Source: Vicinamibacterales bacterium
GTDB taxonomy: Bacteria > Acidobacteriota > Vicinamibacteria > Vicinamibacterales > UBA8438
Assembly (NCBI GenBank): GCA_965246995.1
Contig: OZ252008.1
Location: 64,993 to 128,992 of the forward strand
Reading direction: 5' to 3'
Length of the DNA: 64,000 nt
Part shown: positions 1 through 64,000 of the stretch, piece by piece
How positions within the stretch are numbered: the stretch's first letter is position 1
Layout of the letters: every line of letters begins with the position of its first letter
Made by a program: the position numbers and the translations under genes
The notes under the pieces: model-generated
The model's database searches: none
What the model was told of the DNA's origin: nothing
The model's input: only the letters and a program-made list of their open reading frames with translations

Positions 1-2
1 AC

Positions 3-809
3 CAGAGGCTGGCCGACTGGCGCCGCGAGGCGCCGATCCGGCCGGTCGTCTTCGAAGACGCCGGCGTACTCAGTGACGACACCGTCCACCTGCACCTGGA
101 GCAACGGGTGGCCCAGCGTCTGCTCGCGCGGTTCCGCGCCCAGGGCTTCATCTACCACGACCTGTCACGCGCCTGTCTCGCGCAGGCGAACGACTCGATT
201 CCCCGGGTCGTCCTTCTCGGGCGGCTGTGTCTCTACGGGCGCCGGGCGGAGCGGCTGCACGAGGAGATCGTCCCGCTGGCGGCCCGGTGGATCGAACCGG
301 GGCGGCGGAGCGGTCCGCTCCGGGCCTACGCGCGCGAAGCCGAGACGCGGACGCTCGATCTGCTGAAGCAGTCGCTGACCGGTCGCCTGGACTGGACGCC
401 GCACGACGTCATCCGCGCCCGGCTGCTGGCGACGGCGCCGCGCGACGTCGAGGAACTGCTACCGCAACTCGAGCCGCGGGCCGAGGAGTTGGCCGCGCTG
501 GCGACGCGCAGGCTGCGCGAGCGGGGAGAGCGGGAGGCGCGCGACCTGGACGAAACGCTCCGCCGGCAGCGCGAACGCATCGTCGAGGAGCTCGACCGTC
601 ACGAGGGTCGTTTCGCGCAGATCGCACTGGAATTCGACGAAGAGGAGCGACGGCAGCTTCAGTCGAACATGCGCTACTGGCGCAAGCGCCTCGACCAGTT
701 CGACCGAGACCTGGAGCAGGAGCCGCGCCGGATCCGAGCCTTCTATGAGGTGCAGGCACAGCGGGTCGAGCCGGTCGGCGTGGTGTACCTGTGGCCGGAG
801 ACGAATTGA
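3..809 (+). CDS. 3' fragment of a large helicase-type (defence-associated) protein; 5' end outside window
   Basis: The frame is open from the window edge (QRLADWRREAPIRPVVFEDAG... precedes the first listed Met at 108) to the stop at 807-809. The tail is an Arg/Glu-rich coiled coil (...EEERRQLQSNMRYWRKRLDQFDRDLEQEPRRIRAFYEV...VGVVYLWPETN). No helicase motif lies inside the window, so the family call rests only on its position directly upstream of a giant N6-adenine methyltransferase. Confidence 0.4.
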   Translation, partial: QRLADWRREAPIRPVVFEDAGVLSDDTVHLHLEQRVAQRLLARFRAQGFIYHDLSRACLAQANDSIPRVVLLGRLCLYGRRAERLHEEIVPLAARWIEPGRRSGPLRAYAREAETRTLDLLKQSLTGRLDWTPHDVIRARLLATAPRDVEELLPQLEPRAEELAALATRRLRERGEREARDLDETLRRQRERIVEELDRHEGRFAQIALEFDEEERRQLQSNMRYWRKRLDQFDRDLEQEPRRIRAFYEVQAQRVEPVGVVYLWPETN

Positions 810-855
810 GTGGCCTCACGCCAACGTGTGGCGATCTGTTGCTGATCGGATTACC

Positions 856-1143
856 ATGCATTTCATGAACGGCCTTTCTGTCAAGTTGCCGGAAGAGTTG
901 CATGCGGTGCTCTCCAGGGAAGCGCGGCGCCGCAACGTCAGCCGGTCGTCCCTCGTGCGGGAGCTCATCGCGAACGCGCTGAGCGACAGGGGCGGCGCGC
1001 CGCCACCGAGTTGCGCGGATCTCGCCGGTGACCTGGTCGGCGCCGTTCGCAGCGGACGTTCCGACCTGGCGACGAATACGCGTCTGCTCGACGAGGCTGT
1101 CGTCCAGGACTCCCACCGTGCCGGCGCCGACGGTCATCGTTGA
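856..1143 (+). CDS. vapB: Ribbon-helix-helix (CopG/Arc-type) antitoxin, VapB-like
   Basis: ATG at 856 (alternative at 865). The N-terminal LSVKLPEELHAVLSREARRRNVSRSSLVRELI is a typical RHH beta-strand plus two helices. The gene overlaps the downstream PIN gene by 26 nt, the usual TA operon architecture. Confidence 0.75.
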   Translation: MHFMNGLSVKLPEELHAVLSREARRRNVSRSSLVRELIANALSDRGGAPPPSCADLAGDLVGAVRSGRSDLATNTRLLDEAVVQDSHRAGADGHR

Positions 1144-1543
1144 CACCGGGCCCATCGTTGCGCTGCTCGATGCGGACGAGGCGCACCACGAGTGGGCGCG
1201 CACGCAGTTTGCTGCGCTGGGAGCACCGCTGCTCACTTGCGAAGCCGCGCTCTCGGAGGCGTCGTTTCTGTTGCAACGGGCCGGAGCCGATCAGAGCCTG
1301 CCGGTGACGCTGGTTGGCCGGGGTGTGCTGCGCATCGAGCACCCGATCGCAAGCGAGGCCGATGCGCTGGCCGTCCGGGGATTGATTCGTCGCTACCGTA
1401 GCGTGCCAATGTCGTTTGCCGATGCCTGTCTGGTTCGACTGCTTGAGGGCACCGATAGCGCGTCGATCATGACGCTCGATTCCGATTTCCGCATCTATAG
1501 GCAGGCTGGACGGCGGGTCATTCCCCTGCTCATGCCGACGTAG
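1118..1543 (+). CDS. vapC: PIN-domain toxin, VapC-like
   Basis: GTG at 1118 gives (M)PAPTVIVDTGPIVALLDADE..., carrying the first acidic PIN residue. Later motifs include FADACLVRLL and IMTLDSDFRIY (C-terminal acidic residue). The size (~141 aa) and coupling to an RHH gene fit VapC. Confidence 0.8.
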   Translation: MPAPTVIVDTGPIVALLDADEAHHEWARTQFAALGAPLLTCEAALSEASFLLQRAGADQSLPVTLVGRGVLRIEHPIASEADALAVRGLIRRYRSVPMSFADACLVRLLEGTDSASIMTLDSDFRIYRQAGRRVIPLLMPT

Positions 1544-1546
1544 CCG

Positions 1547-4500
1547 ATGCCGAAGCGCGACCCGCACAGAGACGCTCACCTGGAGTGGATCGGCTTCGTC
1601 CGGCCGACCGGCCTCGTGGTGTCGGCACCGGCCCTGGTCCGCGCCGGGGCGATTCTCCCGCGCGATCCGGAAGGGCAGCGACTGCTGCGCGCCTGCGTCA
1701 CCGAACGGCGTCTCCATCCCGACCGCGAACCGGAGCCGTGGCTGCCGGACTTTCGGGCGTTCGCCTCATCGGTGCTCGGCTGGAACTTCTCGCCGAGGGG
1801 CTACGCGGGGACTGTCGAGTGCCCGATCCCGCCGGAGCTGGAGACGCCACTGCAGGAAGGCGGGGAGGTGCTGCGTCCCGACTTCGCGGTACGCGAGCGC
1901 GACCCCCGGGGAAACGCGTCCGCGTGGCAGCTCATCGTCAAGGTCATCGAGCCCGGCGAGGACTTCGATCGCGTTGCCGGCGGGGCCGGCCGCCTGGAGG
2001 TGTCGGCCCACGGTCGAATGGAACGGCTGCTGCGGCAGACCGGTGTTCCGGCAGGTTTGCTGTGCAACGGCCGCTCACTCCGCCTCGTCTCGGCGCCTCG
2101 CGGCGAAAGCTCCGGCTGGCTCGACGTGCACGTGGCCGACATGGTCACCACGGCGGGCCGGCCGATCGTGGCTGCGCTGCGGCTGCTGCTGAGCCAGACC
2201 CGGCTCCTGAGTCTCCCGCGCGACAAGCGTTTCGCCGCGCTGCTCGCGGACAGCCGGCGCTTCCAGAACGAGGTGAGCGAGCGGCTGGCCGAGCAGGTGC
2301 TGCACGCGCTCTACGAACTACTGCGCGGCATCCAGGCGGCCGACGACACCTCGAAGGGAAAACTGCTGCGCGCGCCGCTGGCCGAGCGGCCCGACGATAT
2401 CTACCACGCGCTGCTCACCGTCATCCTGCGCCTCGTCTTCCTGCTCTACGCGGAGGAGCGGGACCTGCTGCCCGGCGGCGAGACGTTCGCGCGCCACTAC
2501 TCCCTCGCCGGCCTGTACGAGCGCCTGCGCGAGGACGCCGCGCTGCACCCCGACACGCTGAACCAGCGCTACGGCGCCTGGGCGCAGCTTCTCGTGCTGT
2601 TCCGGCTGTTCCACGACGGCGCCGAGGCGGATGGTCTGCACCTGCCCAGACGCCACGGCGCGTTGTTCGACCCCGACCGCTTCCCGTTTCTCGAAGGCCG
2701 GGGCGCCGGGGCGCGCCAGATTCACGAACGGATCGAGCCACCGCTCGTGCCCGACGGCACCATCTACCGCGCGCTCGACAAGCTGCTGGTGCTCGACGGC
2801 GAGCGCATCTCGTACCGCGCCCTCGACGTGGAGCAGATCGGCTCTGTCTACGAGACGATGATGGGCTTCCGGCTCGAGACGGCCCGCGGCCGGTCGGTGG
2901 CGATCAAGGCGCAGAAGAAGCACGGCGCGCCCACAACCGTAAACCTGGAGGCGCTGGCCGCCGAGCCGGGCCACCGCCGGGCGCAGTGGCTGCGGGAGCG
3001 GACCGACCGCGCGCTCACCGACACCGTGCGCAAGCCGGTGGCCGCAGCCCAGGCCGTCGCCGACCTGCACGCGGCGCTGCACCCCGTGATCGACACCGCC
3101 GCCACGCCCGACCTCGTGCCGCCCGGCGCCCTCGTGCTGCAGCCGAGCGAGGCGCGCCGCCGCTCCGGATCCCACTACACACCGCGCGAACTGACCGAGC
3201 CGATCGTCCGCACCACGCTGGAGCCGATCCTCGCCCGCCTGCGCGGACCCGGCGGCAAGCCGCCGAGGCCGGCGGCGATCCTCGACCTGAAGGTCTGCGA
3301 CCCGGCAATGGGCTCCGGGGCCTTCCTGGTGGAAGCGTGCCGCCAGCTCGGCGATGCGCTGATCGAAGCGTGGCGCGCCGCCGGCGACGACGCGGCACCC
3401 GACATTCCGCCCGGCGAGGACGAAGTGATCTTCGCCCGCCGGCTCATCGCCCAGCGCTGCCTCTACGGCGTGGACCGCAACCCGATGGCCGTCGACCTGG
3501 CCAAGGTCTCGCTTTGGCTCGCCACGCTGGCCAAGGAACACGCCCTCACGTTCGTCGATCACGCGCTGCGGCACGGCGATTCGCTCGTCGGGTTGTCGCA
3601 GCGCCAGATCGAGACGTTCCACTGGGACACCACCAGCAAGTACTCCCAGCAGGGGTTCGAGACCATCCCCGTGCGGGAACAGGTCGCCAAGGTGTCCGAG
3701 TTGCGCCGCCAAATCCGTGAGGCCGACGCCAGCGTCCCGGACTGGGATCTGCGCGACTGGTGGGACGAAGCCCGCTTCGAGCTCGACAAGGTGCGTCTGT
3801 TCGGCGACCTGGCAACCGCCGCCTTCTTCGAGGGGAGCAAACCAAAGGAACGCGAAGCCCGGCGCGCAGAGTACGCCGCTGCCGTCATCGAGGGTCAGGC
3901 CGACCAGTTCCGCGCAGAGCTCGACGAGCGCCGCCGCGACGACGCGCCCCTGGCGCCGTTCCACTGGGAGCTGGAGTTCCCGGAGGTGTTTGAACGCAAG
4001 TCATCAGCCGGGAGCGTGAGGAGGAACCCCTCGCAAGAGAAGCCGCCGGGGTTCGATGCGATCGTCGGAAATCCACCGTTTGCGGGCAAGAACTCGGTGG
4101 CCGCTGGAAACGTCGCGAACTACCCCGACTGGTTGAAGGAGATCCACGAGGAAAGCCACGGCAACGCCGATCTCGTCGCCCACTTCTTCCGCCGCGCGTT
4201 CGATCTCGTCCGACATCAAGGCGCGTTCGGCCTCATCGCCACCAACACCATCGCCCAGGGCGACACTCGCGCCAGCGGCCTGCGCTGGATCTGCAAGCAC
4301 GGCGGCGAGATATTTTCCGTCCGCCGCCGGGTCAAATGGCCCGGTCTGGCCGCCGTCGTCGTCAGCGTGCTGCATATCGGAAAGGATGCGGTCATGGACC
4401 GCAAGCAGATCGACGGCCGCGACGTCGAGCGCATCACGGCGTTCCTGTTCCACCGCGGCGGCCACGACGATCCCGTCCGCCTCAAAGCCAACGCGGGCAA

Positions 4501-5167
4501 GAGCTTCCAGGGCAGCATCGTCCTCGGCATGGGCTTCACGTTCGACGACACCGACACGAAGGGTGTCGCCTCGCCGCTGTCCGAGATGCACCGGCTCATC
4601 GAGAAAGACCCACGGAACCAGGAGGTGATCTTCCCCTACATCGGTGGACAGGAGGTAAACACCAGCCCGACGCATGCGCATCACCGGTATGTGATCAACT
4701 TCAGTGACTTTCCGTTGCGGCGGGCGAGTGTCGAAACCGGCGGAGCAGGTGTGCCCGAAGACAGCCGGGTACCGGCCGATGAACTCGTTGAGCCGGTGAC
4801 GTCGTGGGTCGACGCGACGGACGAGCAGCGGCGTGCGTGGCTCCACCAGGGAAGAGTTCCGCTCGACTATCCCCAGCCGGCGGCTGCAGACTGGACGGAC
4901 TTGTTGCCGATTGTGAAAGAACGGGTGCGAGGCACGCGCGGGAGACACTCGACGGCGCCGTGGTGGCAGTTTGAACGCGTTCGCCCCGAACTCTATGCCA
5001 CCATCGGCGGCCTGGAGCGGGTGCTGGTGATTCCCCAGACGTCGAACGTTCAGGCACTAGCCCGGATAATTCGTGAAGGGTCCGATTTCGATAGTGACGC
5101 AAGGACCCCCGTGTGGTACAAATGCTGTGAAGCCAGACATTTACCCACCACAGAGGCCCTTGCGTGA
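1547..5167 (+). CDS. Giant gamma-class N6-adenine DNA methyltransferase (Eco57I/MmeI/PglX/DrmMI-like), native 3' end replaced by IS sequence
   Basis: SAM motif I VCDPAMGSGAFLVEA is followed about 250 aa later by FHWELEFPEVF and catalytic motif IV IVGNPPFAGK; the order I then IV defines the gamma class. The N-terminal block RLVFLLYAEERDLLP is typical of the PglX/MmeI-type group. After roughly 5050-5060 the ORF reads into the left end of an IS1380-type element, so the last ~35 codons are not native. Confidence 0.8.
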   Translation: MPKRDPHRDAHLEWIGFVRPTGLVVSAPALVRAGAILPRDPEGQRLLRACVTERRLHPDREPEPWLPDFRAFASSVLGWNFSPRGYAGTVECPIPPELETPLQEGGEVLRPDFAVRERDPRGNASAWQLIVKVIEPGEDFDRVAGGAGRLEVSAHGRMERLLRQTGVPAGLLCNGRSLRLVSAPRGESSGWLDVHVADMVTTAGRPIVAALRLLLSQTRLLSLPRDKRFAALLADSRRFQNEVSERLAEQVLHALYELLRGIQAADDTSKGKLLRAPLAERPDDIYHALLTVILRLVFLLYAEERDLLPGGETFARHYSLAGLYERLREDAALHPDTLNQRYGAWAQLLVLFRLFHDGAEADGLHLPRRHGALFDPDRFPFLEGRGAGARQIHERIEPPLVPDGTIYRALDKLLVLDGERISYRALDVEQIGSVYETMMGFRLETARGRSVAIKAQKKHGAPTTVNLEALAAEPGHRRAQWLRERTDRALTDTVRKPVAAAQAVADLHAALHPVIDTAATPDLVPPGALVLQPSEARRRSGSHYTPRELTEPIVRTTLEPILARLRGPGGKPPRPAAILDLKVCDPAMGSGAFLVEACRQLGDALIEAWRAAGDDAAPDIPPGEDEVIFARRLIAQRCLYGVDRNPMAVDLAKVSLWLATLAKEHALTFVDHALRHGDSLVGLSQRQIETFHWDTTSKYSQQGFETIPVREQVAKVSELRRQIREADASVPDWDLRDWWDEARFELDKVRLFGDLATAAFFEGSKPKEREARRAEYAAAVIEGQADQFRAELDERRRDDAPLAPFHWELEFPEVFERKSSAGSVRRNPSQEKPPGFDAIVGNPPFAGKNSVAAGNVANYPDWLKEIHEESHGNADLVAHFFRRAFDLVRHQGAFGLIATNTIAQGDTRASGLRWICKHGGEIFSVRRRVKWPGLAAVVVSVLHIGKDAVMDRKQIDGRDVERITAFLFHRGGHDDPVRLKANAGKSFQGSIVLGMGFTFDDTDTKGVASPLSEMHRLIEKDPRNQEVIFPYIGGQEVNTSPTHAHHRYVINFSDFPLRRASVETGGAGVPEDSRVPADELVEPVTSWVDATDEQRRAWLHQGRVPLDYPQPAAADWTDLLPIVKERVRGTRGRHSTAPWWQFERVRPELYATIGGLERVLVIPQTSNVQALARIIREGSDFDSDARTPVWYKCCEARHLPTTEALA

Positions 5168-5922
5168 CGACCGACAAGATATCACAGACTGTCCTCTTTC
5201 CGGATCTCTTCGACAAGCCCCTCGTCGCGACGTTCGACCGCCAGCACGCGAGTTCCGATGGCGGCGCGGTTCTGCTCAAGGCGGCCGAGCGGCTGTACGG
5301 GTTGGTGGCGGGCTTTGCCCGCTGTCTGGTCGACCGGCGGGAGCCCGGGAAGGTTCGGCACACGTTGGCGGAGTTGCTCGGCCAGCGGATCTTCGGCATT
5401 GCGTGTGGCCATCCGGATGGTAACGACGCCGACCGCCTCGCCGACGATCCGATCCACAAGCTGTTGCTCGGGCGCGACCCGGTCGCTGGCGAGGCGTTGG
5501 CCTCGCAGCCGACGATCTCTCGGTTCGAGAACGGCGTCGGCCGGTCTGCCCTCTACGAGCTGGCGCGCGAGCTGGCGATGCGGGTCATCGAGCGGCATCA
5601 GCGCCGGCTGGACGGGCGGGCGCGGCGGATCACGATCGACCTGGATCCCACCGACGACGCGACGCACGGCGCCCAGCAGCTCACCTTCTTCAACGGGCAC
5701 TACGATAGCTGGTGCTACCTGCCGTTGCTGGCGTTTCTGACCTTCGACCAGGAACGCGAACAGTATCTGTGCGCGGCGGTGCTGCGGCCCGGAAATGTGT
5801 CGGCCACCCGCGGGACCGTGGGCGTGTTGTGTCGGCTGCTGCCCCTGCTGCGGCAGGCCTTTCCCCAGGCGCGGTTTCTCGTCCGGCTCGACGGGGGCTT
5901 TGCGACGCCGGAGATCTTGAGC
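5061..5922 (+). mobile_element. IS1380-family IS fragment (left end plus N-terminal ~250 codons of the DDE transposase); right half missing
   Basis: The transposase starts at 5164: MTTDKISQTVLFPDLFDKPLVATFD...SSDGGAVLL...ITIDLDPTDDATHGAQQLTFFNGHYDSWCYLPLL...VRLDGGFATPEIL, a pattern I recognise as IS1380 family. Both the similarity and the high GC stop abruptly near 5920. The left boundary (~5061, cccggataattcgtgaagggtcc) is approximate. Confidence 0.7.
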
Positions 5923-7770
5923 ATTGCGGCCAGGGTAGCTTCGGAACTGAAAGCGAACGAATTTTGGAAAAAAAACGGCTTCGACATTATACGCCGCACG
6001 CCCGGTGGAGCCACAGGGCGGACGATAAATCACTACACGCTCCATCTTGACGTTCCGTCACTCCTCCCCGGTGGCCAACGTCACATTACTTCACCCCTCG
6101 ACGATGCCGAACAAATCCGCTACAGCCGTCCGCTGTTACCAACGCTCTCCTACGTACTTGATCTGAACGTCTTCTTCGACATCGTGAGAAGCCGTGATGT
6201 TGGAGAATCTGCTCATCTTTTATCGCTCGCTCTAGACAATGAAATACGTCTCTCTACTACTTCGGAATTTGCCAAGGAACTGGAACGGCATTCACGCGAT
6301 CTGCAAAACGACCCTGTCTTGGCGTTCGCAAGACGTTTACCGACACTACCGGAGTTGCGACCGGAAATCCTGACCCCGCTGACCGATGAGTTGAGAAAGT
6401 TGCTTGCGCCGGGACAGCCCAAAACAGGAAAACGGGCGGCAAATGATGCCTCAGATCTGATCCATCTTGCGTCCTGCATTCATCACAAGGCATATGGCTT
6501 TGTCACTCGTGATGGTGCAATTCTTCAACGCGCTACGGCGCTACGTTTACAATATGGCCTTAGAATTATCTCGCCGGTGGACCTCACGAATTCCTTCAAT
6601 GACACAGACAGCCATTACGAATCGCGGTCGGCGACCGTTGAGCACGAAGATATCGAGGTTGCGACTCTTAATGAACAATCTCGAGCGGACGTTGAACGAT
6701 TCCTGGACAACCTGGGAGTCGAATCAAATCGCATGTCCTCGTGTCTTGAGCCGGGGTCAATGCGTCGACCTAGGTCACGAGTCGTGGTGCAAACCAAGCA
6801 GCAGATAATCGGAATCTGTTCCTGGACAGCCATACGCCCTTCCGGCCGCGAAACCACGTTGCATCTGTATGTTGATGAGGATCATCCTAATTCTGAAAGG
6901 GCTATCGATTGTCTTTTGGAGTCTTCGATGGCCATTGGCTGTCACGGTCAGCTGTATCGACTTCACTTGAAGATTAGTCCGAGACAAACGAAAACCCGCG
7001 AAGTCGCTATCCAGAGAGGCTTTCGGCCTTCGGACCCAAGAGATGGGATGTCTTCCAACACCTTAAGCAAGATGTCACTGAGAGGAATCATTACAACCGG
7101 CGACTGGCCGCGGTTCAGGAGCGAATTTAGAGAAACAACCGGTTTGATGCTTCAGGATAGCATGCCACGACATACCACATCGTCTGATGCACGCATTACA
7201 CTGACCTCGGTGGAACATCATAGTTCACGTACTATTTCTCTATTTGATTTCGAAACCTTGATAGCACCTGGCGCTTTGCTTTACCTCAATCGATCCGCAG
7301 TAATGGTACCCATCAGAGAAGAATACGCGAATGGACTGCTTCCGGCAACCGGAAGTCAACCATCGTTTCTTCCTGGTTCGGAAGCGGTTCTGCGCCTGGA
7401 GCGAGCCTATTTTTGGGCTGCCGGCAAGCATGCATTAGTGCAGAGAGGAATGATCGTTGTGTTCTATGTCAGTCGCCGACGGCGGGAAGCTGTGGCGCTG
7501 GCCAGAGTAACATTCTCTGACTCTCTAACTAAAACTCAGGCTGTAATGAACCTGGGCCGGCAGGGTGTGCTGACTGAACAAGAAATACACCAGAGAGCCA
7601 ATAACAGAAATGAAGTCGCGGCGTTCACCTTTGACAATCTTCTGGTATTTCGCGAAAAGATCGCTTTTCGAGAACTTAAGCGAATGGGCTGCATCGGAGG
7701 AGCTAATCTGGTTACAGCACAACCGCTGACTCACGAATCTATGCTTAAAATCGTGAAACGAGCGTTCTGA
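5923..7770 (+). CDS. Low-GC multidomain ORF: (GNAT C-terminal remnant)-PIN-like-degenerate GNAT-like-ASCH-like; 5' end lost or fused in frame to the IS1380 fragment
   Basis: This is the same frame as ORF 5164..7770, but composition drops sharply at ~5920. The first residues ...ANEFWKKNGFDIIRRT look like the end of a GNAT fold. The PIN-like region (~6151-6590) reads LSYVLDLNVFFDIV...NDASDLIHLASCIHHKAYGFVTRDGAIL. The GNAT-like region (~6650-7040) reads IEVATLNE...IIGICSW...LHLYVDEDHPNSERAIDCLLE...EVAIQRGFRP and lacks the usual R/QxxGxG/A loop. The C-terminal ~160 aa align block by block with the ASCH protein encoded next. No in-frame ATG or GTG precedes the PIN block. Confidence 0.5.
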   Translation: MAARVASELKANEFWKKNGFDIIRRTPGGATGRTINHYTLHLDVPSLLPGGQRHITSPLDDAEQIRYSRPLLPTLSYVLDLNVFFDIVRSRDVGESAHLLSLALDNEIRLSTTSEFAKELERHSRDLQNDPVLAFARRLPTLPELRPEILTPLTDELRKLLAPGQPKTGKRAANDASDLIHLASCIHHKAYGFVTRDGAILQRATALRLQYGLRIISPVDLTNSFNDTDSHYESRSATVEHEDIEVATLNEQSRADVERFLDNLGVESNRMSSCLEPGSMRRPRSRVVVQTKQQIIGICSWTAIRPSGRETTLHLYVDEDHPNSERAIDCLLESSMAIGCHGQLYRLHLKISPRQTKTREVAIQRGFRPSDPRDGMSSNTLSKMSLRGIITTGDWPRFRSEFRETTGLMLQDSMPRHTTSSDARITLTSVEHHSSRTISLFDFETLIAPGALLYLNRSAVMVPIREEYANGLLPATGSQPSFLPGSEAVLRLERAYFWAAGKHALVQRGMIVVFYVSRRRREAVALARVTFSDSLTKTQAVMNLGRQGVLTEQEIHQRANNRNEVAAFTFDNLLVFREKIAFRELKRMGCIGGANLVTAQPLTHESMLKIVKRAF

Positions 7771-7783
7771 ATTTGGAAAACTG

Positions 7784-8248
7784 ATGAATCAAGCGATCAT
7801 TTCACTCAAACCGCAGTACGTAGAGCTGGTCCTATCGGGACAAAAATCCGTAGAGCTGCGCAACAGGATCGTGAGGTTGGAACCTGGTTCCCGCGTATGG
7901 ATATACGCGACAAAACCGGTGGGCGGTATTGTAGCGATGGCAGACGTCGAGTCGGTCGTTCATGCCAAGCCGGCGGCAATCTGGCGGCGTTACGGAAAGG
8001 AAATATGTATCAACAAGGATTGTTTCGATTCCTACATCGGAAATAGGGATTGTGCGACGGCTATGTTATTGACGTCTGTGAGAAAACTACATAAATTCCT
8101 GACATTAGACGGTATACGCCGTGCGGTGGGCTCCTTTCATCCACCACAGTTCTACACACGGCTTTCGTCGGACGGCTTGTTGATTGGGGCCTTGAATAGA
8201 AGCATGAGCATCGGAAAAGATGTTGATATTGGCGACGATGGAAATTGA
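7784..8248 (+). CDS. ASCH (ASC-1 homology, PUA-like fold) domain protein
   Basis: MNQAIISLKPQYVELVLSGQKSVELRNRIVRLEPGSRVWIYATKPVGGIVAMADVESV... is the characteristic ASCH N-terminal pattern (I..kP.y...I.sG.K..E.R). It has the same low-GC composition as the upstream ORF and starts 13 nt after that ORF's stop. Confidence 0.75.
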   Translation: MNQAIISLKPQYVELVLSGQKSVELRNRIVRLEPGSRVWIYATKPVGGIVAMADVESVVHAKPAAIWRRYGKEICINKDCFDSYIGNRDCATAMLLTSVRKLHKFLTLDGIRRAVGSFHPPQFYTRLSSDGLLIGALNRSMSIGKDVDIGDDGN

Positions 8249-8440
8249 CGACGCATGCGGATGCATGAAATAGGTAGTGCTGTGGGCGCATGCGCAGCCG
8301 CAAGCAACATTGCAGGTCGCGGATCGGACCGAATGTTGGCCGCTGGCCTGGGGTGCTGGCGGGGCCCGCGACGCAGGCCCGCCCGCTCCGCGCCGGCAAT
8401 CCTGCCGCAACTACTACTCGATCTGCACTCACTACCGGTC

Positions 8441-9411
8441 TAGTGTCCCGTGCGCGAAGTACTTCGACCACACAGCGAATCCTGGTACCGTCTGATGCAT
8501 GCAGACGACCAAGGACTTCCAATTGTGCCCGGATGACCGGGACACCTTGAAACGGTGGCTGCGACGGCCGACGACGCCGAGTGGTCAGACGCGGCGAGCG
8601 CGCATCCTACTCTCGCTCGACGGGGCCGCGGTGCCCGGGAAACCGCCAGGATCCTGCACATCAGGCGGGCGACCGTGCACCTCAGGCACGGTCGCTACAG
8701 CACCGAGGGGGTCGCCGGATTGGTGGATCGCCCGCGGTTGGGGCGACCTACCGTCCTGGACCGGCGAACCGCCGAGCGCATCCTGCTGCTGACCACCAAG
8801 CGGGTTCCCGTCGATGCAACCCATTGGAGCACGCGGCTGATGGCGCGCTACGCCGGCGTCACGCAGTGGCAGGTGCGGCAGGTCTGGCAGGCCGCCGACC
8901 GTCAAACCCCATCGGCTCAAGACCTTCAAGCTCAGTCGGGACCCGCAGTTCGCCGAGAAGGTCATCGACGTCGTCGGGCTCTACCTGCACCCACCCGACA
9001 ACGCGCTGGTGTTCTCGGTCGACGAGAAGACGCAGATCCAGGCCCTCCACCGGACCCATCCCATGCTCCCGCTGCGGCCCGGTCAGGTCGCGGCCCGCAC
9101 GCAGGACTACAAGCGGCACGGGACCACGAATCTGCATGCGGCCTTCAATGTCGCGACCGGGGAGGTGCTCGGCCGGACCACCCGGCGCCATCGCGCCACC
9201 GAGTTCCGCCAGTTCCTCGCGCAGATCCAACGCGCGAGGCGCCCGACTTGCCGCTGCACCTGATCGCCGACAACAGCAGCACGCACACGACCGAAGCGAT
9301 TCGCGACTTCCTGGCCGCCCATCCCCGCTTTCACCTGGACTTCACGCCGACCAGCGCGTCCTGGCTCAATGCGGTCGAGACCTGGTTCGGCCAGTTGGAG
9401 CGGCGCGCCCT
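8441..9411 (+). mobile_element. IS630-family element, transposase inactivated by at least 3 frameshifts and 3'-truncated by another IS
   Basis: The left end is TA + gtgtcccgtgcgcg at 8441, resembling the gtgtc... ends of the intact IS630 copy at 16872. Transposase pieces lie in alternating frames from 8499: LCPDDRDTLKRWLRRP...; then GLVDRPRLGRPTVL...THWSTRLMA; then KTFKLSRDPQFAEKVIDVVGLYLHPPDNALVFSVDEKTQIQAL...YKRHGTTNLHAA; then LIADNSSTHTTEAIRDFL...TPTSASWLNAVETWFGQLERRAL. The sequence ends at the IS5-type insertion. Confidence 0.8.
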
Positions 9412-10886
9412 TAGCAGCCCGTGGTGAAAGTCCCGAATAGGGATCGACAAGACCGATCCCGCGTACTACACTTCTGCCCATGGCAATGGGCAAACGCCGC
9501 CGCCGCGTGCGGCAGCCGTCGATGTGGGTGGCCAGCGCCGACCTGCCACGAGGCGGAGGCCACCCGTTCTATGAACGCTTGAATCGTGTTCTCGACGAGG
9601 CGGGTTTCGACGCCTTCGTCGAGAGGGCGTGCGCGAAGTTCTACGCCGACGGGGTGGGCCGGCCGAGTCTGGCGCCGGGCCGCTACTTCCGGCTGCTGCT
9701 GCTCGGCTACTTCGAGGGCCTGGATTCGGAACGGGCGATCGCGTGGCGGGCCGCCGACTCGTTGAGCCTGCGGCAGTTCCTGGACATCGCGCTGCACGAG
9801 GCGTCGCCGGACCATTCGACGGTATCGCGCACGCGGCGGCGGGTGGACCTGGAGACGCACCGGGCAGTCTTCACGTGGGTGCTCGAGCGGCTGGCCGACG
9901 CCGGCCTGGTCCGCGGCAAGACGGTGGGCATCGATGCGACGACGCTGGAAGCCAACGCCGCGTTGCGGAGCATCGTCCGCCGGGACACGGGCGAGGGCTA
10001 CGAGACGTTCCTGCACGGGCTGGCCGAGGCGTCCGGCATCCCGACGCCGACGCGCGCGGAGCTGGCCCGCTTCGACCGCAAGCGCCCGAAGAAGGGGTCC
10101 AACGACGATTGGACGCATCCGCAGGACCCGGACGCGAAGATCACCCGCATGAAGGACGGCCGCACCCACCTGGCGCACAAGGCCGAGCACGTGGTGGACC
10201 TGGAGACCACCGCGGTTCTCGGCGTCACCGTGCAGGATGCCGACGCCGGCGACACGAAGACGATGGTCGAGACGTTGATTACCGCGGCCGAGCAGGTCGA
10301 AGCGGTCCTGCCGGCCGGGGCCGGCCTCACCGAGGTGGTCGGCGACAAGGGCTATCACAGCAACGACACCCTGGTTGCGTTGGCCGCGTTGGGAATCCGC
10401 AGCTACGTGTCGGAGCCGGATCGCGGTCGGCGCAACTGGCGCGACAAGCCCGACGCCCGCGCGGCCGTCTACGCCAACCGGCGACGCATTCGGGGCGCCC
10501 GCGGGAAGCGCCTGCTGCGCCAGCGGGGCGAACGGCTCGAGCGTCCTCACGCCCACCTCTACGAAACCGGGCGATTGCGCCGCGTGCATCTGCGCGGACA
10601 TGCCAACGTGCTCAAGCGTCTGCTGGTGCACGTCTGCGGCTCGAATCTGGGCCTCCTGATGCGCGAACTGACCGGCGTCGGGACCCCGCGCAGCCTCCAG
10701 GGCCGCGCCAGGGCACTCCTTGACGCCCTGATCCGGGCTCTCAGCCGCCGCTGGCGCCCCGTAGCGCCTTCCGGAGCGGCTCGTCCGTTTGACCCGCGCG
10801 ATTCGCCGTGGATTGCTCACGCCACGCATCGTCAACAACTCGTTCCGCTCACGCTACAAAGAAGCCGTTCTGCCACGGGCTGCTAG
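9412..10886 (+). mobile_element. IS5-superfamily (IS1182-like) insertion sequence
   Basis: A 13-bp terminal inverted repeat, tagcagcccgtgg (9412-9424) and ccacgggctgcta (10873-10885), brackets a single transposase gene whose stop codon lies inside the right repeat. The element is inserted into the 3' part of the IS630 transposase. Confidence 0.75.
9480..10886 (+). CDS. IS5/IS1182-type DDE transposase
   Basis: 468 aa: ...GGHPFYERLNRVLDEAGFDAFVE...GRPSLAPGRYFRLLLLGYFEGLDSERAIAWRAADSLSLRQFL...GIDATTLEANAALRSIVRR...VVGDKGYHSNDTLVALAALGIRSYVSEP...LERPHAHLYETGRLRRVHLRGHANVLKRLLVHVCGSNLG. These are typical N-terminal transposase and DDE blocks of this family. Confidence 0.85.
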   Translation: MAMGKRRRRVRQPSMWVASADLPRGGGHPFYERLNRVLDEAGFDAFVERACAKFYADGVGRPSLAPGRYFRLLLLGYFEGLDSERAIAWRAADSLSLRQFLDIALHEASPDHSTVSRTRRRVDLETHRAVFTWVLERLADAGLVRGKTVGIDATTLEANAALRSIVRRDTGEGYETFLHGLAEASGIPTPTRAELARFDRKRPKKGSNDDWTHPQDPDAKITRMKDGRTHLAHKAEHVVDLETTAVLGVTVQDADAGDTKTMVETLITAAEQVEAVLPAGAGLTEVVGDKGYHSNDTLVALAALGIRSYVSEPDRGRRNWRDKPDARAAVYANRRRIRGARGKRLLRQRGERLERPHAHLYETGRLRRVHLRGHANVLKRLLVHVCGSNLGLLMRELTGVGTPRSLQGRARALLDALIRALSRRWRPVAPSGAARPFDPRDSPWIAHATHRQQLVPLTLQRSRSATGC

Positions 10887-10925
10887 GCGTCGTAGTAACG
10901 ATGACTGTCCCAACGAAGGAGGAAC

Positions 10926-11948
10926 ATGATGCGCGGAAAGAGATTCGCCCTCGCCCTCGCGGTGTCCGTCGGTCTACCCTTCGCGCTCGCCGGCTGCTCC
11001 GGGGAAGCGCCGGAAGCGGCGATGGAGGACGTGTCCGTCGAGAGCGTGCGCGATCCGATCGTCGGCACGTACCAACTGGTCGGACGTAACGTCAAGGACG
11101 AGAGCGGCGCCTGGGTACCGACCGACGACTTCAACTCCCTCGGCTACATCACCTACAGCGACAGCGGCTACATGGCCGTGAACGTCATGCCGCGCGACCG
11201 CGAGCCGTTCGCGGACGACAGCGAGCCGACGGCGGAGGAGGTGCACACGGCGCTCCAGGGCTATACCGGGTACTACGGCCCTTTCTCCGTCGCAGAGGAT
11301 GAGGACGGCGGATTCCTGATCCACCACCGGATCGGACAGATCGACCCTGGCGGCGAGGTGGACGCGAAGCGCTACTACGACCTCGACGGTGACCGGCTGA
11401 TCCTCACCCCCGCGTCCGCCACCGGAATGAAGCACGACGCCACGCGGCAGGTCGTCTGGGAGCGGCTGCCCGACGCGGCGCTGTCGGAGGAAGCGCGACG
11501 CTTCGTGGGCTTCCGTCAGCTCCTCTACACCGACCGCTACACGGTGCAGGACGGCGTGCCCGTCGAGAGTGGGGAGCGGAACGTAGACCGCGCCGGCTCA
11601 TACATCATCTACACGCCGACCGGCCACATGATGGTCCACCTGATGGCGCGCGAAGGACGTATGCCGTACGCCGGCGACACGCCCACGCCGGAGGAATCCC
11701 TGGCTGCATACCGGACCTACGGCGGTTACTTCGGCCGCTTCACCGTGCACGAGGACGCGGATCCGCAGTACGTCGTCCACCACCAGGAAGGACGGGCGCG
11801 GCCCGTCAGCGAGGTGACCGACGCCGAACGCCTCTATCAGCTCGACGGCGACGTCCTGCGACTCGGAGGCCGGCCCAGCACAAACGAGGACGGCGTGATG
11901 GCCGGCGGGCACCTCTACTGGGAGTTGCTGCCCCACCGGCCGGAGTAG
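10926..11948 (+). CDS. Lipoprotein with two tandem lipocalin-like domains
   Basis: An AAGGAGGA RBS precedes the start. The signal peptide has a lipobox (LPFALAGC). There are two internal repeats: VGTYQLVG...GYITYSDSGYMAVNVM...YGPFSV...HHRIGQIDPG...RYYDLDGDRLIL, and again YIIYTPTGHMMVHLM...YGGYFGRFTV...HHQEG...RLYQLDGDVLRL. Confidence 0.6.
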   Translation: MMRGKRFALALAVSVGLPFALAGCSGEAPEAAMEDVSVESVRDPIVGTYQLVGRNVKDESGAWVPTDDFNSLGYITYSDSGYMAVNVMPRDREPFADDSEPTAEEVHTALQGYTGYYGPFSVAEDEDGGFLIHHRIGQIDPGGEVDAKRYYDLDGDRLILTPASATGMKHDATRQVVWERLPDAALSEEARRFVGFRQLLYTDRYTVQDGVPVESGERNVDRAGSYIIYTPTGHMMVHLMAREGRMPYAGDTPTPEESLAAYRTYGGYFGRFTVHEDADPQYVVHHQEGRARPVSEVTDAERLYQLDGDVLRLGGRPSTNEDGVMAGGHLYWELLPHRPE

Positions 11949-12115
11949 CAACGAGGCAAGCGCAGCCGGACCTCGCGGGTGAGCTATTTGAGTCCCGTGC
12001 GTACCGGATCACCCGTAGCAGTCAGGCGTCGAGGCCGGCGGTGGGCATTGACGATTGTCGGCGGCGCTACATACAGTCAATGCTAGAAGCGGCACCCCGC
12101 CCTCGACCTATTCGC

Positions 12116-13081
12116 ATGCCACTGGAAGTCGGAGTCATCGAGACCGTGCCGATCCGCGATGTCTGGCCGAGGGAGGATGCCGACTTTACACCTTGGCTTC
12201 AGTCGCACATCGGCGAGCTTGACCAGGCCCTCGGACTCGGATTGACCAACCCTCAGAGGGAGGTCGGAGCCGGTGACTTCAGCATCGACCTGGTGGCGGA
12301 GACCAACTTCGGCGATGTCGTCATCGAGAACCAGTTCGGACGGAGCGACCACCGCCACCTCGGCCAGTTGGTGACCTATCTCTCGCACCGGGACGTTCAA
12401 CGGGCGATCTGGATCGTTGAGGACGGGAGGCCGGAACACGTCAAGGCCGTGGAGACCCTTAATGAACGCGGCGTCGGGCAGATCTGGATGATCACGGTGC
12501 GACCTGTCCGGATCGGCGATTCCGCGCCGGCCCCGCTGTTCACGGTCGTCGCCGAGCCGTCCGACATCGAGAAACCCGTCGGGCCGATGGAACTCACGCC
12601 GATCCAGATCAAGAAGCGTGACTTCATGGCCGCTCTATTCACGCAAGCGCGGGATGAAGGGATCGACTCGCCGTTCAGGAATCTCAAGCCGGACTACATT
12701 GGGCTGCAGGACACACCTGCCAGAGGGTCGGGGCTGGTGTACCGCGTTGCGATTAACCGCCACGAGGCCCGGGTCGTCCTCACCAACAAGCGGGGCCGAT
12801 GGACGGGCGCGCTGGCCGTGTTGCTTGAGAACCGACAGAAGATCGACGCGGCCTTCGCGGAGGGCGACCTGCCGGAGCGCCTCAAATGGTCGGAGGAGGT
12901 GACCGCGGGCCGCTGGGTGATTCGCTACGGGGTAGACGTCAACTACCGGAACGAGCCCGACATGGCCAAGATGCTCGAACTCAATCGGGCTTCCGCCGAG
13001 ATGAAGCGCGTCTTTGCCCCGCACCTCGAGCAACTCGATCCAGAGCTTGAAGAGGACACGTCGGAGCCATCGGCCGACTGA
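12116..13081 (+). CDS. PD-(D/E)xK-like nuclease-fold protein with DUF4268-like C-terminal domain
   Basis: PIRDVWPREDADFTPWLQSHIGELDQALGLGL...GDFSIDLVAE...VVIENQFGRSDHRHLGQLVTYLS...IWIVEDGRPEHVKAVETLN is a pattern I recognise from restriction-endonuclease-like proteins (D...E-x-Q variant). The start is uncertain: the ORF opens at GTG 12041, and ATG 12116 was chosen by analogy with family N-termini. Confidence 0.5.
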   Translation: MPLEVGVIETVPIRDVWPREDADFTPWLQSHIGELDQALGLGLTNPQREVGAGDFSIDLVAETNFGDVVIENQFGRSDHRHLGQLVTYLSHRDVQRAIWIVEDGRPEHVKAVETLNERGVGQIWMITVRPVRIGDSAPAPLFTVVAEPSDIEKPVGPMELTPIQIKKRDFMAALFTQARDEGIDSPFRNLKPDYIGLQDTPARGSGLVYRVAINRHEARVVLTNKRGRWTGALAVLLENRQKIDAAFAEGDLPERLKWSEEVTAGRWVIRYGVDVNYRNEPDMAKMLELNRASAEMKRVFAPHLEQLDPELEEDTSEPSAD

Positions 13082-13109
13082 CGGTCGTGGCGACGAACGA
13101 GGTGGCCAG

Positions 13110-14585
13110 ATGTTCATGGGTCAGTCGCAAGACGAGCTCCGCTGGCAGCCACGCGCTCGTGCTCCGCGTCTCGTCTGGCTCTGCGTCCTGTGCGCGGCGG
13201 CCACCCTCGCACTGGCCCAGCCCGCCGCCGACCGGGAATGGTTGCCCGGCGATTCGCACATCCACAGCCACTGGAGCACCGGCTACGACTACCGAACCGT
13301 CCCGCCGACCCCCATCAAGGGACGGGATGCCCTCTACTCGACGCCGCGCAACGCCGCGATGGCGCGGCGGTTCGGCCTGCGCTGGATGGTGACGACCGAT
13401 CACGGCGGCCCCGCCCACTCCAAGGTGAATCTGGAGCAGGCCTACCGCGAACTGACCCTGTCGCGCGAACTCGTTCCCGAGGTGCTGCAGTTCTACGGGA
13501 TGGAACTCAACATGCCGGGCATGGACCACCACACGCTGATCATCCCCCGCGCCGAGGACGAGGCTTCGGTGCTGAACGAGATCGAAAGCCGATTCGACGC
13601 CAACGAGGACTGGGCTCGGCCCCGCGACCCGCGCCGGCAGTCGGCGGGGCTCAGACAACAGGCGCTGGCGCACATGCAGGAGCTGGACAGGCTGCCGATC
13701 CTGTTTGCAAACCATCCCTCCCGGTCGGCGGAAGCAATCGGGGTCTACGGTCGCGACGAACCGTGGGAGCTCCGGGAAAACAACGACATCGCGCCGGACG
13801 TGTACCGTGGGATGGAAGGCGCGCCCGGCCACCAGGCCGCCGCCCTCAACGAGAACGGCAGCGGGCACCGCGGCGCCTACCGGAACCCCGGGGCCCAGAC
13901 CCTGGGCGGCTTCGACCAGATGACGGCCATCGTCGGCGGCCTGTGGGACGCCCTCCTCGGCGAGGGGCGCCGATTCTGGATCGTCGCCTCGTCCGACTCG
14001 CACTTCCACTACGCCGAGCCGGTCCGGGCCGGAAGCGATTTCTGGCCCGGCGAGTTCCACAAGACCTGGGTCCACGCGCGCCCGACCTACGCCGACGTGC
14101 TCGACGGCCTGCGGCGCGGCCGTATGTTCGCGGTGGCGGGGGACCTGGTGACCGAGCTCGAGGTCAGCCTGGCGAGCGGCCGGCACGAGGCCGGGCTCGG
14201 TGGCACGCTGCGTGTCGCGCCGGGGACGCGGGTCACGGCGACCGTCCGGTTACGGGATCCGGAGACCGCGAATGCGGCGGGCGAGAACCCTGCCGTCCGG
14301 CGGGTCGATGTGATAGTGGGCGAGGTGCAGGGACCTGCCTCCGATCCGGCGAACGATCGCAACCCGACGACGCGCGTCTTCGCCCGCTTCACGCGCGACG
14401 CGCTGGACCGTGACGGAGACCGCTACACCGTCGAGGCAGTGCTGCCCGCGGTGGACCGCGACCTCTACGTCCGGGTGCGCGGGACGAGCACCGACGACCT
14501 CGAGCCTCCGATGGACGGCCCCGAGGAGAACCCCTGGCACGATCTCTGGTTCTACTCGAACCCGATCTTCGTCGAGGTCGAGTGA
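13110..14585 (+). CDS. Secreted PHP-domain metal-dependent phosphoesterase (CehA/McbA-like)
   Basis: ATG at 13110 gives a signal peptide (LVWLCVLCAAATLALAQP), then GDSHIHSHWS (PHP HxH motif), MVTTDHGG and SSDSHFHY. The 13014 start in the ORF track would overlap the preceding gene. Confidence 0.65.
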   Translation: MFMGQSQDELRWQPRARAPRLVWLCVLCAAATLALAQPAADREWLPGDSHIHSHWSTGYDYRTVPPTPIKGRDALYSTPRNAAMARRFGLRWMVTTDHGGPAHSKVNLEQAYRELTLSRELVPEVLQFYGMELNMPGMDHHTLIIPRAEDEASVLNEIESRFDANEDWARPRDPRRQSAGLRQQALAHMQELDRLPILFANHPSRSAEAIGVYGRDEPWELRENNDIAPDVYRGMEGAPGHQAAALNENGSGHRGAYRNPGAQTLGGFDQMTAIVGGLWDALLGEGRRFWIVASSDSHFHYAEPVRAGSDFWPGEFHKTWVHARPTYADVLDGLRRGRMFAVAGDLVTELEVSLASGRHEAGLGGTLRVAPGTRVTATVRLRDPETANAAGENPAVRRVDVIVGEVQGPASDPANDRNPTTRVFARFTRDALDRDGDRYTVEAVLPAVDRDLYVRVRGTSTDDLEPPMDGPEENPWHDLWFYSNPIFVEVE

Positions 14586-14795
14586 CGCCGTTCGGGCTGG
14601 GGCGTCGTCAGGCGGACTGGAGCTTGCGCCGGATCAAGCGGAGCTGGCCCTGGAGGACGCCGCCATCGAGGATCTGCCGAGCAGAAGGCCGTAACGCCCG
14701 TCGCGCGTCACGATGCCATCGAGGTCTTGACGACGGAGCATCGGCTCTCGGTCCGTCGCGCCTGCCGCGTCGTCGGACTGGCCCGGGCGGCATGG

Positions 14796-16463
14796 TCATG
14801 GTTCGGACGTCCGCGCGTGCAGGTCGAGAAGAACGCCCGCGTGGCCAGCAGGCGGGTAGACCCTTACCGGCGGATCGGCAGCCGTGCTGGCCCGAACCAA
14901 CACCTCCTGCAACGCTTCTCCAGTAGCCGCCTCGAGAAACCGTCCGGACATCGACACCGGAAATCGCAGCATCAGGTGGGAATCGAGGCGTGTCGACTCG
15001 ACGTATCCGATGAAGCGCACCGGCGACTGAAATCCGAAGGCTTGGCGGAGTCCATGCGCCGCCCGTAGCGTGCTTCCGTCCGCAGGACCGCCCACGAAGC
15101 GGAGTTCCGAGAGACTCGGCATGGGTTCCAGCGCCTGAATCGCCCGTGACGTTTCGGGCTGGACCCGATACAGCCGAGTCTCCCCCTCTACGGCCTCGAG
15201 CGCCAGATCCCGTCGTCGCTCCAGTTCGCGCAGCTTCCGCCGCATCCGGTTGCCGTATTGGTTCAGGTCTATGACGACATAACCGACGCCGATTTCCTGA
15301 AGCCATTTCACGGTCAGCACCGAAGGGAATCCGCTGGCCACGTGGGCGTTATCGTCGAAATCCGGCGGCGCGAAGCCACCAAAGCCATTCACGAGTGGTC
15401 GCCAATGGACAGTTGACGCCAGCAGATACCGGGCGTTCCTGTGAAACCCGTAGCGCCGCTGGTAAATCGGCAACTCGACAACGGCGCCGGGCCACGGCGA
15501 CGTCGCCAGGAACCGATGGATGCGCCCGGAAGTGTCTCTCCACGGATCGGAACCCCAACCGTGGAAACTCTCCCCCGTGGCCAACAGGAGCACGACGACG
15601 GCAAGCAGCGACCGCCGCGGCGGCGACACCGGCCACCTGAGTCCACTCAGGCCGATGCCTGCCAGCGCCGCGAGCGCGAAGATCGCGAGAATACCGAAAC
15701 GATTGACCGCCCGCAGACCTCGTAGCGGCGGGACCCACTCGTACGCCCAGGTGTAGACCGGCGTGAGCGACCCTAACGACAGAACCAAGCCGATGGCAGC
15801 GGCCGCCAGGAGCATACGGCCAGCCCCCAGGGGCGCCATGCGACGCCGCTGACAGACAGCGACGGTTGCCAGCACAAGCGTCACGACACCCGGAAACAAT
15901 GTACCGGGCGACGAGCGGTTGTAGTCGGCGCTCCAGCTTTCGTAGTGAAAAACGGCGCCCGACGCCAAGTAGCTTCCCAGCGCCGTCGCGAGGTCGGCCG
16001 CCTCGGCAACGGGAGGTCGTTCGTGTCCCGCCTGCAGGTAGGGCCACAGCACGACAAGCAGAATCGCGATGGTCCCCACCGCCGCTAACCCCAATTGCTG
16101 CAACAGGCGAGCTCCTTGGTGCCCCCGGAACGCGTTCGCCCGCGCAAGCGCAGCCGCGCATAGTGCGAAGAACACGAAGACCACGAGGTAGCCGGACGTC
16201 AGCGCAGCACCGATCACGCAGAGCCCCAGCCAGGCCGCGTCCCGCGGGCGGCGATGCTCCGTCAACCGTTGGAACGCAAGAAACGCCAACGGCAGCCAGT
16301 AGATGTGTATCCCTTGTATATGCGCTGACCGCGTCAAGAGCGCCGTGGTGAATGCGAACAACGCACCCGACAAAAGGCCGGCGCGAAAGTCCCCGGTCCA
16401 GTTCCTGACGAGGACGTACATGCCCAGGGCGGTCAACGCGTAGCCGAGCAGCACGAGCACCAT
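14796..16463 (-). CDS. Polytopic membrane protein (ArnT/PMT/YfhO-like glycosyltransferase-type topology) with soluble C-terminal domain; 5' end probably truncated by IS insertion
   Basis: About 10 hydrophobic segments in the first ~330 aa are followed by a soluble domain. The frame stays open upstream of the listed Met right up to the IS3-remnant terminus at 16491 (...RPGSPLLAH-MVLVLL), which suggests the native N-terminus is missing. The functional call is weak. Confidence 0.4.
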   Translation of the reverse strand: MVLVLLGYALTALGMYVLVRNWTGDFRAGLLSGALFAFTTALLTRSAHIQGIHIYWLPLAFLAFQRLTEHRRPRDAAWLGLCVIGAALTSGYLVVFVFFALCAAALARANAFRGHQGARLLQQLGLAAVGTIAILLVVLWPYLQAGHERPPVAEAADLATALGSYLASGAVFHYESWSADYNRSSPGTLFPGVVTLVLATVAVCQRRRMAPLGAGRMLLAAAAIGLVLSLGSLTPVYTWAYEWVPPLRGLRAVNRFGILAIFALAALAGIGLSGLRWPVSPPRRSLLAVVVLLLATGESFHGWGSDPWRDTSGRIHRFLATSPWPGAVVELPIYQRRYGFHRNARYLLASTVHWRPLVNGFGGFAPPDFDDNAHVASGFPSVLTVKWLQEIGVGYVVIDLNQYGNRMRRKLRELERRRDLALEAVEGETRLYRVQPETSRAIQALEPMPSLSELRFVGGPADGSTLRAAHGLRQAFGFQSPVRFIGYVESTRLDSHLMLRFPVSMSGRFLEAATGEALQEVLVRASTAADPPVRVYPPAGHAGVLLDLHARTSEP

Positions 16464-16490
16464 ATGCGCCAGGAGCGGAGAGCCTGGCCT

Positions 16491-16858
16491 TGATCCAGTT
16501 TCGTGGACGGGTTGATTATGCTGCCGGTGTCAGCCTCCGACGTTCAAACTCGGCCGGACTGACTTGGCCGAGCGTCGTGTGGTGGCGCCGCAGCTCCTCG
16601 CGTTCCTCGGTCGTCAGGCCTGTCCGGCCGTTGGTCCGGTCCGCCCGCTCGCGCTCGACCCAATGCCGGAGCGCCGACTCCGTCAGATCGAGCTCGCGGG
16701 CTACCTGGCCGACCGTCTTGCCCTCGTCGAGCACCAACCGGACCGCGCCCGCCTTGAACTCATCGGTGAACTGTCGCCGCGCTCGACGCGGCCTGACTAT
16801 CACTGCCATGGTGGACATCGTATCCGCCTTTCGAAATGTGTCCACGAGTTCGGATCAA
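16491..16858 (-). mobile_element. Internally deleted IS3-family remnant (MITE-like, both termini retained)
   Basis: The termini are tgatccagtttcgtggac (16491-16508) and gtccacgagttcggatca (16841-16858): TG...CA ends, 14/18 matching as inverted repeats. The internal ORF 16516..16845 fuses an IS3 orfA (RRQFTDEFKAGAVRLVLDEGKTVGQVARELDLTESALRHWV) directly to the extreme C-terminus of an orfB integrase (HTTLGQVSPAEFERR). Confidence 0.7.
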
Positions 16859-16879
16859 GCCCAGGCTCCTAGTGTCCTG

Positions 16880-18057
16880 TCATTCATCAAGTGTCGGATA
16901 GAGGCGTTTCAGCTTGACGCGGGCGTCGTCCGTGGTGAACTGCCAGTTGACCTTGGCCTGGATGCGGTCTCGGGACGCCTGCCAAGCCGCGACCTCGTCG
17001 TGCAGGATCTCGAGGGAGTCAATGCGGCGGTTGAGGCACTGACGGGTCATGACGTTGAGCTCGACCTCGGCGACGTTGAGCCAACTGCCATGCTTTGGCG
17101 TGTAGACGAACTCGAAGCGGTCCCACAGGGCCTTGGCCTCGGCCGGTGGAAAGGCCTCGTAGAGGGCGCCGGGGCGGTGGGTGTTCAGGTTGTCCATCAC
17201 CAGCGTGATCCTCTGGGCGCCGGGGTGGCGCTCGGCGATGTCGTTGAGGAAGTGCGCCCAGTCGGTTTTGGTTCTGCGCGCCGTCACCTTGGTCATGCGC
17301 CGCCCGGCCAGGGGTTCGGTCGCCATGAACACATTGCAGCTTCCGCGGCGTCGGTACTCGTAGTCTTCGCGTGCCGGTCGACCCGGTGCCGCCGGAACTG
17401 GTTCGCGCGTCTCGCTGATCAGTTGCCGGGGCGTCTCGTCCATGCACACCACCGGAAACGCCGCATCGTAGGGACGCCGGTAGACGTCGAGCACCTTCTC
17501 CATCGCCGCCGCGAAGTCCGCGTTGCCCTGTGGGGGAATCACCCAGCCGACTCGCCGCCACGGTTTGATTGCGTTTTTTTTAGAACCCGCCGCACCGTCT
17601 CGTGCGACACACTGTCGATGTGGCCGAGCTCCACGACGCGATCCGCCAGCAACCGCAGCGACCACTGCGAGTGGCCCTCCGGAGGCTCGGCGCAGCTCAG
17701 CGCCACCAAGCGCGCCTCGAACTCGCCGTCGGCCTTGCGCACGTAGCTGGAACGGCGACCCTGCCGACCGCCGACTGCCGCCTCCATGCCCTCCTCGACA
17801 AAACGCTTCTTGACCCGATCCACCTTGCGCGCACTGATGCGCAGGACCTCGGCAATGGCCGCCCCGCGCGCCCGGTGCTCGTTGAACTCGCCCTCATCCG
17901 AGTTGAGCAGAATCAGCGCGTTGAGCACCTTCTGCGACTGATGCGACCCCTTGCGCGTGATCCCCGCGAGTTCGGCACGCTCGTCCTTCTCCAAAGTCAC
18001 CACGTAACGCTTCATGCCAACCTCCTCGCCGTCGTTGGACGACGAGAAGGCTACCAT
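16880..18057 (-). CDS. IS630-family transposase, two overlapping frames joined by -1 frameshift
   Basis: The N-terminal HTH part (ORF 17539..18057) reads MKRYVVTLEKDERAELAGITRKG...HSQWSLRLLADRV...ETVRRVLKK. The DDE part (ORF 16880..17665) reads ...NAIKPWRRVGWVIP...VVCMDETPRQL...YEYRRRGSCNVFMA...ITLVMDNLNTHRP...TPKHGSWLNVAEVELNVMTRQCL. The frames meet at an A8 run. Confidence 0.85.
17574..17581 (-). promoter_or_regulatory. Slippery A8 run (A AAA AAA) for -1 frameshifting or transcriptional slippage in the IS630 transposase
   Basis: The minus-strand sequence is gggttctAAAAAAAAcgc. The upstream frame reads L-K-K-T-Q-S, the -1 frame reads S-K-K-N-A-I-K-P-W, and a fusion gives ...RRVLKKNAIKPW.... 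Confidence 0.65.
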
Positions 18058-18089
18058 GAAACATGCGACATATCACGTGTGACGTGACA

Positions 18090-20198
18090 CTAGGGGCGCG
18101 GGCGAGGCCCGTAGTGCGGTGCGGCGCCGCCGACCTCCAGCGCCCCGAGGTCGGGCGCGCTCCCGGTGAAGCCATCGGTCACCGTCGGCAGCACCAGCCC
18201 CTGGTCGACGGCGGCCGAGCCGGGCCTCAGGCGAAAATCGAGATCGTCCGCATCGTAGAGGTCCTGCAGAGTGCTCACGTTCCGGGCATCGAGCGCGGGG
18301 ACGTTCACGAACACGTCGTATCCCACCTGAACACTGTTCCGGTCCTGCCCGGTCGCCTCACTGTAGTCCTCGAGCGTCGCGAACTCTCGCACCTCGAGCG
18401 TCGGGTTGTGATTCGGGGCCCGGAAGTCGGCGACCACGTCGAACGGCGGACTCTCCCATCGAAATGGCATGCTCATGCCCGGCGCGGGTCCGAAGCCGTT
18501 GTAGTCCGACGAGGTGTAGTTCGTGAACGTCGTGATCCCGAACAGGTTCGGACGCAGTCGTCGAAAGTCGGACGGCGCGTTCTGCCCCAGAATCAGATTG
18601 TTGCGCCAATGCGTGTTCGACGTGGTCCCGGTGGTCTCGGACAGGATGGTGTTGTTGTAGAAGACGACGCCGGCGGCGCCAAAGAAGCGGCTCGAGCCCC
18701 CCGGGAGGTTGTAGGCGATGTTCCGAATCCAGTAGACGGGTCCGCCGAGCACCGGTTGACTGCAGAACGCGTGCGACGGGTGGTTGATGAGCAAGTTCCG
18801 GAGCACGCGCACATTGTGCAGGCTCCCGTCGGTCTCGATCGGGTTGTCGTGGGAGTTGGTGATGGTGTTGTTGTAGAAGTCGATTGCGACGGGCCGCCGG
18901 TCCCAGAACTCGCGAGGCGGGTACTTGGGACCGTCGGGTATCCCGGGTCCGGACGCGACGCTGCCGTCGGGATTCCCATAGGTCTCCACGTTGATCCCGT
19001 CGTGGAAGTCCGCGATGTAGTTGTAGGCCACGACATGACCGGGGCCATAGAGCTTTACCGCCACATAGGAGGCCATGACGGGGGGATGGACCTGACCGTC
19101 GACGCCGTCGAACCTCCCCCACAGTGGAGCGTCGCTCCATCCGATCAGACGCTCGGGGTCGTTCCGGCCGTAGAACCCGTTGTCGGCGATGTAGAAATTG
19201 CTGGAACCCGCATAGTTGGTGAAGACACCGACGCCCACATCCTCGAAACGGGAGTGCTTGACCGTGAGCCCCTTCGCCCCGGCGATGAACTGCTCGCCGG
19301 CCAGGATGGCGAACTCGGTGTTGCGAAACGTGATGCCCTCGAAATAGGTGTAGTCGGCCGCCATGACGTTGAAGAGGGCGAAGTTGCCGTCGCCGTCGAA
19401 GACGACCTCGCCATCACCGGCGGCCTTGATGGCAATCGGCCGCTCGGGCGTGCCGTCGGCCGTCAGGTAGTACGTGCCCTCGAACGGAAAGGCGCGGTTG
19501 GCTCCGCCGTACTCGAGGTGGTTGTATCGGTAGAGGCCGGCGTGCACGAGCAGGGTGTCCCCGGCGCGCACCCGGGGACGCCCGGCTGTGGCGAAGTCCC
19601 CACCACCGCATGAGGAGTTGTACGCACATATCAACCCCTCGAACGACGGCTCGATCTTCGTGCCCTCGAAGCCATGGGGATAGACGTGCAGCACCCTCCC
19701 CTCCGCGTAAGGCACCGGCTCGGCACGCGTCCGCACGGTCACGGTCTTGCTGGCCTCGCCGATCACGCCATCGGGATCGGTCATCACGAACCGCGCCTCG
19801 TACGCCGTGTCGGGCTCCAGGTCGATGATGCTTCCGGCAAACATGTTCGGCGCGACGACGTCGAACTGCGCTCCCACGAATACCCGCTCACCCTGGAGCC
19901 GCAGGAGCGGGAGCGCCGGCGACCACGCCGTCTCGCCCTGCCGGCGATACGAGACCTCCACCGCGGCGTTGCGGTTGTCGTCACCCTGGATGAACCACTC
20001 GAAGCCGAGGTTGATCAGCGTCGGCGGCTCGATCAGGAACTCGCCCGTCGAGACCGCGTTCGCTGGTGTATCTCCCCGTTGCGCCAGGACGACGGTGCCG
20101 CCGCCATGGTGTGACGTGCCGATCAGGCACACGCCGAACGCCACGATGCGCACGAGTTGACCGACCCTCTCACTCATGGAGGCATCATGATGGGCCAT
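18090..20198 (-). CDS. Secreted right-handed parallel beta-helix repeat protein (pectate-lyase fold)
   Basis: 702 aa with an N-terminal hydrophobic leader. It has repeated beta-helix style blocks (FRNTEFAIL, VKHSRFEDVGVGVF, NFYIADNGFYG, IDFYNNTITNSHDNPIETD, VRVLRNLLINH, VVFYNNTIL, HWRNNLILG). The C-terminal ...APDLGALEVGG is typical of this family. The stop codon TAG is part of the CTAG used by the IS630 insertion. Confidence 0.7.
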   Translation of the reverse strand: MAHHDASMSERVGQLVRIVAFGVCLIGTSHHGGGTVVLAQRGDTPANAVSTGEFLIEPPTLINLGFEWFIQGDDNRNAAVEVSYRRQGETAWSPALPLLRLQGERVFVGAQFDVVAPNMFAGSIIDLEPDTAYEARFVMTDPDGVIGEASKTVTVRTRAEPVPYAEGRVLHVYPHGFEGTKIEPSFEGLICAYNSSCGGGDFATAGRPRVRAGDTLLVHAGLYRYNHLEYGGANRAFPFEGTYYLTADGTPERPIAIKAAGDGEVVFDGDGNFALFNVMAADYTYFEGITFRNTEFAILAGEQFIAGAKGLTVKHSRFEDVGVGVFTNYAGSSNFYIADNGFYGRNDPERLIGWSDAPLWGRFDGVDGQVHPPVMASYVAVKLYGPGHVVAYNYIADFHDGINVETYGNPDGSVASGPGIPDGPKYPPREFWDRRPVAIDFYNNTITNSHDNPIETDGSLHNVRVLRNLLINHPSHAFCSQPVLGGPVYWIRNIAYNLPGGSSRFFGAAGVVFYNNTILSETTGTTSNTHWRNNLILGQNAPSDFRRLRPNLFGITTFTNYTSSDYNGFGPAPGMSMPFRWESPPFDVVADFRAPNHNPTLEVREFATLEDYSEATGQDRNSVQVGYDVFVNVPALDARNVSTLQDLYDADDLDFRLRPGSAAVDQGLVLPTVTDGFTGSAPDLGALEVGGAAPHYGPRPRP

Positions 20199-20608
20199 TC
20201 TGGCGACGTCAATATGCCCGGTGCCGCCGCGGTCCTCCCATTCGGTCTACGGGACCGGCAGCGTGTAGATAGGGATACAGTGACGAGAATGATTACGGAC
20301 CTGCGGGCGGCAGATTTCTCGGTGACCGTCGAAGGGGAGCCGCGCGCCGACTCGCCGTCCCTCTGGGAGCGCACCGAGGTCGAGGTGGACGTGATGGACG
20401 GCGCGACCGGGCCGGTCCTGGCACGGGGGGCGGCCATGTTGGAGGGCCCGGACGGCGCCCCGCGCCGCCGGGTCACGGCAGTCGTGGCGCTGCCCCATCT
20501 GCCGCCGGGGCGGTACGTGGCGCGCGCCCGCGTAATGCACGACGCCACGGAAGTGGCTCAGGTTCGCCGGCCGTTCCGGGTCACCGCGTCTCCTGCCCGG
20601 TAGCACTC

Positions 20609-22039
20609 ATGGGGCGCCATTTCTTTTCGGCCCTTCGCACGCTCGGGGCGCCGGTCCTCCTGCTGCTGGCGGCCCCGGTCGCGAGCGCCCAGACGAGCAA
20701 CGATCCGTTCGGCGAGCCGATACCGGCGGTTGACGGCGTCATTCGCGTTGGCGCCGTCGAGTTCGCCGCACTGCCGGACGTCGGTGGCGAGGCGGCGCGC
20801 ATGATGCGGCTGGTCGATGAGCCGGGCACCGGCCGCCTGTTCGTCAACGACATGCGCGGCATCGTTTACACCGTCAGCTACGACGGCCGGACCGTCACGC
20901 CGTATCTCGATCTCACCGCCACGCGCTGGGCGCTCCAAATCGAGGCGTCCGGCCGCGAGCGCGGTTTCCAGAGCTTCGCCCTCCATCCGCAGTTCGGCGA
21001 GGCCGGGGCGCCGGGGTACGGCAAGCTCTACGCCTACACCGATTCGAACAACACCGCGCCACCGGCCGACTTCGTGTCTGGCGGTGGGAGCGACGCGCAC
21101 GACACGCTGCTGCTGGAGTGGACAGCCGGGGATCCTGCGTCCACGGTCTATGACGGCGGCCCGCCGCGCGAGCTGATGCGGGTCGAGCAGCCGTTCGGCA
21201 ACCACAACGGCGGGCAGCTCGGCTTCAACCCCCTCGCGGCCCCCGGCGATCCCGACTTCGGCCTCCTCTACATCGGGTCGGCGGACGGCGGGAGCGGCGG
21301 CGACCCGCTCGACCTTGCGCAGAACCTTGGCTCGATCTTCGGCAAGATCCTGCGCATCGATCCGCTCGGCTCCAACAGCGCCAACGGCCGGTACGGCATC
21401 CCCGCGGACAATCCGTTTGCGGGCGACGGCGACGCCGGCACGCTCGGCGAGATCTACGCCTACGGCGTGCGCAACCCGCAGCGCTTCGCCTGGGATGTCC
21501 AGAACGGCAACCTGTTTGTGGCCGACATCGGCCAGAACATCGTCGAGGAGATGAGCCTCGTTACGTCAGGCGCCAACCTCGGCTGGAACGACTGGGAGGG
21601 AAGCTTCCGGTTCATCAGCCGTCGCGAGGTCAGTCTGGTCGACCCCCGCGGTGAGGCCGGTCTCAGTTACCCCGTCGCCGAGTACGGACAACTGGATCCG
21701 CTCCTGCAGCCGCGCTCGGCCGCAACCGGCCTCGTCGTCTACCGCGACGACGCGATCCCGCAACTGACGAACCTGGTGCTGTTCGGCGACAGCCCGAGCG
21801 GGGAGATCTTCTACGTTGACGCCGACGATCTGCCCGACGGAGGCCAGGAGTCGATTCGCCGGGTGCTGCTCCACCGCCAGGGCGACACGAAGACGTTGCT
21901 CCAGGTGATTCAGGAAAAGAACGTGGCCCAGGGGCGGACGCCCACCGACCGGGCCGACCTGCGCTTTGGGTACGGTCCCGACGGTCAGGTCTTCCTGCTG
22001 AACAAGCACGACGGCGTGATCAGGCGCCTCGTGCCGTAG
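20609..22039 (+). CDS. PQQ-dependent sugar dehydrogenase (soluble glucose/sorbosone dehydrogenase family, six-bladed propeller)
   Basis: A signal peptide is followed by GFQSFALHPQF, EQPFGNHNGGQLGFNP, LLYIGSADGG, GKILRIDP, GIPADNPF, EIYAYGVRNPQRFAWD and LFVADIGQNIVEE. These are the hallmark blocks of the sGDH/GSDH family. Confidence 0.8.
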   Translation: MGRHFFSALRTLGAPVLLLLAAPVASAQTSNDPFGEPIPAVDGVIRVGAVEFAALPDVGGEAARMMRLVDEPGTGRLFVNDMRGIVYTVSYDGRTVTPYLDLTATRWALQIEASGRERGFQSFALHPQFGEAGAPGYGKLYAYTDSNNTAPPADFVSGGGSDAHDTLLLEWTAGDPASTVYDGGPPRELMRVEQPFGNHNGGQLGFNPLAAPGDPDFGLLYIGSADGGSGGDPLDLAQNLGSIFGKILRIDPLGSNSANGRYGIPADNPFAGDGDAGTLGEIYAYGVRNPQRFAWDVQNGNLFVADIGQNIVEEMSLVTSGANLGWNDWEGSFRFISRREVSLVDPRGEAGLSYPVAEYGQLDPLLQPRSAATGLVVYRDDAIPQLTNLVLFGDSPSGEIFYVDADDLPDGGQESIRRVLLHRQGDTKTLLQVIQEKNVAQGRTPTDRADLRFGYGPDGQVFLLNKHDGVIRRLVP

Positions 22040-22193
22040 CCGCACCGGGGGAGGTCGCCGGCTGATCGGCGGGATGCAGCGCCGCCGACCATCGAACCCC
22101 GTTTCGGGCTAACATCCGACCTTCGGCCGAGCGGGTACGGCGGTGGAGCCGAGAACCCGGTTCACTAAACGCGGGGTCGATGGGAGAGAAGCC

Positions 22194-23357
22194 ATGTCAT
22201 CGTCACGATATCTGATGTCCACGTTGTTGGCCTGCGTTGCGCTCGTACTTGGCGGGTGCGCCGCCGAGCCCGAGGCGCCGACCGAAACCGCTCCGCCCCC
22301 CCCACCGGGCAACACGATCACGGGTGAGGGTCTGCCGAACCCGACCGCGACCGTGATGGCGAACTGGGGCGACCTGCCGGAAGGTCGAGAGTGGGGGTCG
22401 ACCGCCGGCATCGATATCGACCCGAACGACGGCCAGATCTGGGCATACGAGCGCTGCGGCGCCGGCACCTTCGGGAGCGGCGTGCCAATCAACTGCGACT
22501 CCAACCCCGTCGACCCGATCTTCAAGTTCGACCGCAACACCGGGGAGGTGCTGGCGAACTTCGGGGGCGGCGTTATGGTCACGCCGCACGGTATCCACTT
22601 GGATGCCGACGGCAACGTCTGGGTGACCGACTTCGCGGGGAATCAGGAGGGGACCAAGGGGCATCAGGTCCACAAGTTCAGCCCCGAGGGCGAGCTGCTG
22701 ATGAGCCTCGGCACGGCGGGCCAGCCGGGCAGCGGCCCGAATCAGTTGAACCAGCCGAACGACGTGGTCACCGGGCCGGACGGCAGCATCTATGTCGCGG
22801 ACGGCCACGGCGGCCAGGGCATGACCACCGCACAAGCGATAGCGGCGGGACTCGAGTCGGGCGCCACCGGACGCATCCTGAAGTTCGACGCCGATGGCAC
22901 GTTCGTCAAGGAGTGGGGACAGATCGGCACGCTGCACGGCGAGTTCCGCACACCCCACGCGTTGGCGTTCGATTCGCAGGGCCGCCTCTTCGTCGCAGAT
23001 CGCGGCAACCATCGCATTGAGATCTTCGACCAGGACGGCAACTATCTCGACTCCCGCTACTCCTACGGGCGCATCAGCGGCATCTTCATCACCGCGGACG
23101 ACATGCTGTACGCGATCGACTCGGAATCGAGCCCGACCAGCCATCCGAACTGGGTGAACGGCGTGCGCATAGGGCATGTGGACGAGGATCGCATCACGGG
23201 CTACATCCCGCCGTTCGATGCGGACACGCGGCCGTACCAGGGCGCTGCTGGCGAAGGTGTCGCGGTCGACGCAGACGGCAGCGTGTTCGCTGCCGAGGGA
23301 CCAAACTCACTCCGGTTTGCGGGTGGAGCGTTCACGAAGTACGCGGTCGCTCAATAG
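22194..23357 (+). CDS. NHL-repeat beta-propeller lipoprotein
   Basis: ATG at 22194 gives MSSSRYLMSTLLACVALVLGGC (lipobox). NHL-type repeats follow: PHGIHLDADGNVWVTD, NQPNDVVTGPDGSIYVADGHG, FRTPHALAFDSQGRLFVADRGNHRIEIFD, ISGIFITADDMLYAID. Confidence 0.7.
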   Translation: MSSSRYLMSTLLACVALVLGGCAAEPEAPTETAPPPPPGNTITGEGLPNPTATVMANWGDLPEGREWGSTAGIDIDPNDGQIWAYERCGAGTFGSGVPINCDSNPVDPIFKFDRNTGEVLANFGGGVMVTPHGIHLDADGNVWVTDFAGNQEGTKGHQVHKFSPEGELLMSLGTAGQPGSGPNQLNQPNDVVTGPDGSIYVADGHGGQGMTTAQAIAAGLESGATGRILKFDADGTFVKEWGQIGTLHGEFRTPHALAFDSQGRLFVADRGNHRIEIFDQDGNYLDSRYSYGRISGIFITADDMLYAIDSESSPTSHPNWVNGVRIGHVDEDRITGYIPPFDADTRPYQGAAGEGVAVDADGSVFAAEGPNSLRFAGGAFTKYAVAQ

Positions 23358-23369
23358 CAGGGAGTGGAG

Positions 23370-23554
23370 CCCCTAAGTACTCTCGCCGATCGCCTCCGCA
23401 ACTTCGAGACCCACTTCGCGAAAACCAGCAAACCGTTCGAATGGACCTTCACCCGCGACGATTTGACCAAACTCCTCAAGAAACTCGACGCACCGTCCCT
23501 TGCCGATGCCGCGTGAATACGTTGCCGAACTTATGACCCAGCGGTACTAAGGGG
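23370..23554 (+). mobile_element. IS630-family remnant: last ~45 codons of a transposase plus right terminus
   Basis: In-frame ...LADRLRNFETHFAKTSKPFEWTFTRDDLTKLLKKLDAPSLADAA-stop is the typical IS630 transposase C-terminus (PF.W motif). It is followed by ~30 nt and a TA junction at 23548-23549. An 11-nt imperfect inverted repeat, cccctaagtac (23370-23380) and gtactaagggg (23544-23554), brackets it. Confidence 0.6.
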
Positions 23555-25316
23555 CGCCCGCGTCGGCAGCGAGGCAAGCTCCACGTTCGGGAAGTTCCCA
23601 GCGCGGTGGAGTCGCGAAGTCGGCGGCGTTGAGCCGTCCACCGCGGGCGGTGAGCCAACTGGCGACGGCCTCCCGGACGAGCGGCGCCGACGCTAGCGCG
23701 GCCTTCGGCCGCGCGACGATGGAGTCGCGTGCGGCACGCGCCGCGAAGAAGTCCGTGGTCGCCACGGCAAGGGTTTCGTCCGGGTCGATCGTCATTCCCG
23801 ATGGCCGGACGATCTCGAGTTGCCGGCGACCCCCCGGGCATGCCACCCGCACGCGGATACCCGACACGCTCGGGATTCCTCGCCGGCTGCGGGCCAGTTC
23901 GCGCGTCAACTCGCCAGCCAGGGCTCGTTGCACCTGTGCCCCGGTCATCGTCAGCTCGACGATACGATTGTCGAAGGCGAACACGTCGTAGAGGGGTCCA
24001 CGGGTGAGAGCTCCAGCCGGCAGCCCCGCGCGCAGCCCCGCACGCCTGCCACCCATGCCGATCGCCAGATCCGCGCCCGGCACGGCGGCCAGGAGGGCAT
24101 CCGCGAAGAGGTTGCCCAGCGGCGATTCGATGCCGTCAGGGTTCCGCGGGAGAGGTGTCTCCAGAGTGACGCCGAGCGGCTCGGCGCGCCAGCGGTTCAC
24201 GCGCTCGAGCTCCGGTTGCATCGCGGCGACGATCGACGCGTCGGGCCGGACCGGCGCAGCTTCGTAGGTCGCCGGCGTGGCCCCGCCGCCGGTCGCGCAG
24301 GACCACCCGTCCGGGGCGACGGCGGCACAGACCGTCTGGGGCGGAAAGAGTCGAGCCGCCACGACCCCGGCGCCGCGCTCGACGGTCAGATCGACGCGAG
24401 CGAACGCGCTTCCCCGCGAATAGGCCTGGACAATCGGGATGCCGGCCACCTCGTGCGCCAGCGCCCGGTGGGTGTGTCCGGCGACGATCGCATCGACGAG
24501 ACCAGACGGTAACTGCCGGGCCAGTTCGAAGATCTCGGCATCGTCGTCGCACGACGACAGGTCAGTGGGATCGTCAAACCGAAAGCACGCGCCGCCGGCG
24601 TGCGCGAGAACCAGCACGAGGTCGGCGCCGCGCCGGCGCAGACGCCGCGCCTCGTTCTCGACGGTGAGTGCGAGCGCCGTCGTGTCGAGCCCCTGGACGT
24701 TGGCGGCGAGCGCCCTCGTGAGCCCCTCGCGGGTCATGACGCCGACGATGCCCACCCGCAGGCCCGCCGCGTCGACGAGCGTGGACGGCCGGACGTTCGG
24801 CCATTCGAGCGGGCGTCGGGTCGACGTGTCGATCACGTTCGCCGCCAGAAACGGAAACCGTCCGCGGGCGGCCGCGGCCTTGAGCGCACCGCGCATGTCG
24901 GGCGTCCCGCTGTCCCCGGGCGCGGTGTCGATGGCCCCGTAATCGAACTCGTGGTTCCCGATGGCGAGCGCGTCGTAGCCGAGCGCGTTGTAGGCATCGA
25001 CGACGAGGGCTCCTTCCGAGAGATTGGAGGAGACCCCGCCCTCGAAGGTGTCGCCCGCGTCCAGCAGCAGCACCGCGCCGCCGTCGGCCGCTCTCGCCGC
25101 GCGCAGGTTGCGCAGATACCCGCCCAGCAGCGCGAGGCCTCCCTGCCCATCGTTGGGGAACACGCGGCCGTGCAGGTCCGTGGTGCCGACGATGGAAAGC
25201 GTCACGCGTGCCGTCGCGCCGCCCGGATCGGCGGGGGGAGCCTGCGTCGTCCCGACCGACCCCGCGAGAGAAACGGAGGCCGCGACGAGCGCAGCCGAGG
25301 CCCAGGTGTTCGTCAC
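23547..25316 (-). CDS. Bifunctional metallophosphatase / 5'-nucleotidase (UshA family), secreted
   Basis: A signal peptide is followed by metallophosphoesterase motifs (IVGTTDLHGRV, LLLDAGDTFEG, AIGNHEFDYG, LAHAG, AGHTH) and a C-terminal 5'-nucleotidase domain. Confidence 0.8.
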   Translation of the reverse strand: MTNTWASAALVAASVSLAGSVGTTQAPPADPGGATARVTLSIVGTTDLHGRVFPNDGQGGLALLGGYLRNLRAARAADGGAVLLLDAGDTFEGGVSSNLSEGALVVDAYNALGYDALAIGNHEFDYGAIDTAPGDSGTPDMRGALKAAAARGRFPFLAANVIDTSTRRPLEWPNVRPSTLVDAAGLRVGIVGVMTREGLTRALAANVQGLDTTALALTVENEARRLRRRGADLVLVLAHAGGACFRFDDPTDLSSCDDDAEIFELARQLPSGLVDAIVAGHTHRALAHEVAGIPIVQAYSRGSAFARVDLTVERGAGVVAARLFPPQTVCAAVAPDGWSCATGGGATPATYEAAPVRPDASIVAAMQPELERVNRWRAEPLGVTLETPLPRNPDGIESPLGNLFADALLAAVPGADLAIGMGGRRAGLRAGLPAGALTRGPLYDVFAFDNRIVELTMTGAQVQRALAGELTRELARSRRGIPSVSGIRVRVACPGGRRQLEIVRPSGMTIDPDETLAVATTDFFAARAARDSIVARPKAALASAPLVREAVASWLTARGGRLNAADFATPPRWELPERGACLAADAGAP

Positions 25317-26587
25317 CTCTGCCCAGGCGCAACCATCCTGGTGACGCGGCCGACGCTCGTGTCGCCTGCATACAGGTTGTCGTGCCTGTCCATGGCCCAG
25401 TAGCCGGCTTCAGTGAACTGGCCCGTCCCTATCCCCATGCCGTTACCGATCGCGCCGAGCACCTTGCCGGTCGGGTCCAGCTTGAGGAACTGGCCATCCT
25501 GACCGCTTGCCATCCATGGCCGGCCGTGCGAGTCGAAGTAGAGGGCGCACGGGAGGTTTCTCATCTGCAGCGTCCTGAGGAACGTGCCGTCGGCCGTATA
25601 GATGACGATGCGATAGTCCTCGCGGTCGCCGATCCAGACATCGCCGTTCGCGGGATCGACGGCGAGCCCGTGGGCCGAGTTGAATTTCCCCGGACCGACC
25701 TCGTTGCCGAACCATTGGTTGATGTAATTGCCGTCGCTGTCTACGTGCAGGATCCGCGAGGCGCCGATACTGTTGGCCGGATCGTCGCTATCGGTGTCGT
25801 TGGGGCTCTCGTTGCCATGCCCCTGGGCGATATAGACATCGCCGTTTGGCCCGAAGGCGACCATGACCGGCTGCCAGAGCAGCCTCTGTCCCCTGGCTTC
25901 GTCCCAGTCCCCCCGGCGTCCGGCCTCGCCGAGCGTCAGGAGAAGCTCGCCCTCGGGACTGAGCTTCATCACGGTGGCGCCGTGCGTGGCGGTGATCCAG
26001 ACATTGTCCTCCGCATCGACTGCCATGCCGTGCGCCTTGTCCTGATAGCCGATTACGTCCGGGCCGACCTCGAGGACGAGGTTGTAGTCCGGATCGAACT
26101 TGAAGAGCTGCGGTTTCCCGGCTGGTGCGCGCTGAAAGACCCAGAGGTGGTCCTTCGAATCGAGGGCCACCGCCGAAACGCCGCCGAAGCCGGCGGGCAG
26201 CTCGTAGGGATACGTGAAGGTGTAGCCCAGCGTCTGTTCCCACTGCACGCGCTGCAACGACTGGCGGGTGCGGCCATCCCGCCTGCCGCAGATAGGCGAG
26301 CGCCTGCAGCCGGGTGTCTCTCCGGCGGTGGTGCTGTAACCTCCGGCTTCGCCGCGGGGGACCGTCGTGACCTGTCCATCCCGATCGACAACCGTCCGTC
26401 CCCCGGGGTCAGGGAACGATCCCTGCATAAACCACGCCGGCGACCCGTCGACGGCCGAACCCTCTGAGGGCGGACCCTCCGAGGGCGGACCCTTTGAGGG
26501 CGGCCGTGTCTGAGCGAGCGCCGGCATCCCGGCGAGCATCAGGCCGAGAGTGACGACGGCGACACCGGTGAAATCGTTTTTCTTCAT
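25313..26587 (-). CDS. Secreted NHL-repeat beta-propeller protein
   Basis: The signal peptide is MKKNDFTGVAVVTLGLMLAGMPALAQ, followed by a short PPS(K/E)G repeat. NHL-like blades include VSAVALDSKDHLWVF, AHGMAVDAEDNVWITA, VAFGPNGDVYIAQGHG and AHGLAVDPANGDVWIGDREDYRIVIY. Its stop overlaps the 5'-nucleotidase start by 4 nt (operon). Confidence 0.7.
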   Translation of the reverse strand: MKKNDFTGVAVVTLGLMLAGMPALAQTRPPSKGPPSEGPPSEGSAVDGSPAWFMQGSFPDPGGRTVVDRDGQVTTVPRGEAGGYSTTAGETPGCRRSPICGRRDGRTRQSLQRVQWEQTLGYTFTYPYELPAGFGGVSAVALDSKDHLWVFQRAPAGKPQLFKFDPDYNLVLEVGPDVIGYQDKAHGMAVDAEDNVWITATHGATVMKLSPEGELLLTLGEAGRRGDWDEARGQRLLWQPVMVAFGPNGDVYIAQGHGNESPNDTDSDDPANSIGASRILHVDSDGNYINQWFGNEVGPGKFNSAHGLAVDPANGDVWIGDREDYRIVIYTADGTFLRTLQMRNLPCALYFDSHGRPWMASGQDGQFLKLDPTGKVLGAIGNGMGIGTGQFTEAGYWAMDRHDNLYAGDTSVGRVTRMVAPGQR

Positions 26588-26668
26588 CAGGCCTCCAGGA
26601 CTCCGTGGGTGTCATTCCTACCCGCGCCGCAGCCGAGCTGCGCGGCGCGGGTACACCGCCGGTCGCCG

Positions 26669-28738
26669 CTACGGATCGACGGTAATCTCCCCGACGGCCC
26701 AGGGATGATCCTCGCAGTGATAGAGAAAGGTCCCGGGATCGTCGAAGGTGACGAAGCCCCACAGTCCCGGCCCGAGCGTGTCGGTGCTCCAGCTCCCGTC
26801 GCGCGCCGCCACCGTGTGCGCCATCTCGCCGTTGTTGGTGAACCGCACGCGCGTGCCGGCGGTGACGCGGGCCCGGACCGGGTTGAAGTTGTGCTCGTCG
26901 AATGCGTAGCGCCGGCCGCCGACGGAACCTCTCGGGTTCTCGAGGAGCGTGGCGGTCTCGATCTCGTTCGTCTCACGCGGCGTAGGACCGCTCGGCTGAT
27001 CGTCCACCGGCGGGTCGGGCGACGGTTCCCCCCGCGCCGGCACCGTGCCGTCGAGCGTGAACGCCCACAGTTCGGGTCCCATCGCGATAGCGATGTACTG
27101 CGTGCCGTCCAGCGTGTAGGTAGCGGCCGGGCCGGGCCGGAGGCGCGCACCTTCTTCGCTGGTCCGGAACGCCCACCGGCGGGCGCCGGTCCGGACGTCG
27201 TACGCCTCCATCTGCCCGCCGGGCGAACCGCGGAACAACAGGCCGCCCGCCGTGACGAGCGGACCGCTGGTGCCGAGAAACGCGCTCGGCATCTCTTTCT
27301 TCCAGACGACGCGCCCGGTCCGCGTGTCGACGGCGGCCAGGATCCCGACCGCCTCAGGCAGGGTCAGATGGAACCGGGCGGTGTTCCAGACGAACGGATC
27401 CGCGAACCGGCGGGCGCGGCCGACATGCGCGCGACCCTGGGCGTAGACGTAGCCGGTTTGGGGTGAGAACGCCATCGGCGTGACCCGTACCAGCGGAATC
27501 GGCACGCCGGGCGCGACGACGGTCTGTTCGTCGACCGACGGCGGCGTATAGCTGCTGCAATTGAGCTGGAACGGCGGCGGCACGCGGTCGCGCCAGTAGG
27601 AACACTCCGGGAGGATGCTCTCGGTACGGGTCGGGAACGGCTGGGTCGGCACGGTGCGCTGCTGGTCGTCCTGCGGCACCGGCCGGTCCTCGATCGGCAG
27701 GAGCGGCTCGCCGGTCTCCCGGTTGAAGAAAAATAGGTAGCCGTCGGCCCGCATCGCGGCGACCGCCTTGACCGGTTCGCCGTCCATCGTGATGTCGTAC
27801 AGCAGCAGCGGCGTGGCGATGTCGGCGTCCCAGATATCGTGGCGCACCACCTGGTAGTGCCACCGCCGCTCGCCCGTCTCCATGTCGAGCGCGAGGACGG
27901 AAGCCGTGAACAGGTTGTCCCCGTCGCGGAGTTCGCCGCCGAACATCGGCACGGGGTTGCCGGTCGAGAAATAGACCATTCCCAGGTCCGGGTCGACCGT
28001 TCCCTGCAGCCAGACGCCACCGCCGCCGAACTGCCAACTGTCGTTGTCCTGCGGCCAGGTGTCATGGCCGAACTCGCCCGGACGCGGCACGATGAAGAAA
28101 GTCCACTCCACCTCACCGGTCCCGGCATCGAGAGCCACCACCCGGCCCTGTCCGCCGATATCACCATTCGCGATGCCGACAAACACCTTGCCGCGCGCGT
28201 ACATGGGCGCGGTCGTCACCGTCTCGCCCGGCGCCGGTGGGACCTCTCCGACCGGCGTCGCCCAGACCAGTTCGCCGTCTTCCCGATCGAGCGCGATAAC
28301 TTCCCCGCTCCGCGTGCCGAAAAAGATCCGGTCACCGCCCATCGCGACGCCTTGCCACGACGGAACCCGTCCCGCCTCGGGATCCGGCTCCCAGCGCCAG
28401 ATTGGATCGCCCGTCCGCGCATCGAACGCGAAGACGTTCGCGCCGCCGGTCAGGTAGATGACGCCGTCCTGCACCACCGTGGTCGCGCGCGACGACGCGC
28501 CGCCGGGGAGCGGGGTCACCCACGCCGCACCAAGGCGATCGACGGTGTCGGTCGCCACCGCGTCGAGGGTGGAGTAGCGCGAGCTGGACCAGTTACCGCC
28601 GGTGAAGGGCCAGTCGGTGGACGGATAGCCGCGGCCCGGATCAGGGGCCTGCCCGGCGAGGCCGCCCGCGAGCAGCAGGACCGTGATCACCGATGCCGCA
28701 ACGGCGACGATGGCGCGATAGGGTCGAGGCGTGATCAT
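26669..28738 (-). CDS. PQQ-type eight-bladed propeller dehydrogenase fused to a C-terminal amicyanin-like cupredoxin domain (paralogue A)
   Basis: ATG at 28738 is preceded by GGAGAG. After a signal anchor come propeller blocks: GGNWSSSRYSTL, VVQDGVIYLTGGANVFAFDARTGDPIWRW, GRVVALDAGTGEVEW, GGGVWLQGTVDPDLGMVYFSTGNP, NLFTASVLALDMETGERRWHYQVVRHDIWDAD, DGYLFFFNRETGEP. The C-terminal ~95 aa read RVRFTNNGEMAHTVAARDG...GTFLYHCEDHPWAVGEITVDP, which aligns with the amicyanin ligand loops (..MPHNV.. / YHCTPHPFMRGKVVVE). Confidence 0.8.
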   Translation of the reverse strand: MITPRPYRAIVAVAASVITVLLLAGGLAGQAPDPGRGYPSTDWPFTGGNWSSSRYSTLDAVATDTVDRLGAAWVTPLPGGASSRATTVVQDGVIYLTGGANVFAFDARTGDPIWRWEPDPEAGRVPSWQGVAMGGDRIFFGTRSGEVIALDREDGELVWATPVGEVPPAPGETVTTAPMYARGKVFVGIANGDIGGQGRVVALDAGTGEVEWTFFIVPRPGEFGHDTWPQDNDSWQFGGGGVWLQGTVDPDLGMVYFSTGNPVPMFGGELRDGDNLFTASVLALDMETGERRWHYQVVRHDIWDADIATPLLLYDITMDGEPVKAVAAMRADGYLFFFNRETGEPLLPIEDRPVPQDDQQRTVPTQPFPTRTESILPECSYWRDRVPPPFQLNCSSYTPPSVDEQTVVAPGVPIPLVRVTPMAFSPQTGYVYAQGRAHVGRARRFADPFVWNTARFHLTLPEAVGILAAVDTRTGRVVWKKEMPSAFLGTSGPLVTAGGLLFRGSPGGQMEAYDVRTGARRWAFRTSEEGARLRPGPAATYTLDGTQYIAIAMGPELWAFTLDGTVPARGEPSPDPPVDDQPSGPTPRETNEIETATLLENPRGSVGGRRYAFDEHNFNPVRARVTAGTRVRFTNNGEMAHTVAARDGSWSTDTLGPGLWGFVTFDDPGTFLYHCEDHPWAVGEITVDP

Positions 28739-28836
28739 GACGCTCTCCTCTCTCAGGTCTCCCGTCCGCACCACGATATACCCGAACGGTTACACTAGCC
28801 GGCGCATCAATCTTCAAGTCTGAACGGAGTCCTGTC

Positions 28837-29307
28837 ATGAAGTGTCTGCTGCTCGGTCTCGGACTCGTTCTCGCTCTGGTCACGCCGGCGTTCGCCCAGG
28901 GTCCGGCCGCGACGGTCGCCGACCTCGCGTGGATGACGGGCAACTACCAGGGCGACACCGGCAACGGGACGCTCGAGGAAAACTGGGCGGAGCCGGACGG
29001 CGGTTCCATTGCGTCGCTCGTCCGGTCGACGGCGGGTGGAGCCACCAACATGATCGAGCTCATCGTCGTGGAAGAGACGGGCAATTCGCTGACACTGCGC
29101 CTCAAGCAGTGGGATCCGGGCATGAAGCCGCGGGCCGACGGCTTCCAGGTGATGGAGCTGATCGAGATCGGCGACAAGAAGGTGCGCTTCACGAACACGG
29201 GTGAGGGCGGATTGCAGCAGCTCGGCTACAGCCTCGTCGGCGATCAGTTCACCATCTCCGTCAAGACGGCCCAGGGTGAATTCGACATTCCCCTGACCCG
29301 GCAATAG
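28837..29307 (+). CDS. Small secreted protein of unknown function (DUF6265-like by recollection)
   Basis: The signal peptide is MKCLLLGLGLVLALVTPAFAQG, followed by a ~135-aa beta-rich domain (LAWMTGNYQGD...LEENWAEPDGGSI...LTLRLKQWD...). The family name is from memory only. Confidence 0.45.
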   Translation: MKCLLLGLGLVLALVTPAFAQGPAATVADLAWMTGNYQGDTGNGTLEENWAEPDGGSIASLVRSTAGGATNMIELIVVEETGNSLTLRLKQWDPGMKPRADGFQVMELIEIGDKKVRFTNTGEGGLQQLGYSLVGDQFTISVKTAQGEFDIPLTRQ

Positions 29308-29333
29308 CCAGACTGTCGAAAGGACCACAACGG

Positions 29334-31079
29334 ATGCGTCTGCTCCCTCGACCCGTTTGCGGCGTGATCGCGGCGTGCCTGCTCGCGGGAGCGTTCGTCT
29401 CGGCACAGTCCCCCACCGACGACTACACGCCGGTCACCGAGCAGATGCTCGTCGACCCCCCGGGGGACGACTGGCTGATGTGGCGGCGCAGCTACAACCA
29501 CTGGGGTCACAGCCCCCTCGACCAGATCGACACCACTAATGTCGGTGACCTGCGCCTCGCCTGGGCGTGGACCATGGCGGAGGGCCTGCAGGAGACCACG
29601 CCGCTCGTCCACGACGGCATCATGTTCCTGGTCCAGGCGTGCGACTACGTCGAGGCGCTCGACGTTCGCGACGGCACCCGGCTGTGGGAATACCGCCGGC
29701 CGCGGGTCGAGCACGCCGCCACGCTGGCCTGCGCGAACCGCAACGGGACCCTCTACGAAGACAAGCTGTTCATCGGCACCCACGACGCCCATCTGGTGGC
29801 GCTCGACGCGCGCACCGGCGAGGTGGTGTGGGACCAGACGGTCGGCGACTGGGAGGTCGGCCAGCACTACTCCGGCGGGCCGCAGATCATCAAGGGCCGG
29901 GTGGTGGCCGGGATGTCGGGCTGTTACTACCTCAATACGCGCTGCTGGATTTCGGCCCACGACGCCGAGACCGGGGAGGAGGCGTGGCGCACCTACACGA
30001 TTCCCCGCGCCGGCGAGTTCGGCTACGACACCTGGGGTGACATCCCGGACGAGATGCGGCGCGGCGGCTCCTCATGGAATGCGCCGAGTTACGACCCCGA
30101 GCTGAATCTGATCTACGCGGGCGTCGGGGTGCCGATTCCGTGGGGCTCGGTGCAGCGCGGCACCGGCGACGGCGATGTCCTCTACACGAATTCCACCCTC
30201 GCAATCGACGCCGACACGGGCGAAATCGTGTGGTACTTCCAGCACACCCCGAACGACGAGTGGGATCTCGACCATCCGTACGCCCGGCTCATCGTCGAGA
30301 CCGAGGTGTCGCCGGACCCCGACGCGGTCGAATGGTTGAACGGCGGGATCACGCCCGGCTCGCGGCGGAAGATCGTGACCGGCATCCCGGGCAAGACGGG
30401 TATCGTCTGGGCGCTCGATGCCGCCACCGGGGCGTTCCTCTGGGCCGAGCCGACGAACCGCCAGAACGTGGTCGCCGATGTCGACGCCGAGAGCCGCCGC
30501 GTGATCCTCAACGAGGCGCTCAAGTTCCCGCAGGTCGGCGAGCCGGTCTACGTCTGTCCGAGCCTGACCGGCGGCATCAACTGGAACGCGACCGCCTACC
30601 ACCCGGGCACCAATGCCCTGTATGCGCCGACCAACAACGTCTGCATGAACATCACGCTCAACGAGTTCCGTGACCGCACGGGCTTCCACCATGGGTCGGC
30701 GGGAGCCACGCGCGAGGTGGCGCCGGACGTCGACGGGCAGGTCGGCATGCTGACGGCGATGAATATGGCGACGGGTGGAACGCTATGGGTTCATCGCCAG
30801 CGGGCCGGCATCGGCGGTTCCGTCCTGACCACCGGCGGCGGGCTGGTGTTCGTGACCGATGACGCGCGCCGCTTTCGAGCGTTCGACGCGCAGACCGGCG
30901 AGATCCTCTGGGAGCAGATCCTCAACTCGAGCGCCGGTGGCTTCCCGGTGAGCTACATGCACGACGGCGTGCAGTACGTCGCCATCGCGGCCGGAGGCGG
31001 CGTCAACTACCGGATGGTCACGCCGGAAGTCCAGCAGCCGCCGCGCGGCAACATACTCTACGTCTTCCGGCTTCGCTGA
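29334..31079 (+). CDS. PQQ-dependent dehydrogenase, eight-bladed propeller (methanol/ethanol-family-like), no fused redox domain
   Basis: A signal peptide is followed by DDWLMWRRSYNHWGHSPLDQI, TPLVHDGIMFLV, VALDARTGEVVW, ISAHDAETGEEAW, SSWNAPSYDPELNLIYAGVG, LAIDADTGEIVWYFQHTPNDEWDLD, VWALDAATGAFLW, LTAMNMATGGTLW and FRAFDAQTGEILW (repeated W-motif blades). Confidence 0.8.
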   Translation: MRLLPRPVCGVIAACLLAGAFVSAQSPTDDYTPVTEQMLVDPPGDDWLMWRRSYNHWGHSPLDQIDTTNVGDLRLAWAWTMAEGLQETTPLVHDGIMFLVQACDYVEALDVRDGTRLWEYRRPRVEHAATLACANRNGTLYEDKLFIGTHDAHLVALDARTGEVVWDQTVGDWEVGQHYSGGPQIIKGRVVAGMSGCYYLNTRCWISAHDAETGEEAWRTYTIPRAGEFGYDTWGDIPDEMRRGGSSWNAPSYDPELNLIYAGVGVPIPWGSVQRGTGDGDVLYTNSTLAIDADTGEIVWYFQHTPNDEWDLDHPYARLIVETEVSPDPDAVEWLNGGITPGSRRKIVTGIPGKTGIVWALDAATGAFLWAEPTNRQNVVADVDAESRRVILNEALKFPQVGEPVYVCPSLTGGINWNATAYHPGTNALYAPTNNVCMNITLNEFRDRTGFHHGSAGATREVAPDVDGQVGMLTAMNMATGGTLWVHRQRAGIGGSVLTTGGGLVFVTDDARRFRAFDAQTGEILWEQILNSSAGGFPVSYMHDGVQYVAIAAGGGVNYRMVTPEVQQPPRGNILYVFRLR

Positions 31080-31177
31080 AACGCGCGGCTCCGGCAGCGC
31101 GTAGTTGCTGCGGAACGCCTGGGAACGGCCCCTACCGTTGACGGACCGGGGGCTTGGGTAATACCGTATTACCTCTC

Positions 31178-31420
31178 ATGGCGACAGTCTCCTTCAAGGT
31201 CAGTGACGAGGAAGCCCGCCTGATAAGGACCCGGGCCAGGAGGGAGGGCGTCAGCGTCTCGGAGTACCTCCGGCGCCGGGCGCGTCTCGCCATGCCCGCG
31301 CCCAGCTCGCCCAGGCTTGTGCGGTGTCCGCATACGGGCGCGATGATCTTCGCCGCCCCGGAGGACCAGCCCCCGCTCACGACAGACACGGTGCAGGACC
31401 TTCTCGCGGACTTCCCGTGA
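31178..31420 (+). CDS. vapB: Ribbon-helix-helix antitoxin (VapB-like), second copy in window
   Basis: MATVSFKVSDEEARLIRTRARREGVSVSEYLRRRA is an RHH fold. The stop overlaps the PIN gene start (GTGA). Confidence 0.7.
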   Translation: MATVSFKVSDEEARLIRTRARREGVSVSEYLRRRARLAMPAPSSPRLVRCPHTGAMIFAAPEDQPPLTTDTVQDLLADFP

Positions 31421-31830
31421 AGTACCTCCTGGACGTCAACGTCCTCGTCGCATGGGGGTGGTCCGATCATGTCGCCCATGAGCAAACCGCCAAGTGGATC
31501 GCCGCTACGATGAAGCAGAGGGCCTCCCGGTTGCTGACATCGCCGATCCCGGAGCTTGGGTTCGTCCGCGTGTCGGTTCAACGCACGGCGGGACGCGTGA
31601 CGGTCAGTGCGGCGGGAGACGCGCTGGCAGGCATGCTGCGCAGCCTCGGTGCACACCATGCCTTTCTGCCCGACGACCAGCCGGCCCGCGGGTTCCCCGA
31701 GTGGTGTCGTCAGGCGTCGCGCACCACGGACGCCCACGTTCTGGAGCTAGCGAAGGCGCACGGGGCGAGACTCGCCACGCTCGACGAACGTATTCCTGGA
31801 GCGTTCCTCGTTCCCGGCTCGCGCGAGTGA
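31417..31830 (+). CDS. vapC: PIN-domain toxin (VapC-like), second copy
   Basis: GTG at 31417 gives (M)KYLLDVNVLVAWGW...ELGFVRV...TTDAHVLELAKAHGARLATLDERI, with the acidic PIN residues in the expected places. Confidence 0.75.
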   Translation: MKYLLDVNVLVAWGWSDHVAHEQTAKWIAATMKQRASRLLTSPIPELGFVRVSVQRTAGRVTVSAAGDALAGMLRSLGAHHAFLPDDQPARGFPEWCRQASRTTDAHVLELAKAHGARLATLDERIPGAFLVPGSRE

Positions 31831-31834
31831 CGCG

Positions 31835-34018
31835 CTACGGTAGCGCGTAGGCCGCCAGCGAGCCGGGGAACCCGGTCTGGATGCTGCCGACCTGCACGAC
31901 GATGTACTGCTTGCCCTCGTGCAGGTAGGTCATCATGCCGTACTGGCCGGGAGCCGGAAGCTCGACGCTCCCGCGGATCTCACCGGTGTACTTGTCGCGG
32001 CCATGCAGCATCGACGGCGCGTCGGGGACAATCTGCCGCGTCCCCTCGCTCAGGGAGCGGGTCTGCACGAGCAGGTCGCCGGTCACCATCTGAATCGAGA
32101 AGCCGGCGCCGCCGGCGTTCGGAATATCGATGCCCGCGAGCCGCGGATTGTCGCGGATCACCTGAGCCGTCTCTCCGACCGGTAGCGACCAGGCCTTCTC
32201 CCCGGTATTCATCTGGTACGCCGTGAGCTGATTGTCCATCGGCTTGTAGAGCCGCAGGCCGTCGAGGGTCGGCAGGCCCGTTACCGAAACGAACGGCTCC
32301 TGCTCGGGGGTGGGCCGGTGGAAGCCGCCCGGCAGCCACGCGGCGACCGTGGTTCCCGTGGTGGGGGTCGAATTGGGGGTGGCGCCTCCGGGGCCGGGCC
32401 GCGCGTAGTCCGGATCGTCCTCGTCGACGCCGCCGGTCGGCCGCATGAACGACCGCGCGTTGCAGGTGCGGCGATGCGAATTGAACATCATCCCGGTGCT
32501 CGGGTCGGCGACCGGCGGGTGCGGAATGACGTTGCCGCCGCCGAGGCAGCCGACGTTGTTGTAGAAGTCGTTCGTGTGGTTCTGCGGAAGTGCCGGCACA
32601 TACAGGCCGCCCACGCGGTAGTGCTCGAGGATCCTCAGTGCTTCCTGCTTCAGCTCCGGCGTGTAGTCGATGACGAATTCCTCGGTCAGGCCATTCAGCA
32701 CAATGGGGTCGACCGGCTCGGGCCGGGTCGGATACGGCTGCCGCGGCGACGTGTAGTTGCCCGGCACCTCGGTCTGGATGACCCGCCGATCCTCGATCGG
32801 CCAGATTGGCTCGCCCGTCTCCCGGTTGAAGGCGAAAACCAGTCCCTGCTTCGTGTTCTGGATCAGCGCCGGAATGGTCTCGCCGTCCACGGTCAGATCC
32901 ATCAGCATCGGCGGGGTCGGCAGGTCGTAGTTCCACTGATCGCTACGGTGGATCTGGAAGTGCCAGCGGCGCTCCCCGGTCCGGACGTCCAGCGCGAGGA
33001 CGCAGCCCCCGAACAGGTTGTCGCCCGGCCGGTGTCCCGCGTAGCTCTGGATGGTCGAGGCGTTCGTCACCAGATAGACGAGTCCGAGTTCCGGATCGGC
33101 CGACGCCGGCGCCCAGGTCGACATGTCGCCCGACCACTGCCACGCGTCGTTGTGCCACGTCTCGTGACCGAACTCGCCCGGGCGCGGGATCATGTGGAAC
33201 TTCCAGAGCACTTCACCGGTCGCCGCATCGACCCCCATCACGTCGCCCGGAACGTTCTCGATCCGCGTCTGCCCGTAACTTGGCTGATGGCCGACCAGGA
33301 CCACGACGACGCCGTTCACCACGATCGGCGGCGACGAGCTGGTCACCATCCCCAGTTCGCGCGGAATGCCGTAGCCGGGGTCGTAGCTGGCGGAACGATC
33401 CTGCCAGCGCCCCCAGTCCTCGACGAGCGGCGGGATCAGGTCCAGCCCGCCGCTCTCCGGAAACCCCTCCAGCGGGACCGCCCTTCCCCAGTTCTCGAGC
33501 GGTCGCCCCGTCTCGGCGTCGAGCGCCCAGAGGAAGAAGGCGGGGCTCGTGACGAAGATGACGCCGCGGCCGTTCACTTCCGCGTAGGCGACACCCTTGC
33601 CGTAGGCCTGACGCGGCGAGCGCAGGTGCCGGACGGTTTCCGGCTCGCGGAACGTCCAGAGTGTCTCGCCGGTCGCCGGATCGATCGCCACCACCTGCCG
33701 GCGGGGCGAGGCGACCGTGTAGAGGACGCCGTCGACGTAGATCGGCGTGGCGCGGTTGAAGTAGTCGAGATTCGGACCGAAGTTGTCTCCCCGCCAGGTC
33801 CAGGCCACCTCGAGGTCGGAGAAGTTGCCACCGTTGATCTGATCGAGCGACGAGGAACGCGTATGGCCCACGTCGCCCCCGAGGTAACGCCACTCGCCGT
33901 TCTCGGTCCCGGTCAGGCGCTGTGCCTGCGCGGTGGCCGCGGCCAGCAGCGCGACGGCGAAGACGCCGGCGAGGACTCCGATGCGGGCGGGGGTCTGCGA
34001 TCTGAAGAATCCAGGCAT
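31835..34018 (-). CDS. PQQ-type eight-bladed propeller dehydrogenase (glucose-dehydrogenase-like, soluble), 727 aa
   Basis: A signal peptide is followed by GEWRYLGGDVGHTRSSSLDQI, TPIYVDGVLYTV, VVAIDPATGETLW, LWALDAETGRPL, VMGVDAATGEVLWKF, PGEFGHETW, LVYLVTNAS, CVLALDVRTGERRWHFQIHRSDQWNYD, LVFAFNRETGEPIW and LTAYQMNTGEKAW. Confidence 0.75.
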   Translation of the reverse strand: MPGFFRSQTPARIGVLAGVFAVALLAAATAQAQRLTGTENGEWRYLGGDVGHTRSSSLDQINGGNFSDLEVAWTWRGDNFGPNLDYFNRATPIYVDGVLYTVASPRRQVVAIDPATGETLWTFREPETVRHLRSPRQAYGKGVAYAEVNGRGVIFVTSPAFFLWALDAETGRPLENWGRAVPLEGFPESGGLDLIPPLVEDWGRWQDRSASYDPGYGIPRELGMVTSSSPPIVVNGVVVVLVGHQPSYGQTRIENVPGDVMGVDAATGEVLWKFHMIPRPGEFGHETWHNDAWQWSGDMSTWAPASADPELGLVYLVTNASTIQSYAGHRPGDNLFGGCVLALDVRTGERRWHFQIHRSDQWNYDLPTPPMLMDLTVDGETIPALIQNTKQGLVFAFNRETGEPIWPIEDRRVIQTEVPGNYTSPRQPYPTRPEPVDPIVLNGLTEEFVIDYTPELKQEALRILEHYRVGGLYVPALPQNHTNDFYNNVGCLGGGNVIPHPPVADPSTGMMFNSHRRTCNARSFMRPTGGVDEDDPDYARPGPGGATPNSTPTTGTTVAAWLPGGFHRPTPEQEPFVSVTGLPTLDGLRLYKPMDNQLTAYQMNTGEKAWSLPVGETAQVIRDNPRLAGIDIPNAGGAGFSIQMVTGDLLVQTRSLSEGTRQIVPDAPSMLHGRDKYTGEIRGSVELPAPGQYGMMTYLHEGKQYIVVQVGSIQTGFPGSLAAYALP

Positions 34019-34107
34019 GATGGGTCCATTCTAGGCGCTTGCGCCGTAGAAGTTTCGCGCCAGCGAAACTTCCAACGCGCCCGCAAGGGCGCGCTAGCGG
34101 GGCACTC

Positions 34108-36167
34108 TCACGGCTCGACGGTGATCTCACCGACCGCCCACGGATGCTCCGTGCAGTGGTAAACGAACGTGCCCGGCTCGTCGAAGGTCACGACTCCCCA
34201 CGTCGCCGGGAGAAGGGCGCCGGTGGTCCAGCTCCCGTCGCGCGCCGCCACGGTGTGCGGCATCTCGCCATTGTTGACGAACCGGACGCGCGCCCCGGCC
34301 GTCACCAGGGAGCGCACCGGGTTGAACGCGTGCTCGTCAATGGCATAGCGCCGGCCGCCCACGGACCAGGAGGGGTTCTCCATGAGCGTCGCCGTCTCGA
34401 TCTCGTCGGTCGCGCGCGGGGCGGGGCCGGACGGTGCGAGGTCCGCCCAGGGATCCGCCGGCGCCTCGCCGCGTGCGGCGACGCCGCCGCCGAGGGCGAA
34501 CGCCCACAGCTCGCGACCCATCGTAATCGCGATGAACTGCTCGCCGTCGAGCTCGTACGCCGCGGCGGGCCCCGGCCGCACCCGGGCACCGGTTTGTGTC
34601 GTCTGGAAGGCCCAGACGCGCGCGCCGGTCCGCGCGTTGTAGGCCTCGACCTGGCCGCCGGGCGAGCCGCGGAACATCAGGCCGCCCGCGGTCGTGAGGG
34701 GCCGCTCGTGCCGAGCAGCGGACTCGGCACCTCCTGCTTCCACACCACCCGGTTGGTCTGCGGGTCGACGGCGGCGATGATGCCGATGGCGTCCGGCAGG
34801 CTGATGTGGCCACCGCTCGGGCGCGACAGCCACGGATCCGCGAAACGGCGGGCGCGCCCGACGTGGGCGTGCCCCTGCGCATAGATGTACCCGGTCCCCG
34901 GGCTGAAGGACATCGGCGTAACCCGCACGCGCGGAATCGGCGCGCCGGGCGCCACGACGGTGTGGCCGTCCGCCGAGGGCGGCGTGTACGTACTGCAGCT
35001 CAACTCGAACGGGGGCGGCACCCGGTCGCGCCAGAACGTGCAGTCCGGCAGGATGCTCTCGGCTCCGACGGGAAACGGCTGGGTCGGCGCGGTGTGCAGG
35101 AACGCGTCCTGGGGCACCTCTCGCTCTTCGATCGGCACGAGCGGCTCGCCGGTCTCGCGATCGAACAGGAAGAGGTAGCCGTCCGCCCGCATCGCGGCCA
35201 GCGCCTTGCGCGGCGCGCCGTCCACTTGCGCGTCGTAGAGCAGCAACGGGGTTGCGATGTCCGCGTCCCAGACGTCGTGCCGGACCACCTGGTAGTGCCA
35301 CCGCCGCTCACCGGTTTCCATGTCGAGCGCGAGCACGGAAGCGGTGAACAGGTTGTCGCCGGCCCGGATCTCGCCCCCGAACATCGGTACCGGGTTCCCG
35401 GTCGAGAAATAGACCAGACCCAGCTCGGGATCGACGGTTCCGACCAGCCAGACACCCCCGCCGCCGAGCTGCCACGTCTCGTTATCCTGCGGCCAGGTAT
35501 CGTGGCCGAACTCTCCCGGCCGCGGCACGACGAAGAACGTCCACTGCGTCTCGCCGGTCGCCGCATCCAGCGCGATGACGCGCCCCTGCCCGCCGCTGTC
35601 ACCGTTGGCCAATCCGACGAAGACCTGCCCGCGCGCATACATCGGCGCCGTGGTGACGCCCTCGCCCTCCCGTCGCGGCTCGCTGCCGACGGAAGTGATC
35701 CACGCCAGTTCCCCGGTGTCCAGGTGAAGCGCGATCACCTGCGCGCTGCGGAGGCCGGCGAAGACGAGGCCCTCTCCCAGCCCGACGCCCTGCCAGGACG
35801 GGACCATCAGCGGGTCGTCGCTCGGCGGCTGCCAGCGCCAGACCGTCTCGCCGGTCCGGGCGTCGATGGCGAACACGTTGGCCCCGGCCGTCAGGTAGAG
35901 GACGCCATCCTGCATCACTGGCGTCGCCCGCGATGCCGCGCCGCCCGGAAGGGCCATGACCCAGGCGCCGCCCAGCCGGCCGACGGTATCCAGGGTGATG
36001 TCATCGAGGGTCGTGTAGCGTGAGCTTGACCAGTTCCCTCCGACCAGCGGCCAGGCGCTGGCCGGATAGCCACTGCCGCCCTCCGGATCCTGTCCCTGCA
36101 CGCCGGGCGGCAGGACCGCGATTCCGGCCGTCAGCGCGACGGCAAGTCCCCACTGAAGTCCACGCAT
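34108..36167 (-). pseudogene. PQQ dehydrogenase::cupredoxin fusion, paralogue B, interrupted by a 1-nt frameshift
   Basis: The N-terminal 496 codons (ORF 34677..36167) and the C-terminal part (tail of ORF 34108..35301) are colinear with paralogues A and C. The frames switch at the G4 run 34698-34701; one extra G/C would restore ...GTSGPLTTAGGLMFRG.... The C-terminus reads NNGEMPHTVAARDG...YHCTEHPWAVGEITVEP. Confidence 0.8.
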
Positions 36168-36255
36168 GACGCCCTCCTGACAGTCGAGTGTAGCCCGGGA
36201 CCGGTATAATCGACGGCAACTCGTCCACCGGCGCCTTTCGAAGCGGGGTACTCAG

Positions 36256-37257
36256 ATGCGCAAAACATGCTTCGCCGCGTTCCTCGGTTTCGCACTCGCG
36301 CTCACATTCGCAGCTTGGCCAGCTCTCGCCCAATCGGGCGGCGGCGATATGCCGATGCGAACCCCCGACGGGCATCCGGATATCTCCGGCCTCTTCACCT
36401 TCCGGACGTTGACACCGATGCAGCGTCCGTCCCAGTTCGAGGGACGAGAGACGCTCGACGCCGAGGAGGCCGCAGCGTTCGAGGCGTCCGAACGGACGCG
36501 TCAGAACCGTGATCTCTTCGACCCCGAGACGGGAGCGCCGAACGCGGGATACCAGTCGCGCGCCGCCGGGGGCGTGCTCTCGTACAACGAGTTCTGGTAC
36601 GAACGGGGCGTCGAGCTGACCTCGGACAAGCGGACGTCGCTCATCATCGATCCGCCCGACGGGCGGTACCCTCCGCGGACCGAGGCGGCCCTGCAGCGAG
36701 ACCAGGAGCGGTCCGCCTACCGTCGGGAGCACCTGTACGACTCGTACGAGAACCGGGGCCTGGGCGACCGCTGCATCATGTTCGGGAAGTCGGGCCCGCC
36801 GATCCGGCCCGGGGCGTACAACAACAACCTGATGATCTTCCAGACGGCCGACAACGTCGTGATTTTCACCGAGCAGGCGCGTCAGGCGCGGGTCATCCCG
36901 CTCGACAACACGGAGAAGCCACAGTTCGAGCAGCTCGCCGGCGTGTCGCGCGGACACTGGGAGGGGGAGACGCTGGTCATCGAGACCACGCAGTTCCGCG
37001 ATTGGGGGAACGGGCGGACCGGCCCGAACGTGCACCTGGTCGAACGGCTCACCCGGGTTGATCCCGATACCGTTGCCTACGAGTACACCGTGACCGACCC
37101 GTCGACGTACACCGCACCCTATACGGTCATGTTGCCATTCCGGCGGACCGATGGCCCGATCTTCGAATACGCCTGCCACGAAGGCAACATCGGGCTGCAC
37201 GGCATCCTGGCCGGGGCGCGGAAGCTCGAGCGTGACGGGCGCGAGTTGCGTCCCTGA
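36256..37257 (+). CDS. Secreted protein of unknown function, conserved C-terminal FEYACHEGN motif (paralogue 1)
   Basis: The signal peptide is FLGFALALTFAAWPALAQ. Conserved blocks shared with the next gene are PDGHPD(I/V)(S/G)G, TPLQRP, YN.FW..RG, RTSLIIDPPDGR.P, GDRCI, AYNNN, GHWEG(E/D)TLV(I/V)ETT, ERLTRV and GP(I/M)FEYACHEGN. Confidence 0.55.
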   Translation: MRKTCFAAFLGFALALTFAAWPALAQSGGGDMPMRTPDGHPDISGLFTFRTLTPMQRPSQFEGRETLDAEEAAAFEASERTRQNRDLFDPETGAPNAGYQSRAAGGVLSYNEFWYERGVELTSDKRTSLIIDPPDGRYPPRTEAALQRDQERSAYRREHLYDSYENRGLGDRCIMFGKSGPPIRPGAYNNNLMIFQTADNVVIFTEQARQARVIPLDNTEKPQFEQLAGVSRGHWEGETLVIETTQFRDWGNGRTGPNVHLVERLTRVDPDTVAYEYTVTDPSTYTAPYTVMLPFRRTDGPIFEYACHEGNIGLHGILAGARKLERDGRELRP

Positions 37258-37325
37258 CCCGTCGAGTTCCTGCGTCGTCGCTTGTCCGACGGATCGGCGT
37301 GTCTTCTCAAGTGAAGGAGTCCGTG

Positions 37326-38387
37326 ATGAATCGTCTTTCCTGTGTGCATGTCGGGTTGGGCGCGGTGGTCTTGGCGGCATGCGTCATCCTGGCGCCGGTC
37401 GCGGGGTGGTCCCAGACGGCGGCGGAGGAGGATTGGGTATCGCCCCGGACACCGTGGGGCGACCCTGATGTCGGCGGCGTCTGGAACAGCTCCACCGTAA
37501 CGCCGCTCCAGCGTCCGGAGGAGCAGGCCGGCAAGGAATTCCTGACCGAGGAGGAAGCGGCGGCCATCGAGCAGGGCGTCGTCGACGCCAACGCCCGCGC
37601 GAACGCGCCCAGTGTCGTTCGCACCGAACCCCTGCCGGTAGGTGGCAACGTCGGCGGCTACAACAGCTTCTGGCTGGATCGGGGGACGACGGTCGTCCCG
37701 ACGCGGCGCACGTCGCTCGTCATCGACCCGCCGAACGGGCGCCTGCCCGCGCTCACGCCGGAGGCCGAGGCGTACATCACGTCGCCGGAGCGGCAGCGGC
37801 TGAAGGCGGTGCGGGAGGGGATGGTGCCGGCCGACTCTTACGAGCAGTTCGACTATGGCGACCGCTGCATCTGGTATCGCGGCGTCCCTTCGCTGCCCAC
37901 CGCCTACAACAACAACTACCACCTCGTTCAGACCGAGGATGTCATCGCGATCGTGCAGGAGCACATCCACGACGTCCGCTTCATTCACCTCGACGGCCGC
38001 CCCGCGATCGACGATCGCATCAGTCAGTTCGGCGGTCATTCGCGCGGACACTGGGAGGGCGACACGCTGGTTGTCGAGACGACCCACTTCGGCGACCGGG
38101 CCTACCTGTTCTCGTCCGGCCCGGGACCGCAGGGCGGCACGAACTGGGATCTCAGCCCGGCCCTGCGGGTCGTGGAGCGATTCACCCGCGTGGGACCCCG
38201 GACGCTCGACTACGAGTTCACGGTGGACGATCCGAACGTCTGGACCCGCCCGTGGACCGGGTCCTCACCGTGGGCCCGCGGCGACGGACCGATGTTCGAG
38301 TACGCGTGCCACGAGGGCAACTACGGGATGCAGAACATCCTCGCCGGCTCGCGCGCCGAGGAGGCGAGGGTCAGGGATCGACGGTAA
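37326..38387 (+). CDS. Secreted protein of unknown function, FEYACHEGN motif (paralogue 2)
   Basis: ATG at 37326 gives MNRLSCVHVGLGAVVLAACVILAP.... The protein is colinear with 36256..37257 over its whole length. Its 3' end overlaps the convergent PQQ paralogue C by 17 nt. Confidence 0.55.
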   Translation: MNRLSCVHVGLGAVVLAACVILAPVAGWSQTAAEEDWVSPRTPWGDPDVGGVWNSSTVTPLQRPEEQAGKEFLTEEEAAAIEQGVVDANARANAPSVVRTEPLPVGGNVGGYNSFWLDRGTTVVPTRRTSLVIDPPNGRLPALTPEAEAYITSPERQRLKAVREGMVPADSYEQFDYGDRCIWYRGVPSLPTAYNNNYHLVQTEDVIAIVQEHIHDVRFIHLDGRPAIDDRISQFGGHSRGHWEGDTLVVETTHFGDRAYLFSSGPGPQGGTNWDLSPALRVVERFTRVGPRTLDYEFTVDDPNVWTRPWTGSSPWARGDGPMFEYACHEGNYGMQNILAGSRAEEARVRDRR

Positions 38388-40452
38388 TCTCGGCGATCGC
38401 CCAGGGGTGCTCCTCGCAGTGGTAGAGGAACGTGCCTGCCTGGTCGAACGTGACGTAGACCGACATCGCCGGCGCCAGCGTGCCGGTCGTCCAGCTCCCG
38501 TCGCGCGCCGCCACCGTATGGGCGACCTCGCCATTGTTCTGGAACCGCAGCCGGTCACCGGCCGCCACCCGCGTGCGCACCGGGTTGAATGCATGCTCGT
38601 TCAGCGCGTTGCGCCGGCCGCCGTACGACCAGGAGGGATTCTCGACCAGCGTGCCGGTCTCCACCAGGTCCGTCGCGCGCGGCGGTGGACCGATCCAGCG
38701 GACCAGATCGTCAATCTCCCCCGGGACCGCCGGTCCCCGCGCCGGAACCTCCCCGTCGAGCGCGAATGCCCAGAGCTCGCGTTCGAACGACGCCGCGATG
38801 TACTGCCGGCCGTCCACCTCGAAGGACATAGCCGGGCCGGGACGCTGCCGGGTCCGCGGCGCGCCCGCCTGGAAGCCCCAGACCTGCTCCCCGGTCCGCG
38901 CGTCGTAGGCCTCGATCAGACCGTCCGCCGCCGCCCAGAACATCAGTCCGGTCGCGGTCAGTAGCGGGCCGCTGGTCGAGAGGCGCGCGCCACGGAACTC
39001 GTTCTTCCAGACCACGCGGCCGGTCCGCCCGTCGACGGCGGCCAGGATGCCAACGGACTCGGGGAGCGTCAGCCGGAGGTAGCCGCTCGCCCGGTTGTCC
39101 GAGATCCAGGGATCCTCGAAGCGGAACGCGCGGCCGACATGCCCGCGCCCCTGGGCGTAGATGTAGCCGGTCTGCGGCGAGAACGCCATCGGCGTGACGC
39201 GCACCATCGGGATCGGCACGCTCGGCGCGACCACCGCATGTTGATCGATTCCCGGCGGCGTGTAGGCGCTGCAGTTGAGCGTGAACGGCGGCGGCACCCG
39301 ATCTCGCCAGAACGAACAGTCCGGCAGGATGCTCTCGACACCGACCGGGAACGGCTGCGTCGCCGCGGTCAGGAGGCGGTCGTCCTGCGGCACCGGCCGG
39401 TCCTCGAGCTCCACGATCGGTTCGCCCGTCTCGCGGTTGAAGAGGAAGAGATAGCCGTCGGCGCGAATCGCGGCGAGCGCCGGCACCGGCTCGCCGTCTA
39501 TCTCGGTGTCGTACAGCAGGACCGGTGTCGCGATGTCGGCGTCCCAGATGTCGTGGCGCACGACCTGGTAGTGCCAGCGGCGCTCGCCCGTCTCCATATC
39601 GAGCGCGAGAACCGATGCCGTGAACAGATTGTCGCCCGCCCGGATCTCGCCGCCGTACATCGGAACCGGATTGCCGGTCGAGAAATAGACCATGCCGAGG
39701 TCGGGATCGACCGTCCCGACCAGCCAGACGCCGCCGCCCCCCACCTGCCAGATGTCGGAATCCTGCGGCCAGGTGTCATGGCCGACCTCGCCGGGGCGGG
39801 GCACCACGAAGAAGGTCCAGAGGACTTCGCCGGTGCGCGCATCGAGGGCGTGGACCCGTCCCTGTCCCCCGCTGTCGCCGTTCGCGAGGCCGACGAACAC
39901 CTTGCCGCGCGCGTAGATCGGCGCCGTGGTGACCGTCTCGCCTTCCGCCTGCGGAACGCTGCCTACCGGGGTCGCCCAGACCAGCTCCCCCGTCTCCTGA
40001 TCGAGCGCGGCCACTTCCGCGCTCCGCAGTCCGATGAATACGTGGCCGTCGCCGAGGCCAACGCCCTGCCAGGACGGCACGCGCTGCGACGCGGGGTCCT
40101 CCGCCTGCCAGCGCCAGATCGGCTCGCCGGAGCGCGCGTCGAGGGCAAAGACGTTTGCACCCCCGGGCATATAGATGACACCGTCCTGCACGACGGGCGT
40201 CGCGCGCGACGAAACGCCGCCCGGAAACTCGGCCACCCAGGCGCCGCCCAGCCGGTCGATGGTGTCGGGGGCGATCTGGTCGAGCGTCGTATAGCGGGAA
40301 CTGGAGGTGTTCCCGCCCGCAAGCGGCCAGTCGGCAACCGGATAGCCCTGACCCGGTTCCGGCGCCTGTCCGACCAGGCCCGCCGTCAACGCGAAGACCC
40401 CCGCTACAACCACCGGAATTGCTATCCCGAATCGAAGGTGTGATCTGCTCAT
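38371..40452 (-). CDS. PQQ-type dehydrogenase fused to a C-terminal amicyanin-like cupredoxin domain (paralogue C)
   Basis: 693 aa, colinear with paralogue A (GGNTSSSRYTTLDQI, VVQDGVIYMPGGANVFALDARSGEPIWRW, HYQVVRHDIWDAD ...). The C-terminus reads RLRFQNNGEVAHTVAARDG...GTFLYHCEEHPWAIAEITVDP. Confidence 0.8.
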   Translation of the reverse strand: MSRSHLRFGIAIPVVVAGVFALTAGLVGQAPEPGQGYPVADWPLAGGNTSSSRYTTLDQIAPDTIDRLGGAWVAEFPGGVSSRATPVVQDGVIYMPGGANVFALDARSGEPIWRWQAEDPASQRVPSWQGVGLGDGHVFIGLRSAEVAALDQETGELVWATPVGSVPQAEGETVTTAPIYARGKVFVGLANGDSGGQGRVHALDARTGEVLWTFFVVPRPGEVGHDTWPQDSDIWQVGGGGVWLVGTVDPDLGMVYFSTGNPVPMYGGEIRAGDNLFTASVLALDMETGERRWHYQVVRHDIWDADIATPVLLYDTEIDGEPVPALAAIRADGYLFLFNRETGEPIVELEDRPVPQDDRLLTAATQPFPVGVESILPDCSFWRDRVPPPFTLNCSAYTPPGIDQHAVVAPSVPIPMVRVTPMAFSPQTGYIYAQGRGHVGRAFRFEDPWISDNRASGYLRLTLPESVGILAAVDGRTGRVVWKNEFRGARLSTSGPLLTATGLMFWAAADGLIEAYDARTGEQVWGFQAGAPRTRQRPGPAMSFEVDGRQYIAASFERELWAFALDGEVPARGPAVPGEIDDLVRWIGPPPRATDLVETGTLVENPSWSYGGRRNALNEHAFNPVRTRVAAGDRLRFQNNGEVAHTVAARDGSWTTGTLAPAMSVYVTFDQAGTFLYHCEEHPWAIAEITVDP

Positions 40453-40722
40453 CGCGGCGGCCTCCTGCGGGTGCGCGGCGCTCCGTTCCGGCGTCGCGAT
40501 CCGCGAGTGTAGCAGGTAGCAGGCGCGTCGTTTCCAACCGCGGGGAGAGCGGTTGCGTCGAGCGGCCGGGGCCGGATAGAATTCGCCCGGGCTGTGTGAT
40601 TTAGTGCGGCCCGAGACAGGGATGGCCCCTCAGGCATCGGTCGTGACGACCGGCGCCGTCTGGATTTCCAGCGGACCGAGGGGTCCGGACAAGCATGAAG
40701 CTGTACGAAAGGAGTCACGACG

Positions 40723-42567
40723 TTGGCTGACGTGACGACGACGGAAACCGCCTCCCCCGCGGCAGGCGGGAGCGAAGGACACGACGCCGCACACGGGCAC
40801 GGTGAGCACGAGCATCACGAGCTCGGCTTCTGGCAGACCTACGTCTTCTCGGTCGATCACAAGGTAATCGGCATCCAGTACGCCGTGACCGGCCTGCTCT
40901 TCCTGTTGTTCGGCTTCACGCTGATGGTGGTGATGCGCTGGCAGATCGCCTATCCCGGCGAGCCGATTCCCTTGATCGGCACCTGGCTGGGCGCGGAACG
41001 GGCGCCGGACGGCATCATGTTGCCGGAGTTCTACAACCAGTTGGGCGCGATGCACGGCACCATCATGGTGTTCCTCGGCGTCGTTCCCCTCGCCGTCGGC
41101 GGCTTCGGCAACTTCGTCCTGCCGCTGCAAATCGGAGCGCCCGACATGGCGTTCCCGAAGCTCAACATGGTGAGCTACTGGAGCTTCTTCGTGGGCGGCG
41201 TCGTCATGTTCGCCAGCTTCTTCGTGCCGGGCGGAGCCGCCAACTCCGGCTGGACCTCGTATGCGCCCCTGTCCGTGTTCGCCACGACCGGGCAAACGAT
41301 GTGGCTTGCGGGGATGATGTTCCTGATCACGTCGTCACTGCTCGGCTCGGTCAACTTCATCGTCACGACGATTCAGTTGCGCGCACCGGGGCTTTCGTTC
41401 ATGCGGCTGCCGTACTTCGTCTGGGCGCAGCTCGTCACCGCGTTCCTGCTGCTGCTCGCCTTTCCTCCGCTCGAGGCAGCCGGCGTACTGCAGTTGATGG
41501 ACCGGGTGGCAGGCACCAGCTTCTTCATGCCGAGCGGCCTCGTCTACGCCGACTCCCCGGTCGAGGCGAGCGGTGGCGGCAGTGTGCTGCTCTGGCAGCA
41601 CCTCTTCTGGTTCCTGGCGCACCCGGAGGTGTACGTCCTTATCCTCCCGGCCCTCGGCATCGTCACCGATATCGTGGCCAACAACACGCGCAAGCCGATC
41701 TGGGGTTACAGCGTGCTGGTCTACTCGACCGTCTTCCTGGGCTTCATGTCGTTCATCGTCTGGGCGCACCACATGTTCCTGACCGGCATGGGAACGACGA
41801 TGAGCTCATTCTTCCAGACGACCACGATGATCATCTCGATCCCGTCGGTCATCATCCTGTCGTCGCTCTTCATCTCGCTCTACGGAGGATCGATCCGGTT
41901 CACCGTGCCGATGCTCTTCGCCCTGGCTTTCCTGCCGATGTTCGGGATCGGCGGACTGACCGGGCTTCCACTCGGCCTCTCCGCACCGGACATCCACCTG
42001 CACGACACCTACTACGTCATCGGGCACTTCCACTACGTCGTGGCGCCGGGGACGCTGATGGCGCTGTTCGGGGGCGTCTACTACTGGTTCCCGAAGGCGA
42101 CGGGCCGCAAGATGAACGACCTGCTGGGCCGCATTCATTTCTGGGGTTCGTTCATCGCGATCAACGTCGTCTTCATGCCGATGTTCTACCAGGGTTTGTC
42201 CGGGATGAACCGCCGGATGTACGACGGCGGCGCGCAGTACACGATGAACGCGGACGTGCTGTGGCTGAACGAGGTGATCAGCATCGCGGCGTGGGTGCTG
42301 GGCCTCTTCCAGTTGCCGTTCATCTACAACTTCTTGAACAGCATCAAGCGCGGGGAGAAGGTAGGCGACAACCCGTGGCAGGCGACCACGCTCGAATGGC
42401 AGGCGCCGTCGCCACCGCCGCACGGGAACTTCGCCACGCCGCCGCGGGCGTACCGCGGCCCGTACGAGTACAGCGTGCCGGGCGCGGCCAGTGACTTCAT
42501 GATGCAGGGCGAGGCGGATCCCCCCAGCTCGGGGACCCCGGCGGCGGCCAAGCCGGCCGGCGCCTGA
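40723..42567 (+). CDS. ctaD: Cytochrome c oxidase subunit I (A-type haem-copper oxidase)
   Basis: TTG at 40723 lies 8 nt after AAGGAG. Motifs include DHKVIGIQY, QLGAMHGTIMVFL, WQHLFWFLAHPEVYVLILPALG (CuB His and the cross-linked Tyr, with the D-channel Glu in HPEVY), VWAHHMF and YYVIGHFHYV. Confidence 0.95.
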   Translation: MADVTTTETASPAAGGSEGHDAAHGHGEHEHHELGFWQTYVFSVDHKVIGIQYAVTGLLFLLFGFTLMVVMRWQIAYPGEPIPLIGTWLGAERAPDGIMLPEFYNQLGAMHGTIMVFLGVVPLAVGGFGNFVLPLQIGAPDMAFPKLNMVSYWSFFVGGVVMFASFFVPGGAANSGWTSYAPLSVFATTGQTMWLAGMMFLITSSLLGSVNFIVTTIQLRAPGLSFMRLPYFVWAQLVTAFLLLLAFPPLEAAGVLQLMDRVAGTSFFMPSGLVYADSPVEASGGGSVLLWQHLFWFLAHPEVYVLILPALGIVTDIVANNTRKPIWGYSVLVYSTVFLGFMSFIVWAHHMFLTGMGTTMSSFFQTTTMIISIPSVIILSSLFISLYGGSIRFTVPMLFALAFLPMFGIGGLTGLPLGLSAPDIHLHDTYYVIGHFHYVVAPGTLMALFGGVYYWFPKATGRKMNDLLGRIHFWGSFIAINVVFMPMFYQGLSGMNRRMYDGGAQYTMNADVLWLNEVISIAAWVLGLFQLPFIYNFLNSIKRGEKVGDNPWQATTLEWQAPSPPPHGNFATPPRAYRGPYEYSVPGAASDFMMQGEADPPSSGTPAAAKPAGA

Positions 42568-42618
42568 CGAGCGGACAAATCGAACGGATGAACGAAGGAC
42601 AGGGCAGAACGTCGAGAC

Positions 42619-43215
42619 ATGGATATTCCATACATCGTTGATGAACGGCCGGATACCGGGCTGACGAACGTCAAGCTGGGCATCTGGCTCTTCCTCGCGT
42701 CGGAGGTGATGCTCTTCGGCGCGCTCTTTTCTTCCTATGTGCTGCTGCGCCTGATGGCGCCGGAGGGCACGTGGCCATTCGGCGTGGACGTGCTGAACGT
42801 GCCACTCGGGACGTTCAACACCGCGGTGCTGATCGGGTCGAGCGTCACGATGGTGATGGCCTACGCGTCGCTCAAGATGGACGACCTGGGCGGTTACAAG
42901 AAGTACATGGGGACGACGATCGGCTTGTCGCTCCTCTTCATGGTGGTCAAGGCGTTCGAGTACAGCCACGAGTTCGACATCGGAAACTTCCCGTGGACGA
43001 GCACCTACCTTGCCATCTACTTCACGATGACCGGACTGCACGCGATGCACATCATCGCCGGAGTGATCGTCAACACCTACCTCCTGCTGCCCGGCTCGAA
43101 GATGTGGTACACGAACAAGGAGCAGTTCACGAACCGGATCGAAGCCGCCGGCCTCTACTGGCACTTCGTCGATCTGGTATGGATCTTCCTGTTCCCGGTG
43201 CTCTACCTGCTGTAG
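42619..43215 (+). CDS. ctaE: Cytochrome c oxidase subunit III (short, five-helix form)
   Basis: [19 protein letters not shown]..., [18 protein letters not shown] and [23 protein letters not shown] are the hallmark subunit III blocks. Confidence 0.9.
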
Positions 43216-43239
43216 CTCGCGGAGGACGACAAGCGAACC

Positions 43240-43584
43240 ATGAGTGAAGACGTTCAGGCGCACATTCGGATATACATGAAGGTGGCCGGCGCGCTCGGCG
43301 TGCTGACCGCGGTGACCGTGGCAATCTCCTACATCGACTTCTGGGGCGTGCCGATCGCCGTTATCGTGGCCCTGGTCATCGCGGCGACGAAGGGCTCGCT
43401 GGTGGCCAGTTTCTTCATGCACCTCATCGGCGAGCGGAAGATGATCTACTGGTCGCTGCTCCTGACCGTCGTTTTCTTCCTGGGGCTCATTTTCCTGCCG
43501 CTGCTCGGCCATGCCGACAAGCTCGGCGAGTACTACACCGTGCCGAACGCGAACGCGCCGGCGCCGGCTGCGCCCGCCCACTGA
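43240..43584 (+). CDS. Oxidase subunit IV, prokaryotic COX4/CyoD-like
   Basis: 114 aa with three hydrophobic helices. IRIYMKVAGALGVLTAVTV...AVIVALVIAATKGSLVASFFMHL matches the pattern of bacterial subunit IV (K..LV...FMHL). Its position after subunit III also fits. Confidence 0.65.
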   Translation: MSEDVQAHIRIYMKVAGALGVLTAVTVAISYIDFWGVPIAVIVALVIAATKGSLVASFFMHLIGERKMIYWSLLLTVVFFLGLIFLPLLGHADKLGEYYTVPNANAPAPAAPAH

Positions 43585-43610
43585 GGAACGCGAAACCGAC
43601 AGAGGCCACC

Positions 43611-43820
43611 ATGTCGCTGCGATCCATTCATCTCGTCTTCATCGGGGCGTCCATACTGCTGGCGGCGCTCACTACCTGGTGGGGTACCGCGATGTTCCTG
43701 AGCGGCCGCGGCGGCAGCGGATACCTGCTGTTCGCCGGCGGGTCGCTCGCGGCGGTGATCGGGATGACGGCCTACGCGGTGCTGTTCGTTCGGAAGACGC
43801 GCGCGATCGGAATGCGGTGA
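43611..43820 (+). CDS. Small two-helix membrane protein, unknown function, inside the oxidase operon
   Basis: 69 aa: MSLRSIHLVFIGASILLAALTTWWGTAMF...LLFAGGSLAAVIGMTAYAVLFV. It has an AGAGG-type RBS and lies in the tight operon spacing between subunit IV and the next small ORF. Confidence 0.5.
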   Translation: MSLRSIHLVFIGASILLAALTTWWGTAMFLSGRGGSGYLLFAGGSLAAVIGMTAYAVLFVRKTRAIGMR

Positions 43821-43840
43821 CGGTCGCGGAGGGTTCTGCC

Positions 43841-44119
43841 ATGAAGAGAATCTCGACAGCTACGATGGCGGCGGCGCTCGTCATGCTCGCGCCCGCGGTG
43901 GCGTTGGCCTGTCCGATCTGCTTCGGCGCCGATCCCGACTCTGCGGAAGCGCAGAGCCTGAACTGGGCCGTCTTCACACTGCTCGGCGTTACCGGTGGTG
44001 TGCTGAGCGGCTTCGTCGGATTCATGTTTCACCTGTTAAAACGGTCCCGGCAGGCGCTCGGGAACGAGGACGCATTCGACGCCACGGACCATCGTGGCGA
44101 TGCGGGAGGAGTTTCGTAG
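43841..44119 (+). CDS. Small exported/anchored protein with CPICFG motif, unknown function, inside the oxidase operon
   Basis: ATG at 43841 follows GGAGGG. The sequence is MKRISTATMAAALVMLAPAVALA-CPICFGADPDSAEAQSLNWAVFTLLGVTGGVLSGFVGFMF... (leader, CxxC, one C-terminal helix). The stop TAG abuts the ATG of subunit II (TAGATG), indicating translational coupling. Confidence 0.6.
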   Translation: MKRISTATMAAALVMLAPAVALACPICFGADPDSAEAQSLNWAVFTLLGVTGGVLSGFVGFMFHLLKRSRQALGNEDAFDATDHRGDAGGVS

Positions 44120-44866
44120 ATGGGCGAGTTGCTTGGACTGCCGATTCAGGCGTCGGCTCACGCCGGCGAGATCGACGAGATGATCATCCTCATCCACTAT
44201 CTGATGGCCGTGCTGTTCATCGGATGGGGAGCGTTCTACGTCTACACGCTGTTCCGGTTCCGCGCGAGCGCGAACCCGACCGCCAACTACAAGGGCGTGA
44301 CCAGTCACACTTCCAGCTACCTGGAGTGGGCGGTGGCGGCCATCGAGGCAGTCCTGCTGGTCGGATTCGCCATCCCGGCATGGGCGCACCGCGTCAACGA
44401 CATCCCGCCGACCGGGGAAGCGACCGTCGTCAACATGATCGGGAAGCAGTTCGAGTGGATCTCGCACTACCCCGGCGCGGACGGCCGGTTCGGGCAGCGC
44501 GACCTCAGTCTGATCACCCCTACCAACGTGATCGGGCTCGATCGGAGCAGTGCGAACGCCGCCGACGATATCATGACTGTCAACCAGCTGAACATGCCGG
44601 TCGACAAGCCGATCATCGTCTACCTGTCATCGCAGGATGTCATCCACAGCTTTGGCATCACCGAGATGCGCGTGAGGCAGGATGCAATCCCCGGCATCCA
44701 GGTACCGGTCTATTGGGTGCCGACGCAGACGGGCGAGTACGAAGTGAATTGCTCGCAGCTCTGCGGTCTCGGCCACTACCGCATGCGCGGCTTTGCCGAG
44801 GTGATGAGCCAGGCCGACTACGACGCGTGGCTCGCCGAAGAAGCTTCGTTCCTCTCCGGTAACTGA
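44120..44866 (+). CDS. ctaC: Cytochrome c oxidase subunit II with complete CuA site and no cytochrome c domain
   Basis: Two N-terminal helices are followed by a cupredoxin domain: DVIHSFGITEMRVRQDAIPG...YEVNCSQLCGLGHYRMRG. This gives CuA ligands H, C, C, H, M, with Gln in the CxExC position as in ba3-type CNQYCGLGHQNM. There is no CxxCH anywhere in the 248 aa. Confidence 0.85.
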   Translation: MGELLGLPIQASAHAGEIDEMIILIHYLMAVLFIGWGAFYVYTLFRFRASANPTANYKGVTSHTSSYLEWAVAAIEAVLLVGFAIPAWAHRVNDIPPTGEATVVNMIGKQFEWISHYPGADGRFGQRDLSLITPTNVIGLDRSSANAADDIMTVNQLNMPVDKPIIVYLSSQDVIHSFGITEMRVRQDAIPGIQVPVYWVPTQTGEYEVNCSQLCGLGHYRMRGFAEVMSQADYDAWLAEEASFLSGN

Positions 44867-44889
44867 CCCGTCGAGACCGGGCGGAGCTC

Positions 44890-45264
44890 CTAGTCGCGGG
44901 ACGCGGCCAGCATCGCCTGCAGGTCCGCGACAGCCCCTTCCAGCGCGTCTGCGGCGGCAGCGATGTCCGTCGTGGCCTCGCTACGCGCGGCAGTGATCCG
45001 TTCCTGGATGGGACCGATCGGGAGTTCCGCCTGAGCCGCCGCGATCATCAGGCGGAGTGCTTCGACGCTGAGCCGTTGGAAACGGGCCCCGTCGGCTTCC
45101 TCACCCGGGCTGGGGGAGACCGCGGGCGGCTGCGGGGAGAGCTCCGTGGGTGGCGGCGCCTCCGTCTCCACGGCGCCGGCAGCGGGGTCGTCGCTCGCGC
45201 TGCATGCCGCCGCGGCGAGTGTGACGGCCAGTGCCACGGTACGGATGGCGGGGGCAGCGGTCAT
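44890..45264 (-). CDS. Small lipoprotein, unknown function
   Basis: ATG at 45264 gives MTAAPAIRTVALAVTLAAAC (lipobox), then a Pro/Glu-rich linker and an Ala-rich helical tail. It starts 4 nt after the stop of the upstream DsbA-like gene. The listed 280-aa ORF is an out-of-frame extension. Confidence 0.5.
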   Translation of the reverse strand: MTAAPAIRTVALAVTLAAAACSASDDPAAGAVETEAPPPTELSPQPPAVSPSPGEEADGARFQRLSVEALRLMIAAAQAELPIGPIQERITAARSEATTDIAAAADALEGAVADLQAMLAASRD

Positions 45265-45268
45265 GGAG

Positions 45269-46339
45269 CTACCGTCCGGCGGCGGCGAGTTCCTCTCGGA
45301 TGATCTGCTCGAAGGTCTCGTACGGCGCGGCGCCCAGCACCGCGCGGCCATTGAGGAACAACGTGGGCGTGGATGACACGCCGTAGTCGTTTCCGATCTC
45401 CATGTCGCGCTCGACGGTGGCGGTGTGGCGTCCGCTGTCGAGGCACGCGGCGAAGGCTTCGGTGTCCAGTTCCAGGTTCTCGGCGTAGGCGTGCAGTTCG
45501 TCAACGCTGAGTGCACCCTGATTGGCAAACATCGTGTCGTGCAGCTCCCAGAACCGGTCCTGCTCGTGCGCGCAGTTGCCCGCCTCCGCCGCCTTGAACG
45601 CGTTCGGATGGCTCGGCAACGGGAAATCCTTGTAGATGAAACGGATCTGGCCGGTGAACTCCTCGAGCAGCCGGTCGACCGTCTCGGTGGCGCGCTGGCA
45701 GAACGGACAATCGAAGTCGGAGAACTCGACAATCTCCACCGGCGCGTCCGCCGGGCCGCGCGCCGGATCCTCGGCGAGCGTTTCGACCATCTGTCGCGGC
45801 GGTTCGAGCATCACCATGACGTCGCCCGCCGCCTCGCGCAACTCGTTCGTGAAAGCGTGCAGCGCCTGCATCGGGCGCTGCTGCTGGATGGCGGCAACGA
45901 TTTCCGGCCGCAGCTCTTCCAGGGTCTGATTCGGGAAGCGATCCTTGTTCCGATCCCAGATCTCCTGGATCTCCTCCTCGGTGACCTCCAGAGTCCGGCT
46001 CGGAAGCTCCGCGATGAGCAGTTCCTCCCGTGTCATGCCACGGGCCGCCGCTTCACGGTCGATCAGTCGGTCGCCCAGGAGAATGTCGAGCGCGCGGCGT
46101 CGCGTCTCGTACACCTCCTGCAGCATCCGCAGGCGAGACGCGGCGTCGTTCGCCCGCCAGGCGTCCTCCACCTCGGCGAACGTCACCTCTATGTCGCCGA
46201 TGCGCGCCACCACGTCGTCGTCGGCCTGCTGCGCGGATACCTCGGCATTGCCGGACGTCAGCAACAGCGCCGTCGCCATCACGGCAGTAAGCGCCGGACC
46301 CCGCGAACGGCGGATCATCCTTCTCTCTGCAAGGGTCAT
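45269..46339 (-). CDS. DsbA-family thiol:disulfide oxidoreductase with N-terminal SurA-N-like chaperone domain
   Basis: ATG at 46339 gives a signal peptide, then a helical domain (VARIGDIEVTFAEVEDAW...) and a thioredoxin fold: PVEIVEFSDFDCPFCQRA...FIYKDFPLPSHPNAF..AAEAGNCA...FWELHD...GVSSTPTLFLNG. Confidence 0.8.
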   Translation of the reverse strand: MTLAERRMIRRSRGPALTAVMATALLLTSGNAEVSAQQADDDVVARIGDIEVTFAEVEDAWRANDAASRLRMLQEVYETRRRALDILLGDRLIDREAAARGMTREELLIAELPSRTLEVTEEEIQEIWDRNKDRFPNQTLEELRPEIVAAIQQQRPMQALHAFTNELREAAGDVMVMLEPPRQMVETLAEDPARGPADAPVEIVEFSDFDCPFCQRATETVDRLLEEFTGQIRFIYKDFPLPSHPNAFKAAEAGNCAHEQDRFWELHDTMFANQGALSVDELHAYAENLELDTEAFAACLDSGRHTATVERDMEIGNDYGVSSTPTLFLNGRAVLGAAPYETFEQIIREELAAAGR

Positions 46340-46374
46340 GCGGCCGACTGTACACCCCGTCCGCACCGGCGTCC

Positions 46375-48012
46375 ATGCGGGATAATGCCCACCCAATGCC
46401 CTCTCATCGTATCCGGGCGCGGGCGGCGCGAGGACAGGCGGGCGAAACGGCGGTCCGGGCGGACACCGGGCTGCTGGCCGCGTATCTCGAGGACGCAGCG
46501 CACTTCCCCGGGGGGCACTCGGCCGGCGTCGCGCGTCCCGCCACGGAGGCGGACGTGTCCGCGCTCGTAACCGGCGGGGCGCCGATACTGCCGGTCGGCG
46601 CGCAGTCGTCACTCACCGGTGGGGCGACGCCGATGGGCGAAATCGTGATCGACATGCAGCGGTTCGACCGGATCGTCCGGATCGGGCCGGACGAAGTGGT
46701 CGCCGAGGCGGGTGTGCCCATCGCGACGCTGCAGGCGGCGCTCGACCGGAGCGATGCTTTCTACCCGCCCGCGCCGACCTTCGACGGTGCGTTCGCGGGT
46801 GGTGTCGTCTCGACCAACGCGGCTGGCGCGGCCACCTTCAAGTACGGCACGACCCGCGATTGGGTGCGGGGGCTGACGGTGGTCCTCGCCTCGGGTGAAG
46901 TGCTCGACATCACGCGGGGCGAGACGACCGCGCATCCCGACGGCTGGTTCGAAGTCGAGACGGTGGGTGAGGTTCGTCGCGTGCCGCTGCCGACGTACCG
47001 CATGCCGGACGTGGTGAAGTGCTCGGCCGGGTACTTCGCTGAACCGGAGATGGACCTGATCGATCTGTTCATCGGCGCGGAGGGGACGCTGGGCGTCATC
47101 ACCGAGATCGCGTTCGCAGTTGTCACCCCGGCGCCGCGGATTGCGATGATCTGGATCCCGCTGGCGAGCGAAACCGCAGCGGTGGATCTGGCCGGGAGAC
47201 TGCGGGAAGCCGGCCTCGACTGCTGGCGCACCGACGGCGCGTCGGGCTTCGACGTCGCGGCCATCGAGCATCTCGACGCGCGCAGCCTCGAGATCGTCCG
47301 GGAGGATGGCGCGGCGCGCCGGCAGGGAATCGCATTGCCTGACGATACGGCGGTAGCGCTGCTCGCGCAGGTGGAACTGCCGGGCGAGGCCGCCGCCGCG
47401 ACCGATCCGGCCGCGGCGTACGCCGAGATCGCCGGGGCCCTCGCGGACGATGGACCCGATTCTCCCCTCGTCCGCCTCTGTCGCCTGCTGGCAGATGCCG
47501 ACGCGCTCGACCGCAGCGAAATCGCGCTTCCCACCGATACGCGGCGGCAGGCCGAACTTGTCGCCTTGCGCGAAGCGGCGCCCGAGGGCATCAACCGGCG
47601 CGTCGGCGAGAGGAAGCGACGCACCGGGACGGCAATCGCCAAGACCGCCGCCGACATGATCGTGCCGTTTGATAAGTTCGCCGAGAGCCTGGCGCTGTTT
47701 CGCGACGCCTTCGAGACACGGCGCCTCGACTATGCCATCTGGGGACACATCTCCGACGGCAACGTGCACCCCAACGTGATCCCGCGTACCATCGATGACG
47801 TCACCCACGGCCGCGAGGCGATTCTCGAATGCGGCCGCGCGATTGTCCGCCTCGGCGGCTCGCCGCTGGCGGAACATGGCGTCGGACGAAACACGGTGAA
47901 GCAGGCGCTGCTGCAACAGTTGTACGGGGTCGACGGCATCAACGAAATGCGAGCCGTCAAGGCGGCGCTCGATCCGGACGGCGTGCTGGCGCCGGGAGTC
48001 CTCTTCCGATGA
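46375..48012 (+). CDS. FAD-linked oxidase/dehydrogenase (GlcD-like, FAD_binding_4 family)
   Basis: ARPATEADVSALV...ILPVGAQSSLTGGATP...VIDMQRFDRIV...VVAEAGV is the FAD-binding PCMH domain. The C-terminal ...WGHISDGNVHPNV...GGSPLAEHGVGR...M..VKAALDPDGVLAPG is typical of the family. Confidence 0.75.
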   Translation: MRDNAHPMPSHRIRARAARGQAGETAVRADTGLLAAYLEDAAHFPGGHSAGVARPATEADVSALVTGGAPILPVGAQSSLTGGATPMGEIVIDMQRFDRIVRIGPDEVVAEAGVPIATLQAALDRSDAFYPPAPTFDGAFAGGVVSTNAAGAATFKYGTTRDWVRGLTVVLASGEVLDITRGETTAHPDGWFEVETVGEVRRVPLPTYRMPDVVKCSAGYFAEPEMDLIDLFIGAEGTLGVITEIAFAVVTPAPRIAMIWIPLASETAAVDLAGRLREAGLDCWRTDGASGFDVAAIEHLDARSLEIVREDGAARRQGIALPDDTAVALLAQVELPGEAAAATDPAAAYAEIAGALADDGPDSPLVRLCRLLADADALDRSEIALPTDTRRQAELVALREAAPEGINRRVGERKRRTGTAIAKTAADMIVPFDKFAESLALFRDAFETRRLDYAIWGHISDGNVHPNVIPRTIDDVTHGREAILECGRAIVRLGGSPLAEHGVGRNTVKQALLQQLYGVDGINEMRAVKAALDPDGVLAPGVLFR

Positions 48013-48371
48013 AGTGGTTCCTTATCCACTGGGTGACGACGGGCGTCGCGCTCGGCGCCGCCGCGTGGATCCTCCCGGGTGTCACCATCCCGTCGATGCG
48101 GGCGCTTGCCGTCGCCTCACTGGTGCTCGGTGTGGTGAACACCGTCGTGAAGCCGGTGCTGGTTGTCCTGACGCTGCCGCTGACGGTGATGTCGCTCGGC
48201 GTCTTCTACTTCGTCGTCAACGGCGTCACTTTCGCGCTGGCCGCGTGGATCGTCCCCGGTTTCGAGGTGGCGTCCTTCTTCTGGGCAATGGCGGGCGCCG
48301 CGCTGGTCGGCCTGATGTCGATGTTCATCGGCAGCTTCCGCTCCCGCCCACACGACCCGTACCGCGCGTAG
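48009..48371 (+). CDS. Four-helix membrane protein, Phage_holin_4_2 / DUF360 (YvlD-like) family
   Basis: The ATG overlaps the upstream stop (ATGA). The sequence reads MKWFLIHWVTTGVALGAAAWILPGV...LVLGVVNTVVKPVLVVLTLPLTVMSLGVFYFVVNGVTFALAAWIVPGF... Confidence 0.65.
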   Translation: MKWFLIHWVTTGVALGAAAWILPGVTIPSMRALAVASLVLGVVNTVVKPVLVVLTLPLTVMSLGVFYFVVNGVTFALAAWIVPGFEVASFFWAMAGAALVGLMSMFIGSFRSRPHDPYRA

Positions 48372-48397
48372 CTCTTGTCGCTGGTAAAGGCGCGGGC

Positions 48398-50755
48398 TTA
48401 CAACCCGACGCGTCGGAGACGCAGCGCGTTCCCGATCACCGAGAGTGAACTCATCGTCATCGCCGCGCTCGCCCAGATCGGGCTGATCAGCAACCCGATG
48501 ACCGGATAGAGCACGCCCGCCGCCACCGGTACTCCCACGCCGTTGTAGATGAACGCGAGAAACAGGTTCTGCCGGATGTTCCGCATCGTCGCACGGCTCA
48601 GCCGCCGCGCCCGGACGATGCCGCGCAGGTCCCCCCGGACCAGCGTGACCCCGGCGCTCTCCATGGCGACATCGGTCCCGGTTCCCATGGCGATCCCGAC
48701 CGCCGCCTCCGCCAGCGCCGGCGCGTCGTTGATCCCATCCCCCGCCATCGCGACGACACGTCCGGCTGCCTGCTCATCCGCCACAATCTGCCGCTTGTCG
48801 GCTGGCAGCACATCGGCGCGGACGTCGCCCGGGTCAATTCCCACTTGTGCCGCCACCGCGCCGGCCGTCGCGTGGTTGTCTCCCGTCGCCATGACGACAC
48901 GGATCCCCTCCGCACGCAGCATCCCAATCGCTTCGACGGCCGAGTCCTTGACCGGATCGACGACGCCGATGATTCCTGCGGCTTGATCATCCACCGCCAC
49001 GAACACGACGGTCTCGCCGCGACCGCGCGCCGGCTCTGCATCGGCTGTCAGCGCCGCAACGTCGACGCCGCGGTCCGCGAGGAACGCCGCCGTTCCGATG
49101 GCCACCCGTCTGCCCTCCACGCGCCCGGTCACGCCGCGGCCGGGCTGATAGTCGAAGTCGGTCGCCGTCGCCGCCGCCCCTCCGCGCGGCTCCGCCGCCT
49201 TGACGATGGCCGCCGCGAGCGGATGCTCGCTGGTCCGTTCCAGACCGGCCGCCAGCCGGACCAGTTCGTCGCCGTCGAACGGTCCCGCGACCGTCTGCAC
49301 CTTCGGTCGTCCTTCCGTGAGCGTTCCGGTCTTGTCAACGATGAGCGTGTTGACCCGCTCCAGCGTCTGCAACGCCTCGGCGTCGCGGATCAGCACGCCG
49401 TCGGTGGCGCCGCGGCCCGTGCCGACCATGATCGCCATCGGCGTGGCGAGGCCAAGCGCACAGGGACAAGCGATGATCAGGACGGCGACGGCGCTCAACA
49501 GCGCGAAAGCGAGGCGCGGTTCCGGACCGGCGACGGCCCAGGCGACGAACGCGGCGATCGCGACCGTGACGACAGCAGGCACGAAGATGCCTGCCACCCG
49601 GTCGGCGACACTCTGAATCGGCGCCCGGCTGCGCTGGGCGTCGGACACCATCTGGACGATGCGCGAGAGCAACGTGTCGCTGCCGACCCGTTCGGCGCGC
49701 ATCACCAGGCTCCCGGTGCCATTCATGGTGGCGCCCACCACGTTTGAGCCCGCGTCCTTCTCGACCGGGATCGGTTCACCGCTGATCATCGATTCGTCGA
49801 CCGCACTTCGCCCCCCGGTGACGACGCCGTCCACCGGGATCCGCTCTCCCGGCCGCACCCGCAGGAGGTCGCCGACCTGGACCTCGGCGAGCGGCACCTC
49901 CGCGTCCCCAGTCGCCATGACCCGGTGCGCGACGGGCGGTGCGAGGTCGAGCAGGGCGCGCAGCGCGGCGCCGGTCCGGTGACGTGCGCGCAGTTCGAGC
50001 ACCTGGCCCAGCAGCACCAGAACCACGATCACGACCGCGGTGTCGAAGTACGGCTCCACGCCACCGTTCATCTGGAAACCGGCGGGAAACACGCCGGGGA
50101 CGATGGTGGCGGCCGCGCTGTAGACGAACGCGGTCCCGACGCCCAGGGCGATCAGCGTGAACATGTTCGGACTACGGTTCACCACCGATGTCCAGGCGCG
50201 CTCGAAGAAGGGACGGCCCGCCCAGACGACGACCGGCGTTGCGCAAGCGAACTGCAGCCAGTTCGAAACCGCGCGGCTGATCGGCAGCCCGCCGGCGCCC
50301 GCCAGCATCTCGGTCATCGCCAGGGCGAACACCGGAAAACCGATCGCCGCCGCGATCCAGAACCGGCGTCGCATGTCGATCAGCTCGAGATTCGGTCCTT
50401 CGTCCGCCGTCACCATGAGCGGCTGGAGCGCCATGCCGCAACTGGGGCAGGGCACCGGTTCGGTCTCGCGGACGTCGGGACACATCGGGCAGACGTACAC
50501 CGTGCCCGGAGGCGCTGGCGCTGCCTCGACGGCTGCGTGGTCGCCGTGCATCGCTGCATGATCGCCATGCATCGCCGGCGCGGCAGCGGCGGTCTCGGCC
50601 GCATGCTTCAGGAAGGCCTCGGGATCCTGCTGGAACGCAGCGTGGCAGCCGCCGCCGCAGAAGTGATACGTCGTGCCGGCGTAGTCGAAGGAGAACCGGG
50701 ACTTGTCAGGGTCCACCGTCATGCCGCAGACGGGGTCCCGCGTAGCGACAGGCAT
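48398..50755 (-). CDS. copA: Copper-translocating P1B-type ATPase with N-terminal TRASH/YHS and zinc-ribbon metal-binding domains
   Basis: ATG at 50755 gives [41 protein letters not shown] (TRASH/YHS), a duplicated AMHGDHA motif, and [24 protein letters not shown]. The ATPase core follows: [13 protein letters not shown] (CPC), [23 protein letters not shown]. The listed 867-aa ORF has a spurious 82-codon extension. Confidence 0.9.
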
Positions 50756-50787
50756 GAAGCGATGATAGCCCGTGGCTAGCGCCCGGG

Positions 50788-51459
50788 CTACGCGCCGAGC
50801 GCCTGCGCGACGAACGTCGCTTCGGGGAGCGCGCCGACGATTTCGATCGTGTCGTCCACCAACGTCTTCGGCACGCCGGTGACCCGGTACAACTGCGCCA
50901 GGTCCGGGAACTCGATCGCCTGGATCACCGTCGTGGTGATGCGCGGACTCGCCGCCGCCAGACGCATGGCCAGGCTGACCGCCTGGGGACAGAACCGTCA
51001 AGTGGGGGTGACGAACACGCGCAGGTTGACGTCGCGGTCGAGCGCCTCGACCGTGTCGAGCGTCTCGTCGCTAAGCGCCGCCTTGCCGGCCGCCACCGCG
51101 GCGGCTCCGCCTGCCGCCACGAGTTCGATCGCTTCGATGACCGATTCCAGCTCGAAGCCGGCCGGCACTCCGTAGTAGCGAATGCCCAAGTCCCCCACGC
51201 CGCCGTCGTCTCCGGGGCCCTCGACCGCAAGCGCGGGCGCCCGGTCGACGCCGTACTTCGCCGCCTCGTCCTTGTCCAGCGCGAGGTTGTGCTCCACGAC
51301 GGTCAACTGATCCGACATTGCCGCGAGCCGGTCGACCACCTGCCGCGCCAACAGGCAACCGTCGCAATCGAAAGTCTGCGTGAAGAAGACCAGACGGACC
51401 GGCGCCTGGAGAGCGGCGAGACGAGACTCGAGACGGGTGGACGCGCCGCCGAAATCCAT
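50788..51459 (-). CDS. Two-unit thioredoxin-fold protein (PDO / AhpF-N-terminal / glutaredoxin-like), predicted selenoprotein with in-frame UGA at 50998-51000
   Basis: Unit 1 reads [22 protein letters not shown]...[14 protein letters not shown]. The ORF track stops at TGA, but the same frame continues for 69 codons to TAG (50788-50790): ...NLRVFVTPT-[TGA][49 protein letters not shown]...[13 protein letters not shown]. This is the canonical second unit (TPTCPxCP...FPDLA..Y.V..VP) with TGA in place of the first Cys. Confidence 0.6.
50970..50986 (-). promoter_or_regulatory. Putative bacterial SECIS hairpin
   Basis: The mRNA reads UGA-CGGUUCUGUCC-CCAGGC-GGUCA-GCCUGG. This is a 6-bp GC-rich stem starting 12 nt after the UGA, with an apical loop GGUCA (GGUC at +18..+21). 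As far as I recall, this is comparable in spacing and loop content to the E. coli fdhF SECIS. Confidence 0.5.
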
Positions 51460-51978
51460 TTACTTGAACAGGTCGTCGAACGCCTGCCGCGCGCTCGCTG
51501 GGTCGGGCGAGGCCTCCGACGGTTGTGACGACGACGACGCTGACGACGACGCATCCGAAGAGACTGCAGGCGCTGGCGTGGCTCGGGAGTGTGTTTCCCG
51601 TTCGACCGTTACACGCGCTTCGAAGAAGGTGCAGTCGTTACGCCCATCCTTCGGTGATACTCGTTTCGGGATCGGCCGCGCGCACTCCAGCGTTTGACTG
51701 GTGTCGAACCAGGTGCACTGTGCGCAACTGTGGAGATCGGCGCCGCACCCCTCACACTGCGTATCGAACCGGATAAAGGCGGAATCCAGCGCGTGCCCGC
51801 AACGGGCGCACTTCATCACTTCCTGGAACGCGGGCATGTTCATCGCGCGCGGCTCGCGCGATCCATAGCCACGCCTCGGGCGGCCATCACCCTTGGGACG
51901 ACGATCACGGTCCAGAACTCGGCCCGGACGGTCGCGTTCGTCTTCCAGGTATCCGCGTTGTTCGTACTTCCTCAACAT
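51460..51978 (-). CDS. Cys-rich zinc-ribbon protein of unknown function
   Basis: 172 aa. A basic N-terminus (MLRKYEQRGYLEDERDRPGR...) is followed by KCARCGHALD...QCEGCGADLHSCAQCTWFD...ECARP...DCTFFE and a Ser/Ala/Pro-rich tail. Its stop abuts the start of the predicted selenoprotein gene (51460/51459), so they are likely co-transcribed. Confidence 0.5.
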   Translation of the reverse strand: MLRKYEQRGYLEDERDRPGRVLDRDRRPKGDGRPRRGYGSREPRAMNMPAFQEVMKCARCGHALDSAFIRFDTQCEGCGADLHSCAQCTWFDTSQTLECARPIPKRVSPKDGRNDCTFFEARVTVERETHSRATPAPAVSSDASSSASSSSQPSEASPDPASARQAFDDLFK

Positions 51979-52102
51979 GGAGCCGGGTGGCGGGTACTAT
52001 CGATTTAATCCAACTTGCCGCCGTTTGTCCAGACCGCCGGCGACCCGGGCGGCGCCGGCAACCCCGCGGCGACGCGTATCAGGGCAGTCGGACGCACCCT
52101 GG

Positions 52103-53089
52103 TTACCATTCTTCCTTCTCCGTATCGAGGCCCGCTTGTCCCGCCGCCGCCTCTACGTCCGCCATTCCCAGAGCGTTCCCGCAGATGAGCAGGACCGTCC
52201 GACCCGCCGGCATCCGGCCGTGCAGGCCCTCGGCGGTCAGGTGGCGCGGAAGTACGGCCGGCTCGGCTCGCGCCACGGCCGGCTCGGCCCGATCGATACC
52301 GCTTCCTGCCGCCCGCGCCGCGTCCAGCGCCAGCGCCTCGGCGGCCGGCAACCCGAGGACGTGGCGGAGGATGTTGCTGGCACGACCGACACCCACCAGG
52401 CCAGCGGCGCGGTCGTGCCTTCCCGGTCGGCTGACAGTCGGCACGTAGACGAAATCGAACGCGCGCGCCCGTTCGATCTCCAGCAATTCCCCGTGGTACG
52501 CCAGTTCATCATGTGTCCGGTTGCCGTGGATCAGCGTGAAACGGCGATCGTCGCGCCGCCCCGTCACGGCGGCGTGATGCAACTGCTTCACCATTGAGAC
52601 AAAGGGCGCCAGCCCCGTCCCCGTCCCGACCATCACCACATGGTCATACCCGTCGGCGCGTTCCGCCAGCGTGAAAGTCCCCGCGATGCGATCGACGTAT
52701 ACCAGTTGCCGATCCTCATCCGTGTCCATCCGCAGCAGCATCGAACTGAGCCGCCCCGACACGCCCTCGCGGCTGATTGTCAGAACGACATAGAACTCCA
52801 GATAGCCGCAATCCTGTTCCCAGGGCGCCGATGCGATGGAGTAGGCGCGGACTATCCGTCCGGTGCGCGGCGTCCCGTCTGCGTCGGTGTCCGGCACGTA
52901 CCCTGGCCGCCGGGCCGGCCCGGCGCCGGCCCGCTTCGTGAGCGGCACATCGTCGCGCCCGAGTGCAATGTACTGCCCGGCTACCGACGGTGGAAACGCT
53001 TGCCCCAGCTCCGGCGCGAGGCGAAAGATCGCGAGGATGGGCGAAAGATCGCGCTTGTAGATTATCGTCCCGGTGCGCCGTGCTGCCAT
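52103..53089 (-). CDS. Ferredoxin-NADP+ reductase-type FAD/NAD(P)-binding oxidoreductase
   Basis: ATG at 53089. Motifs are GQYIALG, RAYSIAS (the RxYS FAD motif), VMVGTGTGLAPFVSM (NAD(P) binding) and LICGN. The sequence contains a short in-frame direct repeat (RAEPAVARAEPAV). Confidence 0.7.
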   Translation of the reverse strand: MAARRTGTIIYKRDLSPILAIFRLAPELGQAFPPSVAGQYIALGRDDVPLTKRAGAGPARRPGYVPDTDADGTPRTGRIVRAYSIASAPWEQDCGYLEFYVVLTISREGVSGRLSSMLLRMDTDEDRQLVYVDRIAGTFTLAERADGYDHVVMVGTGTGLAPFVSMVKQLHHAAVTGRRDDRRFTLIHGNRTHDELAYHGELLEIERARAFDFVYVPTVSRPGRHDRAAGLVGVGRASNILRHVLGLPAAEALALDAARAAGSGIDRAEPAVARAEPAVLPRHLTAEGLHGRMPAGRTVLLICGNALGMADVEAAAGQAGLDTEKEEW

Positions 53090-53181
53090 GGCTCCATTAT
53101 CTCGCACACGATGTCGGGCGCGATATCGCGCGCGCGCCGGGAATCCACGTAGCGGACGGTTTGATACCATCCAAGAAGACG

Positions 53182-54411
53182 ATGGCTTCGCTGGACGAAC
53201 TGAAGATCGACCGGTCCCGGCGTCGGCGAAACTGGATCGCACCGCTGATCGGCGTGATCGGAATCATCGCGATCACGAGCGCCGGCGGGTTCGCAGCCTG
53301 GCGGTGGTGGGACGCCTCGCAAATTCCGACAGTGCGGACGGTCGCGGTGCGCCAGACGGTTGCCGGGGATCTGCAGCCGACGGTGCTGAATGCGTCGGGA
53401 TATGTGACGGCGCGGCTCCAGTCCACCGTTTCCTCCAAGGTGACCGGCCGGATCCTGGACGTGCTGGTCGAGGAAGGGATGGAGGTACGCGAAGGCCAGG
53501 TGCTTGCGCGACTGGACGATACAACCGAACGGTCGCGTCTGGCGCTGAGCGAGGCGCAACTGCAGGCCCAGCGGGGCGCGCTGGCCGAGATGGCAGTGCG
53601 TCACGAAGAGGCGGTCCTCGACCTCCGGCGACACGAGCAGCTGCTCGAAGCGGGGATTGTCGGTCAGGCGGAGTTCGACACCGCCAGGGCGGAAGCGGAC
53701 TCGTTGCGAGCGCGGATTGCGAATCAGCGGGAACAGATCGTCGTTGCGGAACGGCAGATCGATCTGCAGCGAACCGCCATCGACGACATGGTGATCCGCG
53801 CGCCGTTCAGCGGCGTCGCCATCTCGAAGGACGCGCAGCCCGGGGAGATGATCTCGCCCGTGAGCGCCGGGGGCGGCTTTACGCGGACGGGAATCTGCAC
53901 CCTGGTCGACATGTCGTCGCTCGAGATCGAAGTCGACGTGAACGAGAGCTATATCGGCCGGGTGGAACCGGAGCAGCGGGTGGTGGCGAACCTCGACGCC
54001 TACCCGGAGTGGGACATCCCGGGATCGGTCATCACCACCATCCCGGCGGCGGACCGTCAGCGGGCGACGGTGCTGGTGCGGATTGCGTTCGATGAACTGG
54101 GCGATCCGCGCATCCTGCCCGACATGGGGGTGAACGTCGCGTTCCTCGAAGCCGCCGCGACGGTGGCGGTGGCGGTGGACGATGCGGAGGCGAGGCCGCG
54201 GCTCTGGATTCCGTCGGATGCCGTGCGGGACGAGGGGGAGACTAGTGCTATATTCCTGCTGCGGGGAGACACGGCAGAGCGGCGTGCGGTGACGCTGGGC
54301 CTCGAGGACGGGGGCGAGATCGAGGTGCTGTCGGGGGTGACGCTGAGCGATCGCGTGATCGCGGCGCCGCCGCCGGAGCTGGGCGACGGGGATCGGGTAG
54401 TGACGGAGTAG
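53182..54411 (+). CDS. Efflux transporter periplasmic adaptor (HlyD/MacA family)
   Basis: ATG at 53182. A membrane anchor is followed by a lipoyl-like hairpin (NASGYVTARLQSTVSSKVTGRILDVLVEEGMEVREGQVLARLDD), a coiled coil, IRAPFSGV and a beta-barrel domain. It sits upstream of MacB-type ABC genes. Confidence 0.8.
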   Translation: MASLDELKIDRSRRRRNWIAPLIGVIGIIAITSAGGFAAWRWWDASQIPTVRTVAVRQTVAGDLQPTVLNASGYVTARLQSTVSSKVTGRILDVLVEEGMEVREGQVLARLDDTTERSRLALSEAQLQAQRGALAEMAVRHEEAVLDLRRHEQLLEAGIVGQAEFDTARAEADSLRARIANQREQIVVAERQIDLQRTAIDDMVIRAPFSGVAISKDAQPGEMISPVSAGGGFTRTGICTLVDMSSLEIEVDVNESYIGRVEPEQRVVANLDAYPEWDIPGSVITTIPAADRQRATVLVRIAFDELGDPRILPDMGVNVAFLEAAATVAVAVDDAEARPRLWIPSDAVRDEGETSAIFLLRGDTAERRAVTLGLEDGGEIEVLSGVTLSDRVIAAPPPELGDGDRVVTE

Positions 54412-54419
54412 TTGCCGGG

Positions 54420-55115
54420 ATGGCTGAAAACGGGACACTGGTCGAGGTTCGCAACCTGCACAAGGAATACCGGCGGGGCTCGGAGCGGATTGACGTGCTG
54501 CAGGGAGTGACGCTCGACATGCCGCAGGGCGACTATCTGGCCCTGATGGGGCCGTCCGGCTCCGGGAAGACGACGCTGCTCAACCTGCTGGGGGGGCTCG
54601 ACACACCGAGCGAGGGGTCGGTCATCGTCGGCGGCGACCGGATCGACCGTATGTCGGGCGGCAAGCTCGCGCATTGGCGCGCGCGGCACATCGGCTTTGT
54701 CTTCCAGCTCTACAACCTGCTGCCGGTACTGACGGCGGAGCGGAACGTCGAGCTGCCCCTGCTGCTGACGCCGCTGTCGCGCGCCGAGCGGAGGAAGCAT
54801 GTGGCGACCGCGCTCGAAGTGGTCAGCCTCTCGGACCGGGCGAAGCACTACCCACGGCAGCTCTCCGGCGGACAGGAGCAGCGGGTCGGCATCGCGCGCG
54901 CCATCGTCACCGACCCCACGCTGCTGCTCTGCGACGAGCCGACCGGCGACCTCGACCGGAAGTCGGGCGACGAGATTCTCGACCTCCTCGACGCGCTCAA
55001 CCGGGAGCACGGCAAGACGATCGTCATGGTGACGCATGACGCACATGCCGCCGCCCGAGCGCGGCGCACCCTACACCTGAACAAGGGGTCCCTCTCGACG
55101 GAGCCGGTCGCGTGA
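54420..55115 (+). CDS. ABC transporter ATP-binding protein (MacB/LolD type)
   Basis: Walker A GPSGSGKTTLLN, Q-loop FVFQ, signature LSGGQEQRVGIARA, Walker B LLLCDEPTGDLD and H-loop VTHD are all present. Confidence 0.9.
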   Translation: MAENGTLVEVRNLHKEYRRGSERIDVLQGVTLDMPQGDYLALMGPSGSGKTTLLNLLGGLDTPSEGSVIVGGDRIDRMSGGKLAHWRARHIGFVFQLYNLLPVLTAERNVELPLLLTPLSRAERRKHVATALEVVSLSDRAKHYPRQLSGGQEQRVGIARAIVTDPTLLLCDEPTGDLDRKSGDEILDLLDALNREHGKTIVMVTHDAHAAARARRTLHLNKGSLSTEPVA

Positions 55116-56263
55116 AGTACCTGCCGCTCGTCTGGAAGAACCTCTTCCGGCGGAAGACGCGCACGTTCTTCACCGTCGCGTCCATCGTCGTTGCGTTCAT
55201 CCTCTTCGCGTACCTCATGGCAGTGCGGCAATCCTTCAGCATGGGTGTCAGCGTGGCGGGTGCGGACCGGCTGCTGGTAAGCCACAAGGTGTCGCTGATT
55301 CTGCCGCTGCCCGAGAGCTACCTGGCACGGATCACCGCGGTCGACGGCGTCGCGGACCTCAGCTTCTCGCAGTGGTTCGGCGGCATCTACCAGGATCCCC
55401 GCAACTTCTTCCCGCAGTTCGCCGTCGACCCGGAGAGCTACCTTCGCCTCTACCCCGAGATTGTCCTGACCGAAACCGAGCGCGAGACCTGGATCCGGAA
55501 CCGGACCGGCGCCATTGTCGGCCGCGACCTCGCGGACCGGTACGGGTGGGCCGTGGGCGACCGGATTCCCCTGCAGGGAACCATCTTCCGCACCGCCGAT
55601 GACGCCCCGTGGGAGTTCACCATCGACGGCATCTTCGAAGCCGGCAACGGGGGCTTCCAGACGTCGATGCTGTATTTCCACTACGAGTACCTTGCCGAGG
55701 GGAACGCGCGCGGGGACCGCCTGATCGGCCAGTACGTCATCCGTGTGGACGATCCGGCCAACGCGGATGCGATCGCAGCCGCGGTGGATGCCCGCTTCGC
55801 CAACTCGCCGGCCGAAACGAAGACCTCCACCGAATCGGCATTCGCACAGGCAATGGCCAATCAGGCGGGCGACATCGGCGCCATCGTCGCCGCCGTACTC
55901 GCGGCCGTCTTCTTCACCATCCTGGTGATCGCCGCCAACACGATGGCGCAGGCGATCCGCGAACGAACCAGCGAACTGGCGGTGCTGAAGACGCTTGGCT
56001 TCACCGACCGGAAGGTGCTGATGCTGGTTTTGCTCGAGTCGTTCGTCCTGGCGGCGGCGGGCGGCGGCCTCGGGTTGGGACTCGGCTATCTGTTCACCCG
56101 GGCAGGCGATCCGACCGGCGGGTTCCTACAGGGCTTCGTCGTCCCGCCGGGCGACTGGCTGGTCGGCATCGCACTGGTGGCGACGCTGGGACTGCTCACC
56201 GGGATCCTGCCCGGGGTGCAGGCGACACGGCTCCGGATCGTCAACGCGCTCCGGAAGGTGTAA
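55112..56263 (+). CDS. ABC transporter permease, FtsX/MacB-like
   Basis: MKYLPLVWKNLFRRKTRTFFT is followed by a large periplasmic domain and a C-terminal FtsX block (ERTSELAVLKTLGFTDRKV...LPGVQATRLRIVNALR). There is a 4-nt overlap with the ATPase gene. Confidence 0.8.
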   Translation: MKYLPLVWKNLFRRKTRTFFTVASIVVAFILFAYLMAVRQSFSMGVSVAGADRLLVSHKVSLILPLPESYLARITAVDGVADLSFSQWFGGIYQDPRNFFPQFAVDPESYLRLYPEIVLTETERETWIRNRTGAIVGRDLADRYGWAVGDRIPLQGTIFRTADDAPWEFTIDGIFEAGNGGFQTSMLYFHYEYLAEGNARGDRLIGQYVIRVDDPANADAIAAAVDARFANSPAETKTSTESAFAQAMANQAGDIGAIVAAVLAAVFFTILVIAANTMAQAIRERTSELAVLKTLGFTDRKVLMLVLLESFVLAAAGGGLGLGLGYLFTRAGDPTGGFLQGFVVPPGDWLVGIALVATLGLLTGILPGVQATRLRIVNALRKV

Positions 56264-56287
56264 GGACGGCCAGCCACCGCGAAACCG

Positions 56288-57475
56288 ATGCGCTTTCTCA
56301 CCGAGGTTTTCACCGTCACCGCGCTGACGCTCCGGACGATCCCGCAGCGGGCCGGATCGTCCGCCGTCGCCGTCATCGGCGTGACCGGCGTGGTGATCGT
56401 CTTCGTCGCCGTGCTGTCCATTGCCGAGGGGTTCCGCGCGACGATGGTGGGCGCCGGTTCGCCCGACACGGCGATCGTGATGCGGGGCGGGAGCGACACC
56501 GAGTTGAGCAGCGCGCTCGATCTGTCCAGTGCCCGGATCGTGAAGGACGCTGCCGGTATAGCGCGCAACGACAGCGGACCGGTGGCATCCGCCGAGCTGT
56601 TCGTCGTGGTCGACGTCCCGAAGCGGAGCACCGACACACCGGCGAACGTGCCGCTGCGCGGTGTCGAGCCGGCCGCCTTCGACATCCACAACGAGTTGCA
56701 GATTGTCGAGGGCCGGGCGTTCCGCCCCGGCACGAACGAGATCATCGTGGGCCGCGGCGCTTCCCTACAGTTCCGGGGCCTGGAACTGGGCTCGACCCAG
56801 CGTTGGGGCGAGAGCACGTGGGAGGTCGTGGGTATCTTCGAGGCGGACGGCACCCTCGCAGAGTCGGAGATCTGGTGTGACGCGCTGGTCCTCGGACCCG
56901 CGTACCGGCGTGGCGACACGGTTCAGTCGGTCTTCGCGAAGCTCGAATCGACCGACGCTTTTGACACCTTCCGCGACGCCTTGACGACCGATCCACGTCT
57001 CGACGTGATGGTGGAGCGCGAGACCGACTACTACGCCGGACAGTCCGAGCTGATGACCGGCATCATCACCGGCGTCGGTACGTTCATCGCCATTCTGATG
57101 GGCGTCGGCGCCGTCTTCGGCGCCATCAACACGATGTACAACGCGGTCGCCACACGCACGCGCGAGATCGCGACCCTGCGCGCGCTCGGTTTCTCCGGCC
57201 TGCCGGTCGTGATTTCCGTAATGCTGGAATCGGTTCTGCTGAGCGTCGCCGGCGGCGTGATCGGCGGCACCCTCGCCTACCTCGCCTTCAACGGCTACCA
57301 GACCGCGACGCTCAATTTCCAGACCTTCAGCCAGGTGGCGTTCGCCTTCATGGTGACGCCGGCGCTGGCGGTGCAGGGAATCGTCGTCGCCGTCGTGATG
57401 GGCTTCCTCGGCGGCCTCTTCCCCGCCATCCGGGCCGCCCGCCTGCCGGTCGCCACTGCGCTGCGCGAGTTGTGA
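56288..57475 (+). CDS. ABC transporter permease, FtsX/MacB-like (second)
   Basis: The topology matches the first permease. The FtsX block reads TRTREIATLRALGFSGLPV...FPAIRAARLPVATALREL. Confidence 0.8.
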   Translation: MRFLTEVFTVTALTLRTIPQRAGSSAVAVIGVTGVVIVFVAVLSIAEGFRATMVGAGSPDTAIVMRGGSDTELSSALDLSSARIVKDAAGIARNDSGPVASAELFVVVDVPKRSTDTPANVPLRGVEPAAFDIHNELQIVEGRAFRPGTNEIIVGRGASLQFRGLELGSTQRWGESTWEVVGIFEADGTLAESEIWCDALVLGPAYRRGDTVQSVFAKLESTDAFDTFRDALTTDPRLDVMVERETDYYAGQSELMTGIITGVGTFIAILMGVGAVFGAINTMYNAVATRTREIATLRALGFSGLPVVISVMLESVLLSVAGGVIGGTLAYLAFNGYQTATLNFQTFSQVAFAFMVTPALAVQGIVVAVVMGFLGGLFPAIRAARLPVATALREL

Positions 57476-57623
57476 CGCCCGCGGTTACGGGGGAGACTGG
57501 AGGAAGCGCCGGATACTGGAGGCGGCCGCCTGCGGCGCGCAGTTTCGCCGCGTGCGGGACGCCCGCGGTCACTAGGCGCGCGGTTTCGCCGCGGGCAGGG
57601 ACGCCCGCGGTTACAAGGCGGGC
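57474..57623. repeat. Intergenic repeats: three copies of gacgcccgcggt(t/c)ac, the last two within a ~41-bp tandem unit
   Basis: The 15-mer occurs at 57474-57488, 57558-57572 and 57600-57614. Units gtttcgccgcgtgcgggacgcccgcggtcac... (57542-57582) and gtttcgccgcgggcagggacgcccgcggttac... (57583-57623) are near-identical. The core CCGCGG is palindromic. Confidence 0.7.
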
Positions 57624-57637
57624 TTACGCCCGCCTTG
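57614..57637 (+). terminator. Perfect 10-bp GC-rich hairpin downstream of the ABC operon (possible intrinsic terminator, no U-tract)
   Basis: caaggcgggc-ttac-gcccgccttg. It lies ~140 nt after the permease stop and ~35 nt before the next gene. Confidence 0.35.
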
Positions 57638-57673
57638 CGCCCGTCCACGGGCTAACGTAACCTTCGGAGTACC

Positions 57674-60412
57674 GTGCGTACCAAACTCTCGCTCGCACTC
57701 CTCGTGCTGGTGCTCTTCGTGATGCTGCCGTCGATGGCGGAGCTGTACACGGAGTGGATCTGGTTCGGCGAAGTAGGCTACCAGGGGCTCTTCGTCAAGA
57801 GCCTGACGGCGCGCGCCCTGGTCGGGATTGCCGGATTCCTGGTTGCTTTCGCTTTCCTCTTCGGCAACCTCCGCCTCGCGGTGCGGCGCGCGCAGCGGCC
57901 GTTCGTCGTCTTCACCGGCGGCGGTGACCTGCAACCGATCATCCTTGAACGGCGCCACCTCGGGTTCCTCGCGCTGGCGGTCGCCGCACTCGTCTCGCTG
58001 TTCATCTCAGGCGTGGCGTCGAGCCGCTGGATGACGGTGCTGCAGTACCTCGACGCGACGCCGTTCGGCGACGCGGATCCGCTCTTCGGGCGCGATGCGG
58101 GGTTCTACATCTTCACGCTGCCGATGCTCGATCTGCTCCGTCTGGGCCTGCAGTCGATCGTGATACTGACGCTCGCGGGCGCGGCCGGCGCCTACATCGT
58201 GGCGGGCGAGATCACTCTCGATCAGGCGAGTCTGCGCGTCGCCGACGCCGCGCGCCAGCACCTGCTGCTGCTTGTCGCCGCGATCTTCGTCCTGTTCGCG
58301 TGGGGCGCGTATCTCGACATGCCGCGCCTGCTCACAACGCCAGCCGGCATTGTCCACGGCGCGGCCTATGCCGACGTGGCCATCCGTCTGCCAGTCTTCC
58401 GGATCCTGATGGCGGCGTCGGTCCTCGCGGCGGGTGCGGCGCTCTACTCGGCGTTTGCCTCCACGACCTGGCCCGTCGCCGCCGCAGTGGGCGTCTACAT
58501 GGTCGTCTGGGTCGGGGGCGGCGCCACGGCAGGGCTGTTCCAGCAACTGATCGTCACGCCAGACGAACAGCAGAAGGAAGCACCCTTCATCGCGCACAAC
58601 ATCGCCGGGACCCGAACCGCGTTCGACCTCGACGAGGTGGAGGAACGGCAGGTGTCTGGCGATGCGCTGCTGACGATGGATGACATCGCCAACAACGCCG
58701 AGACGATCAACAACATCCGCCTGTGGGATCACCAGCCGCTGCTCGACACGTTCGGCCAGATCCAGGAGATTCGGACGTACTACGAGTTCGCCTCGGTCGA
58801 CAACGACCGATACGTCATCGACGGCGAGTACCGGCAGACAATGCTGTCGAGCCGCGAGCTCAACTCCGACAGCCTGCCGAACCGGTCCTGGATCAACGAG
58901 CGGCTGCAGTACACGCACGGCTTCGGTGTCGCGCTCGGCCCCGTCAACCAGGTGACGCCGGAAGGCCTCCCGGTGTTGTTCATCCAGGACCTGCCGCCGG
59001 CGTCGAAAACCGATCTTCAGGTGGACGAGCCGAGCATCTACTTCGGCGAACTGTCGAACGACTACGTCCTGATCAACACCAACACCGACGAGTTCCACTA
59101 CCCGGAAGGGGAGGACAACGTCTCGACCCGCTACGACGGGGCGGGCGGCCTCGAGCTCGGAAACGCCTTCCACCGGCTGCTGTTCAGCCTGCGCTTCCGG
59201 TCCTACGAGATCCTGGTCAGCGGACAGCTCAACGCGGACAGCCGCATCATCTATCACCGGAACATCTCGGAGCGGATGGCGAACATCGCCCCGTTCCTCC
59301 GTTACGACGCCGACCCCTACCTGGTGATCGCCGACGGTCGGCTCTACTGGATTCGCGACGCGTACACGGTGAGCGGCAACTATCCGTACTCGACACCGGT
59401 AGCGGCCGGCGTCAACTACATCCGCAACTCGGTGAAGGTCGTCATCGACGCGTACAACGGCTACACAACCTTCTACTTGGCGGAACCCAACGATCCGATC
59501 GCCGTCACGCTCGGCAAGATCTTCCCGGGCTGGCTGAAGCCCCTCGATACGATGCCGGCATCGCTTCGCAGCCACCTCCGCTATCCAGAGGGGATCTTCT
59601 CGCTGCAGACGGCGATGTACTCCACCTTCCACATGACCAACCCCTCGGTGTTCTACAACCGCGAGGACCAGTGGGACGTGCCGGTGATCGACAACGAGCA
59701 GATGGAGCCGTACTACACCATCATGCGGTTGCCGGGCGAGGAGCGGGCCGAGTTCATCCAGATGCTCCCGTTCACGCCGCGTGGCAAGAACAACCTCGCC
59801 GCCTGGATGGTCGCACGCAGCGACGGCGACAACTACGGCAAGATGTTCGTCTTCCAGTTCCCGAAGCAGAAACTGATCTTCGGCCCTTCGCAGATTGTCG
59901 CGCGGATCAACCAGGATCAGGACATCTCCCCGCAGATCACGCTGTGGAACCAGCAGGGCTCCGAGGTGATTCAGGGCACGCTCCTGGTGATTCCGATCGA
60001 GGAGGCGCTGCTCTATATCCGGCCGCTCTACCTGCGTGCTTCGGGCGGACGGATCCCGGAACTGACCCGCGTGGTCGTTGCCTACCAGAATCAGATCGTG
60101 ATGGAGGATACGCTCGACCACGCGCTCGACCGGCTGTTTGGCGGCACACCGTCGGCAACGAGTCCCGCTACGAGCAATCTCTTGATGACCGACGCCGCGC
60201 CCGGTGCCGCGGCCGAAGCCGCCTTGGCGCCCACGGCCGCACCGGTTGCTGGCGACAGTCCCCTGGGCACATCCACCGCTCTGGCCACGCGGGCGCAGGA
60301 TCACTACTCGCGCGCCCTGGTGGCCCAGCGCGACGGCAACTGGGCGCTCTACGGCGAGGAGATTCAACGCCTCGGCGCGATCCTCGAAGAACTGCAGGAG
60401 AACGAGAACTGA
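57674..60412 (+). CDS. UPF0182-family large membrane protein
   Basis: 912 aa. The N-terminus YTEWIWFGEVGY...F has about 7 helices. It is followed by a large extracytoplasmic region with IRLWD, YYEF, LQYTHGFG, PSIYFGE, YWIRDAYT..NYPYS, IDAYNG, LRYPE.LF, YY..M.LPGE...EF.....F.P, MVAR.D and LWNQ.GS.V..G.LLVIPI...LYI.PLYL, a block order I recognise as UPF0182. Confidence 0.8.
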   Translation: MRTKLSLALLVLVLFVMLPSMAELYTEWIWFGEVGYQGLFVKSLTARALVGIAGFLVAFAFLFGNLRLAVRRAQRPFVVFTGGGDLQPIILERRHLGFLALAVAALVSLFISGVASSRWMTVLQYLDATPFGDADPLFGRDAGFYIFTLPMLDLLRLGLQSIVILTLAGAAGAYIVAGEITLDQASLRVADAARQHLLLLVAAIFVLFAWGAYLDMPRLLTTPAGIVHGAAYADVAIRLPVFRILMAASVLAAGAALYSAFASTTWPVAAAVGVYMVVWVGGGATAGLFQQLIVTPDEQQKEAPFIAHNIAGTRTAFDLDEVEERQVSGDALLTMDDIANNAETINNIRLWDHQPLLDTFGQIQEIRTYYEFASVDNDRYVIDGEYRQTMLSSRELNSDSLPNRSWINERLQYTHGFGVALGPVNQVTPEGLPVLFIQDLPPASKTDLQVDEPSIYFGELSNDYVLINTNTDEFHYPEGEDNVSTRYDGAGGLELGNAFHRLLFSLRFRSYEILVSGQLNADSRIIYHRNISERMANIAPFLRYDADPYLVIADGRLYWIRDAYTVSGNYPYSTPVAAGVNYIRNSVKVVIDAYNGYTTFYLAEPNDPIAVTLGKIFPGWLKPLDTMPASLRSHLRYPEGIFSLQTAMYSTFHMTNPSVFYNREDQWDVPVIDNEQMEPYYTIMRLPGEERAEFIQMLPFTPRGKNNLAAWMVARSDGDNYGKMFVFQFPKQKLIFGPSQIVARINQDQDISPQITLWNQQGSEVIQGTLLVIPIEEALLYIRPLYLRASGGRIPELTRVVVAYQNQIVMEDTLDHALDRLFGGTPSATSPATSNLLMTDAAPGAAAEAALAPTAAPVAGDSPLGTSTALATRAQDHYSRALVAQRDGNWALYGEEIQRLGAILEELQENEN

Positions 60413-60426
60413 GGAGTAGAGACGCC

Positions 60427-61761
60427 ATGACCATATTTCACGGACAAGGACAACGTGGAACGACTGCGGCCGCCGTGCTCGCCGCCATCGCGCTGACGGC
60501 AGCGGCTTGCGGGCCGGGGGAGCCGGAGGTGGTGGAGCCGACGCCCGGACTGCTCGCATTCACCGGCGCGAAACTGGTTACCGGTGAGGGCGACGCCATC
60601 GACAACGGGACGATGGTGGTGCGCGACGGGATGATCGAGGCAATCGGCGGAGCCGAGGAGGTCGAAGTCCCGGCCGACGCGACAACGGTTGATCTCGCTG
60701 GCCGGACCGTGACGCCGGGACTGATCAACGCACACGGCCATGTGAACAACGTGCGGGGCCTCGAGGCCGACCCGTCGTTCTACACCGAGGAACACGTCGC
60801 GAGTCAATTGGCCCTCTATGCCCGCTATGGCGTCACGACGGTAGCGAGCCTGGGCGGCGATGGTCCGGAGAGCGTCGCGGTGCGCAACCGGGAGGACGCC
60901 AGCCTGATGCATGCGCGGATCCGGGTCGCTGGACCGGTCATCGTCAGCGATGACCCGGAGGAAGCGACCGCGATTGTGAACGAAGTGGCCGACACGGGGG
61001 TGGACTTCATCAAGATCCGGGTCGACGACAACCTGGGCGCCACGCAGAAGATGACGCCAGAGGTGTACCAGGCGGTCATCGACGCGGCGCACGCCCGCGG
61101 CCTGAAGCTGACGTCGCACCTCTACTACCTGGACGACGCCAAGAGCCTGCTCGATGCGGGAAGCGACTTCCTCGCACACAGTGTCCGCGACCTCGCGGTC
61201 GATGACGACCTGATCGCGAAGCTGCAGGAAACCGGCGTCTGCTACTGCCCGACACTGATGCGCGAAGTGTCGACCTATGTCTACGAGGAACGGCCGGACT
61301 GGTTCGATGACCCCTTCTTCCTGCGGGACGCGGATCCGGCCGTCATGGCCGCTCTACAGGAGCCGGAGCGGATGGAAGGCGTGCGCAACAGTTCGAGCGC
61401 GCAAACCTACAAGGCCCAGTTGCCGCTGGCGATGGAGAACCTGAAGACGGTCCATGACGCCGGCATCCCCATCGCGATGGGAACCGACACCGGCCCCGCC
61501 GCGCGGTTCCAGGGCTACTTCGAGCACGGTGAACTGGAGCTGATGGTCGACTCGGGCATGTCACCGATGGAGACGATCGTCGCGAGCACGAGCGCCGCCG
61601 CGGACTGCCTCGGCATCGAGGGCGTCGGCCGGCTGGCGCCCGGCAACCATGCCGACTTCATCATCTTCACCGCAGATCCGTCGGTCGATATCGCGAACAG
61701 CAAGACAATCGAGTCGGTCTGGATCGCCGGCAACGAAGTGCCCGGCAGCGCCAGCAACTGA
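60427..61761 (+). CDS. Amidohydrolase-family lipoprotein (metal-dependent hydrolase)
   Basis: ATG at 60427. The lipobox is LTAAAC. Motifs include VVRDGMIEAIGG, VTPGLINAHGHV (HxH), FIKIRVDD (metal-bridging Lys region), SHL, AHS and GTDTG. The listed 1012-aa ORF is an out-of-frame run over the previous gene. Confidence 0.75.
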   Translation: MTIFHGQGQRGTTAAAVLAAIALTAAACGPGEPEVVEPTPGLLAFTGAKLVTGEGDAIDNGTMVVRDGMIEAIGGAEEVEVPADATTVDLAGRTVTPGLINAHGHVNNVRGLEADPSFYTEEHVASQLALYARYGVTTVASLGGDGPESVAVRNREDASLMHARIRVAGPVIVSDDPEEATAIVNEVADTGVDFIKIRVDDNLGATQKMTPEVYQAVIDAAHARGLKLTSHLYYLDDAKSLLDAGSDFLAHSVRDLAVDDDLIAKLQETGVCYCPTLMREVSTYVYEERPDWFDDPFFLRDADPAVMAALQEPERMEGVRNSSSAQTYKAQLPLAMENLKTVHDAGIPIAMGTDTGPAARFQGYFEHGELELMVDSGMSPMETIVASTSAAADCLGIEGVGRLAPGNHADFIIFTADPSVDIANSKTIESVWIAGNEVPGSASN

Positions 61762-61842
61762 CTCGGCCCGGTTGGACGCGGCGTGCAGCCGGTCGGATGA
61801 CGACGACGGCCGGCTGCGCGGCTGCACACCCGATCTCCTGAC

Positions 61843-62328
61843 GTGCCGACCCGAAAGGCCCTCTATCTCGCGAATCCGTACGGCTTTTCGGCGCAGTTGA
61901 AGGCCGGGCCGCTGCAGGCGCTGGTCGCCGCGCTCGACGCGGCCGGCGCTGAAGTCTGGGAACCTTTCGCGCGCAACAACCAGGCGGACATCGGAGGCGC
62001 GGGCTGGGCGTACCGTATCGGTCAGGCGGACGTCCGTGACGTGCGCGCGGCCGACGGGATCTTCGCGGTGGTCAACGGGTGCCCGCCCGACGAAGGCGTG
62101 ATGGTCGAACTGGGCCTGGCCATCGCCTGGGGCAAACCGACGTTTCTCTTTCGCGACGATTTCCGCCGCTGTACCGACAGCACGACGTACCCCCTCAACC
62201 TCATGCTCTTCACCGGCATACCCGAAACCGGATGGGAGCGCTACTGGTACGCGTCGCTCGACGAGATCGCCGATCCCGACAAGGCGCTCGCCCGCTGGCT
62301 GCGCGGCGAACCGCTGTCCGGGGCCTGA
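61843..62328 (+). CDS. Nucleoside 2-deoxyribosyltransferase-like protein
   Basis: ALYLANPYGFS...GIFAVVNGCPPDEGVMVELGLAIAWGKPTFLF fits the Rossmann-like NDT fold with its conserved acidic residue. Confidence 0.6.
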   Translation: MPTRKALYLANPYGFSAQLKAGPLQALVAALDAAGAEVWEPFARNNQADIGGAGWAYRIGQADVRDVRAADGIFAVVNGCPPDEGVMVELGLAIAWGKPTFLFRDDFRRCTDSTTYPLNLMLFTGIPETGWERYWYASLDEIADPDKALARWLRGEPLSGA

Positions 62329-62333
62329 TCCGG

Positions 62334-63940
62334 CCTAGGAGTCTGCGCCGTAGAAAATACGACAATTGCGGCAGACCTGATCTTGACGGAAGGACGTGAT
62401 GTCGACGACGTTTCGCCGCTACGCCCCGGACCAATCGTTGCTGTTGCCACCAGATTTGCAGGCGTGGTTGCCGGAGGGCCACTTGGCGCACCATGTCAGC
62501 GACTTGGTGGACGGTCTTGATCTGACGGCATTTTACGCACCGTATGAGGGTGACGGTCGGCGCAACGCGCCGTATGAGCCGCGGATGATGTTGAAGGTGC
62601 TGATCTACGCGTATGCGACGGGGGTGTTTTCGTCGCGGGGGATCGCGAGGAAGCTGGAAGAGGACGTGGCTTTCCGAGTGCTGGCGGCGGGCAATTTTCC
62701 GCAACACCGTACGGTGTGCGAGTTTCGTCGTCGGCATCTGGAGGACTTCAAGAAGCTGTTCGTGGAGGTGGTTCGTCTGGCGCGGGAGTTGGGGGTGGCG
62801 AGCTTCGGGAAGCTGTCGATAGACGGGACGAAGGTGCGGGCGAACGCGAGCAAACGCAAGGCGATGAGCTACGGTCGGATGCAGGAGGAGGAGCGTCGCT
62901 TGGTCGGCGAGATTGACGCGCTGCTGGCGTCGGCGGACGACGCTGACGCGGCCGAGGATGCGCGGTTGGGGGCGGCGGTGCGCGGCGACGAGCTGCCGAC
63001 GGAGTTGCGGCGGCGGGAGGATCGTCTGGCGGCGATCCGGGCGGCGAAGGCGCGTCTGGAGGCGGCGCAGCGGGCGGCGGACGACGCGCGCGGGCGGCAG
63101 CCGGGCGAGGGTCGGAACCCGCAGGGCGGTCGGCCGTACAAGCGGGCGTATGGCGAGCCGGACGAGAAGGCGCAGAGCAACTTCACGGATCCGGACAGCA
63201 GGATCATGAAGACGAGCAACGAAGGGTTCCAGCAGTGCTACAACGCGCAGGTGGCGGTGGATGGTGACCACCAGTTGGTGGTGGCGACCGACGTGACGGC
63301 GAACGCGAGTGACCAGGGCGGGTTGCCGGCGCTGCTCGACGCGGTGTCGGAGACGTTCGACGCGCAGCCGGAGACGGTGCTGGCCGACGCCGGGTATTGC
63401 AACGAGCGGGACTTGGTGGACCTGGAGACGCGGGGCGTCAACGGGTATGTGGCGCCGGGGCGAGAGGGTAAGACGGCGACGACCAGCGACCCCAAGAAGC
63501 ATCCGGCGACGAGTCGCATGTCGGAGAAACTGGCGACGCGGGCGGGCCGGGCGGCGTATGCGGAACGCAAGTGGCTGTCGGAGGCCCCGCACGGCTGGAT
63601 CAAGCACGTGCTGGGATTCCGGCGCTTCAGCCTGCGGGGACTCGCCACGGCGGGCGGCGAGTGGGACTTGGTGTGCCTGGCGTTGAACGTCAAACGCCTT
63701 CAGCCCCTGATGGGGATGTGAAACGCGAGGTATGAAGCCGGCAACGGCCGCGCAGCGGTGCGAATCGTGGCCGCTGGCGAGCCCCGGGGCGCGTCGGAGC
63801 CGATTTTGCCGACCGTTTCGCCGGCCGCCGAGAATCGACCTCGCCCGCTGACCGGCGAGGTCGCCCCGACGCGGTGCGTCAGGTTGTGGGCCGACGGCCA
63901 ACTATCGTCCGGCGAATCTCCTACGGCGCAGACTCCTAGG
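62334..63940 (+). mobile_element. IS1182-family (IS5 superfamily) insertion sequence with perfect 20-bp terminal inverted repeats
   Basis: cctaggagtctgcgccgtag (62334-62353) is the exact reverse complement of ctacggcgcagactcctagg (63921-63940). A single transposase gene lies inside. The left end is 5 nt after the stop of the preceding gene. Confidence 0.85.
62396..63721 (+). CDS. IS1182-family DDE transposase
   Basis: FRRYAPDQSLLLPPDLQAWLPEGHLAHHVSDLVDGLDL..FY...GRRNAPYEPRMMLKVLIYAYATGVFSSRGIARKLEEDVAFRVLAAGNFPQHRTVCEFRRRHL...SIDGTKVRANAS...coiled-coil insert...ADAGYCNE...ERKWLSEAPHGWIKHVLGFRRFSLRGL is the typical IS1182 organisation. Confidence 0.9.
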   Translation: MMSTTFRRYAPDQSLLLPPDLQAWLPEGHLAHHVSDLVDGLDLTAFYAPYEGDGRRNAPYEPRMMLKVLIYAYATGVFSSRGIARKLEEDVAFRVLAAGNFPQHRTVCEFRRRHLEDFKKLFVEVVRLARELGVASFGKLSIDGTKVRANASKRKAMSYGRMQEEERRLVGEIDALLASADDADAAEDARLGAAVRGDELPTELRRREDRLAAIRAAKARLEAAQRAADDARGRQPGEGRNPQGGRPYKRAYGEPDEKAQSNFTDPDSRIMKTSNEGFQQCYNAQVAVDGDHQLVVATDVTANASDQGGLPALLDAVSETFDAQPETVLADAGYCNERDLVDLETRGVNGYVAPGREGKTATTSDPKKHPATSRMSEKLATRAGRAAYAERKWLSEAPHGWIKHVLGFRRFSLRGLATAGGEWDLVCLALNVKRLQPLMGM

Positions 63941-64000
63941 AGCCCGTGGTGACGCCCTGCTTCTTCCAGTAGCGGGCCAGGCCGAGCCAGCACTGATCGA

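Follow-up and report, generated by a model that had tools for sequence, protein, structure and literature searches.

Multidomain proteins that combine a PIN domain, a GNAT fold and a C-terminal PUA-superfamily domain in one chain were described by Bell et al. (2020, BMC Biol; PMC7641849, section 10) as (PIN)-GNAT-EVE proteins. Nearly every operon of this class also encodes a separate ASCH protein, the operons often adjoin restriction-modification (R-M) systems, and a toxin-antitoxin (TA) or defence role has been predicted for them; according to the same authors, none of these modules was characterised, and HTH-ASCH fusions were reported for other lineages only. In the account given by Bell et al. 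(PMC7641849), credit for the class goes to Iyer et al. (2013, NAR 41:7635). We found no experimental test of such a module in the literature searched. A further relative is PADLOC PDC-M11, a two-gene unit that is itself a candidate system only and whose name occurs once, in a single paper, in that literature.

The DNA analyzed here, a 64-kb stretch from a Vicinamibacterales bacterium that we call the window, carries a two-gene cassette that, judged by its domains, belongs to the computationally described (PIN)-GNAT-EVE plus ASCH class and is related to PDC-M11. The preliminary description, made from the window alone, had presented it as a system that could not be named; modules of this kind were already in Bell et al. 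(PMC7641849), crediting Iyer et al. The long gene is referred to below as A and the small ASCH gene as B. We are highly confident of the identity, anatomy and truncation of the module, taken alone. The features of the locus are as follows:

3..809, + strand: 3' end of drmD (SNF2-family helicase of class-1 DISARM), running off the window start
865..1143, + strand: ribbon-helix-helix (RHH) antitoxin-like gene, forming a vapBC-like pair with the next gene (L002 2253-2531; Pfam RHH_1)
1118..1543, + strand: VapC-like small PIN gene, located between drmD and drmMI (L002 2506-2931; Pfam PIN)
1547..5060, + strand: truncated drmMI (MmeI-family N6-adenine methyltransferase of DISARM; PADLOC DrmMI, Pfam)
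5061..5915, + strand: fragment of an IS1380-family element, comprising its left end and ~250 codons from the 5' part of the transposase gene (Pfam DDE_Tnp_1_4, NCBIfam IS1380)
5916..7770, + strand: truncated A, codons 105-721 of a 721-aa GNAT-PIN-GNAT-like-ASCH-like protein, fused to the transposase fragment
5917..6099, + strand: remnant of the N-terminal canonical GNAT of A, last ~60 aa, with the motif R83-x-x-G86-x-G88 deleted
6151..6513, + strand: PIN nuclease domain of A, aa 183-303 of the intact protein (Pfam PIN_3)
6607..7194, + strand: middle GNAT-fold domain of A with a non-canonical CoA loop, aa 335-530 (AF2, Foldseek)
7195..7767, + strand: C-terminal ASCH-like (PUA-superfamily) domain of A, aa 531-721 (hhalign, Foldseek, PADLOC)
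7784..8248, + strand: B, intact gene for a stand-alone 154-aa ASCH protein that carries the octapeptide GxKxxExR (Pfam, PADLOC, ZmASCH profile)
8499..9427, + strand: split or frameshifted IS630-type transposase gene (ORF 8555-9427 matches Pfam HTH_32 and DDE_3)
9480..10886, + strand: DUF772/DDE_Tnp_1 (IS5-like) transposase gene (Pfam DUF772 1.4e-16, DDE_Tnp_1 3.4e-7)

The cassette is hosted by class-1 DISARM (drmD, drmMI, drmA, drmB, drmC; E 1e-38 to 0 for DrmD and DrmMI) and is not among the described components of that system. The drmD piece matched the last 227 HMM positions of PADLOC DrmD (E 1.9e-38) and was 82% identical to the DrmD of locus L073 over window positions 3-806 (tblastn), and drmMI matched PADLOC DrmMI with E=0 and 1066 bits, as well as Pfam Eco57I, MmeI_Mtase and N6_Mtase. 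The operon order in this lineage is drmD, vapBC-like pair, drmMI, A and B, and the RHH/PIN pair is also present in L073 and L074. Intact drmMI encodes 1369 aa in the sister contig L002; the window copy is missing its last 596 bp, and its ORF continues into the IS up to position 5167. No match to the L074 DrmA was obtained in the 64-kb window (tblastn, E<=1e-10); ten related loci have DrmA, 3-10 kb downstream of the cassette. DISARM is thus incomplete in the window, since drmMI is truncated and drmA absent.

ORF 5164-7770 is an in-frame fusion, the first 251 codons of which are an IS1380 transposase fragment. The long-gene product of the window is 100% identical to protein P0001 over 611 aa, and homologues on near-identical metagenome contigs supplied the intact 5' end that the preliminary description had asked for, namely a 721-aa gene bearing an extra canonical N-terminal GNAT domain; in L002 the intact pair occupies 7054-9697. 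Both the transposase fusion and this further GNAT of the true protein had been overlooked in that description. Comparison with L002 by blastn placed the breakpoints at 5060/5061 and 5915/5916: window 1-5060 is 99.9% identical to L002 1389-6448, the cassette DNA is 99.97% identical to L002 7365-10551, and between them the IS1380 fragment stands in for 916 bp of the ancestral locus. The 916-bp deletion took the 3' end of drmMI and, from A, codons 1-104 with the acetyl-CoA motif. An IS1380 insertion followed by an adjacent 916-bp deletion would have truncated both genes. Because the deletion removed the acetyl-CoA motif of A and drmA is absent, A is very probably non-functional in the window and the locus a decaying defence island; the truncated copy is unlikely to act as the intact, working system first imagined.

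The same junctions could have arisen in assembly, with an IS1380 copy mis-joined to the cassette and no real deletion allele. The near-identical relatives are metagenome contigs, IS copies are classic sites of mis-assembly, and a related IS1380 lies a few kb off in L003. However, L002 runs collinear with the window on either side of the junctions (99.9% identity), and the IS fragment substitutes exactly 916 bp in the same orientation, which fits insertion and then adjacent deletion. Moreover, the fragment is 92.5% identical to the IS copy in L003 and is therefore not simply that copy mis-joined. We consider such an artefact very unlikely and retain the deletion allele.

The abrupt drop and recovery in composition that had been noticed by eye was borne out: G+C falls from ~0.68 to ~0.50 over 5916-8248, with 0.48-0.53 in windows 6001-8200 versus 0.62-0.76 outside, and GC3 is 0.55 for the ASCH gene and 0.49 for the long gene versus 0.87 for drmMI and the IS fragment. 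The left border of the AT-rich segment lies exactly at 5916, the blastn breakpoint, and on the right the segment ends with the stop codon of the ASCH gene (8248). IS elements do flank both sides as described, IS1380 on the left (transposase gene start at 5164; DDE_Tnp_1_4 1.9e-64, profile positions 4-237 of 435; NCBIfam IS1380 2e-56) and the IS630-type and DUF772/DDE_Tnp_1 elements on the right; the IS630-type element is also found in L001-L003. A role of the flanking IS elements in bringing the segment in did not survive the comparison with L002, in which the cassette begins 10 nt after drmMI with no IS on its left; the left IS fragment of the window records a later insertion plus deletion that cut both genes.

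Read from the N terminus, the 721 aa of intact A comprise a canonical GNAT, the PIN domain, a second domain of GNAT fold whose CoA loop is degenerate and, last, an ASCH-like domain of the PUA type, four domains in all. All three folds proposed from the window (PIN, GNAT-like and ASCH/PUA-like) were supported by profile or structure searches conducted region by region. The N-terminal GNAT is covered by Pfam Acetyltransf_1/7 at aa 45-127 of intact P0001, where motif A (R/Q-x-x-G-x-G/A) reads R83-S-S-G86-M-G88. Neither R83 nor G86 varies in A6, the N-domain alignment; in alignment A1 (59 sequences) R83 is likewise invariant and G86 is conserved in at least 90%. The window copy, which lost aa 1-104, has no motif A. 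The profile of this domain retrieved GNAT matches from the PDB, including the GNAT domain of TmcA (2zpa, 1.6e-5). The PIN-like block is a PIN domain, matching Pfam PIN_3 above the cut-off (E 2.9e-6, 28.5 bits versus 27); its metal-binding acidic residues D186 (VLDLN), E221/E225 and D284 (SDLIHLA) are invariant in 59 homologues, and D303 (TRD) is conserved in at least 90%. It stands N-terminal to the middle GNAT-fold domain (aa 335-530) in one protein.

For the middle domain, the AF2 model (pLDDT 85) gave 191 PDB matches in Foldseek at E<=1e-3, and the best 50 of the 191 were all GNAT acetyltransferases; its sequence match to the GNAT 2eui was weak (E 0.053). E425, G472 and F473 are invariant in the 59-sequence alignment. 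The reading of this region as GNAT-shaped without the usual pyrophosphate loop was correct: DEDHPNSERAID occupies the position of the R/QxxGxG/A loop, and this stretch, D-E-D-H-P-N-S-E-R-A-I-D with the glycine-free family consensus LYVDEDHxxSxxAID, contains no R/Q-x-x-G-x-G/A. The middle GNAT may be inactive. The best candidate for an active acetyltransferase is not this degenerate domain; it is the canonical N-terminal GNAT, which was hidden from the preliminary description.

The C-terminal ~190 aa of A matched the profile of the ASCH partner in hhalign with a probability of 96.3% (E 1.8e-9, 111 columns), in the same blocks that had been aligned by eye, whereas four control domain pairs all had probabilities below 1% (E 0.24-0.75 for three, 0.061 for one). 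The AF2 model of this region (pLDDT 77) was most similar to the Zymomonas ASCH structure 5guq (E 3e-8, target TM 0.74-0.81), ahead of the EVE structures 2gbs (1.3e-4) and 1zce (2.2e-3); the DNA binders McrB-N with m5C DNA and TRIP4 ASCH with dsDNA also scored. Searches of the domain for Pfam EVE or ASCH and for PDB sequence matches gave none. The suspected ASCH/PUA-like fold and paralogy with the next gene are thus upheld by hhalign and Foldseek, and B is by sequence comparison a paralogue of the last domain of A. The C-terminal domain has no ASCH catalytic octapeptide in the hhalign alignment, so any role assigned to it is a guess.

The 154-aa B is a single ASCH domain (Pfam ASCH, E 1.1e-5, 26.5 bits versus a cut-off of 21.2), with no DNA-binding domain found by Pfam; in this it differs from type II antitoxins that carry an autoregulatory HTH, RHH or AbrB domain. 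Its family profile matched ZmASCH (ZMO0922 of Zymomonas mobilis; 5gus/5guq) with E 1.6e-34 over positions 2-131 of 133. Across 33 sequences, the octapeptide G19-Q-K21-S-V-E24-L-R26 has an invariant K21 and R26, with G19 and E24 conserved in at least 90%. ZmASCH is 33% identical to the window B and shares with it GxKxxExR, the WIYAT tyrosine (Zm Y47, here Y41) and the PPQ motif (Zm Q127, here Q122), whereas Zm K53 and S128 are not conserved (G47 and F123 in B). It has no A-type gene beside it, and its upstream 375-aa neighbour is unrelated. ZmASCH binds ssDNA and ssRNA and cuts ssRNA in vitro (PMC5615036); the ssRNA endonuclease and the tRNA ac4C removal are reported in vitro for ZmASCH and may extend to the B family.

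The search for the two-gene cassette in other genomes, as proposed in the preliminary description, showed the pair to be conserved: B lies directly 3' of the long gene in 65/65 loci, from many phyla, that extend beyond the end of A (the remaining 4 of 69 are cut by a contig end or match without the 3' part). The stop and start codons of A and B overlap in 49/64 loci (median -4 nt), and P0212 is a single A-B fusion protein. On this evidence A and B form an obligate unit that is predicted to be translationally coupled.

One reading of the pair is a writer/eraser TA system, in which the N-terminal GNAT would acetylate tRNA, the PIN domain would degrade RNA and B would deacetylate as the antidote; the acetyl target could be cytidine N4 or, in the TacT/AtaT-type manner, the aminoacyl moiety. 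B retains the octapeptide G19-x-K21-x-x-E24-x-R26, whose K and E are reportedly indispensable when GKER-type ASCH proteins deacetylate ac4C in tRNA (bioRxiv 10.64898/2026.02.27.708502), and in the same study ZmASCH removed ac4C in vitro from the tRNA of E. coli. The tight operon with its stop/start overlap, the conserved motif A and the match, among generic GNATs, of the N-terminal profile to the ac4C writer TmcA point the same way. However, the TmcA match spans the generic CoA motif only; ZmASCH showed no activity on free ac4C and caused no decrease of ac4C in vivo (bioRxiv 10.64898/2026.02.27.708502), its reported RNase activity could confound the in vitro tRNA result, and it does not adjoin an A-type gene. 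There is also no sign that A is toxic, and the A-B fusion P0212 would be odd for a labile antitoxin. This pairing of activities is unlikely on balance.

Compared with the class of Bell et al., the family analyzed here has an extra canonical GNAT before the PIN domain (four domains, ~720 aa), and its PUA-adjacent GNAT fold is without the CoA-loop glycines. Its C terminus scores better against ASCH (ZmASCH 3e-8) than against EVE structures (1e-4 to 2e-3), its R-M partners are mainly DISARM DrmMI/MmeI-type and not type I, and neither an AAA_17 ATPase nor an HTH-ASCH fusion was encountered. PDC-M11 corresponds to the module as a two-gene unit, matched by B over its full length (PDC-M11B, PDLC04425: E 1.5e-25, residues 3-128, profile positions 2-123 of 132) and by A through its C-terminal domain (PDC-M11A, PDLC04421: E 2.2e-16, residues 531-699, profile positions 296-464 of 486). 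The PDC-M11A models have 376-501 positions, of which the last ~170 align to A; the N-terminal two thirds, of the model and of A alike, find no match, which is also so in other family members, and the PIN domain and both GNATs are uncovered. The four-domain architecture and the embedding in DISARM look new against the searchable papers; Iyer et al. (2013) may show the architecture.

Among the relatives, ~22/66 genome loci have an MmeI-family/DrmMI gene a short distance upstream and in the same orientation, with a 4-8 nt overlap in several, and DrmD lies upstream in ~17. Type IIG R-M is another context of the cassette, and type I hsdRMS precedes it in L076; the hsdM, hsdR and hsdS of L076 used as probes were found at two further loci only. 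About two thirds of the genome loci have no MmeI/DrmMI gene within 10 kb, and the nearest neighbours of these loci (n=141) are heterogeneous and often housekeeping, with few defence ATPases, integrases or HNH genes. Phage records yielded no copy, and a full-length homologue occurs in one plasmid record only. The cassette is patchily distributed over unrelated phyla, and in 52/65 loci it is richer in AT than the DNA on either side. L001 combines a broken drmMI with an intact cassette, which argues against a strict need of the cassette for the methyltransferase. The occurrence in DISARM, MmeI-type and type I R-M operons, together with the PDC-M11 matches, agrees with the original assignment of a foreign-composition two-gene module of defence or TA type.

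The pair might instead serve housekeeping RNA turnover or RNA modification, its R-M neighbourhoods being incidental. Many loci do sit amid metabolic or housekeeping genes (for example, L075), and YqfB and ZmASCH have been discussed as RNA-metabolism factors (PMC5615036, PMC6972931). The patchy, island-like distribution over unrelated phyla, the AT-richness relative to flanks, the repeated insertion, with reading frames that overlap, into operons of DISARM, MmeI-type and type I systems, the IS-mediated decay in the window and the matches to PADLOC candidate-defence models argue against a housekeeping function, which we regard as highly improbable.

The association with methyltransferases also bears on the possibility that the GNAT puts an acetyl mark on a DNA base, to be flipped out or read by the PUA-like domains. 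Such a mark could be a second self mark beside that of the N6-adenine methyltransferase, or a tag on foreign DNA. The cassette is tightly tied to DNA methyltransferase genes (DrmMI, MmeI-type, type I HsdM), and the PUA-like matches of the C-terminal model include the DNA binders McrB-N and TRIP4 ASCH. Against this, most loci are without an adjoining methyltransferase, and we know of no established bacterial DNA acetylation mark. Base acetylation by GNAT-EVE proteins was proposed by Iyer et al. (2013), as cited in section 10 of Bell et al. (PMC7641849), who raise the same objection that applies here, namely that a PIN domain with an invariant active site speaks for RNA. DNA base acetylation has only a small chance of being the function.

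For the family, we consider it most likely that A is an effector with RNase and acetyltransferase activities that senses modification, and that the ASCH protein regulates it. The two PUA-like domains would bind RNA or DNA and possibly read a base modification, the PIN domain would cut RNA, and the N-terminal GNAT would acetylate a nucleic-acid or aminoacyl-tRNA target; together, the latter two could shut down translation in the infected cell. The small ASCH protein would restrain or tune A, much as an antitoxin or regulator does. The domain folds, the conservation of catalytic motifs, the obligate pairing, the operon contexts and the truncation are shown by the sequence and model comparisons above; every biochemical activity and the defence role we infer from domain identity and gene neighbourhood, and this specific mechanism, taken alone, is tentative. 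The PrrC anticodon nuclease sits in the type Ic EcoprrI R-M locus. It offers a works-like analogy only, as an RNA-targeting effector gene within an R-M operon, and is compatible with a back-up, abortive-infection role; PrrC is ABC-ATPase-like with its own nuclease domain and has no sequence or fold relation to A, and nothing indicates that A is held latent by, or senses, adjacent R-M proteins. The statement as a whole, that the module would be an accessory or back-up effector of methylation-based defence that is damaged here, we hold to be reasonably probable. The segment in the window is a broken copy of a widespread two-gene module that often lies within restriction-type phage-defence operons.

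The long gene, read in the window as part of an open reading frame (ORF) at 5164-7770, and the ASCH gene that follows it (together, the cassette) lie between insertion sequences (IS), as the preliminary description had noted.

Features of the window in and around the cassette
Left of the cassette: IS1380-family fragment (Pfam DDE_Tnp_1_4, 1.9e-64, profile positions 4-237 of 435; NCBIfam IS1380, 2e-56)
7784-8248: 154-aa stand-alone ASCH protein, the partner (Pfam ASCH, E 1.1e-5, above cut-off)
8499-9427: IS630-type gene, split, right of the cassette
9480-10886: DUF772/DDE_Tnp_1 transposase (IS5-like), right of the cassette

The first ~250 residues of the 868-aa ORF are an IS1380 transposase. 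The remaining 611 aa, used as a query, retrieved more than 160 homologues, nearly all of 700 to 745 aa, including a 721-aa protein (P0001, whose numbering is used below) that is 100% identical across the query and is encoded by three metagenome contigs near-identical to the window (L001, L002, and L003). The intact 5' end, which the preliminary description had suggested recovering from homologues, was thereby obtained. In blastn comparisons, window positions 1-5060 corresponded to L002 1389-6448 (99.9%) and positions 5916-9102 to L002 7365-10551 (99.97%). Between these two matches, L002 has 916 bp that cover the terminal 596 bp of the upstream gene, a spacer of 10 nt, and the initial 311 bp of the 721-aa gene; in their place the window has 855 bp of IS1380 sequence, 92.5% identical to an IS copy in L003. 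The in-frame join (5164-7770) links transposase residues 1-251 to residues 105-721 of the long protein. In the simplest history, an IS would first have inserted in the upstream gene, and a deletion starting within that IS would then have extended into the 721-aa gene. An assembly mis-join is highly improbable as the origin of this ORF, because both flanks are collinear, which favors a real deletion allele. The copy in the window is thus apparently truncated and should be annotated as a pseudogene or fusion; the intact reference gene pair is found at L002 7054-9697. With its PIN, GNAT-like, and ASCH-like domains intact, the chimera may be expressible from the IS promoter.

The intact long protein comprises four domains.

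Domains of the 721-aa protein
aa ~1-165: canonical GNAT (Pfam Acetyltransf_1/7 at aa 45-127)
aa 183-303: PIN (Pfam PIN_3, above cut-off)
aa 335-530: GNAT fold with a degenerate loop (AF2 and Foldseek)
aa 531-721: ASCH-like domain (hhalign, AF2, and Foldseek)

The profile of the N-terminal GNAT domain matched GNAT structures in the PDB. Its motif A, R83-S-S-G86-M-G88, is absent from the window copy; R83 and G86 were invariant in the alignment of this domain, and in a 59-sequence alignment R83 was invariant and G86 at least 90% conserved. The PIN profile gave nothing meaningful against the PDB, so that the assignment of this domain rests on Pfam and on its acidic residues, with D186, E221/E225, and D284 invariant and D303 at least 90% conserved among the 59 sequences. 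The middle domain had no Pfam match. Its AF2 model (pLDDT 85) produced 191 PDB matches at E<=1e-3, the best 50 listed being all GNAT acetyltransferases, and a weak sequence match to the GNAT protein 2eui agrees with this fold. The CoA loop of the middle domain is devoid of glycines (consensus LYVDEDHxxSxxAID), and E425, G472, and F473 are invariant in the 59 sequences. Recent duplication of the two GNAT folds was rejected, as no similarity was found between them (hhalign E 0.29).

The sequence profile of the C-terminal domain found no PDB match even at E<=10, and hence its fold was recognized only through AF2 and Foldseek. The model (pLDDT 77) was most similar to the Zymomonas mobilis ASCH protein ZmASCH (5guq; E 3e-8, target TM 0.74-0.81), followed by weaker matches to EVE proteins, McrB N-domains, TRIP4 ASCH, and YTH domains. 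Alignment of the domain with the partner family by hhalign (96.3% probability, E 1.8e-9, 111 columns; control domain pairs negative) recovered exactly the blocks that the preliminary description had paired by eye in proposing a parallel between this region and the next gene. Its three fold assignments, namely PIN, GNAT-shaped, and ASCH/PUA-like, were likewise all correct, as judged by Pfam PIN_3, the Foldseek GNAT matches, and the hhalign and Foldseek ASCH matches, respectively. The C-terminal domain lacks the ASCH octapeptide in the alignment. This octapeptide is conserved in the partner (G19-x-K21-x-x-E24-x-R26), together with S7, Y41, W67, Y84, and an F-x-P-P-Q motif. Candidate catalytic residues are R83/G86, D186/E221/D284/D303, and E425 in the long protein and K21/E24/R26 in the partner.

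The partner family profile matched crystallized ZmASCH end to end (E 1.6e-34), and the partner in the window is 33% identical to it, which ties the partner to known biochemistry, namely a reported ssRNA nuclease and possible N4-acetylcytidine deacetylase. ZmASCH binds single-stranded DNA and RNA in vitro and has Mg-dependent cleavage activity on ssRNA (PMC5615036). Nineteen ASCH proteins are reported to remove N4-acetylcytidine from tRNA in vitro, and in the same study ZmASCH was inactive on the free nucleoside and in vivo (2026 preprint, 10.64898/2026.02.27.708502). An origin of ZmASCH from the same kind of operon was rejected. The gene just upstream of ZmASCH (ZMO0922) in the Z. mobilis locus (L078, 6825-7952) has a 375-aa product for which neither Pfam nor PADLOC gave a match, and hhalign matched it to neither domain profile. 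No gene for the long protein adjoins ZmASCH, which is a relative of the partner rather than a member of such an operon. The 375-aa protein may be an unrecognized alternative partner of the ASCH family.

Scanning one genome per species identified 66 loci in Acidobacteriota, Gamma-, Alpha-, and Deltaproteobacteria-type lineages, Latescibacterota, Spirochaetia, NC10, and others. In 65 of 69 loci the long gene is followed directly by the ASCH gene; the other four have a match without the 3' part or end shortly past the match. The stop codon of the first gene and the start codon of the second overlap in 49 of the 64 loci compared (median -4 nt). The pairing is obligate and translationally coupled. 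One 863-aa representative, P0212, combines the long protein and the partner in one chain, with a match to the PADLOC-DB model PDC-M11B at residues 720-850. This may be a genuine fusion, in which case it would support physical contact between the two, or an artefact caused by a frameshift where the stop and start codons overlap. The C-terminal domain profile retrieved 806 representatives of 50%-identity clusters at E<=1e-3, and among the 150 listed most were ~700-775 aa long and ended with this domain. A shorter PIN-GNAT-ASCH architecture, considered for matches of ~470 aa, was rejected for this family, as those inspected begin within the PIN domain and are thus truncated N-terminally. No homologue was found in phage records. 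The plasmid collection contained one full-length homologue, from Caulobacter, whose annotation is simply 'GNAT family N-acetyltransferase', and a second record with a partial match (43%).

The preliminary description could not name such a system and suggested a toxin-antitoxin (TA) or defense module. This interpretation is supported in part. The folds and the paralogy were right; the copy is truncated, and the system can in fact be named and had already been predicted. Bell et al. (2020; PMC7641849, section 10) described '(PIN)-GNAT-EVE' fusion proteins, crediting Iyer et al. (2013) with an earlier description of the class. Nearly all of their operons include a gene for another PUA-like protein, ASCH, and the fusion proteins are often encoded beside type I restriction-modification (R-M) and other defense systems; no such module had been characterized, and a TA or defense role was predicted. 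In PADLOC-DB, the B model of candidate PDC-M11 matches the partner over its full length (1.5e-25), whereas the match of the PDC-M11A models (376-501 positions) to the long protein is confined to its C-terminal domain (2.2e-16). In the literature searched, the name PDC-M11 occurs in a single paper, and there only once, and no experimental work on (PIN)-GNAT-PUA + ASCH modules was found. As both the Bell et al. class and PDC-M11 already describe such pairs, the cassette is a member of a known, computationally predicted kind. Unlike the published class, its long protein has an additional canonical GNAT domain N-terminal to PIN, an inner GNAT domain with a degenerate CoA loop, and a C-terminal domain closer to ASCH than to EVE, and the cassette is embedded in DISARM and MmeI-type operons. 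The four-domain variant and the DISARM embedding are modestly new. The architecture is provisionally undescribed, on a comparison that covers Bell et al. and PADLOC-DB.

Repeated insertion of the cassette in methyltransferase-based defense operons was observed. An MmeI-family gene lies upstream on the same strand in approximately 22 of the 66 loci, and in several its stop overlaps the start of the long gene by 4-8 nt. In the window this gene encodes the DISARM methyltransferase DrmMI (PADLOC E=0), preceded by a vapBC-like RHH-PIN pair and, before that, the 3' end of drmD. DrmD is upstream in ~17 loci, and DrmA is encoded 3-10 kb downstream of the cassette in 10. Given these neighbors, the cassette in the window's clade lies inside class-1 DISARM, between drmMI and drmA. 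The window contains no drmA and its drmMI is truncated, and the island is therefore decaying. In other contexts, the cassette follows a 940-aa type IIG R-M enzyme or a type I hsdR-M-S operon; type I R-M as a general partner was rejected, since probes from one such locus (L076) found only two further loci. In loci without R-M genes, neither Pfam and PADLOC scans of the 141 nearest neighbors nor all-against-all clustering of flanking ORFs revealed a conserved third gene, both giving scattered families; the neighbors were mixed, with housekeeping genes and a few defense ATPases, integrases, and HNH genes. Neither a tRNA or tmRNA gene nor an Rfam match exceeding the gathering score was found in the 64-kb window, which therefore has no tRNA integration site or known RNA element.

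Other modules share these loci. The RHH-PIN pair (window 865-1143 and 1118-1543), also present in L002 and in two related DISARM loci (L073 and L074), is conserved between drmD and drmMI and adds another small module to the DISARM operon. The order in L074 is drmD, the vapBC-like pair, drmMI, the cassette, and drmA. In L074, a PDC-M02 A/B pair, consisting of a DUF4365 protein and a 380-aa protein, and a HEC-01A ATPase gene lie between the cassette and drmA (12739-14375 and 17918-19129). The drmMI-drmA interval appears to be a hotspot for accessory defense modules. In L001 (4977-9991), drmMI is broken by frameshifts into several ORFs (~96% DNA identity), and both cassette proteins remain 100% intact; hence the cassette can apparently outlive the neighboring methyltransferase.

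The abrupt drop in G+C noted in the preliminary description is confirmed and sharp, at 0.48-0.53 inside 6001-8200 and 0.62-0.76 on either side (400-bp windows). GC3 is 0.49 in the long gene and 0.55 in the ASCH gene, and 0.87 in drmMI, the IS fragment, and the downstream transposase gene. In 52 of 65 loci the cassette has a lower G+C content than the flanking DNA (median difference -10.6 G+C points), even where it occupies the same slot beside drmMI and the two have diverged together (DrmMI 52-84% and long protein 46-67% identical to the reference). This persistence suggests a maintained property or repeated cassette replacement, rather than a single recent transfer. The AT-rich signature, the patchy distribution, and the defense contexts all make a housekeeping role extremely unlikely. 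The IS elements were rejected as the acquisition vehicle by comparison with L002. The right-hand IS630-type and IS5-like elements (window 8440-10886; L003 4352-9471) are arranged differently among sister contigs, with a full IS1380 inserted between them in L003, which indicates active IS turnover at the locus.

We propose that the long protein is an RNA-directed effector that would combine cleavage by PIN with GNAT acetylation of nucleic acid or aminoacyl-tRNA. The PUA-like domains would target or gate it by binding nucleic acid, possibly modified, and the small ASCH protein would regulate or antagonize it. The module may serve as an accessory or back-up defense layer or as an addiction module stabilizing the island. 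Acetylation of DNA bases, a proposal that Bell et al. credit to Iyer et al. (2013), is a very unlikely activity, since the PIN site is invariant and many loci have no methyltransferase. A strict writer/eraser TA pair would accord with the reports of ASCH deacetylases, but the ZmASCH data are mixed, and we consider it doubtful. A further and unlikely reading is an acetylation-based writer/eraser immune switch attached to methylation-based defense. The N-terminal GNAT would acetylate tRNA or other nucleic acid, arresting translation once the adjoining DISARM, MmeI, or type I system has been compromised; RNA marked in this way would be degraded by the PIN domain; and the small GKER-type ASCH protein, as a dedicated deacetylase, would hold the switch inactive in healthy cells. 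This would then be the first physiological role of ASCH 'erasers' in bacterial immunity, and selection to silence a toxic gene could underlie the persistent AT-richness.

For the window itself the message is more modest, that of a decaying defense island. At the level of the family, (PIN)-GNAT-PUA + ASCH modules are widespread and repeatedly wired into restriction-type operons, and the class is an open experimental target for which the present analysis supplies an intact pair, a domain map, and natural contexts inside complete DISARM operons. If the cassette is a back-up effector of DISARM or MmeI systems, it would be one more case of layered immunity encoded in a single operon and would assign a physiological role to bacterial ASCH proteins.

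Follow-up and report, generated by a model that had tools for sequence, protein, structure and literature searches.

Three neighbouring genes in a soil acidobacterium of the order Vicinamibacterales appear, from their sequences, to encode secreted PQQ-type dehydrogenases that each end in an amicyanin-like copper domain, and this description proves largely real on closer analysis. The favoured reading, to which a probability of roughly 60% is given, is that each gene specifies a quinoprotein dehydrogenase of the periplasm that carries a copper electron-transfer module of its own, such that electrons would pass from PQQ to copper and from there to an external acceptor. Known quinoproteins pass their electrons on via a fused haem domain, or else hand them to a cytochrome or cupredoxin that is not part of the same chain. 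With a natural fusion of PQQ and copper, this class of enzyme would have a third wiring solution. The original prediction held that no biochemically characterised quinoprotein is known to possess a covalently attached blue-copper acceptor, and full-text literature searches indeed returned no paper describing a PQQ-cupredoxin fusion.

The genes, referred to here as c1, c2 and c3, lie on the same strand of the window, which is the whole stretch of 64,000 nucleotides that was analysed. Their coordinates, together with those of the domains, the putative ligands and the neighbouring genes, are collected in Table 1. The first 29 residues of c1 would constitute a signal peptide, as they comprise a charged start, a hydrophobic helix (residues 7-25 in the structural model) and small residues, followed by Gln30.

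Table 1. Positions of the fusion genes, their domains and putative ligands, and adjacent genes (window coordinates).
Feature	Position	Strand	Basis or detail
c1: signal peptide, PQQ propeller, linker, cupredoxin	26669-28738	-	intact 689-aa ORF
c2: same architecture	34108-36167	-	split in window near 34703; 686 aa with missing C restored
c3: same architecture	38371-40452	-	intact 693-aa ORF
c1 signal-peptide-like N-terminus, aa 1-29	28652-28738	-	MITPRPYRAIVAVAASVITVLLLAGGLAG; read from sequence
c1 eight-bladed PQQ-type beta-propeller, aa 40-562	27053-28621	-	PDB and Foldseek matches
c1 Pro-rich linker, aa 563-588	26975-27052	-	sequence
c1 cupredoxin domain, aa 589-689	26672-26974	-	Pfam scan of domain alone; PDB match 9cck
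c2 cupredoxin domain	34111-34419	-	NNGEMPHTV ... YHCTEHPWAVGEITVEP; Pfam Copper-bind 28.3 bits
c1 putative metal/catalytic residues	D193 28160-28162; N261 27956-27958; D304 27827-27829; D306 27821-27823	-	PedH alignment
c1 putative copper ligands and axial position	His641 26816-26818; Cys675 26714-26716; His678 26705-26707; axial Ala681 26696-26698	-	
c3 putative copper ligands and axial position	His645 38518-38520; Cys679 38416-38418; His682 38407-38409; axial Ala685 38398-38400	-	
Two secreted paralogues, 333 and 353 aa, uncharacterised family, between c2 and c3	36256-38387	+	
Haem-copper oxidase operon: COX1 (40723-42567), COX3, COX4, two small ORFs, COX2 (44120-44866)	40723-44866	+	gene calls, Pfam

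The cupredoxin domain and its putative copper site

When scanned alone, the C-terminal stretch of about 100 residues exceeds the gathering score of the Pfam Copper-bind family (PF00127, 21.2 bits) in all three copies, with 28.5 bits for c1, 28.3 for c2 and 24.2 for c3, and the c1 domain additionally reaches 29.9 bits with Cupredoxin_1, so that the profile check places the domain within the cupredoxin fold as predicted. The c1 domain as a single sequence matches the C-terminal cupredoxin of 9cck in the PDB (E 2e-11), and a profile of the family finds this same tethered cupredoxin of a nitrite reductase at 1e-14, amicyanin at 1e-8 and plastocyanin at 1e-6. BLASTP against an amicyanin sequence returns an E value of 7e-8. 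With the amicyanin equivalog TIGR02657 the domain scores 22.9 bits where 110.2 are required, and it would best be described as amicyanin-like rather than as an amicyanin.

A word-index homologue search with the 103-residue domain by itself returned only 20 short fragments, which are uninformative on the breadth of the family, and among representative sequences the best 150 matches were mostly proteins with 3-10 tandem cupredoxin repeats, the scores of which add up; fragments in the latter search pointed to cytochrome c-bearing relatives. The Pfam family PF23509 ('MSMEG_3727, PQQ-associated') occurs on the tandem-cupredoxin proteins and was set aside for the window domains, for which it is unlisted at E values up to 5.

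What would the copper site of such a domain look like? The first ligand loop reads NNGEMAHTV in c1, NNGEMPHTV in c2 and NNGEVAHTV in c3, and the second, YHC(E/T)(D/E)HPWA(V/I)(G/A)EITV, is found in the copies. His641, Cys675 and His678 of c1 fall in register with the His of MPHNV and the Cys and His of YHCTPHP in amicyanin, and the spacing of the second loop, C-x2-H-x2-X, is that of amicyanin. The proposed alignment with the amicyanin loops thus holds for the motifs and for the His-Cys-His triad, which is intact in all three copies, but breaks down at the axial position, where the Met of amicyanin aligns with Ala in c1, c2 and c3. With neither Met nor Gln at this position in the three copies, the fourth copper ligand is taken to be absent, which leads us to expect a three-coordinate or water-capped copper site whose potential is raised. 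Among 83 close relatives the axial residue is Ala in 79 and Met in four; among 52 distant relatives it is Val in 29, Ser in 16, Ala in six and Thr in one. If copper is bound, nature would here provide a series of type 1 sites on one scaffold, with axial Ala, Val, Ser, Thr or Met, from which the influence of the axial residue on redox potential could be learned.

The lack of the axial Met in nearly all members feeds a different explanation, namely that the cupredoxin is no electron relay at all and is instead a structural or docking appendage, perhaps without copper, or an open-axial copper site that engages in chemistry of its own or takes up small ligands. Electron transfer is, however, a known function of type 1 sites that lack a coordinating axial residue, for example those of fungal laccases, and the amicyanin chain that scores highest in the PDB, crystallised as 2idq/2ids, itself reads HPFARG, with Ala at the same axial position. 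In favour of the rival idea, a related cupredoxin of solved structure with a non-Met residue at this position (5fc9, HPWRVG) matches the domain at E 4.5e-6, and its copper site has reportedly been described as open and able to react with NO. Eight of the 83 distinct Vicinamibacterales domains have lost a His (to Arg) and/or the Cys (to Ser) and are otherwise retained, so that in about 10% of relatives loss of the copper site has not entailed loss of the domain; against this, the triad is kept in the other 75 (90%) and in all 52 distant metagenomic relatives. Purifying selection also acts more strongly on the domain than on the propeller, with a dN/dS of 0.11 as compared to 0.17 (medians over 20 orthologue pairs). 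Finally, at 21 metagenome loci a single ORF contains the propeller, the cupredoxin and a C-terminal CxxCH cytochrome c, an order that Pfam confirms in two ORFs of full length (788 and 815 residues), and in these tri-domain relatives the copper domain consequently sits between PQQ and haem. In light of all this a role other than electron transfer is regarded as unlikely, and an electron-relaying copper domain remains the preferred reading.

The PQQ-type propeller and its candidate active site

The greater part of each protein is the propeller, and here the predicted PQQ-type fold is supported. Both c1 and c3 match the Pfam PQQ family PF01011 (E 1e-82), the best sequence matches in the PDB are PedH (6zcv, E 1e-59) and alcohol dehydrogenase ADH IIB (1kv9, E 2e-57), and the latter, a quinohaemoprotein, is also the best fold match, with a Foldseek E value of 1e-36 over 617 columns. 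The AF2 model of c1 has a pLDDT of 79 and a pTM of 0.81. Within it the linker and cupredoxin are modelled at pLDDT 83-97, and the Pro-rich linker is predicted to be ordered and packed rather than floppy.

Alignment with PedH allows the candidate active site to be compared with that of characterised enzymes. The position of the metal-ligand Glu is occupied by Asp193, and by Asp in 51 of 52 distant relatives. Asn261 and Asp304 are retained in c1, with residue 304 being Glu in 42 of the 52. These positions show conservation, though of residues that depart from the canonical set. The sequence H-D-I-W-D304-A-D306 is shared by all three copies and supplies the extra Asp of the lanthanide type, Asp306, which is invariant in the 52 relatives. 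An Asp two residues past the catalytic Asp is a hallmark of lanthanide enzymes (bioRxiv 10.1101/2020.02.25.964783), and with this signature the metal at the PQQ site may therefore be a lanthanide. The vicinal Cys-Cys ring is absent, since the PCCDV of PedH aligns with VPSWQGV, and no CC is found in the ring region of 50 of 53 distant relatives; an insert in the c1 propeller holds a conserved pair, Cys379 and Cys394.

Do these propellers bind PQQ, or are they 'empty' homologues of quinoproteins, not PQQ dehydrogenases at all, in which the cupredoxin serves a different purpose, in redox chemistry or in binding? In NCBIfam the highest-scoring entry is TIGR04528, 'acido-empty-quinoprotein group A' (322 and 306 bits), the name of which raises the possibility of a PQQ-less protein, but these scores lie far under the cut-off of 650 and are about equal to those with the true PQQ family TIGR03075 (311 bits for c1 and 299 for c3, themselves below the curated cut-off of 480). 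The missing Cys-Cys ring and the replacement of the metal-ligand Glu by Asp would suit an empty propeller. Column conservation counters this, as D193, N261, D(E)304, D306, W243 and R330 are each conserved in 50-52 of the 52 distant relatives, and the near invariance of the metal positions, of the stacking Trp243 and of Arg330 across proteins that are only 42-51% identical speaks for a functional active site. Genes for pqq biosynthesis are missing among those annotated in the window, a gap that scavenging might bridge, as PqqU importers without PQQ synthesis have been reported in the class Vicinamibacteria (PMC12124388). Three further PQQ-family genes are also present within the window. The empty-propeller explanation is accordingly judged improbable, and the reading of the three proteins as PQQ-dependent dehydrogenases is retained.

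Gene integrity and distribution of the family

The original prediction of three fused proteins stands for c1 and c3, which are intact, with a protein identical to c1 being called on other assemblies, and needs qualification for c2, which in the window consists of two ORFs in different frames (34677-36167 and 34108-35301) and is intact elsewhere. The split is caused by a run of C that is one base short, with 4 C in the window (GGCCCCTCACG near 34703); three assemblies that match the window at 99.7-99.8% identity contain five C and an intact 686-residue gene. A comparison of these sequences points to a homopolymer error or a strain-specific lesion; a programmed frameshift or a pseudogene is rejected on account of the three intact assemblies. 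A fourth assembly of the region contains fragmented genes of the sort typical of indel errors.

Identity between the three copies amounts to 72-74% at the DNA level and 69-71% at the protein level, and because each has its own orthologues in other genomes, at 81-92% identity, the paralogy is old. Long stretches of nucleotide identity had been claimed for the cupredoxin region; in fact the longest identical runs between copies measure 26-30 nt and two of the three fall in the propeller. Paralogous expansion is thus upheld to the extent that there are three paralogous genes, but it is an ancient one that has left no sign in shared nucleotide stretches.

Beyond the window, the fusion appears from the sequences collected to be a large family that is widespread in soil bacteria and no peculiarity of this locus. 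Of 74 Vicinamibacterales genome loci, 68 encode both domains on one strand, with fewer than 200 nt between the end of the propeller and the cupredoxin downstream, and four of the six exceptions are cut by contig ends; these 74 loci under-sample c3-type genes, which the search patterns did not match. The continuous fusion ORF is found too in dozens of metagenome contigs, with soil metagenomes yielding relatives that are 42-51% identical. Among the matches listed there are at least 120 full-length homologues of about 690 residues, of which only 14 out of 120 bear a precomputed cupredoxin annotation. Although the family abounds in soil bacteria, the Vicinamibacterales among them, annotation gives its members no name beyond 'PQQ-binding-like beta-propeller repeat protein', and given the 14 annotated domains a sizeable periplasmic oxidation chemistry of soils may be hidden by incomplete annotation. 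The notion that faulty assembly or gene calling has created the fusion, or that the copies reflect a recent duplication or gene conversion of no functional meaning, is prompted by the c2 frameshift and the fragmented fourth assembly and is refuted by the intact c2 of the three other assemblies, the continuous ORF in independent genome loci and metagenome contigs, the roughly 30% divergence of the copies in protein and their separate orthologues.

Proposed electron transfer and comparison with known systems

In the proposed mechanism an alcohol, aldehyde or sugar would be oxidised at the PQQ-metal site of the eight-bladed propeller, where the metal is possibly a lanthanide. The resulting PQQH2 would give up its two electrons singly to the type-1-like copper centre (His641, Cys675 and His678 in c1), which would in turn pass them to an external periplasmic acceptor, either a cytochrome c or possibly the CuA centre of an aa3-type oxidase. 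The latter is suggested by the haem-copper oxidase operon that is divergent from c3, the COX2 subunit of which (CSQLCGLGHYRM) contains a CuA motif but lacks a cytochrome c domain, and it is possible that this neighbouring oxidase serves as the downstream acceptor of electrons from c3. No CxxCH motif occurs in the three fusion proteins or in any window ORF of more than 39 residues. The adjacency is kept beside a c3 orthologue of 89% identity, and is absent in a relative of 75% identity and from all 74 genome loci, in which c3-type genes are under-sampled; it is not conserved beyond close relatives and is set aside as a functional link.

Other neighbours were considered for clues to function. 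A homologue of the 333/353-residue secreted family is found within 10 kb of a fusion gene in 36 of the 74 Vicinamibacterales loci. The family has no match in Pfam, NCBIfam or the PDB, and a poor AF2 model (pLDDT 57) gives weak matches to FABP/lipocalin-like folds (E 1e-3). An NHL/SGL propeller and a 5'-nucleotidase downstream might have hinted at a sugar or a lactone as the substrate, an idea that was dropped since they recur in only 2-4 of the 74 loci.

A bolder version of the model would recognise a distinct respiratory class, in which lanthanide/PQQ dehydrogenases of the Vicinamibacterales are wired through a Met-less, three-coordinate type 1 copper directly to the CuA of the neighbouring aa3 oxidase without any c-type cytochrome, with the tri-domain relatives as the evolutionary link to the quinohaemoproteins. 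This version is speculative and, taken as a whole, doubtful. If the simpler reading holds, that of a dehydrogenase with a copper module of its own, the proteins would be ready candidates for use in biosensors and biofuel cells based on direct electron transfer, which currently depend on enzymes that bear a cytochrome (review PMC6472588).

The closest analogues are the type II quinohaemoprotein alcohol dehydrogenases, such as ADH IIB of Pseudomonas putida HK5 (1kv9) and the enzyme of Comamonas testosteroni (1kb0). In these, too, a soluble eight-bladed PQQ propeller of the periplasm is joined through a linker to a one-electron redox domain at the C-terminus of the same chain, and by analogy the copper domain is probably a built-in electron outlet like their haem domain. 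They differ in that they end in a cytochrome c, whereas the window proteins end in a cupredoxin, and in that the window propeller, at about 25% identity, is without the Cys-Cys ring and carries Asp in place of the metal-binding Glu. Some relatives of the window proteins combine both, in the order propeller, cupredoxin, cytochrome c. We propose the name 'quinocuproprotein' for what would be the copper counterpart of these enzymes. The lanthanide PQQ alcohol dehydrogenases PedH (6zcv/6zcw), ExaF and XoxF share the additional Asp of the W-D-A-D motif, and PedH is the best sequence match in the PDB, but they have no fused redox domain, rely on separate cytochromes and keep both the Cys-Cys ring and the Glu ligand.

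For the copper domain, the closest free-standing cupredoxin of solved structure is amicyanin, the acceptor of methylamine dehydrogenase, with which it would have in common the role of taking electrons from a dehydrogenase with a quinone cofactor. Amicyanin is, however, a separate protein that serves a TTQ enzyme and has an axial Met98, whereas the window domain is fused to a PQQ-type propeller and has a natural Ala. Its best structural relative is the tethered C-terminal cupredoxin of the three-domain copper nitrite reductase 9cck (motif C-T-L-H-P-W-M), and together with TsNirK (PMC6400189) this enzyme provides a precedent for an enzyme-fused cupredoxin as a built-in electron-transfer module. 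In those reductases the cupredoxin has an axial Met (Gln in TsNirK) and donates electrons to a copper enzyme, whereas the window domain, lacking a coordinating axial residue, would accept them from a quinone cofactor.

The three genes and their relation

The paralogues c1, c2 and c3 have one common domain build and all lie on the minus strand. The original prediction of three proteins of this build holds as it stands for c1 and c3, which are intact, and needs amending for c2, which is split in the window. At the break the sequence has only four Cs in a row (GGCCCCTCACG, near 34703; 34695-34710, minus), where the reading G-P-L-T-T takes five. Five Cs are present in three assemblies that are 99.7-99.8% identical to the window (L001-L003), where c2 is called as an intact 686-aa protein, and an old pseudogene or a programmed shift is rejected on this basis. 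The frameshift is best read as either a homopolymer error or a strain-specific lesion, and is probably a homopolymer sequencing error of the source assembly. In a fourth assembly of the region (L004) several genes are broken up by indels.

Pairwise identity among the copies is 69-71% for protein and 72-74% for DNA, and separate orthologues of each exist elsewhere (for c1 at 85-92%, c2 at 81-91% and c3 at 89% identity), which together indicate that the triplication is old and that each copy has been retained. The long stretches of nucleotide identity that had been claimed for the cupredoxin region are not borne out, as the longest identical runs reach 26-30 nt and two of the three lie within the propeller.

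Features of the window and their coordinates
Feature	Position	Strand	Remarks
MmeI-like restriction-modification fusion	1547-5167		mobile and defence region
DDE transposase with PIN domain	5164-7770		mobile and defence region
Second transposase	9480-10886		mobile and defence region
Six-bladed GSDH	20609-22039	plus	PQQ-family gene
c1	26669-28738	minus	intact 689-aa ORF
581-aa PQQ dehydrogenase	29334-31079	plus	methanol/ethanol-type
NikA-like/PIN-domain toxin-antitoxin pair	31154-31830	plus	between two PQQ dehydrogenase genes
727-aa PQQ dehydrogenase	31835-34018	minus	glucose/quinate-type, soluble
c2	34108-36167	minus	split into ORFs 34677-36167 and 34108-35301, which differ in frame
Secreted paralogue	36256-37257	plus	
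Secreted paralogue	37326-38387	plus	
c3	38371-40452	minus	intact 693-aa ORF
Oxidase operon	40723-44866	plus	upstream of c3 and divergent from it
COX1	40723-42567	plus	first gene of the operon
COX2	44120-44866	plus	CuA motif (CSQLCGLGHYRM), without cytochrome c domain
DsbA-like	45269-46318	minus	past COX2
FAD oxidase	46396-48012		past COX2
Copper-type P-type ATPase	48398-51001	minus	past COX2

Propeller and cupredoxin

The PQQ-type propeller is confirmed by a Pfam PQQ match (PF01011, E 1e-82), by the top solved relatives in sequence (PedH, a lanthanide enzyme, 6zcv, E 1e-59; ADH IIB, a quinohaemoprotein, 1kv9, E 2e-57), and by an AlphaFold2 model built from 64 family members (mean pLDDT 79, pTM 0.81) whose top fold match is 1kv9 (E 1e-36). 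In the alignment with PedH, using the chain numbering of the PDB match, c1 has Asp193 in place of Glu199, keeps Asn261 opposite Asn281, and has the catalytic Asp304 opposite Asp323 and an extra Asp306 opposite Asp325; these PedH positions are established as the metal ligands in this family. An extra Asp two residues past the catalytic Asp is the accepted hallmark of lanthanide-dependent enzymes (bioRxiv 10.1101/2020.02.25.964783). The Glu ligand of classical enzymes is Asp in c1, and the vicinal Cys-Cys ring is absent, with VPSWQGV standing opposite PCCDV of PedH. Scores fall below the NCBIfam cut-offs both for TIGR03075 (311 versus 480 bits) and for TIGR04528, the 'acido-empty-quinoprotein group A' (322 versus 650 bits), and the proteins make up a divergent clade of their own within the quinoprotein superfamily.

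In a full-length scan the cupredoxin scores hover near the Pfam thresholds, which is why precomputed cupredoxin annotation is found on only 14 of the 120 homologues listed. Scanned alone, the domains of c1, c2 and c3 all pass the Copper-bind threshold of 21.2 bits (28.5, 28.3 and 24.2 bits, respectively), with c1 and c3 also passing Cupredoxin_1. Among solved structures the c1 domain matches the cupredoxin tethered at the C-terminus of a copper nitrite reductase (9cck, E 2e-11), the blue copper protein 5fc9 (E 4.5e-6), and plastocyanins and amicyanins. A profile of 22 family domains searched against the PDB finds 9cck at 1e-14, all amicyanins at ~1e-8 and plastocyanin at 1e-6, such that 'amicyanin-like' appears a fair label for the domain. 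The predicted alignment of the ligand loops is also found, with His641, Cys675 and His678 (c1 numbering) in register with the His, Cys and His of amicyanin, both in a pairwise alignment and in the profile search.

Ala681 occupies the position of the amicyanin axial Met. The top-scoring PDB amicyanin chain (2idq/2ids) reads HPFARG, with Ala at the axial position, and is presumably the M98A axial-ligand mutant of amicyanin, which reportedly still binds copper. The ligand loop, C-x2-H-x2-X, is as long as that of amicyanin, and no natural type 1 loop is said to be shorter (PMC6115626). Since a weaker axial interaction raises the potential of type 1 sites (PMC6115626), the Met-less predicted copper site should have a relatively high potential and be suited to accepting from PQQH2.

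Distribution and genomic surroundings

A full-length search with c1 lists 120 homologues of ~690 aa and at least 66% identity, the named ones among them being entered as 'PQQ-binding-like beta-propeller repeat protein [Acidobacteria bacterium]' or 'alcohol dehydrogenase (cytochrome c)'. A scan with two cupredoxin-domain motifs, covering one genome per species, gives 126 confirmed stretches, and all 74 loci listed from it belong to Vicinamibacterales or to unclassified Acidobacteria MAGs, where one genome often has several. In 68 of the 74, <200 nt separate the propeller end from the cupredoxin that follows it in the same orientation, with contig ends accounting for four of the six exceptions. 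An artefact of assembly or annotation is excluded. Within these loci the His-Cys-His set is kept in 75 of 83 distinct domains, and at the axial position 79 have Ala and 4 have Met. In the other eight the first His is replaced by Arg and/or the Cys by Ser, and such members, ~10% of the Vicinamibacterales family, are putatively copper-less variants of the fusion. In the members with ligand loss (L023, L025, L026, L059, L063, L068, L071, L077; P0003, P0017, P0021) domain and ORF are intact. These losses favour one main rival reading, namely that the domain is not a relay or is often copper-free. Purifying selection on the cupredoxin domain is shown at the codon level, where medians against 20 c1 orthologues put dN/dS at 0.11 in the cupredoxin and 0.17 in the propeller.

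An exhaustive representative search with the cupredoxin domain returns mostly tandem-cupredoxin proteins. The nearest cupredoxin relatives outside the fusion family (P0141-P0163) are large proteins with 3-10 tandem repeats, such as the 1154-aa P0141 with 7-8 by Pfam, and some tandem-cupredoxin proteins weakly match Pfam 'MSMEG_3727, PQQ-associated'. The domain search also yields fragments (P0248, P0267, P0225) with a PQQ propeller end, a cupredoxin and a cytochrome c, and a metagenome scan seeded with them gives 189 confirmed stretches. In 21 loci on soil and peat metagenome contigs (L082-L102), single ORFs of ~790-930 aa carry a complete propeller (43-51% identity to c1), then a cupredoxin lacking the axial Met and, at the C-terminus, a cytochrome c domain with a single CxxCH. 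The ORF is full-length in 18 of these, and Pfam assigns PQQ, Cupredoxin/Copper-bind and Cytochrome_CBB3 to two of them (788 and 815 aa). The two-domain form occurs in >50 further metagenome loci.

The other main rival takes the propeller for an 'empty' quinoprotein. In 52 distinct full-length distant relatives Asp306, Trp243, Arg330 and Asp332 are present throughout, Asp193 in 51 and Asn261 in 50, with position 304 being Glu in 42 and Asp in 9; the His, Cys and His of the predicted copper site are invariant, and Val (29), Ser (16), Ala (6) or Thr (1), but never Met, stands at the axial position. Such conservation across proteins <50% identical argues that the active site and the copper site are both functional.

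The three genes lie within an island of periplasmic propeller enzymes, which runs from c3 through the two secreted paralogues, c2, the 727-aa PQQ dehydrogenase, the PIN/NikA-like pair, the 581-aa PQQ dehydrogenase, a DUF6265 protein and c1 to an NHL/SGL propeller, a 5'-nucleotidase, another NHL protein and GSDH. No extra redox domain is found on the three other PQQ-family enzymes of the island. The toxin-antitoxin pair has the same position in L081, a locus whose c3-type gene is only 75% identical. The secreted paralogues are 40% identical to each other, have no Pfam, NCBIfam or PDB match, and belong to a very large uncharacterised family. At least 8000 homologues are found, every one annotated as hypothetical, and close to the C-terminus they share an invariant E-x-A-C-H-E-G-N motif; the AF2 model is poor (pLDDT 57) and its FABP/lipocalin-like barrel matches are weak. 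Of the 74 Vicinamibacterales loci, 36 have such a homologue no more than 10 kb from a PQQ-cupredoxin gene, against only 3 of 80 metagenome loci of the wider family.

The oxidase operon is of haem-copper type with an unusual order (COX1-COX3-COX4-two small ORFs-COX2), and the CuA ligands of COX2 are present, with Gln in place of the canonical motif's Glu. Its adjacency to c3 is seen with the 89% c3 orthologue and is absent at the 75% relative and in all 74 genome loci, and is suggestive only as a functional link. No c-type cytochrome is encoded in the 64 kb, six-frame translation giving only three CxxCH, all in ORFs of 17-39 aa, and no pqq biosynthesis genes are found among the annotated genes of the window. 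For the class Vicinamibacteria, PqqU-type importers of PQQ are reported in the absence of its synthesis (PMC12124388), and marine Acidobacteria MAGs have very large repertoires of lanthanide-type PQQ dehydrogenases (PMC11996626). The region 1547-10886 is mobile and defence-related, with GC falling to 0.51 at 6001-8000.

Proposed electron relay and known systems

The proteins are ordered as a signal-peptide-like N-terminus, propeller, linker and cupredoxin, with the linker confidently modelled (pLDDT 83-97). In the reading that we favour, at a probability of roughly 0.6, substrate would be oxidised at PQQ, possibly with a lanthanide, and electrons would leave one at a time to the type-1-like copper, from where they would pass to an external acceptor. 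Among structural relatives of the domain the nearest, 9cck, is likewise an electron-transfer cupredoxin tethered to an enzyme, and by fold the whole protein comes closest to the quinohaemoprotein 1kv9; by analogy both point to a tethered electron-transfer role.

No description of a PQQ-cupredoxin fusion was found by full-text search in the literature on quinoproteins with cupredoxin, plastocyanin or amicyanin, or on PQQ in Vicinamibacteria or Acidobacteria; as this covers mainly openly accessible text, 'undescribed' is provisional. Individual papers mention separate blue copper proteins as possible acceptors (PMC7300363) or, among fused domains, cytochromes only (PMC6472588; bioRxiv 10.64898/2026.07.10.737718). 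Quinoproteins carrying their own one-electron domain are known already, and so are cupredoxins that accept electrons from a quinone-cofactor dehydrogenase; what is provisionally new is the combination of PQQ propeller and cupredoxin, the natural Met-less short-loop predicted copper site, and the propeller-cupredoxin-cytochrome c variant.

Follow-up and report, generated by a model that had tools for sequence, protein, structure and literature searches.

Organization of the locus

The window examined in this work is a 64-kb stretch of a Vicinamibacterales (Acidobacteriota) genome (assembly GCA_965246995.1, contig OZ252008.1, positions 64,993-128,992, forward strand), and its best-matching loci all belong to Vicinamibacterales or Acidobacteria MAGs (78/78). 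The source acidobacterium comes from soil or water. The region contains a cluster of PQQ dehydrogenase genes and a haem-copper oxidase operon, with transposase genes on both sides (8841-10886 and 62387-63721). An initial annotation of this DNA had reported five eight-bladed PQQ-type genes within 14 kb, three of them with a fused cupredoxin; its factual statements were all borne out on re-analysis, with corrections concerning a frameshift in paralogue D, two small genes in the oxidase operon and the motif of paralogue B.

PF01011 matches the five genes over 13.8 kb, and the cupredoxin is present in paralogues A, C and D. Paralogue A (26669-28774, minus strand, 701 aa; PF01011 E 1e-82) displays Cupredoxin_1 and Copper-bind matches (Pfam) at residues 626-699, carries the motifs WDAD and YHCEDHPWAVGE, and has orthologues of 82-89% identity at many Vicinamibacterales loci. 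Paralogue C (38371-40452, minus strand, 693 aa; PF01011 E 2e-82), which is divergent from coxI, matches Cupredoxin_1 at residues 617-691 and is also found within the Cupredoxin_1 / Copper-bind hits. Paralogue D (34108-36167, minus strand; N-terminal part PF01011 E 2e-77) is split in this strain by a 1-nt frameshift, one base having been lost from a C-run at ~34697/34698, so that the cupredoxin lies in the other frame. With one C added, D encodes a protein of 686 aa that shares 69-71% identity with A and C. Contigs of the public runs X1-X3 contain this additional base, and run X7 has the frameshift too.

The remaining two paralogues lack the cupredoxin. Paralogue E (29334-31079, plus strand, 581 aa; PF01011 E 4e-58) carries the motif WDLD, has orthologues of ~93% identity and scores 400 bits on the NCBIfam model TIGR03075, below the cut-off of 480. 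Paralogue B (31835-34018, minus strand, 727 aa; PF01011 E 2e-127, full profile) has orthologues of 90-93% identity and TIGR03074 as its top NCBIfam match (profile positions 323-783); it is nearest to the glucose/quinate/shikimate type but has no membrane anchor, and it carries WNYD where the other four paralogues have W-D-x-D. In addition, the gene previously assigned to the sGDH type (20609-22039, plus strand) is indeed a homologue of the six-bladed PQQ glucose/sorbosone dehydrogenases (PF07995 GSDH, E 2.4e-21, residues 196-406), and its GC3-supported frame, 20273-22039, lies upstream of the PQQ cluster.

A family of PQQ dehydrogenases with a fused cupredoxin

At E<=1e-20 the fusion family comprises 2,077 proteins, with more than 2,000 full-length homologues, and the motif counts given here were taken on the best 120 of these 2,077 (667-745 aa, 66-89% identity). 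WDAD was found in 118 of the 120 and the C-terminal motif [YF]HCxxHPWA[ILV]GE (few exceptions) in 112, whereas a vicinal CC was found in none. Across 40 aligned homologues, H645, C679, H682, D193, D304 and D306 are invariant. In functional terms, the catalytic and extra Asp residues, the stacking Trp and the metal-ligand carboxylate do not vary, and the metal-ligand Asn is almost invariant. The metal-ligand Glu of the characterised enzymes is replaced by Asp, and the PQQ-adjacent Arg is displaced in the alignment. Judged from these sequences, the combination of a PQQ propeller with a C-terminal cupredoxin defines a real enzyme family that is apparently new to description.

The AF2 model of paralogue C (pTM 0.81, cupredoxin pLDDT 88-95, active-site loops of low confidence) has a quinohaemoprotein alcohol dehydrogenase (ADH) fold, with 1kv9, 1yiq, 6zcv and 1kb0 as the nearest PDB folds. 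The type II quinohaemoprotein ADHs that are its top structural matches, ADH IIB (1kv9) and ADH IIG (1yiq) of Pseudomonas putida HK5 and qhEDH (1kb0) of Comamonas testosteroni, are, like the fusion proteins, soluble periplasmic eight-bladed propellers joined by a linker to a small C-terminal one-electron carrier. Their carrier, however, is a haem c, whereas the fusion family has a cupredoxin and no CxxCH; the fusion family also differs from them in having the Asp-x-Asp motif and no vicinal Cys-Cys, at ~25-27% identity.

By sequence, the top PDB match of paralogue C is PedH (6zcv, E 5e-58), and the W-D-x-D of the fusion proteins aligns with the W-D-F-D of PedH, in which one Asp is catalytic and the other lanthanide-specific. 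Given this lanthanide-type Asp-x-Asp motif, a lanthanide is probably the metal of the fusion enzymes. Unlike the fusion family, PedH and XoxF (6dam, 4mae) keep the Cys-Cys pair and the Glu metal ligand; they lack a fused carrier and depend instead on a cytochrome c that is a protein of its own.

The cupredoxin domain is nearest by sequence to the C-terminal cupredoxin of a copper nitrite reductase (9cck), itself a C-terminal fusion to a periplasmic redox enzyme, followed by plastocyanin and amicyanin, with which it shares the fold family and the His (HTV), Cys and His in C-x-x-H-P spacing. Alignment predicts His645, Cys679 and His682 as copper ligands. In ~93% of fusion proteins, Ala takes the place of the axial Met (HP-x-M), whereas the wider cupredoxin family keeps the canonical HTVT...C..HP.M motif including this Met; the closest amicyanin match is the engineered M98A amicyanin (2idq). 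Electron transfer from PQQ to the fused blue copper, as the initial annotation had proposed, is therefore a reasonable reading of the conserved architecture, the quinohaemoprotein-like fold of the model and the invariant ligands.

Conceivably, the fusion proteins do not function as PQQ/copper redox enzymes, with a propeller 'empty' of PQQ or a cupredoxin that is a copper-binding or structural module, but we regard this as very improbable. For A and C, the top NCBIfam match is TIGR04528 ('acido-empty-quinoprotein group A'), which argues against the predicted PQQ dependence, although the scores of 306-322 lie far under that model's own cut-off of 650. On the true methanol/ethanol family model, A and C score 299-311 against a cut-off of 480. 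The substituted Glu, the displaced Arg and the missing axial Met would fit a non-functional protein as well, as would the absence of the Cys-Cys pair, which membrane glucose dehydrogenase also lacks. Invariant active-site residues and three invariant strong copper ligands would, however, be unexpected in a decayed site, and the 66-89% identity of the best 120 homologues points to strong purifying selection. Finally, the window contains no pqq biosynthesis genes, as had been claimed (no pqq family match among the window genes scanned), but PQQ uptake has been described in this class: PqqU importers are reported from Vicinamibacteria, and the PqqU-bearing Acidobacteria are reported to lack pqq biosynthesis genes (PMC12124388). 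PQQ is probably imported rather than made.

The oxidase operon

The order of the operon is coxI-coxIII-coxIV-orf69-orf92-coxII, all on the plus strand, with two small genes between coxIV and coxII. The first gene, coxI (40723-42567; PF00115 E 8e-130), encodes an A1-type haem-copper oxidase subunit I with the motifs AHPEVY, WAHH and HFH, and is followed by coxIII (42619-43215; PF00510 E 2e-24) and coxIV, for prokaryotic subunit IV (43240-43584; PF03626 E 1e-10). The 69-aa product of orf69 (43611-43820) is a small two-helix membrane protein whose gene occupies the same position in the related loci L079-L086. The small protein encoded by orf92 (43841-44119) begins with a signal-like N-terminus, contains a CPIC motif and has a single helix at its C-terminal end; genes of 92-97 aa hold the same position in relatives, and a search of NCBIfam gave no family match. 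On the right flank, the genes for a DsbA-like thioredoxin (45269-46612, minus strand), an FAD-linked oxidase (46375-48012, plus strand) and a P1B ATPase of the Cu type (48398-51001, minus strand; YHS and HMBD domains), all assigned by Pfam, are the same genes that follow coxII in distant relatives (45269-51001).

Subunit II (coxII, 44120-44866; PF00116) has all the ligands of the CuA site but lacks a haem c domain, in agreement with the initial annotation: DVIHSF ... CSQLCGLGHYRM aligns to Paracoccus 1qle_B, and CxxCH is absent. Among its homologues, GKQFEW is found in 117/120, CSQLCGLGHYRM in 119/120 and CxxCH in 0/120. The top PDB matches are the aa3 subunits II of Paracoccus denitrificans and Rhodobacter sphaeroides (1qle, 1ar1, 1m56), which likewise have a complete CuA site without haem c and oxidise cytochrome c, and CoxI carries the A1-type HPEVY Glu of these enzymes. 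A CuA subunit without haem c is the ordinary aa3 form, which uses cytochrome c. The window operon differs from these in gene order (coxI-III-IV-orf-orf-II), in having Phe in place of Paracoccus Trp121, the electron-entry position, and in having Gln for Glu between the CuA cysteines. Those Acidobacteriia that have been described to date possess caa3 oxidases, encoded in superoperons together with bc1 or ACIII (PMC8407424).

The junction between the two gene sets

As initially described, paralogue C and the oxidase operon diverge across 270 bp (40453-40722), and in this intergenic region we found no sigma-70-like site. Synteny with distant relatives breaks inside it, at 40681: blastn homology to L079, L081 and L082 starts there, 42 bp before coxI. 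The coxI-proximal ~200 bp are conserved only in the window, L001, L084 and L085, and conservation of the neighbourhood has the same limits, the junction being present in these four genomes, a close clade in which CoxII identity is 85% or higher. Six oxidase loci of more distant relatives (L079-L083, L086) lack the junction, as do 77 of the 78 PQQ loci, and in a tblastn search with window proteins within +-10 kb of those 78 loci, L001 alone yielded cox genes. Where CoxII is 77-82% identical, the oxidase loci carry TonB receptor, VTT and SDH genes to the left, and to the right they have the flanking genes seen in the window. OZ242279.1 is a complete chromosome of 7.59 Mb; its oxidase maps to 2.18 Mb, its A/B/E island to 4.22 Mb and its gene closest to C to 4.30 Mb, so that oxidase and PQQ genes are ~2.1 Mb apart.

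On balance, the comparison of these loci suggests that the adjacency arose by accident, recently and within a single clade. The two gene sets would have been brought together by a rearrangement in a recent ancestor of this small group, and the adjacency is therefore uninformative on function. The junction is kept in 4/4 close genomes, including L085 with its rearranged right flank, so that some selection for linkage is conceivable.

A PQQ dehydrogenase beside an oxidase has published precedent in the xoxF3-cox clusters of Acidobacteria and Gemmatimonadetes, the dehydrogenase gene occurring in Acidobacteria with coxI, coxII and coxIII (PMC10875860). Those clusters hold XoxG and another cytochrome c, as well as XoxJ and CtaG, whereas the window region has no cytochrome, XoxJ or CtaG, a cupredoxin is built into its dehydrogenase, and only a small clade shows the adjacency.

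Electron transfer beyond the fused copper centre

The initial annotation had proposed, as one reading, a route from substrate through PQQ and fused blue copper to CuA and O2. In such a haem-c-free chain, the fused cupredoxin would dock on subunit II and reduce CuA directly, and C would lie beside the oxidase because the two cooperate. We consider this direct step to CuA unlikely. In its favour, four related genomes retain the divergent arrangement, one of them despite rearrangement of its right flank, and something other than a classical cytochrome c may be the donor, since CoxII and all 120 homologues are without haem c and Phe replaces Trp at the entry position. A cytochrome c gene was found at none of the oxidase loci examined, a copper ATPase is conserved next to the oxidase, and cupredoxins are thought to feed CuA oxidases in other lineages (plastocyanin in cyanobacteria, halocyanin in haloarchaea and sulfocyanin in Sulfolobales). 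Contigs from RNA runs also cover both gene sets, but as contig depths from mixed strains they cannot show co-expression.

The absence of c-type cytochromes among the real window genes is as had been claimed, with CxxCH in 0 GC3-supported genes and three six-frame matches, all in ORFs of 13-39 codons. However, 64 kb without CxxCH is uninformative, being ~1% of a 5-8 Mb genome, and the relatives' loci contain 31 CxxCH ORFs. In addition, the adjacency is limited to a shallow clade with the break point inside the intergenic region, a lack of conservation that the initial annotation itself had named as refuting its reading, and a CuA subunit without haem c is standard for aa3 oxidases. A cytochrome-free step from blue copper to CuA therefore draws no support from any of these three arguments, gene order included. 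None of the remaining fusion paralogues (A, D and over 60 in relatives) is close to an oxidase, the copper potential may be raised above that of CuA by the missing axial Met, and a 75-kDa soluble enzyme docking on CuA has no known precedent, known fused-carrier dehydrogenases passing electrons to a small carrier.

We therefore think it probable that the region consists of two independent modules, each conserved on its own and now joined in a Vicinamibacterales genome. The first would be a cluster of periplasmic eight-bladed PQQ dehydrogenase paralogues, in which A, C and D have a type-1-like cupredoxin at the position of the haem c of type II quinohaemoprotein alcohol dehydrogenases. An alcohol or sugar would be oxidised at PQQ, probably imported, and a metal, probably a lanthanide in view of the Asp-x-Asp motif, and PQQH2 would pass its electrons one by one to the fused copper centre as a built-in exit. 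The next acceptor is most likely a periplasmic carrier encoded elsewhere, diffusible or membrane-anchored, either a cytochrome c or another cupredoxin, which would deliver the electrons to whichever terminal oxidase is present; this step is modelled by analogy on Pseudomonas putida ADH IIB, which hands electrons to the cupredoxin azurin. The second module would be the order's conserved stand-alone A1-type aa3 operon with its own right flank (DsbA-like protein, FAD oxidase, copper ATPase), against whose left end the ancestral rearrangement would have set the first.

Among the recurrent neighbours of fusion genes at the relatives' loci, no conserved acceptor gene was found; these neighbours are other PQQ dehydrogenases, an FAD oxidoreductase, an ankyrin-repeat protein and the FEYACHEGN family. 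The window encodes two uncharacterised periplasmic proteins of this last family. Paralogue 1 (36256-37257, plus strand; no Pfam, NCBIfam or PDB match) belongs to cluster 1, present in 31 of the 78 loci. Paralogue 2 (37326-38387, plus strand) is absent from L001, to which 37258-38343 has no homology (blastn). It has at least 8,000 homologues, none of them named, with C182 and A328-C-H-E-G-N333 invariant in the homologue alignment, and its AF2 model (pLDDT 58) has a weakly calycin-like beta core.

The PQQ island and its cupredoxin fusions

Real genes in the window, which has a G+C content of ~68%, were chosen by their third-position G+C (GC3). The initial annotation described five eight-bladed PQQ-type dehydrogenases, three of them with a fused cupredoxin, and a separate sGDH-type gene, and all of these were recovered. 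PF01011 matches at 26669-40452 mark paralogues A (26669-28774, minus strand, 701 aa, E 1e-82), E (29334-31079, plus strand, 581 aa), B (31835-34018, minus strand, 727 aa), D (34108-36167, minus strand) and C (38371-40452, minus strand, 693 aa, E 2e-82), and a PF07995 match identifies the sGDH-type gene at 20609-22039. The C-termini of A and C match both Cupredoxin_1 and Copper-bind, and D has the same cupredoxin end in a shifted frame, out of frame with its N-terminal 496 codons. The shift lies in a C run at ~34697/34698 that is short by one base, and the addition of one base to D gives a 686-residue protein with 69-71% identity to A and C. Contigs from three public sequencing runs (X1-X3) carry the extra G, so that the gene is intact, and those from a further run (X7) agree with the window. 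The frameshift is therefore either polymorphic or very recently acquired, and not the mark of an old pseudogene.

The A/B/E cluster is kept in many genomes, with orthologues that are 82-93% identical. Of the five, paralogue B is the best conserved (90-93% identity across many genomes). It has W-N-Y-D in place of the W-D-x-D of the others, so that Asn aligns with the catalytic Asp, and it comes nearest to the model for membrane glucose/quinate dehydrogenases, without having their membrane part. Two smaller genes, both on the plus strand, are interspersed among the dehydrogenases: one for a DUF6265 protein between A and E (28837-29307) and one of ribbon-helix-helix/NikA-like type between E and B (31142-31420). 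An Rfam scan of the whole window returned no match. As previously noted, pqq genes are missing from the window, in which we found no PqqU gene either. PqqU importers have been found in the class Vicinamibacteria, and no pqq biosynthesis genes were found in PqqU-bearing Acidobacteria (PMC12124388), making scavenging the expected source of PQQ.

The fusion proteins are divergent relatives of PQQ alcohol dehydrogenases

Among the scored candidates, 2,077 homologues of paralogue C reach E<=1e-20; the 120 best span the full length (667-745 aa), with identities of 66-89%. All 78 of the best genomic loci with a relative of C belong to MAGs of Vicinamibacterales, Vicinamibacteria or unclassified Acidobacteria; L001 is the closest (90% identical at protein level). 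The closest solved sequence is that of PedH, a lanthanide-dependent ethanol dehydrogenase (E 5e-58). The fold of the AF2 model of C (pLDDT 76.8, pTM 0.81) most resembles those of PedH and of the quinohaemoprotein alcohol dehydrogenases 1kv9, 1yiq and 1kb0, with E values of 1e-36 to 1e-38 against 1kv9, 6zcv and 6dam; together, PF01011 and the AF2 model assign A and C to the eight-bladed PQQ dehydrogenase-type beta-propellers. Bit scores against TIGR03075, the methanol/ethanol family, are 311 for A, 299 for C and 400 for E, short of the cut-off of 480; these proteins are a divergent clade and not trusted members of that family. The nominal best NCBIfam match of the fusion proteins, 'acido-empty-quinoprotein group A', lies far under its own cut-off.

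The active-site region carries a motif of the lanthanide-type enzymes. A, C and D have W-D-A-D, and E has WDLD, aligned with the WDFD of PedH, which we take to comprise the catalytic Asp and a second Asp diagnostic of lanthanide enzymes. The Asp-x-Asp of lanthanide-dependent PQQ dehydrogenases is therefore present, and WDAD occurs in 118 of the 120 homologues. Alignment with PedH also shows that C keeps the metal-ligand Asn (GNP), Asp304 and the stacking Trp, and that the position of the metal-ligand Glu is an invariant Asp193 in the fusion family. The vicinal Cys-Cys pair is absent: C has RVPSWQG at the place of RPCCDVINRG in PedH, and none of the 120 homologues has CC in this region. In the otherwise good model of C, four stretches are predicted with low confidence (residues 194-196, 222-239, 262-277 and 304-307; pLDDT <50), in loops that hold the putative metal/PQQ ligands D193, N261, D304 and D306; the cofactors missing from the prediction may account for this.

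Type II quinohaemoprotein alcohol dehydrogenases have a CxxCH cytochrome c domain, whereas the fusion proteins have none and carry the cupredoxin there instead. Our search of the literature on PQQ and cupredoxins, including that on Acidobacteria, found no description of a fusion of this kind; the single paper that mentions both (PMC6315138) deals with separate proteins of Methanosarcina. The proteins are a large 'quinocuproprotein' variant of the PQQ alcohol dehydrogenases of Vicinamibacterales that seems not to have been described before. In soil and sea this order is one of the most abundant of the Acidobacteriota, and some of its members have dozens of PQQ dehydrogenases (PMC11996626). In a family so large and strongly conserved, the exchange of a haem c exit domain for blue copper would constitute a third quinoprotein link to the respiratory chain, next to a cytochrome, whether separate or fused, and ubiquinone. 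It would also tie carbon oxidation to the supply of copper and probably lanthanides rather than to that of iron and haem, and single-polypeptide PQQ-copper enzymes are of interest to builders of direct-electron-transfer biosensors.

The fused copper domain has lost its axial methionine

The cupredoxin domain of C (residues ~620-693) is predicted with a pLDDT of 88-95 and is nearest by sequence to 9cck, the C-terminal cupredoxin of a copper nitrite reductase, followed by plastocyanin and amicyanin. The equatorial type-1 ligands His645, Cys679 and His682 are invariant, but the axial Met is replaced, the sequence reading HPWA instead of HP-x-M; among 112 homologues with the motif, this position is Ala in 108, Met in three and Ser in one. 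The best-matching amicyanin is itself an engineered M98A mutant, and a natural Met-to-Ala copper site will interest copper-protein chemists. When the domain alone was searched against 1.84 billion representatives (7,582 matches), the top matches had 3-12 tandem copies with the canonical HTVT...C..HP.M, so the PQQ-fused form derives its Met-to-Ala change within an otherwise normal type-1 family. With the axial ligand gone, the potential of the copper site may be higher than that of CuA. The tandem-cupredoxin proteins (P0361, P0369, P0395 and P0458) are 400-3,670 aa long with Pro-rich linkers and could be multi-copper electron 'wires'.

The oxidase has an aa3-type CuA subunit without haem c

The operon coxI-coxIII-coxIV-orf69-orf92-coxII (40723-44866) is divergent from paralogue C across a 270-bp gap between C and coxI, as initially described. 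CoxI (PF00115, E 8e-130) contains AHPEVY at 299-304, WAHH at 347-350 and HFH at 435-437, which identify an A1-type haem-copper oxidase. Alignment of CoxII with the Paracoccus subunit II (1qle_B) bore out the reading of a full CuA site in a subunit without fused cytochrome c: every ligand of the binuclear centre (H, C, C, H, M) is present (DVIHSF; CSQLCGLGHYRM), and the 248-aa protein matches PF00116 only, unlike caa3-type subunits. Homologues of CoxII number more than 7,000; among the best 120, nearly all of 248 aa, the CuA motif is found in 119 and CxxCH in none. The protein differs from the Paracoccus enzyme at the electron-entry and CuA sites: Phe stands at the place of the electron-entry Trp121 and Glu at that of Tyr122, within a GKQFEW motif (residues ~107-112) present in 117 of the 120, and Gln replaces Glu between the two CuA cysteines (212-223).

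Between coxIV and coxII, orf69 (43611-43820) encodes a 69-aa two-helix membrane protein and orf92 (43841-44119) a 92-aa protein that begins like a signal sequence, contains a CPIC motif and has a helix at its C-terminus. The two genes keep the same position in all relatives seen, have no family match and may encode assembly or copper-handling factors. Scans of 40300-45300 found no sigma-70-like promoter site, and terminator-like matches only at chance level.

The junction of paralogue C and the oxidase is confined to close relatives

We compared 19 window proteins with the 78 loci, each extending at most 10 kb to either side, using tblastn. Only L001 has cox genes beside a C-like gene, and the junction was not found in the 77 other PQQ loci. 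Among relatives' oxidase loci, a divergent PQQ-cupredoxin gene adjoins coxI in L084 and L085 (CoxII 90% and 86% identical), whereas no junction was found in the six with CoxII 77-82% identical (L079-L083 and L086). To the left of the oxidase, these six instead encode an AAA ATPase, a TonB-dependent receptor (missing from the window), a VTT-domain protein and a serine dehydratase. Their right side is that of the window, with DsbA-like, FAD-linked oxidase, holin-like, copper ATPase and FtsX/MacB genes. The truly conserved oxidase neighbourhood is 45269-51001, which includes the DsbA-like protein, the FAD-linked oxidase and the copper P1B ATPase (YHS and HMBD domains); its genes may serve the CuA site through copper delivery and disulfide formation.

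On the 7.59-Mb chromosome OZ242279.1, the oxidase (2.18 Mb) lies ~2.1 Mb from the PQQ genes, with the A/B/E island at 4.22 Mb and the most C-like gene at 4.30 Mb. Aligned at nucleotide level, the window and the distant oxidase loci are homologous only from 40681 onwards, 42 bp ahead of coxI. Given this break and the restriction of the junction to the four close genomes seen, the junction was created in the common ancestor of a shallow group. The expectation of a neighbourhood conserved among relatives thus failed, and the junction is not a conserved feature of either the PQQ or the oxidase gene family. For comparison, xoxF3 has been described beside coxI, coxII and coxIII in Acidobacteria, with XoxG and a further cytochrome c (PMC10875860).

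Transposases at 8841-10886 and 62387-63721 indicate that the surroundings are mobile. The stretches 1544-10886, 17539-18072 and 62387-63721 form a mobile or defence-type region, encoding an MmeI/Eco57I-like restriction-modification fusion (1544-5167), an 868-aa ORF across a stretch of 51% G+C (5164-7770), DDE transposases (8841-9263, 9441-10886 and 62387-63721) and an HTH_32 protein (17539-18072).

The electron acceptor of the fusion proteins

The most economical reading of the fusion proteins is a mechanism like that of the quinohaemoproteins. The enzyme, which starts with a signal-like N-terminal sequence, is exported. By this analogy, substrate would then be oxidised at PQQ and its metal, PQQH2 would be reoxidised by the fused copper centre in two one-electron steps, and the copper centre would then reduce an external acceptor. 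Of the route first proposed, from substrate through PQQ, blue copper and CuA to O2, the intramolecular step from PQQ to copper is plausible, and the cytochrome-free link to the adjacent oxidase is unsupported.

In some other lineages, CuA oxidases receive electrons from cupredoxins, and the CuA of the aa3 oxidase, with its Phe-bearing entry site, is a candidate acceptor. It is not favoured over two alternatives that would be encoded elsewhere, a small cytochrome c and another cupredoxin. In agreement with the initial annotation, no GC3-supported gene of the 64-kb window contains CxxCH, which is little informative for 64 kb of a 5-8 Mb genome. The relatives' loci hold 31 GC3-supported ORFs with CxxCH, indicating that haem c proteins are made in the order. 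An aa3 oxidase ordinarily has a CuA subunit with no cytochrome fused to it, and the solved structures that CoxII matches best, those from Paracoccus and Rhodobacter, belong to enzymes that take electrons from cytochrome c. Clustering of the neighbours of 65 fusion genes (842 ORFs from the 78 loci) showed that the recurrent ones include neither a small cytochrome nor a cupredoxin or an oxidase. They comprise further PQQ dehydrogenases, a FAD oxidoreductase of Tat type, a protein with ankyrin repeats and the FEYACHEGN family, none of them a plausible acceptor. The neighbouring ORFs with CxxCH are mostly large (355-1,777 aa), as in clusters 5 and 7 (1,010 and 859 aa, with two CxxCH motifs each).

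Gene order fails to establish a dedicated cytochrome-independent route. We consider it improbable that lanthanide/PQQ 'quinocuproprotein' dehydrogenases and the CuA centre of the stand-alone aa3 oxidase make up a haem-c-free branch of periplasmic respiration. Such a branch would lead from a three-coordinate blue-copper exit domain without axial Met to a haem-less subunit II with Phe at the classical cytochrome c electron-entry site, with transfer either direct or via other cupredoxins only.

A periplasmic protein family beside the fusion genes, and transcription in relatives

The two FEYACHEGN paralogues (36256-37257 and 37326-38387, both on the plus strand) are 42% identical to each other and belong to a very large, uncharacterised family of periplasmic proteins of ~350 aa with at least 8,000 homologues and the invariant motifs GDRC and FEYACHEGN. 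Members lie beside PQQ-cupredoxin genes in 12 of the 78 loci, and L001 is without the second copy. Sequence searches of Pfam, NCBIfam and the PDB gave no match for the family, the FEYACHEGN protein g37236 included, and the AF2 model of g37236 is poor (pLDDT 58). The predicted beta core weakly resembles calycins and fatty-acid-binding proteins (E ~2e-3), which is only a hint.

Four metatranscriptomic runs contained contigs 95-99% identical to every gene of the island and operon, indicating that both are transcribed in relatives; contig depth, coming from mixed strains, is no basis for co-expression. An RNA peak of 20,000-30,000x at 38276-38343 might be taken for one abundant transcript. It consists of ~180 stacked short contigs, which pile up on a 40-nt conserved motif encoding FEYACHEGN and stem from many strains or paralogues.
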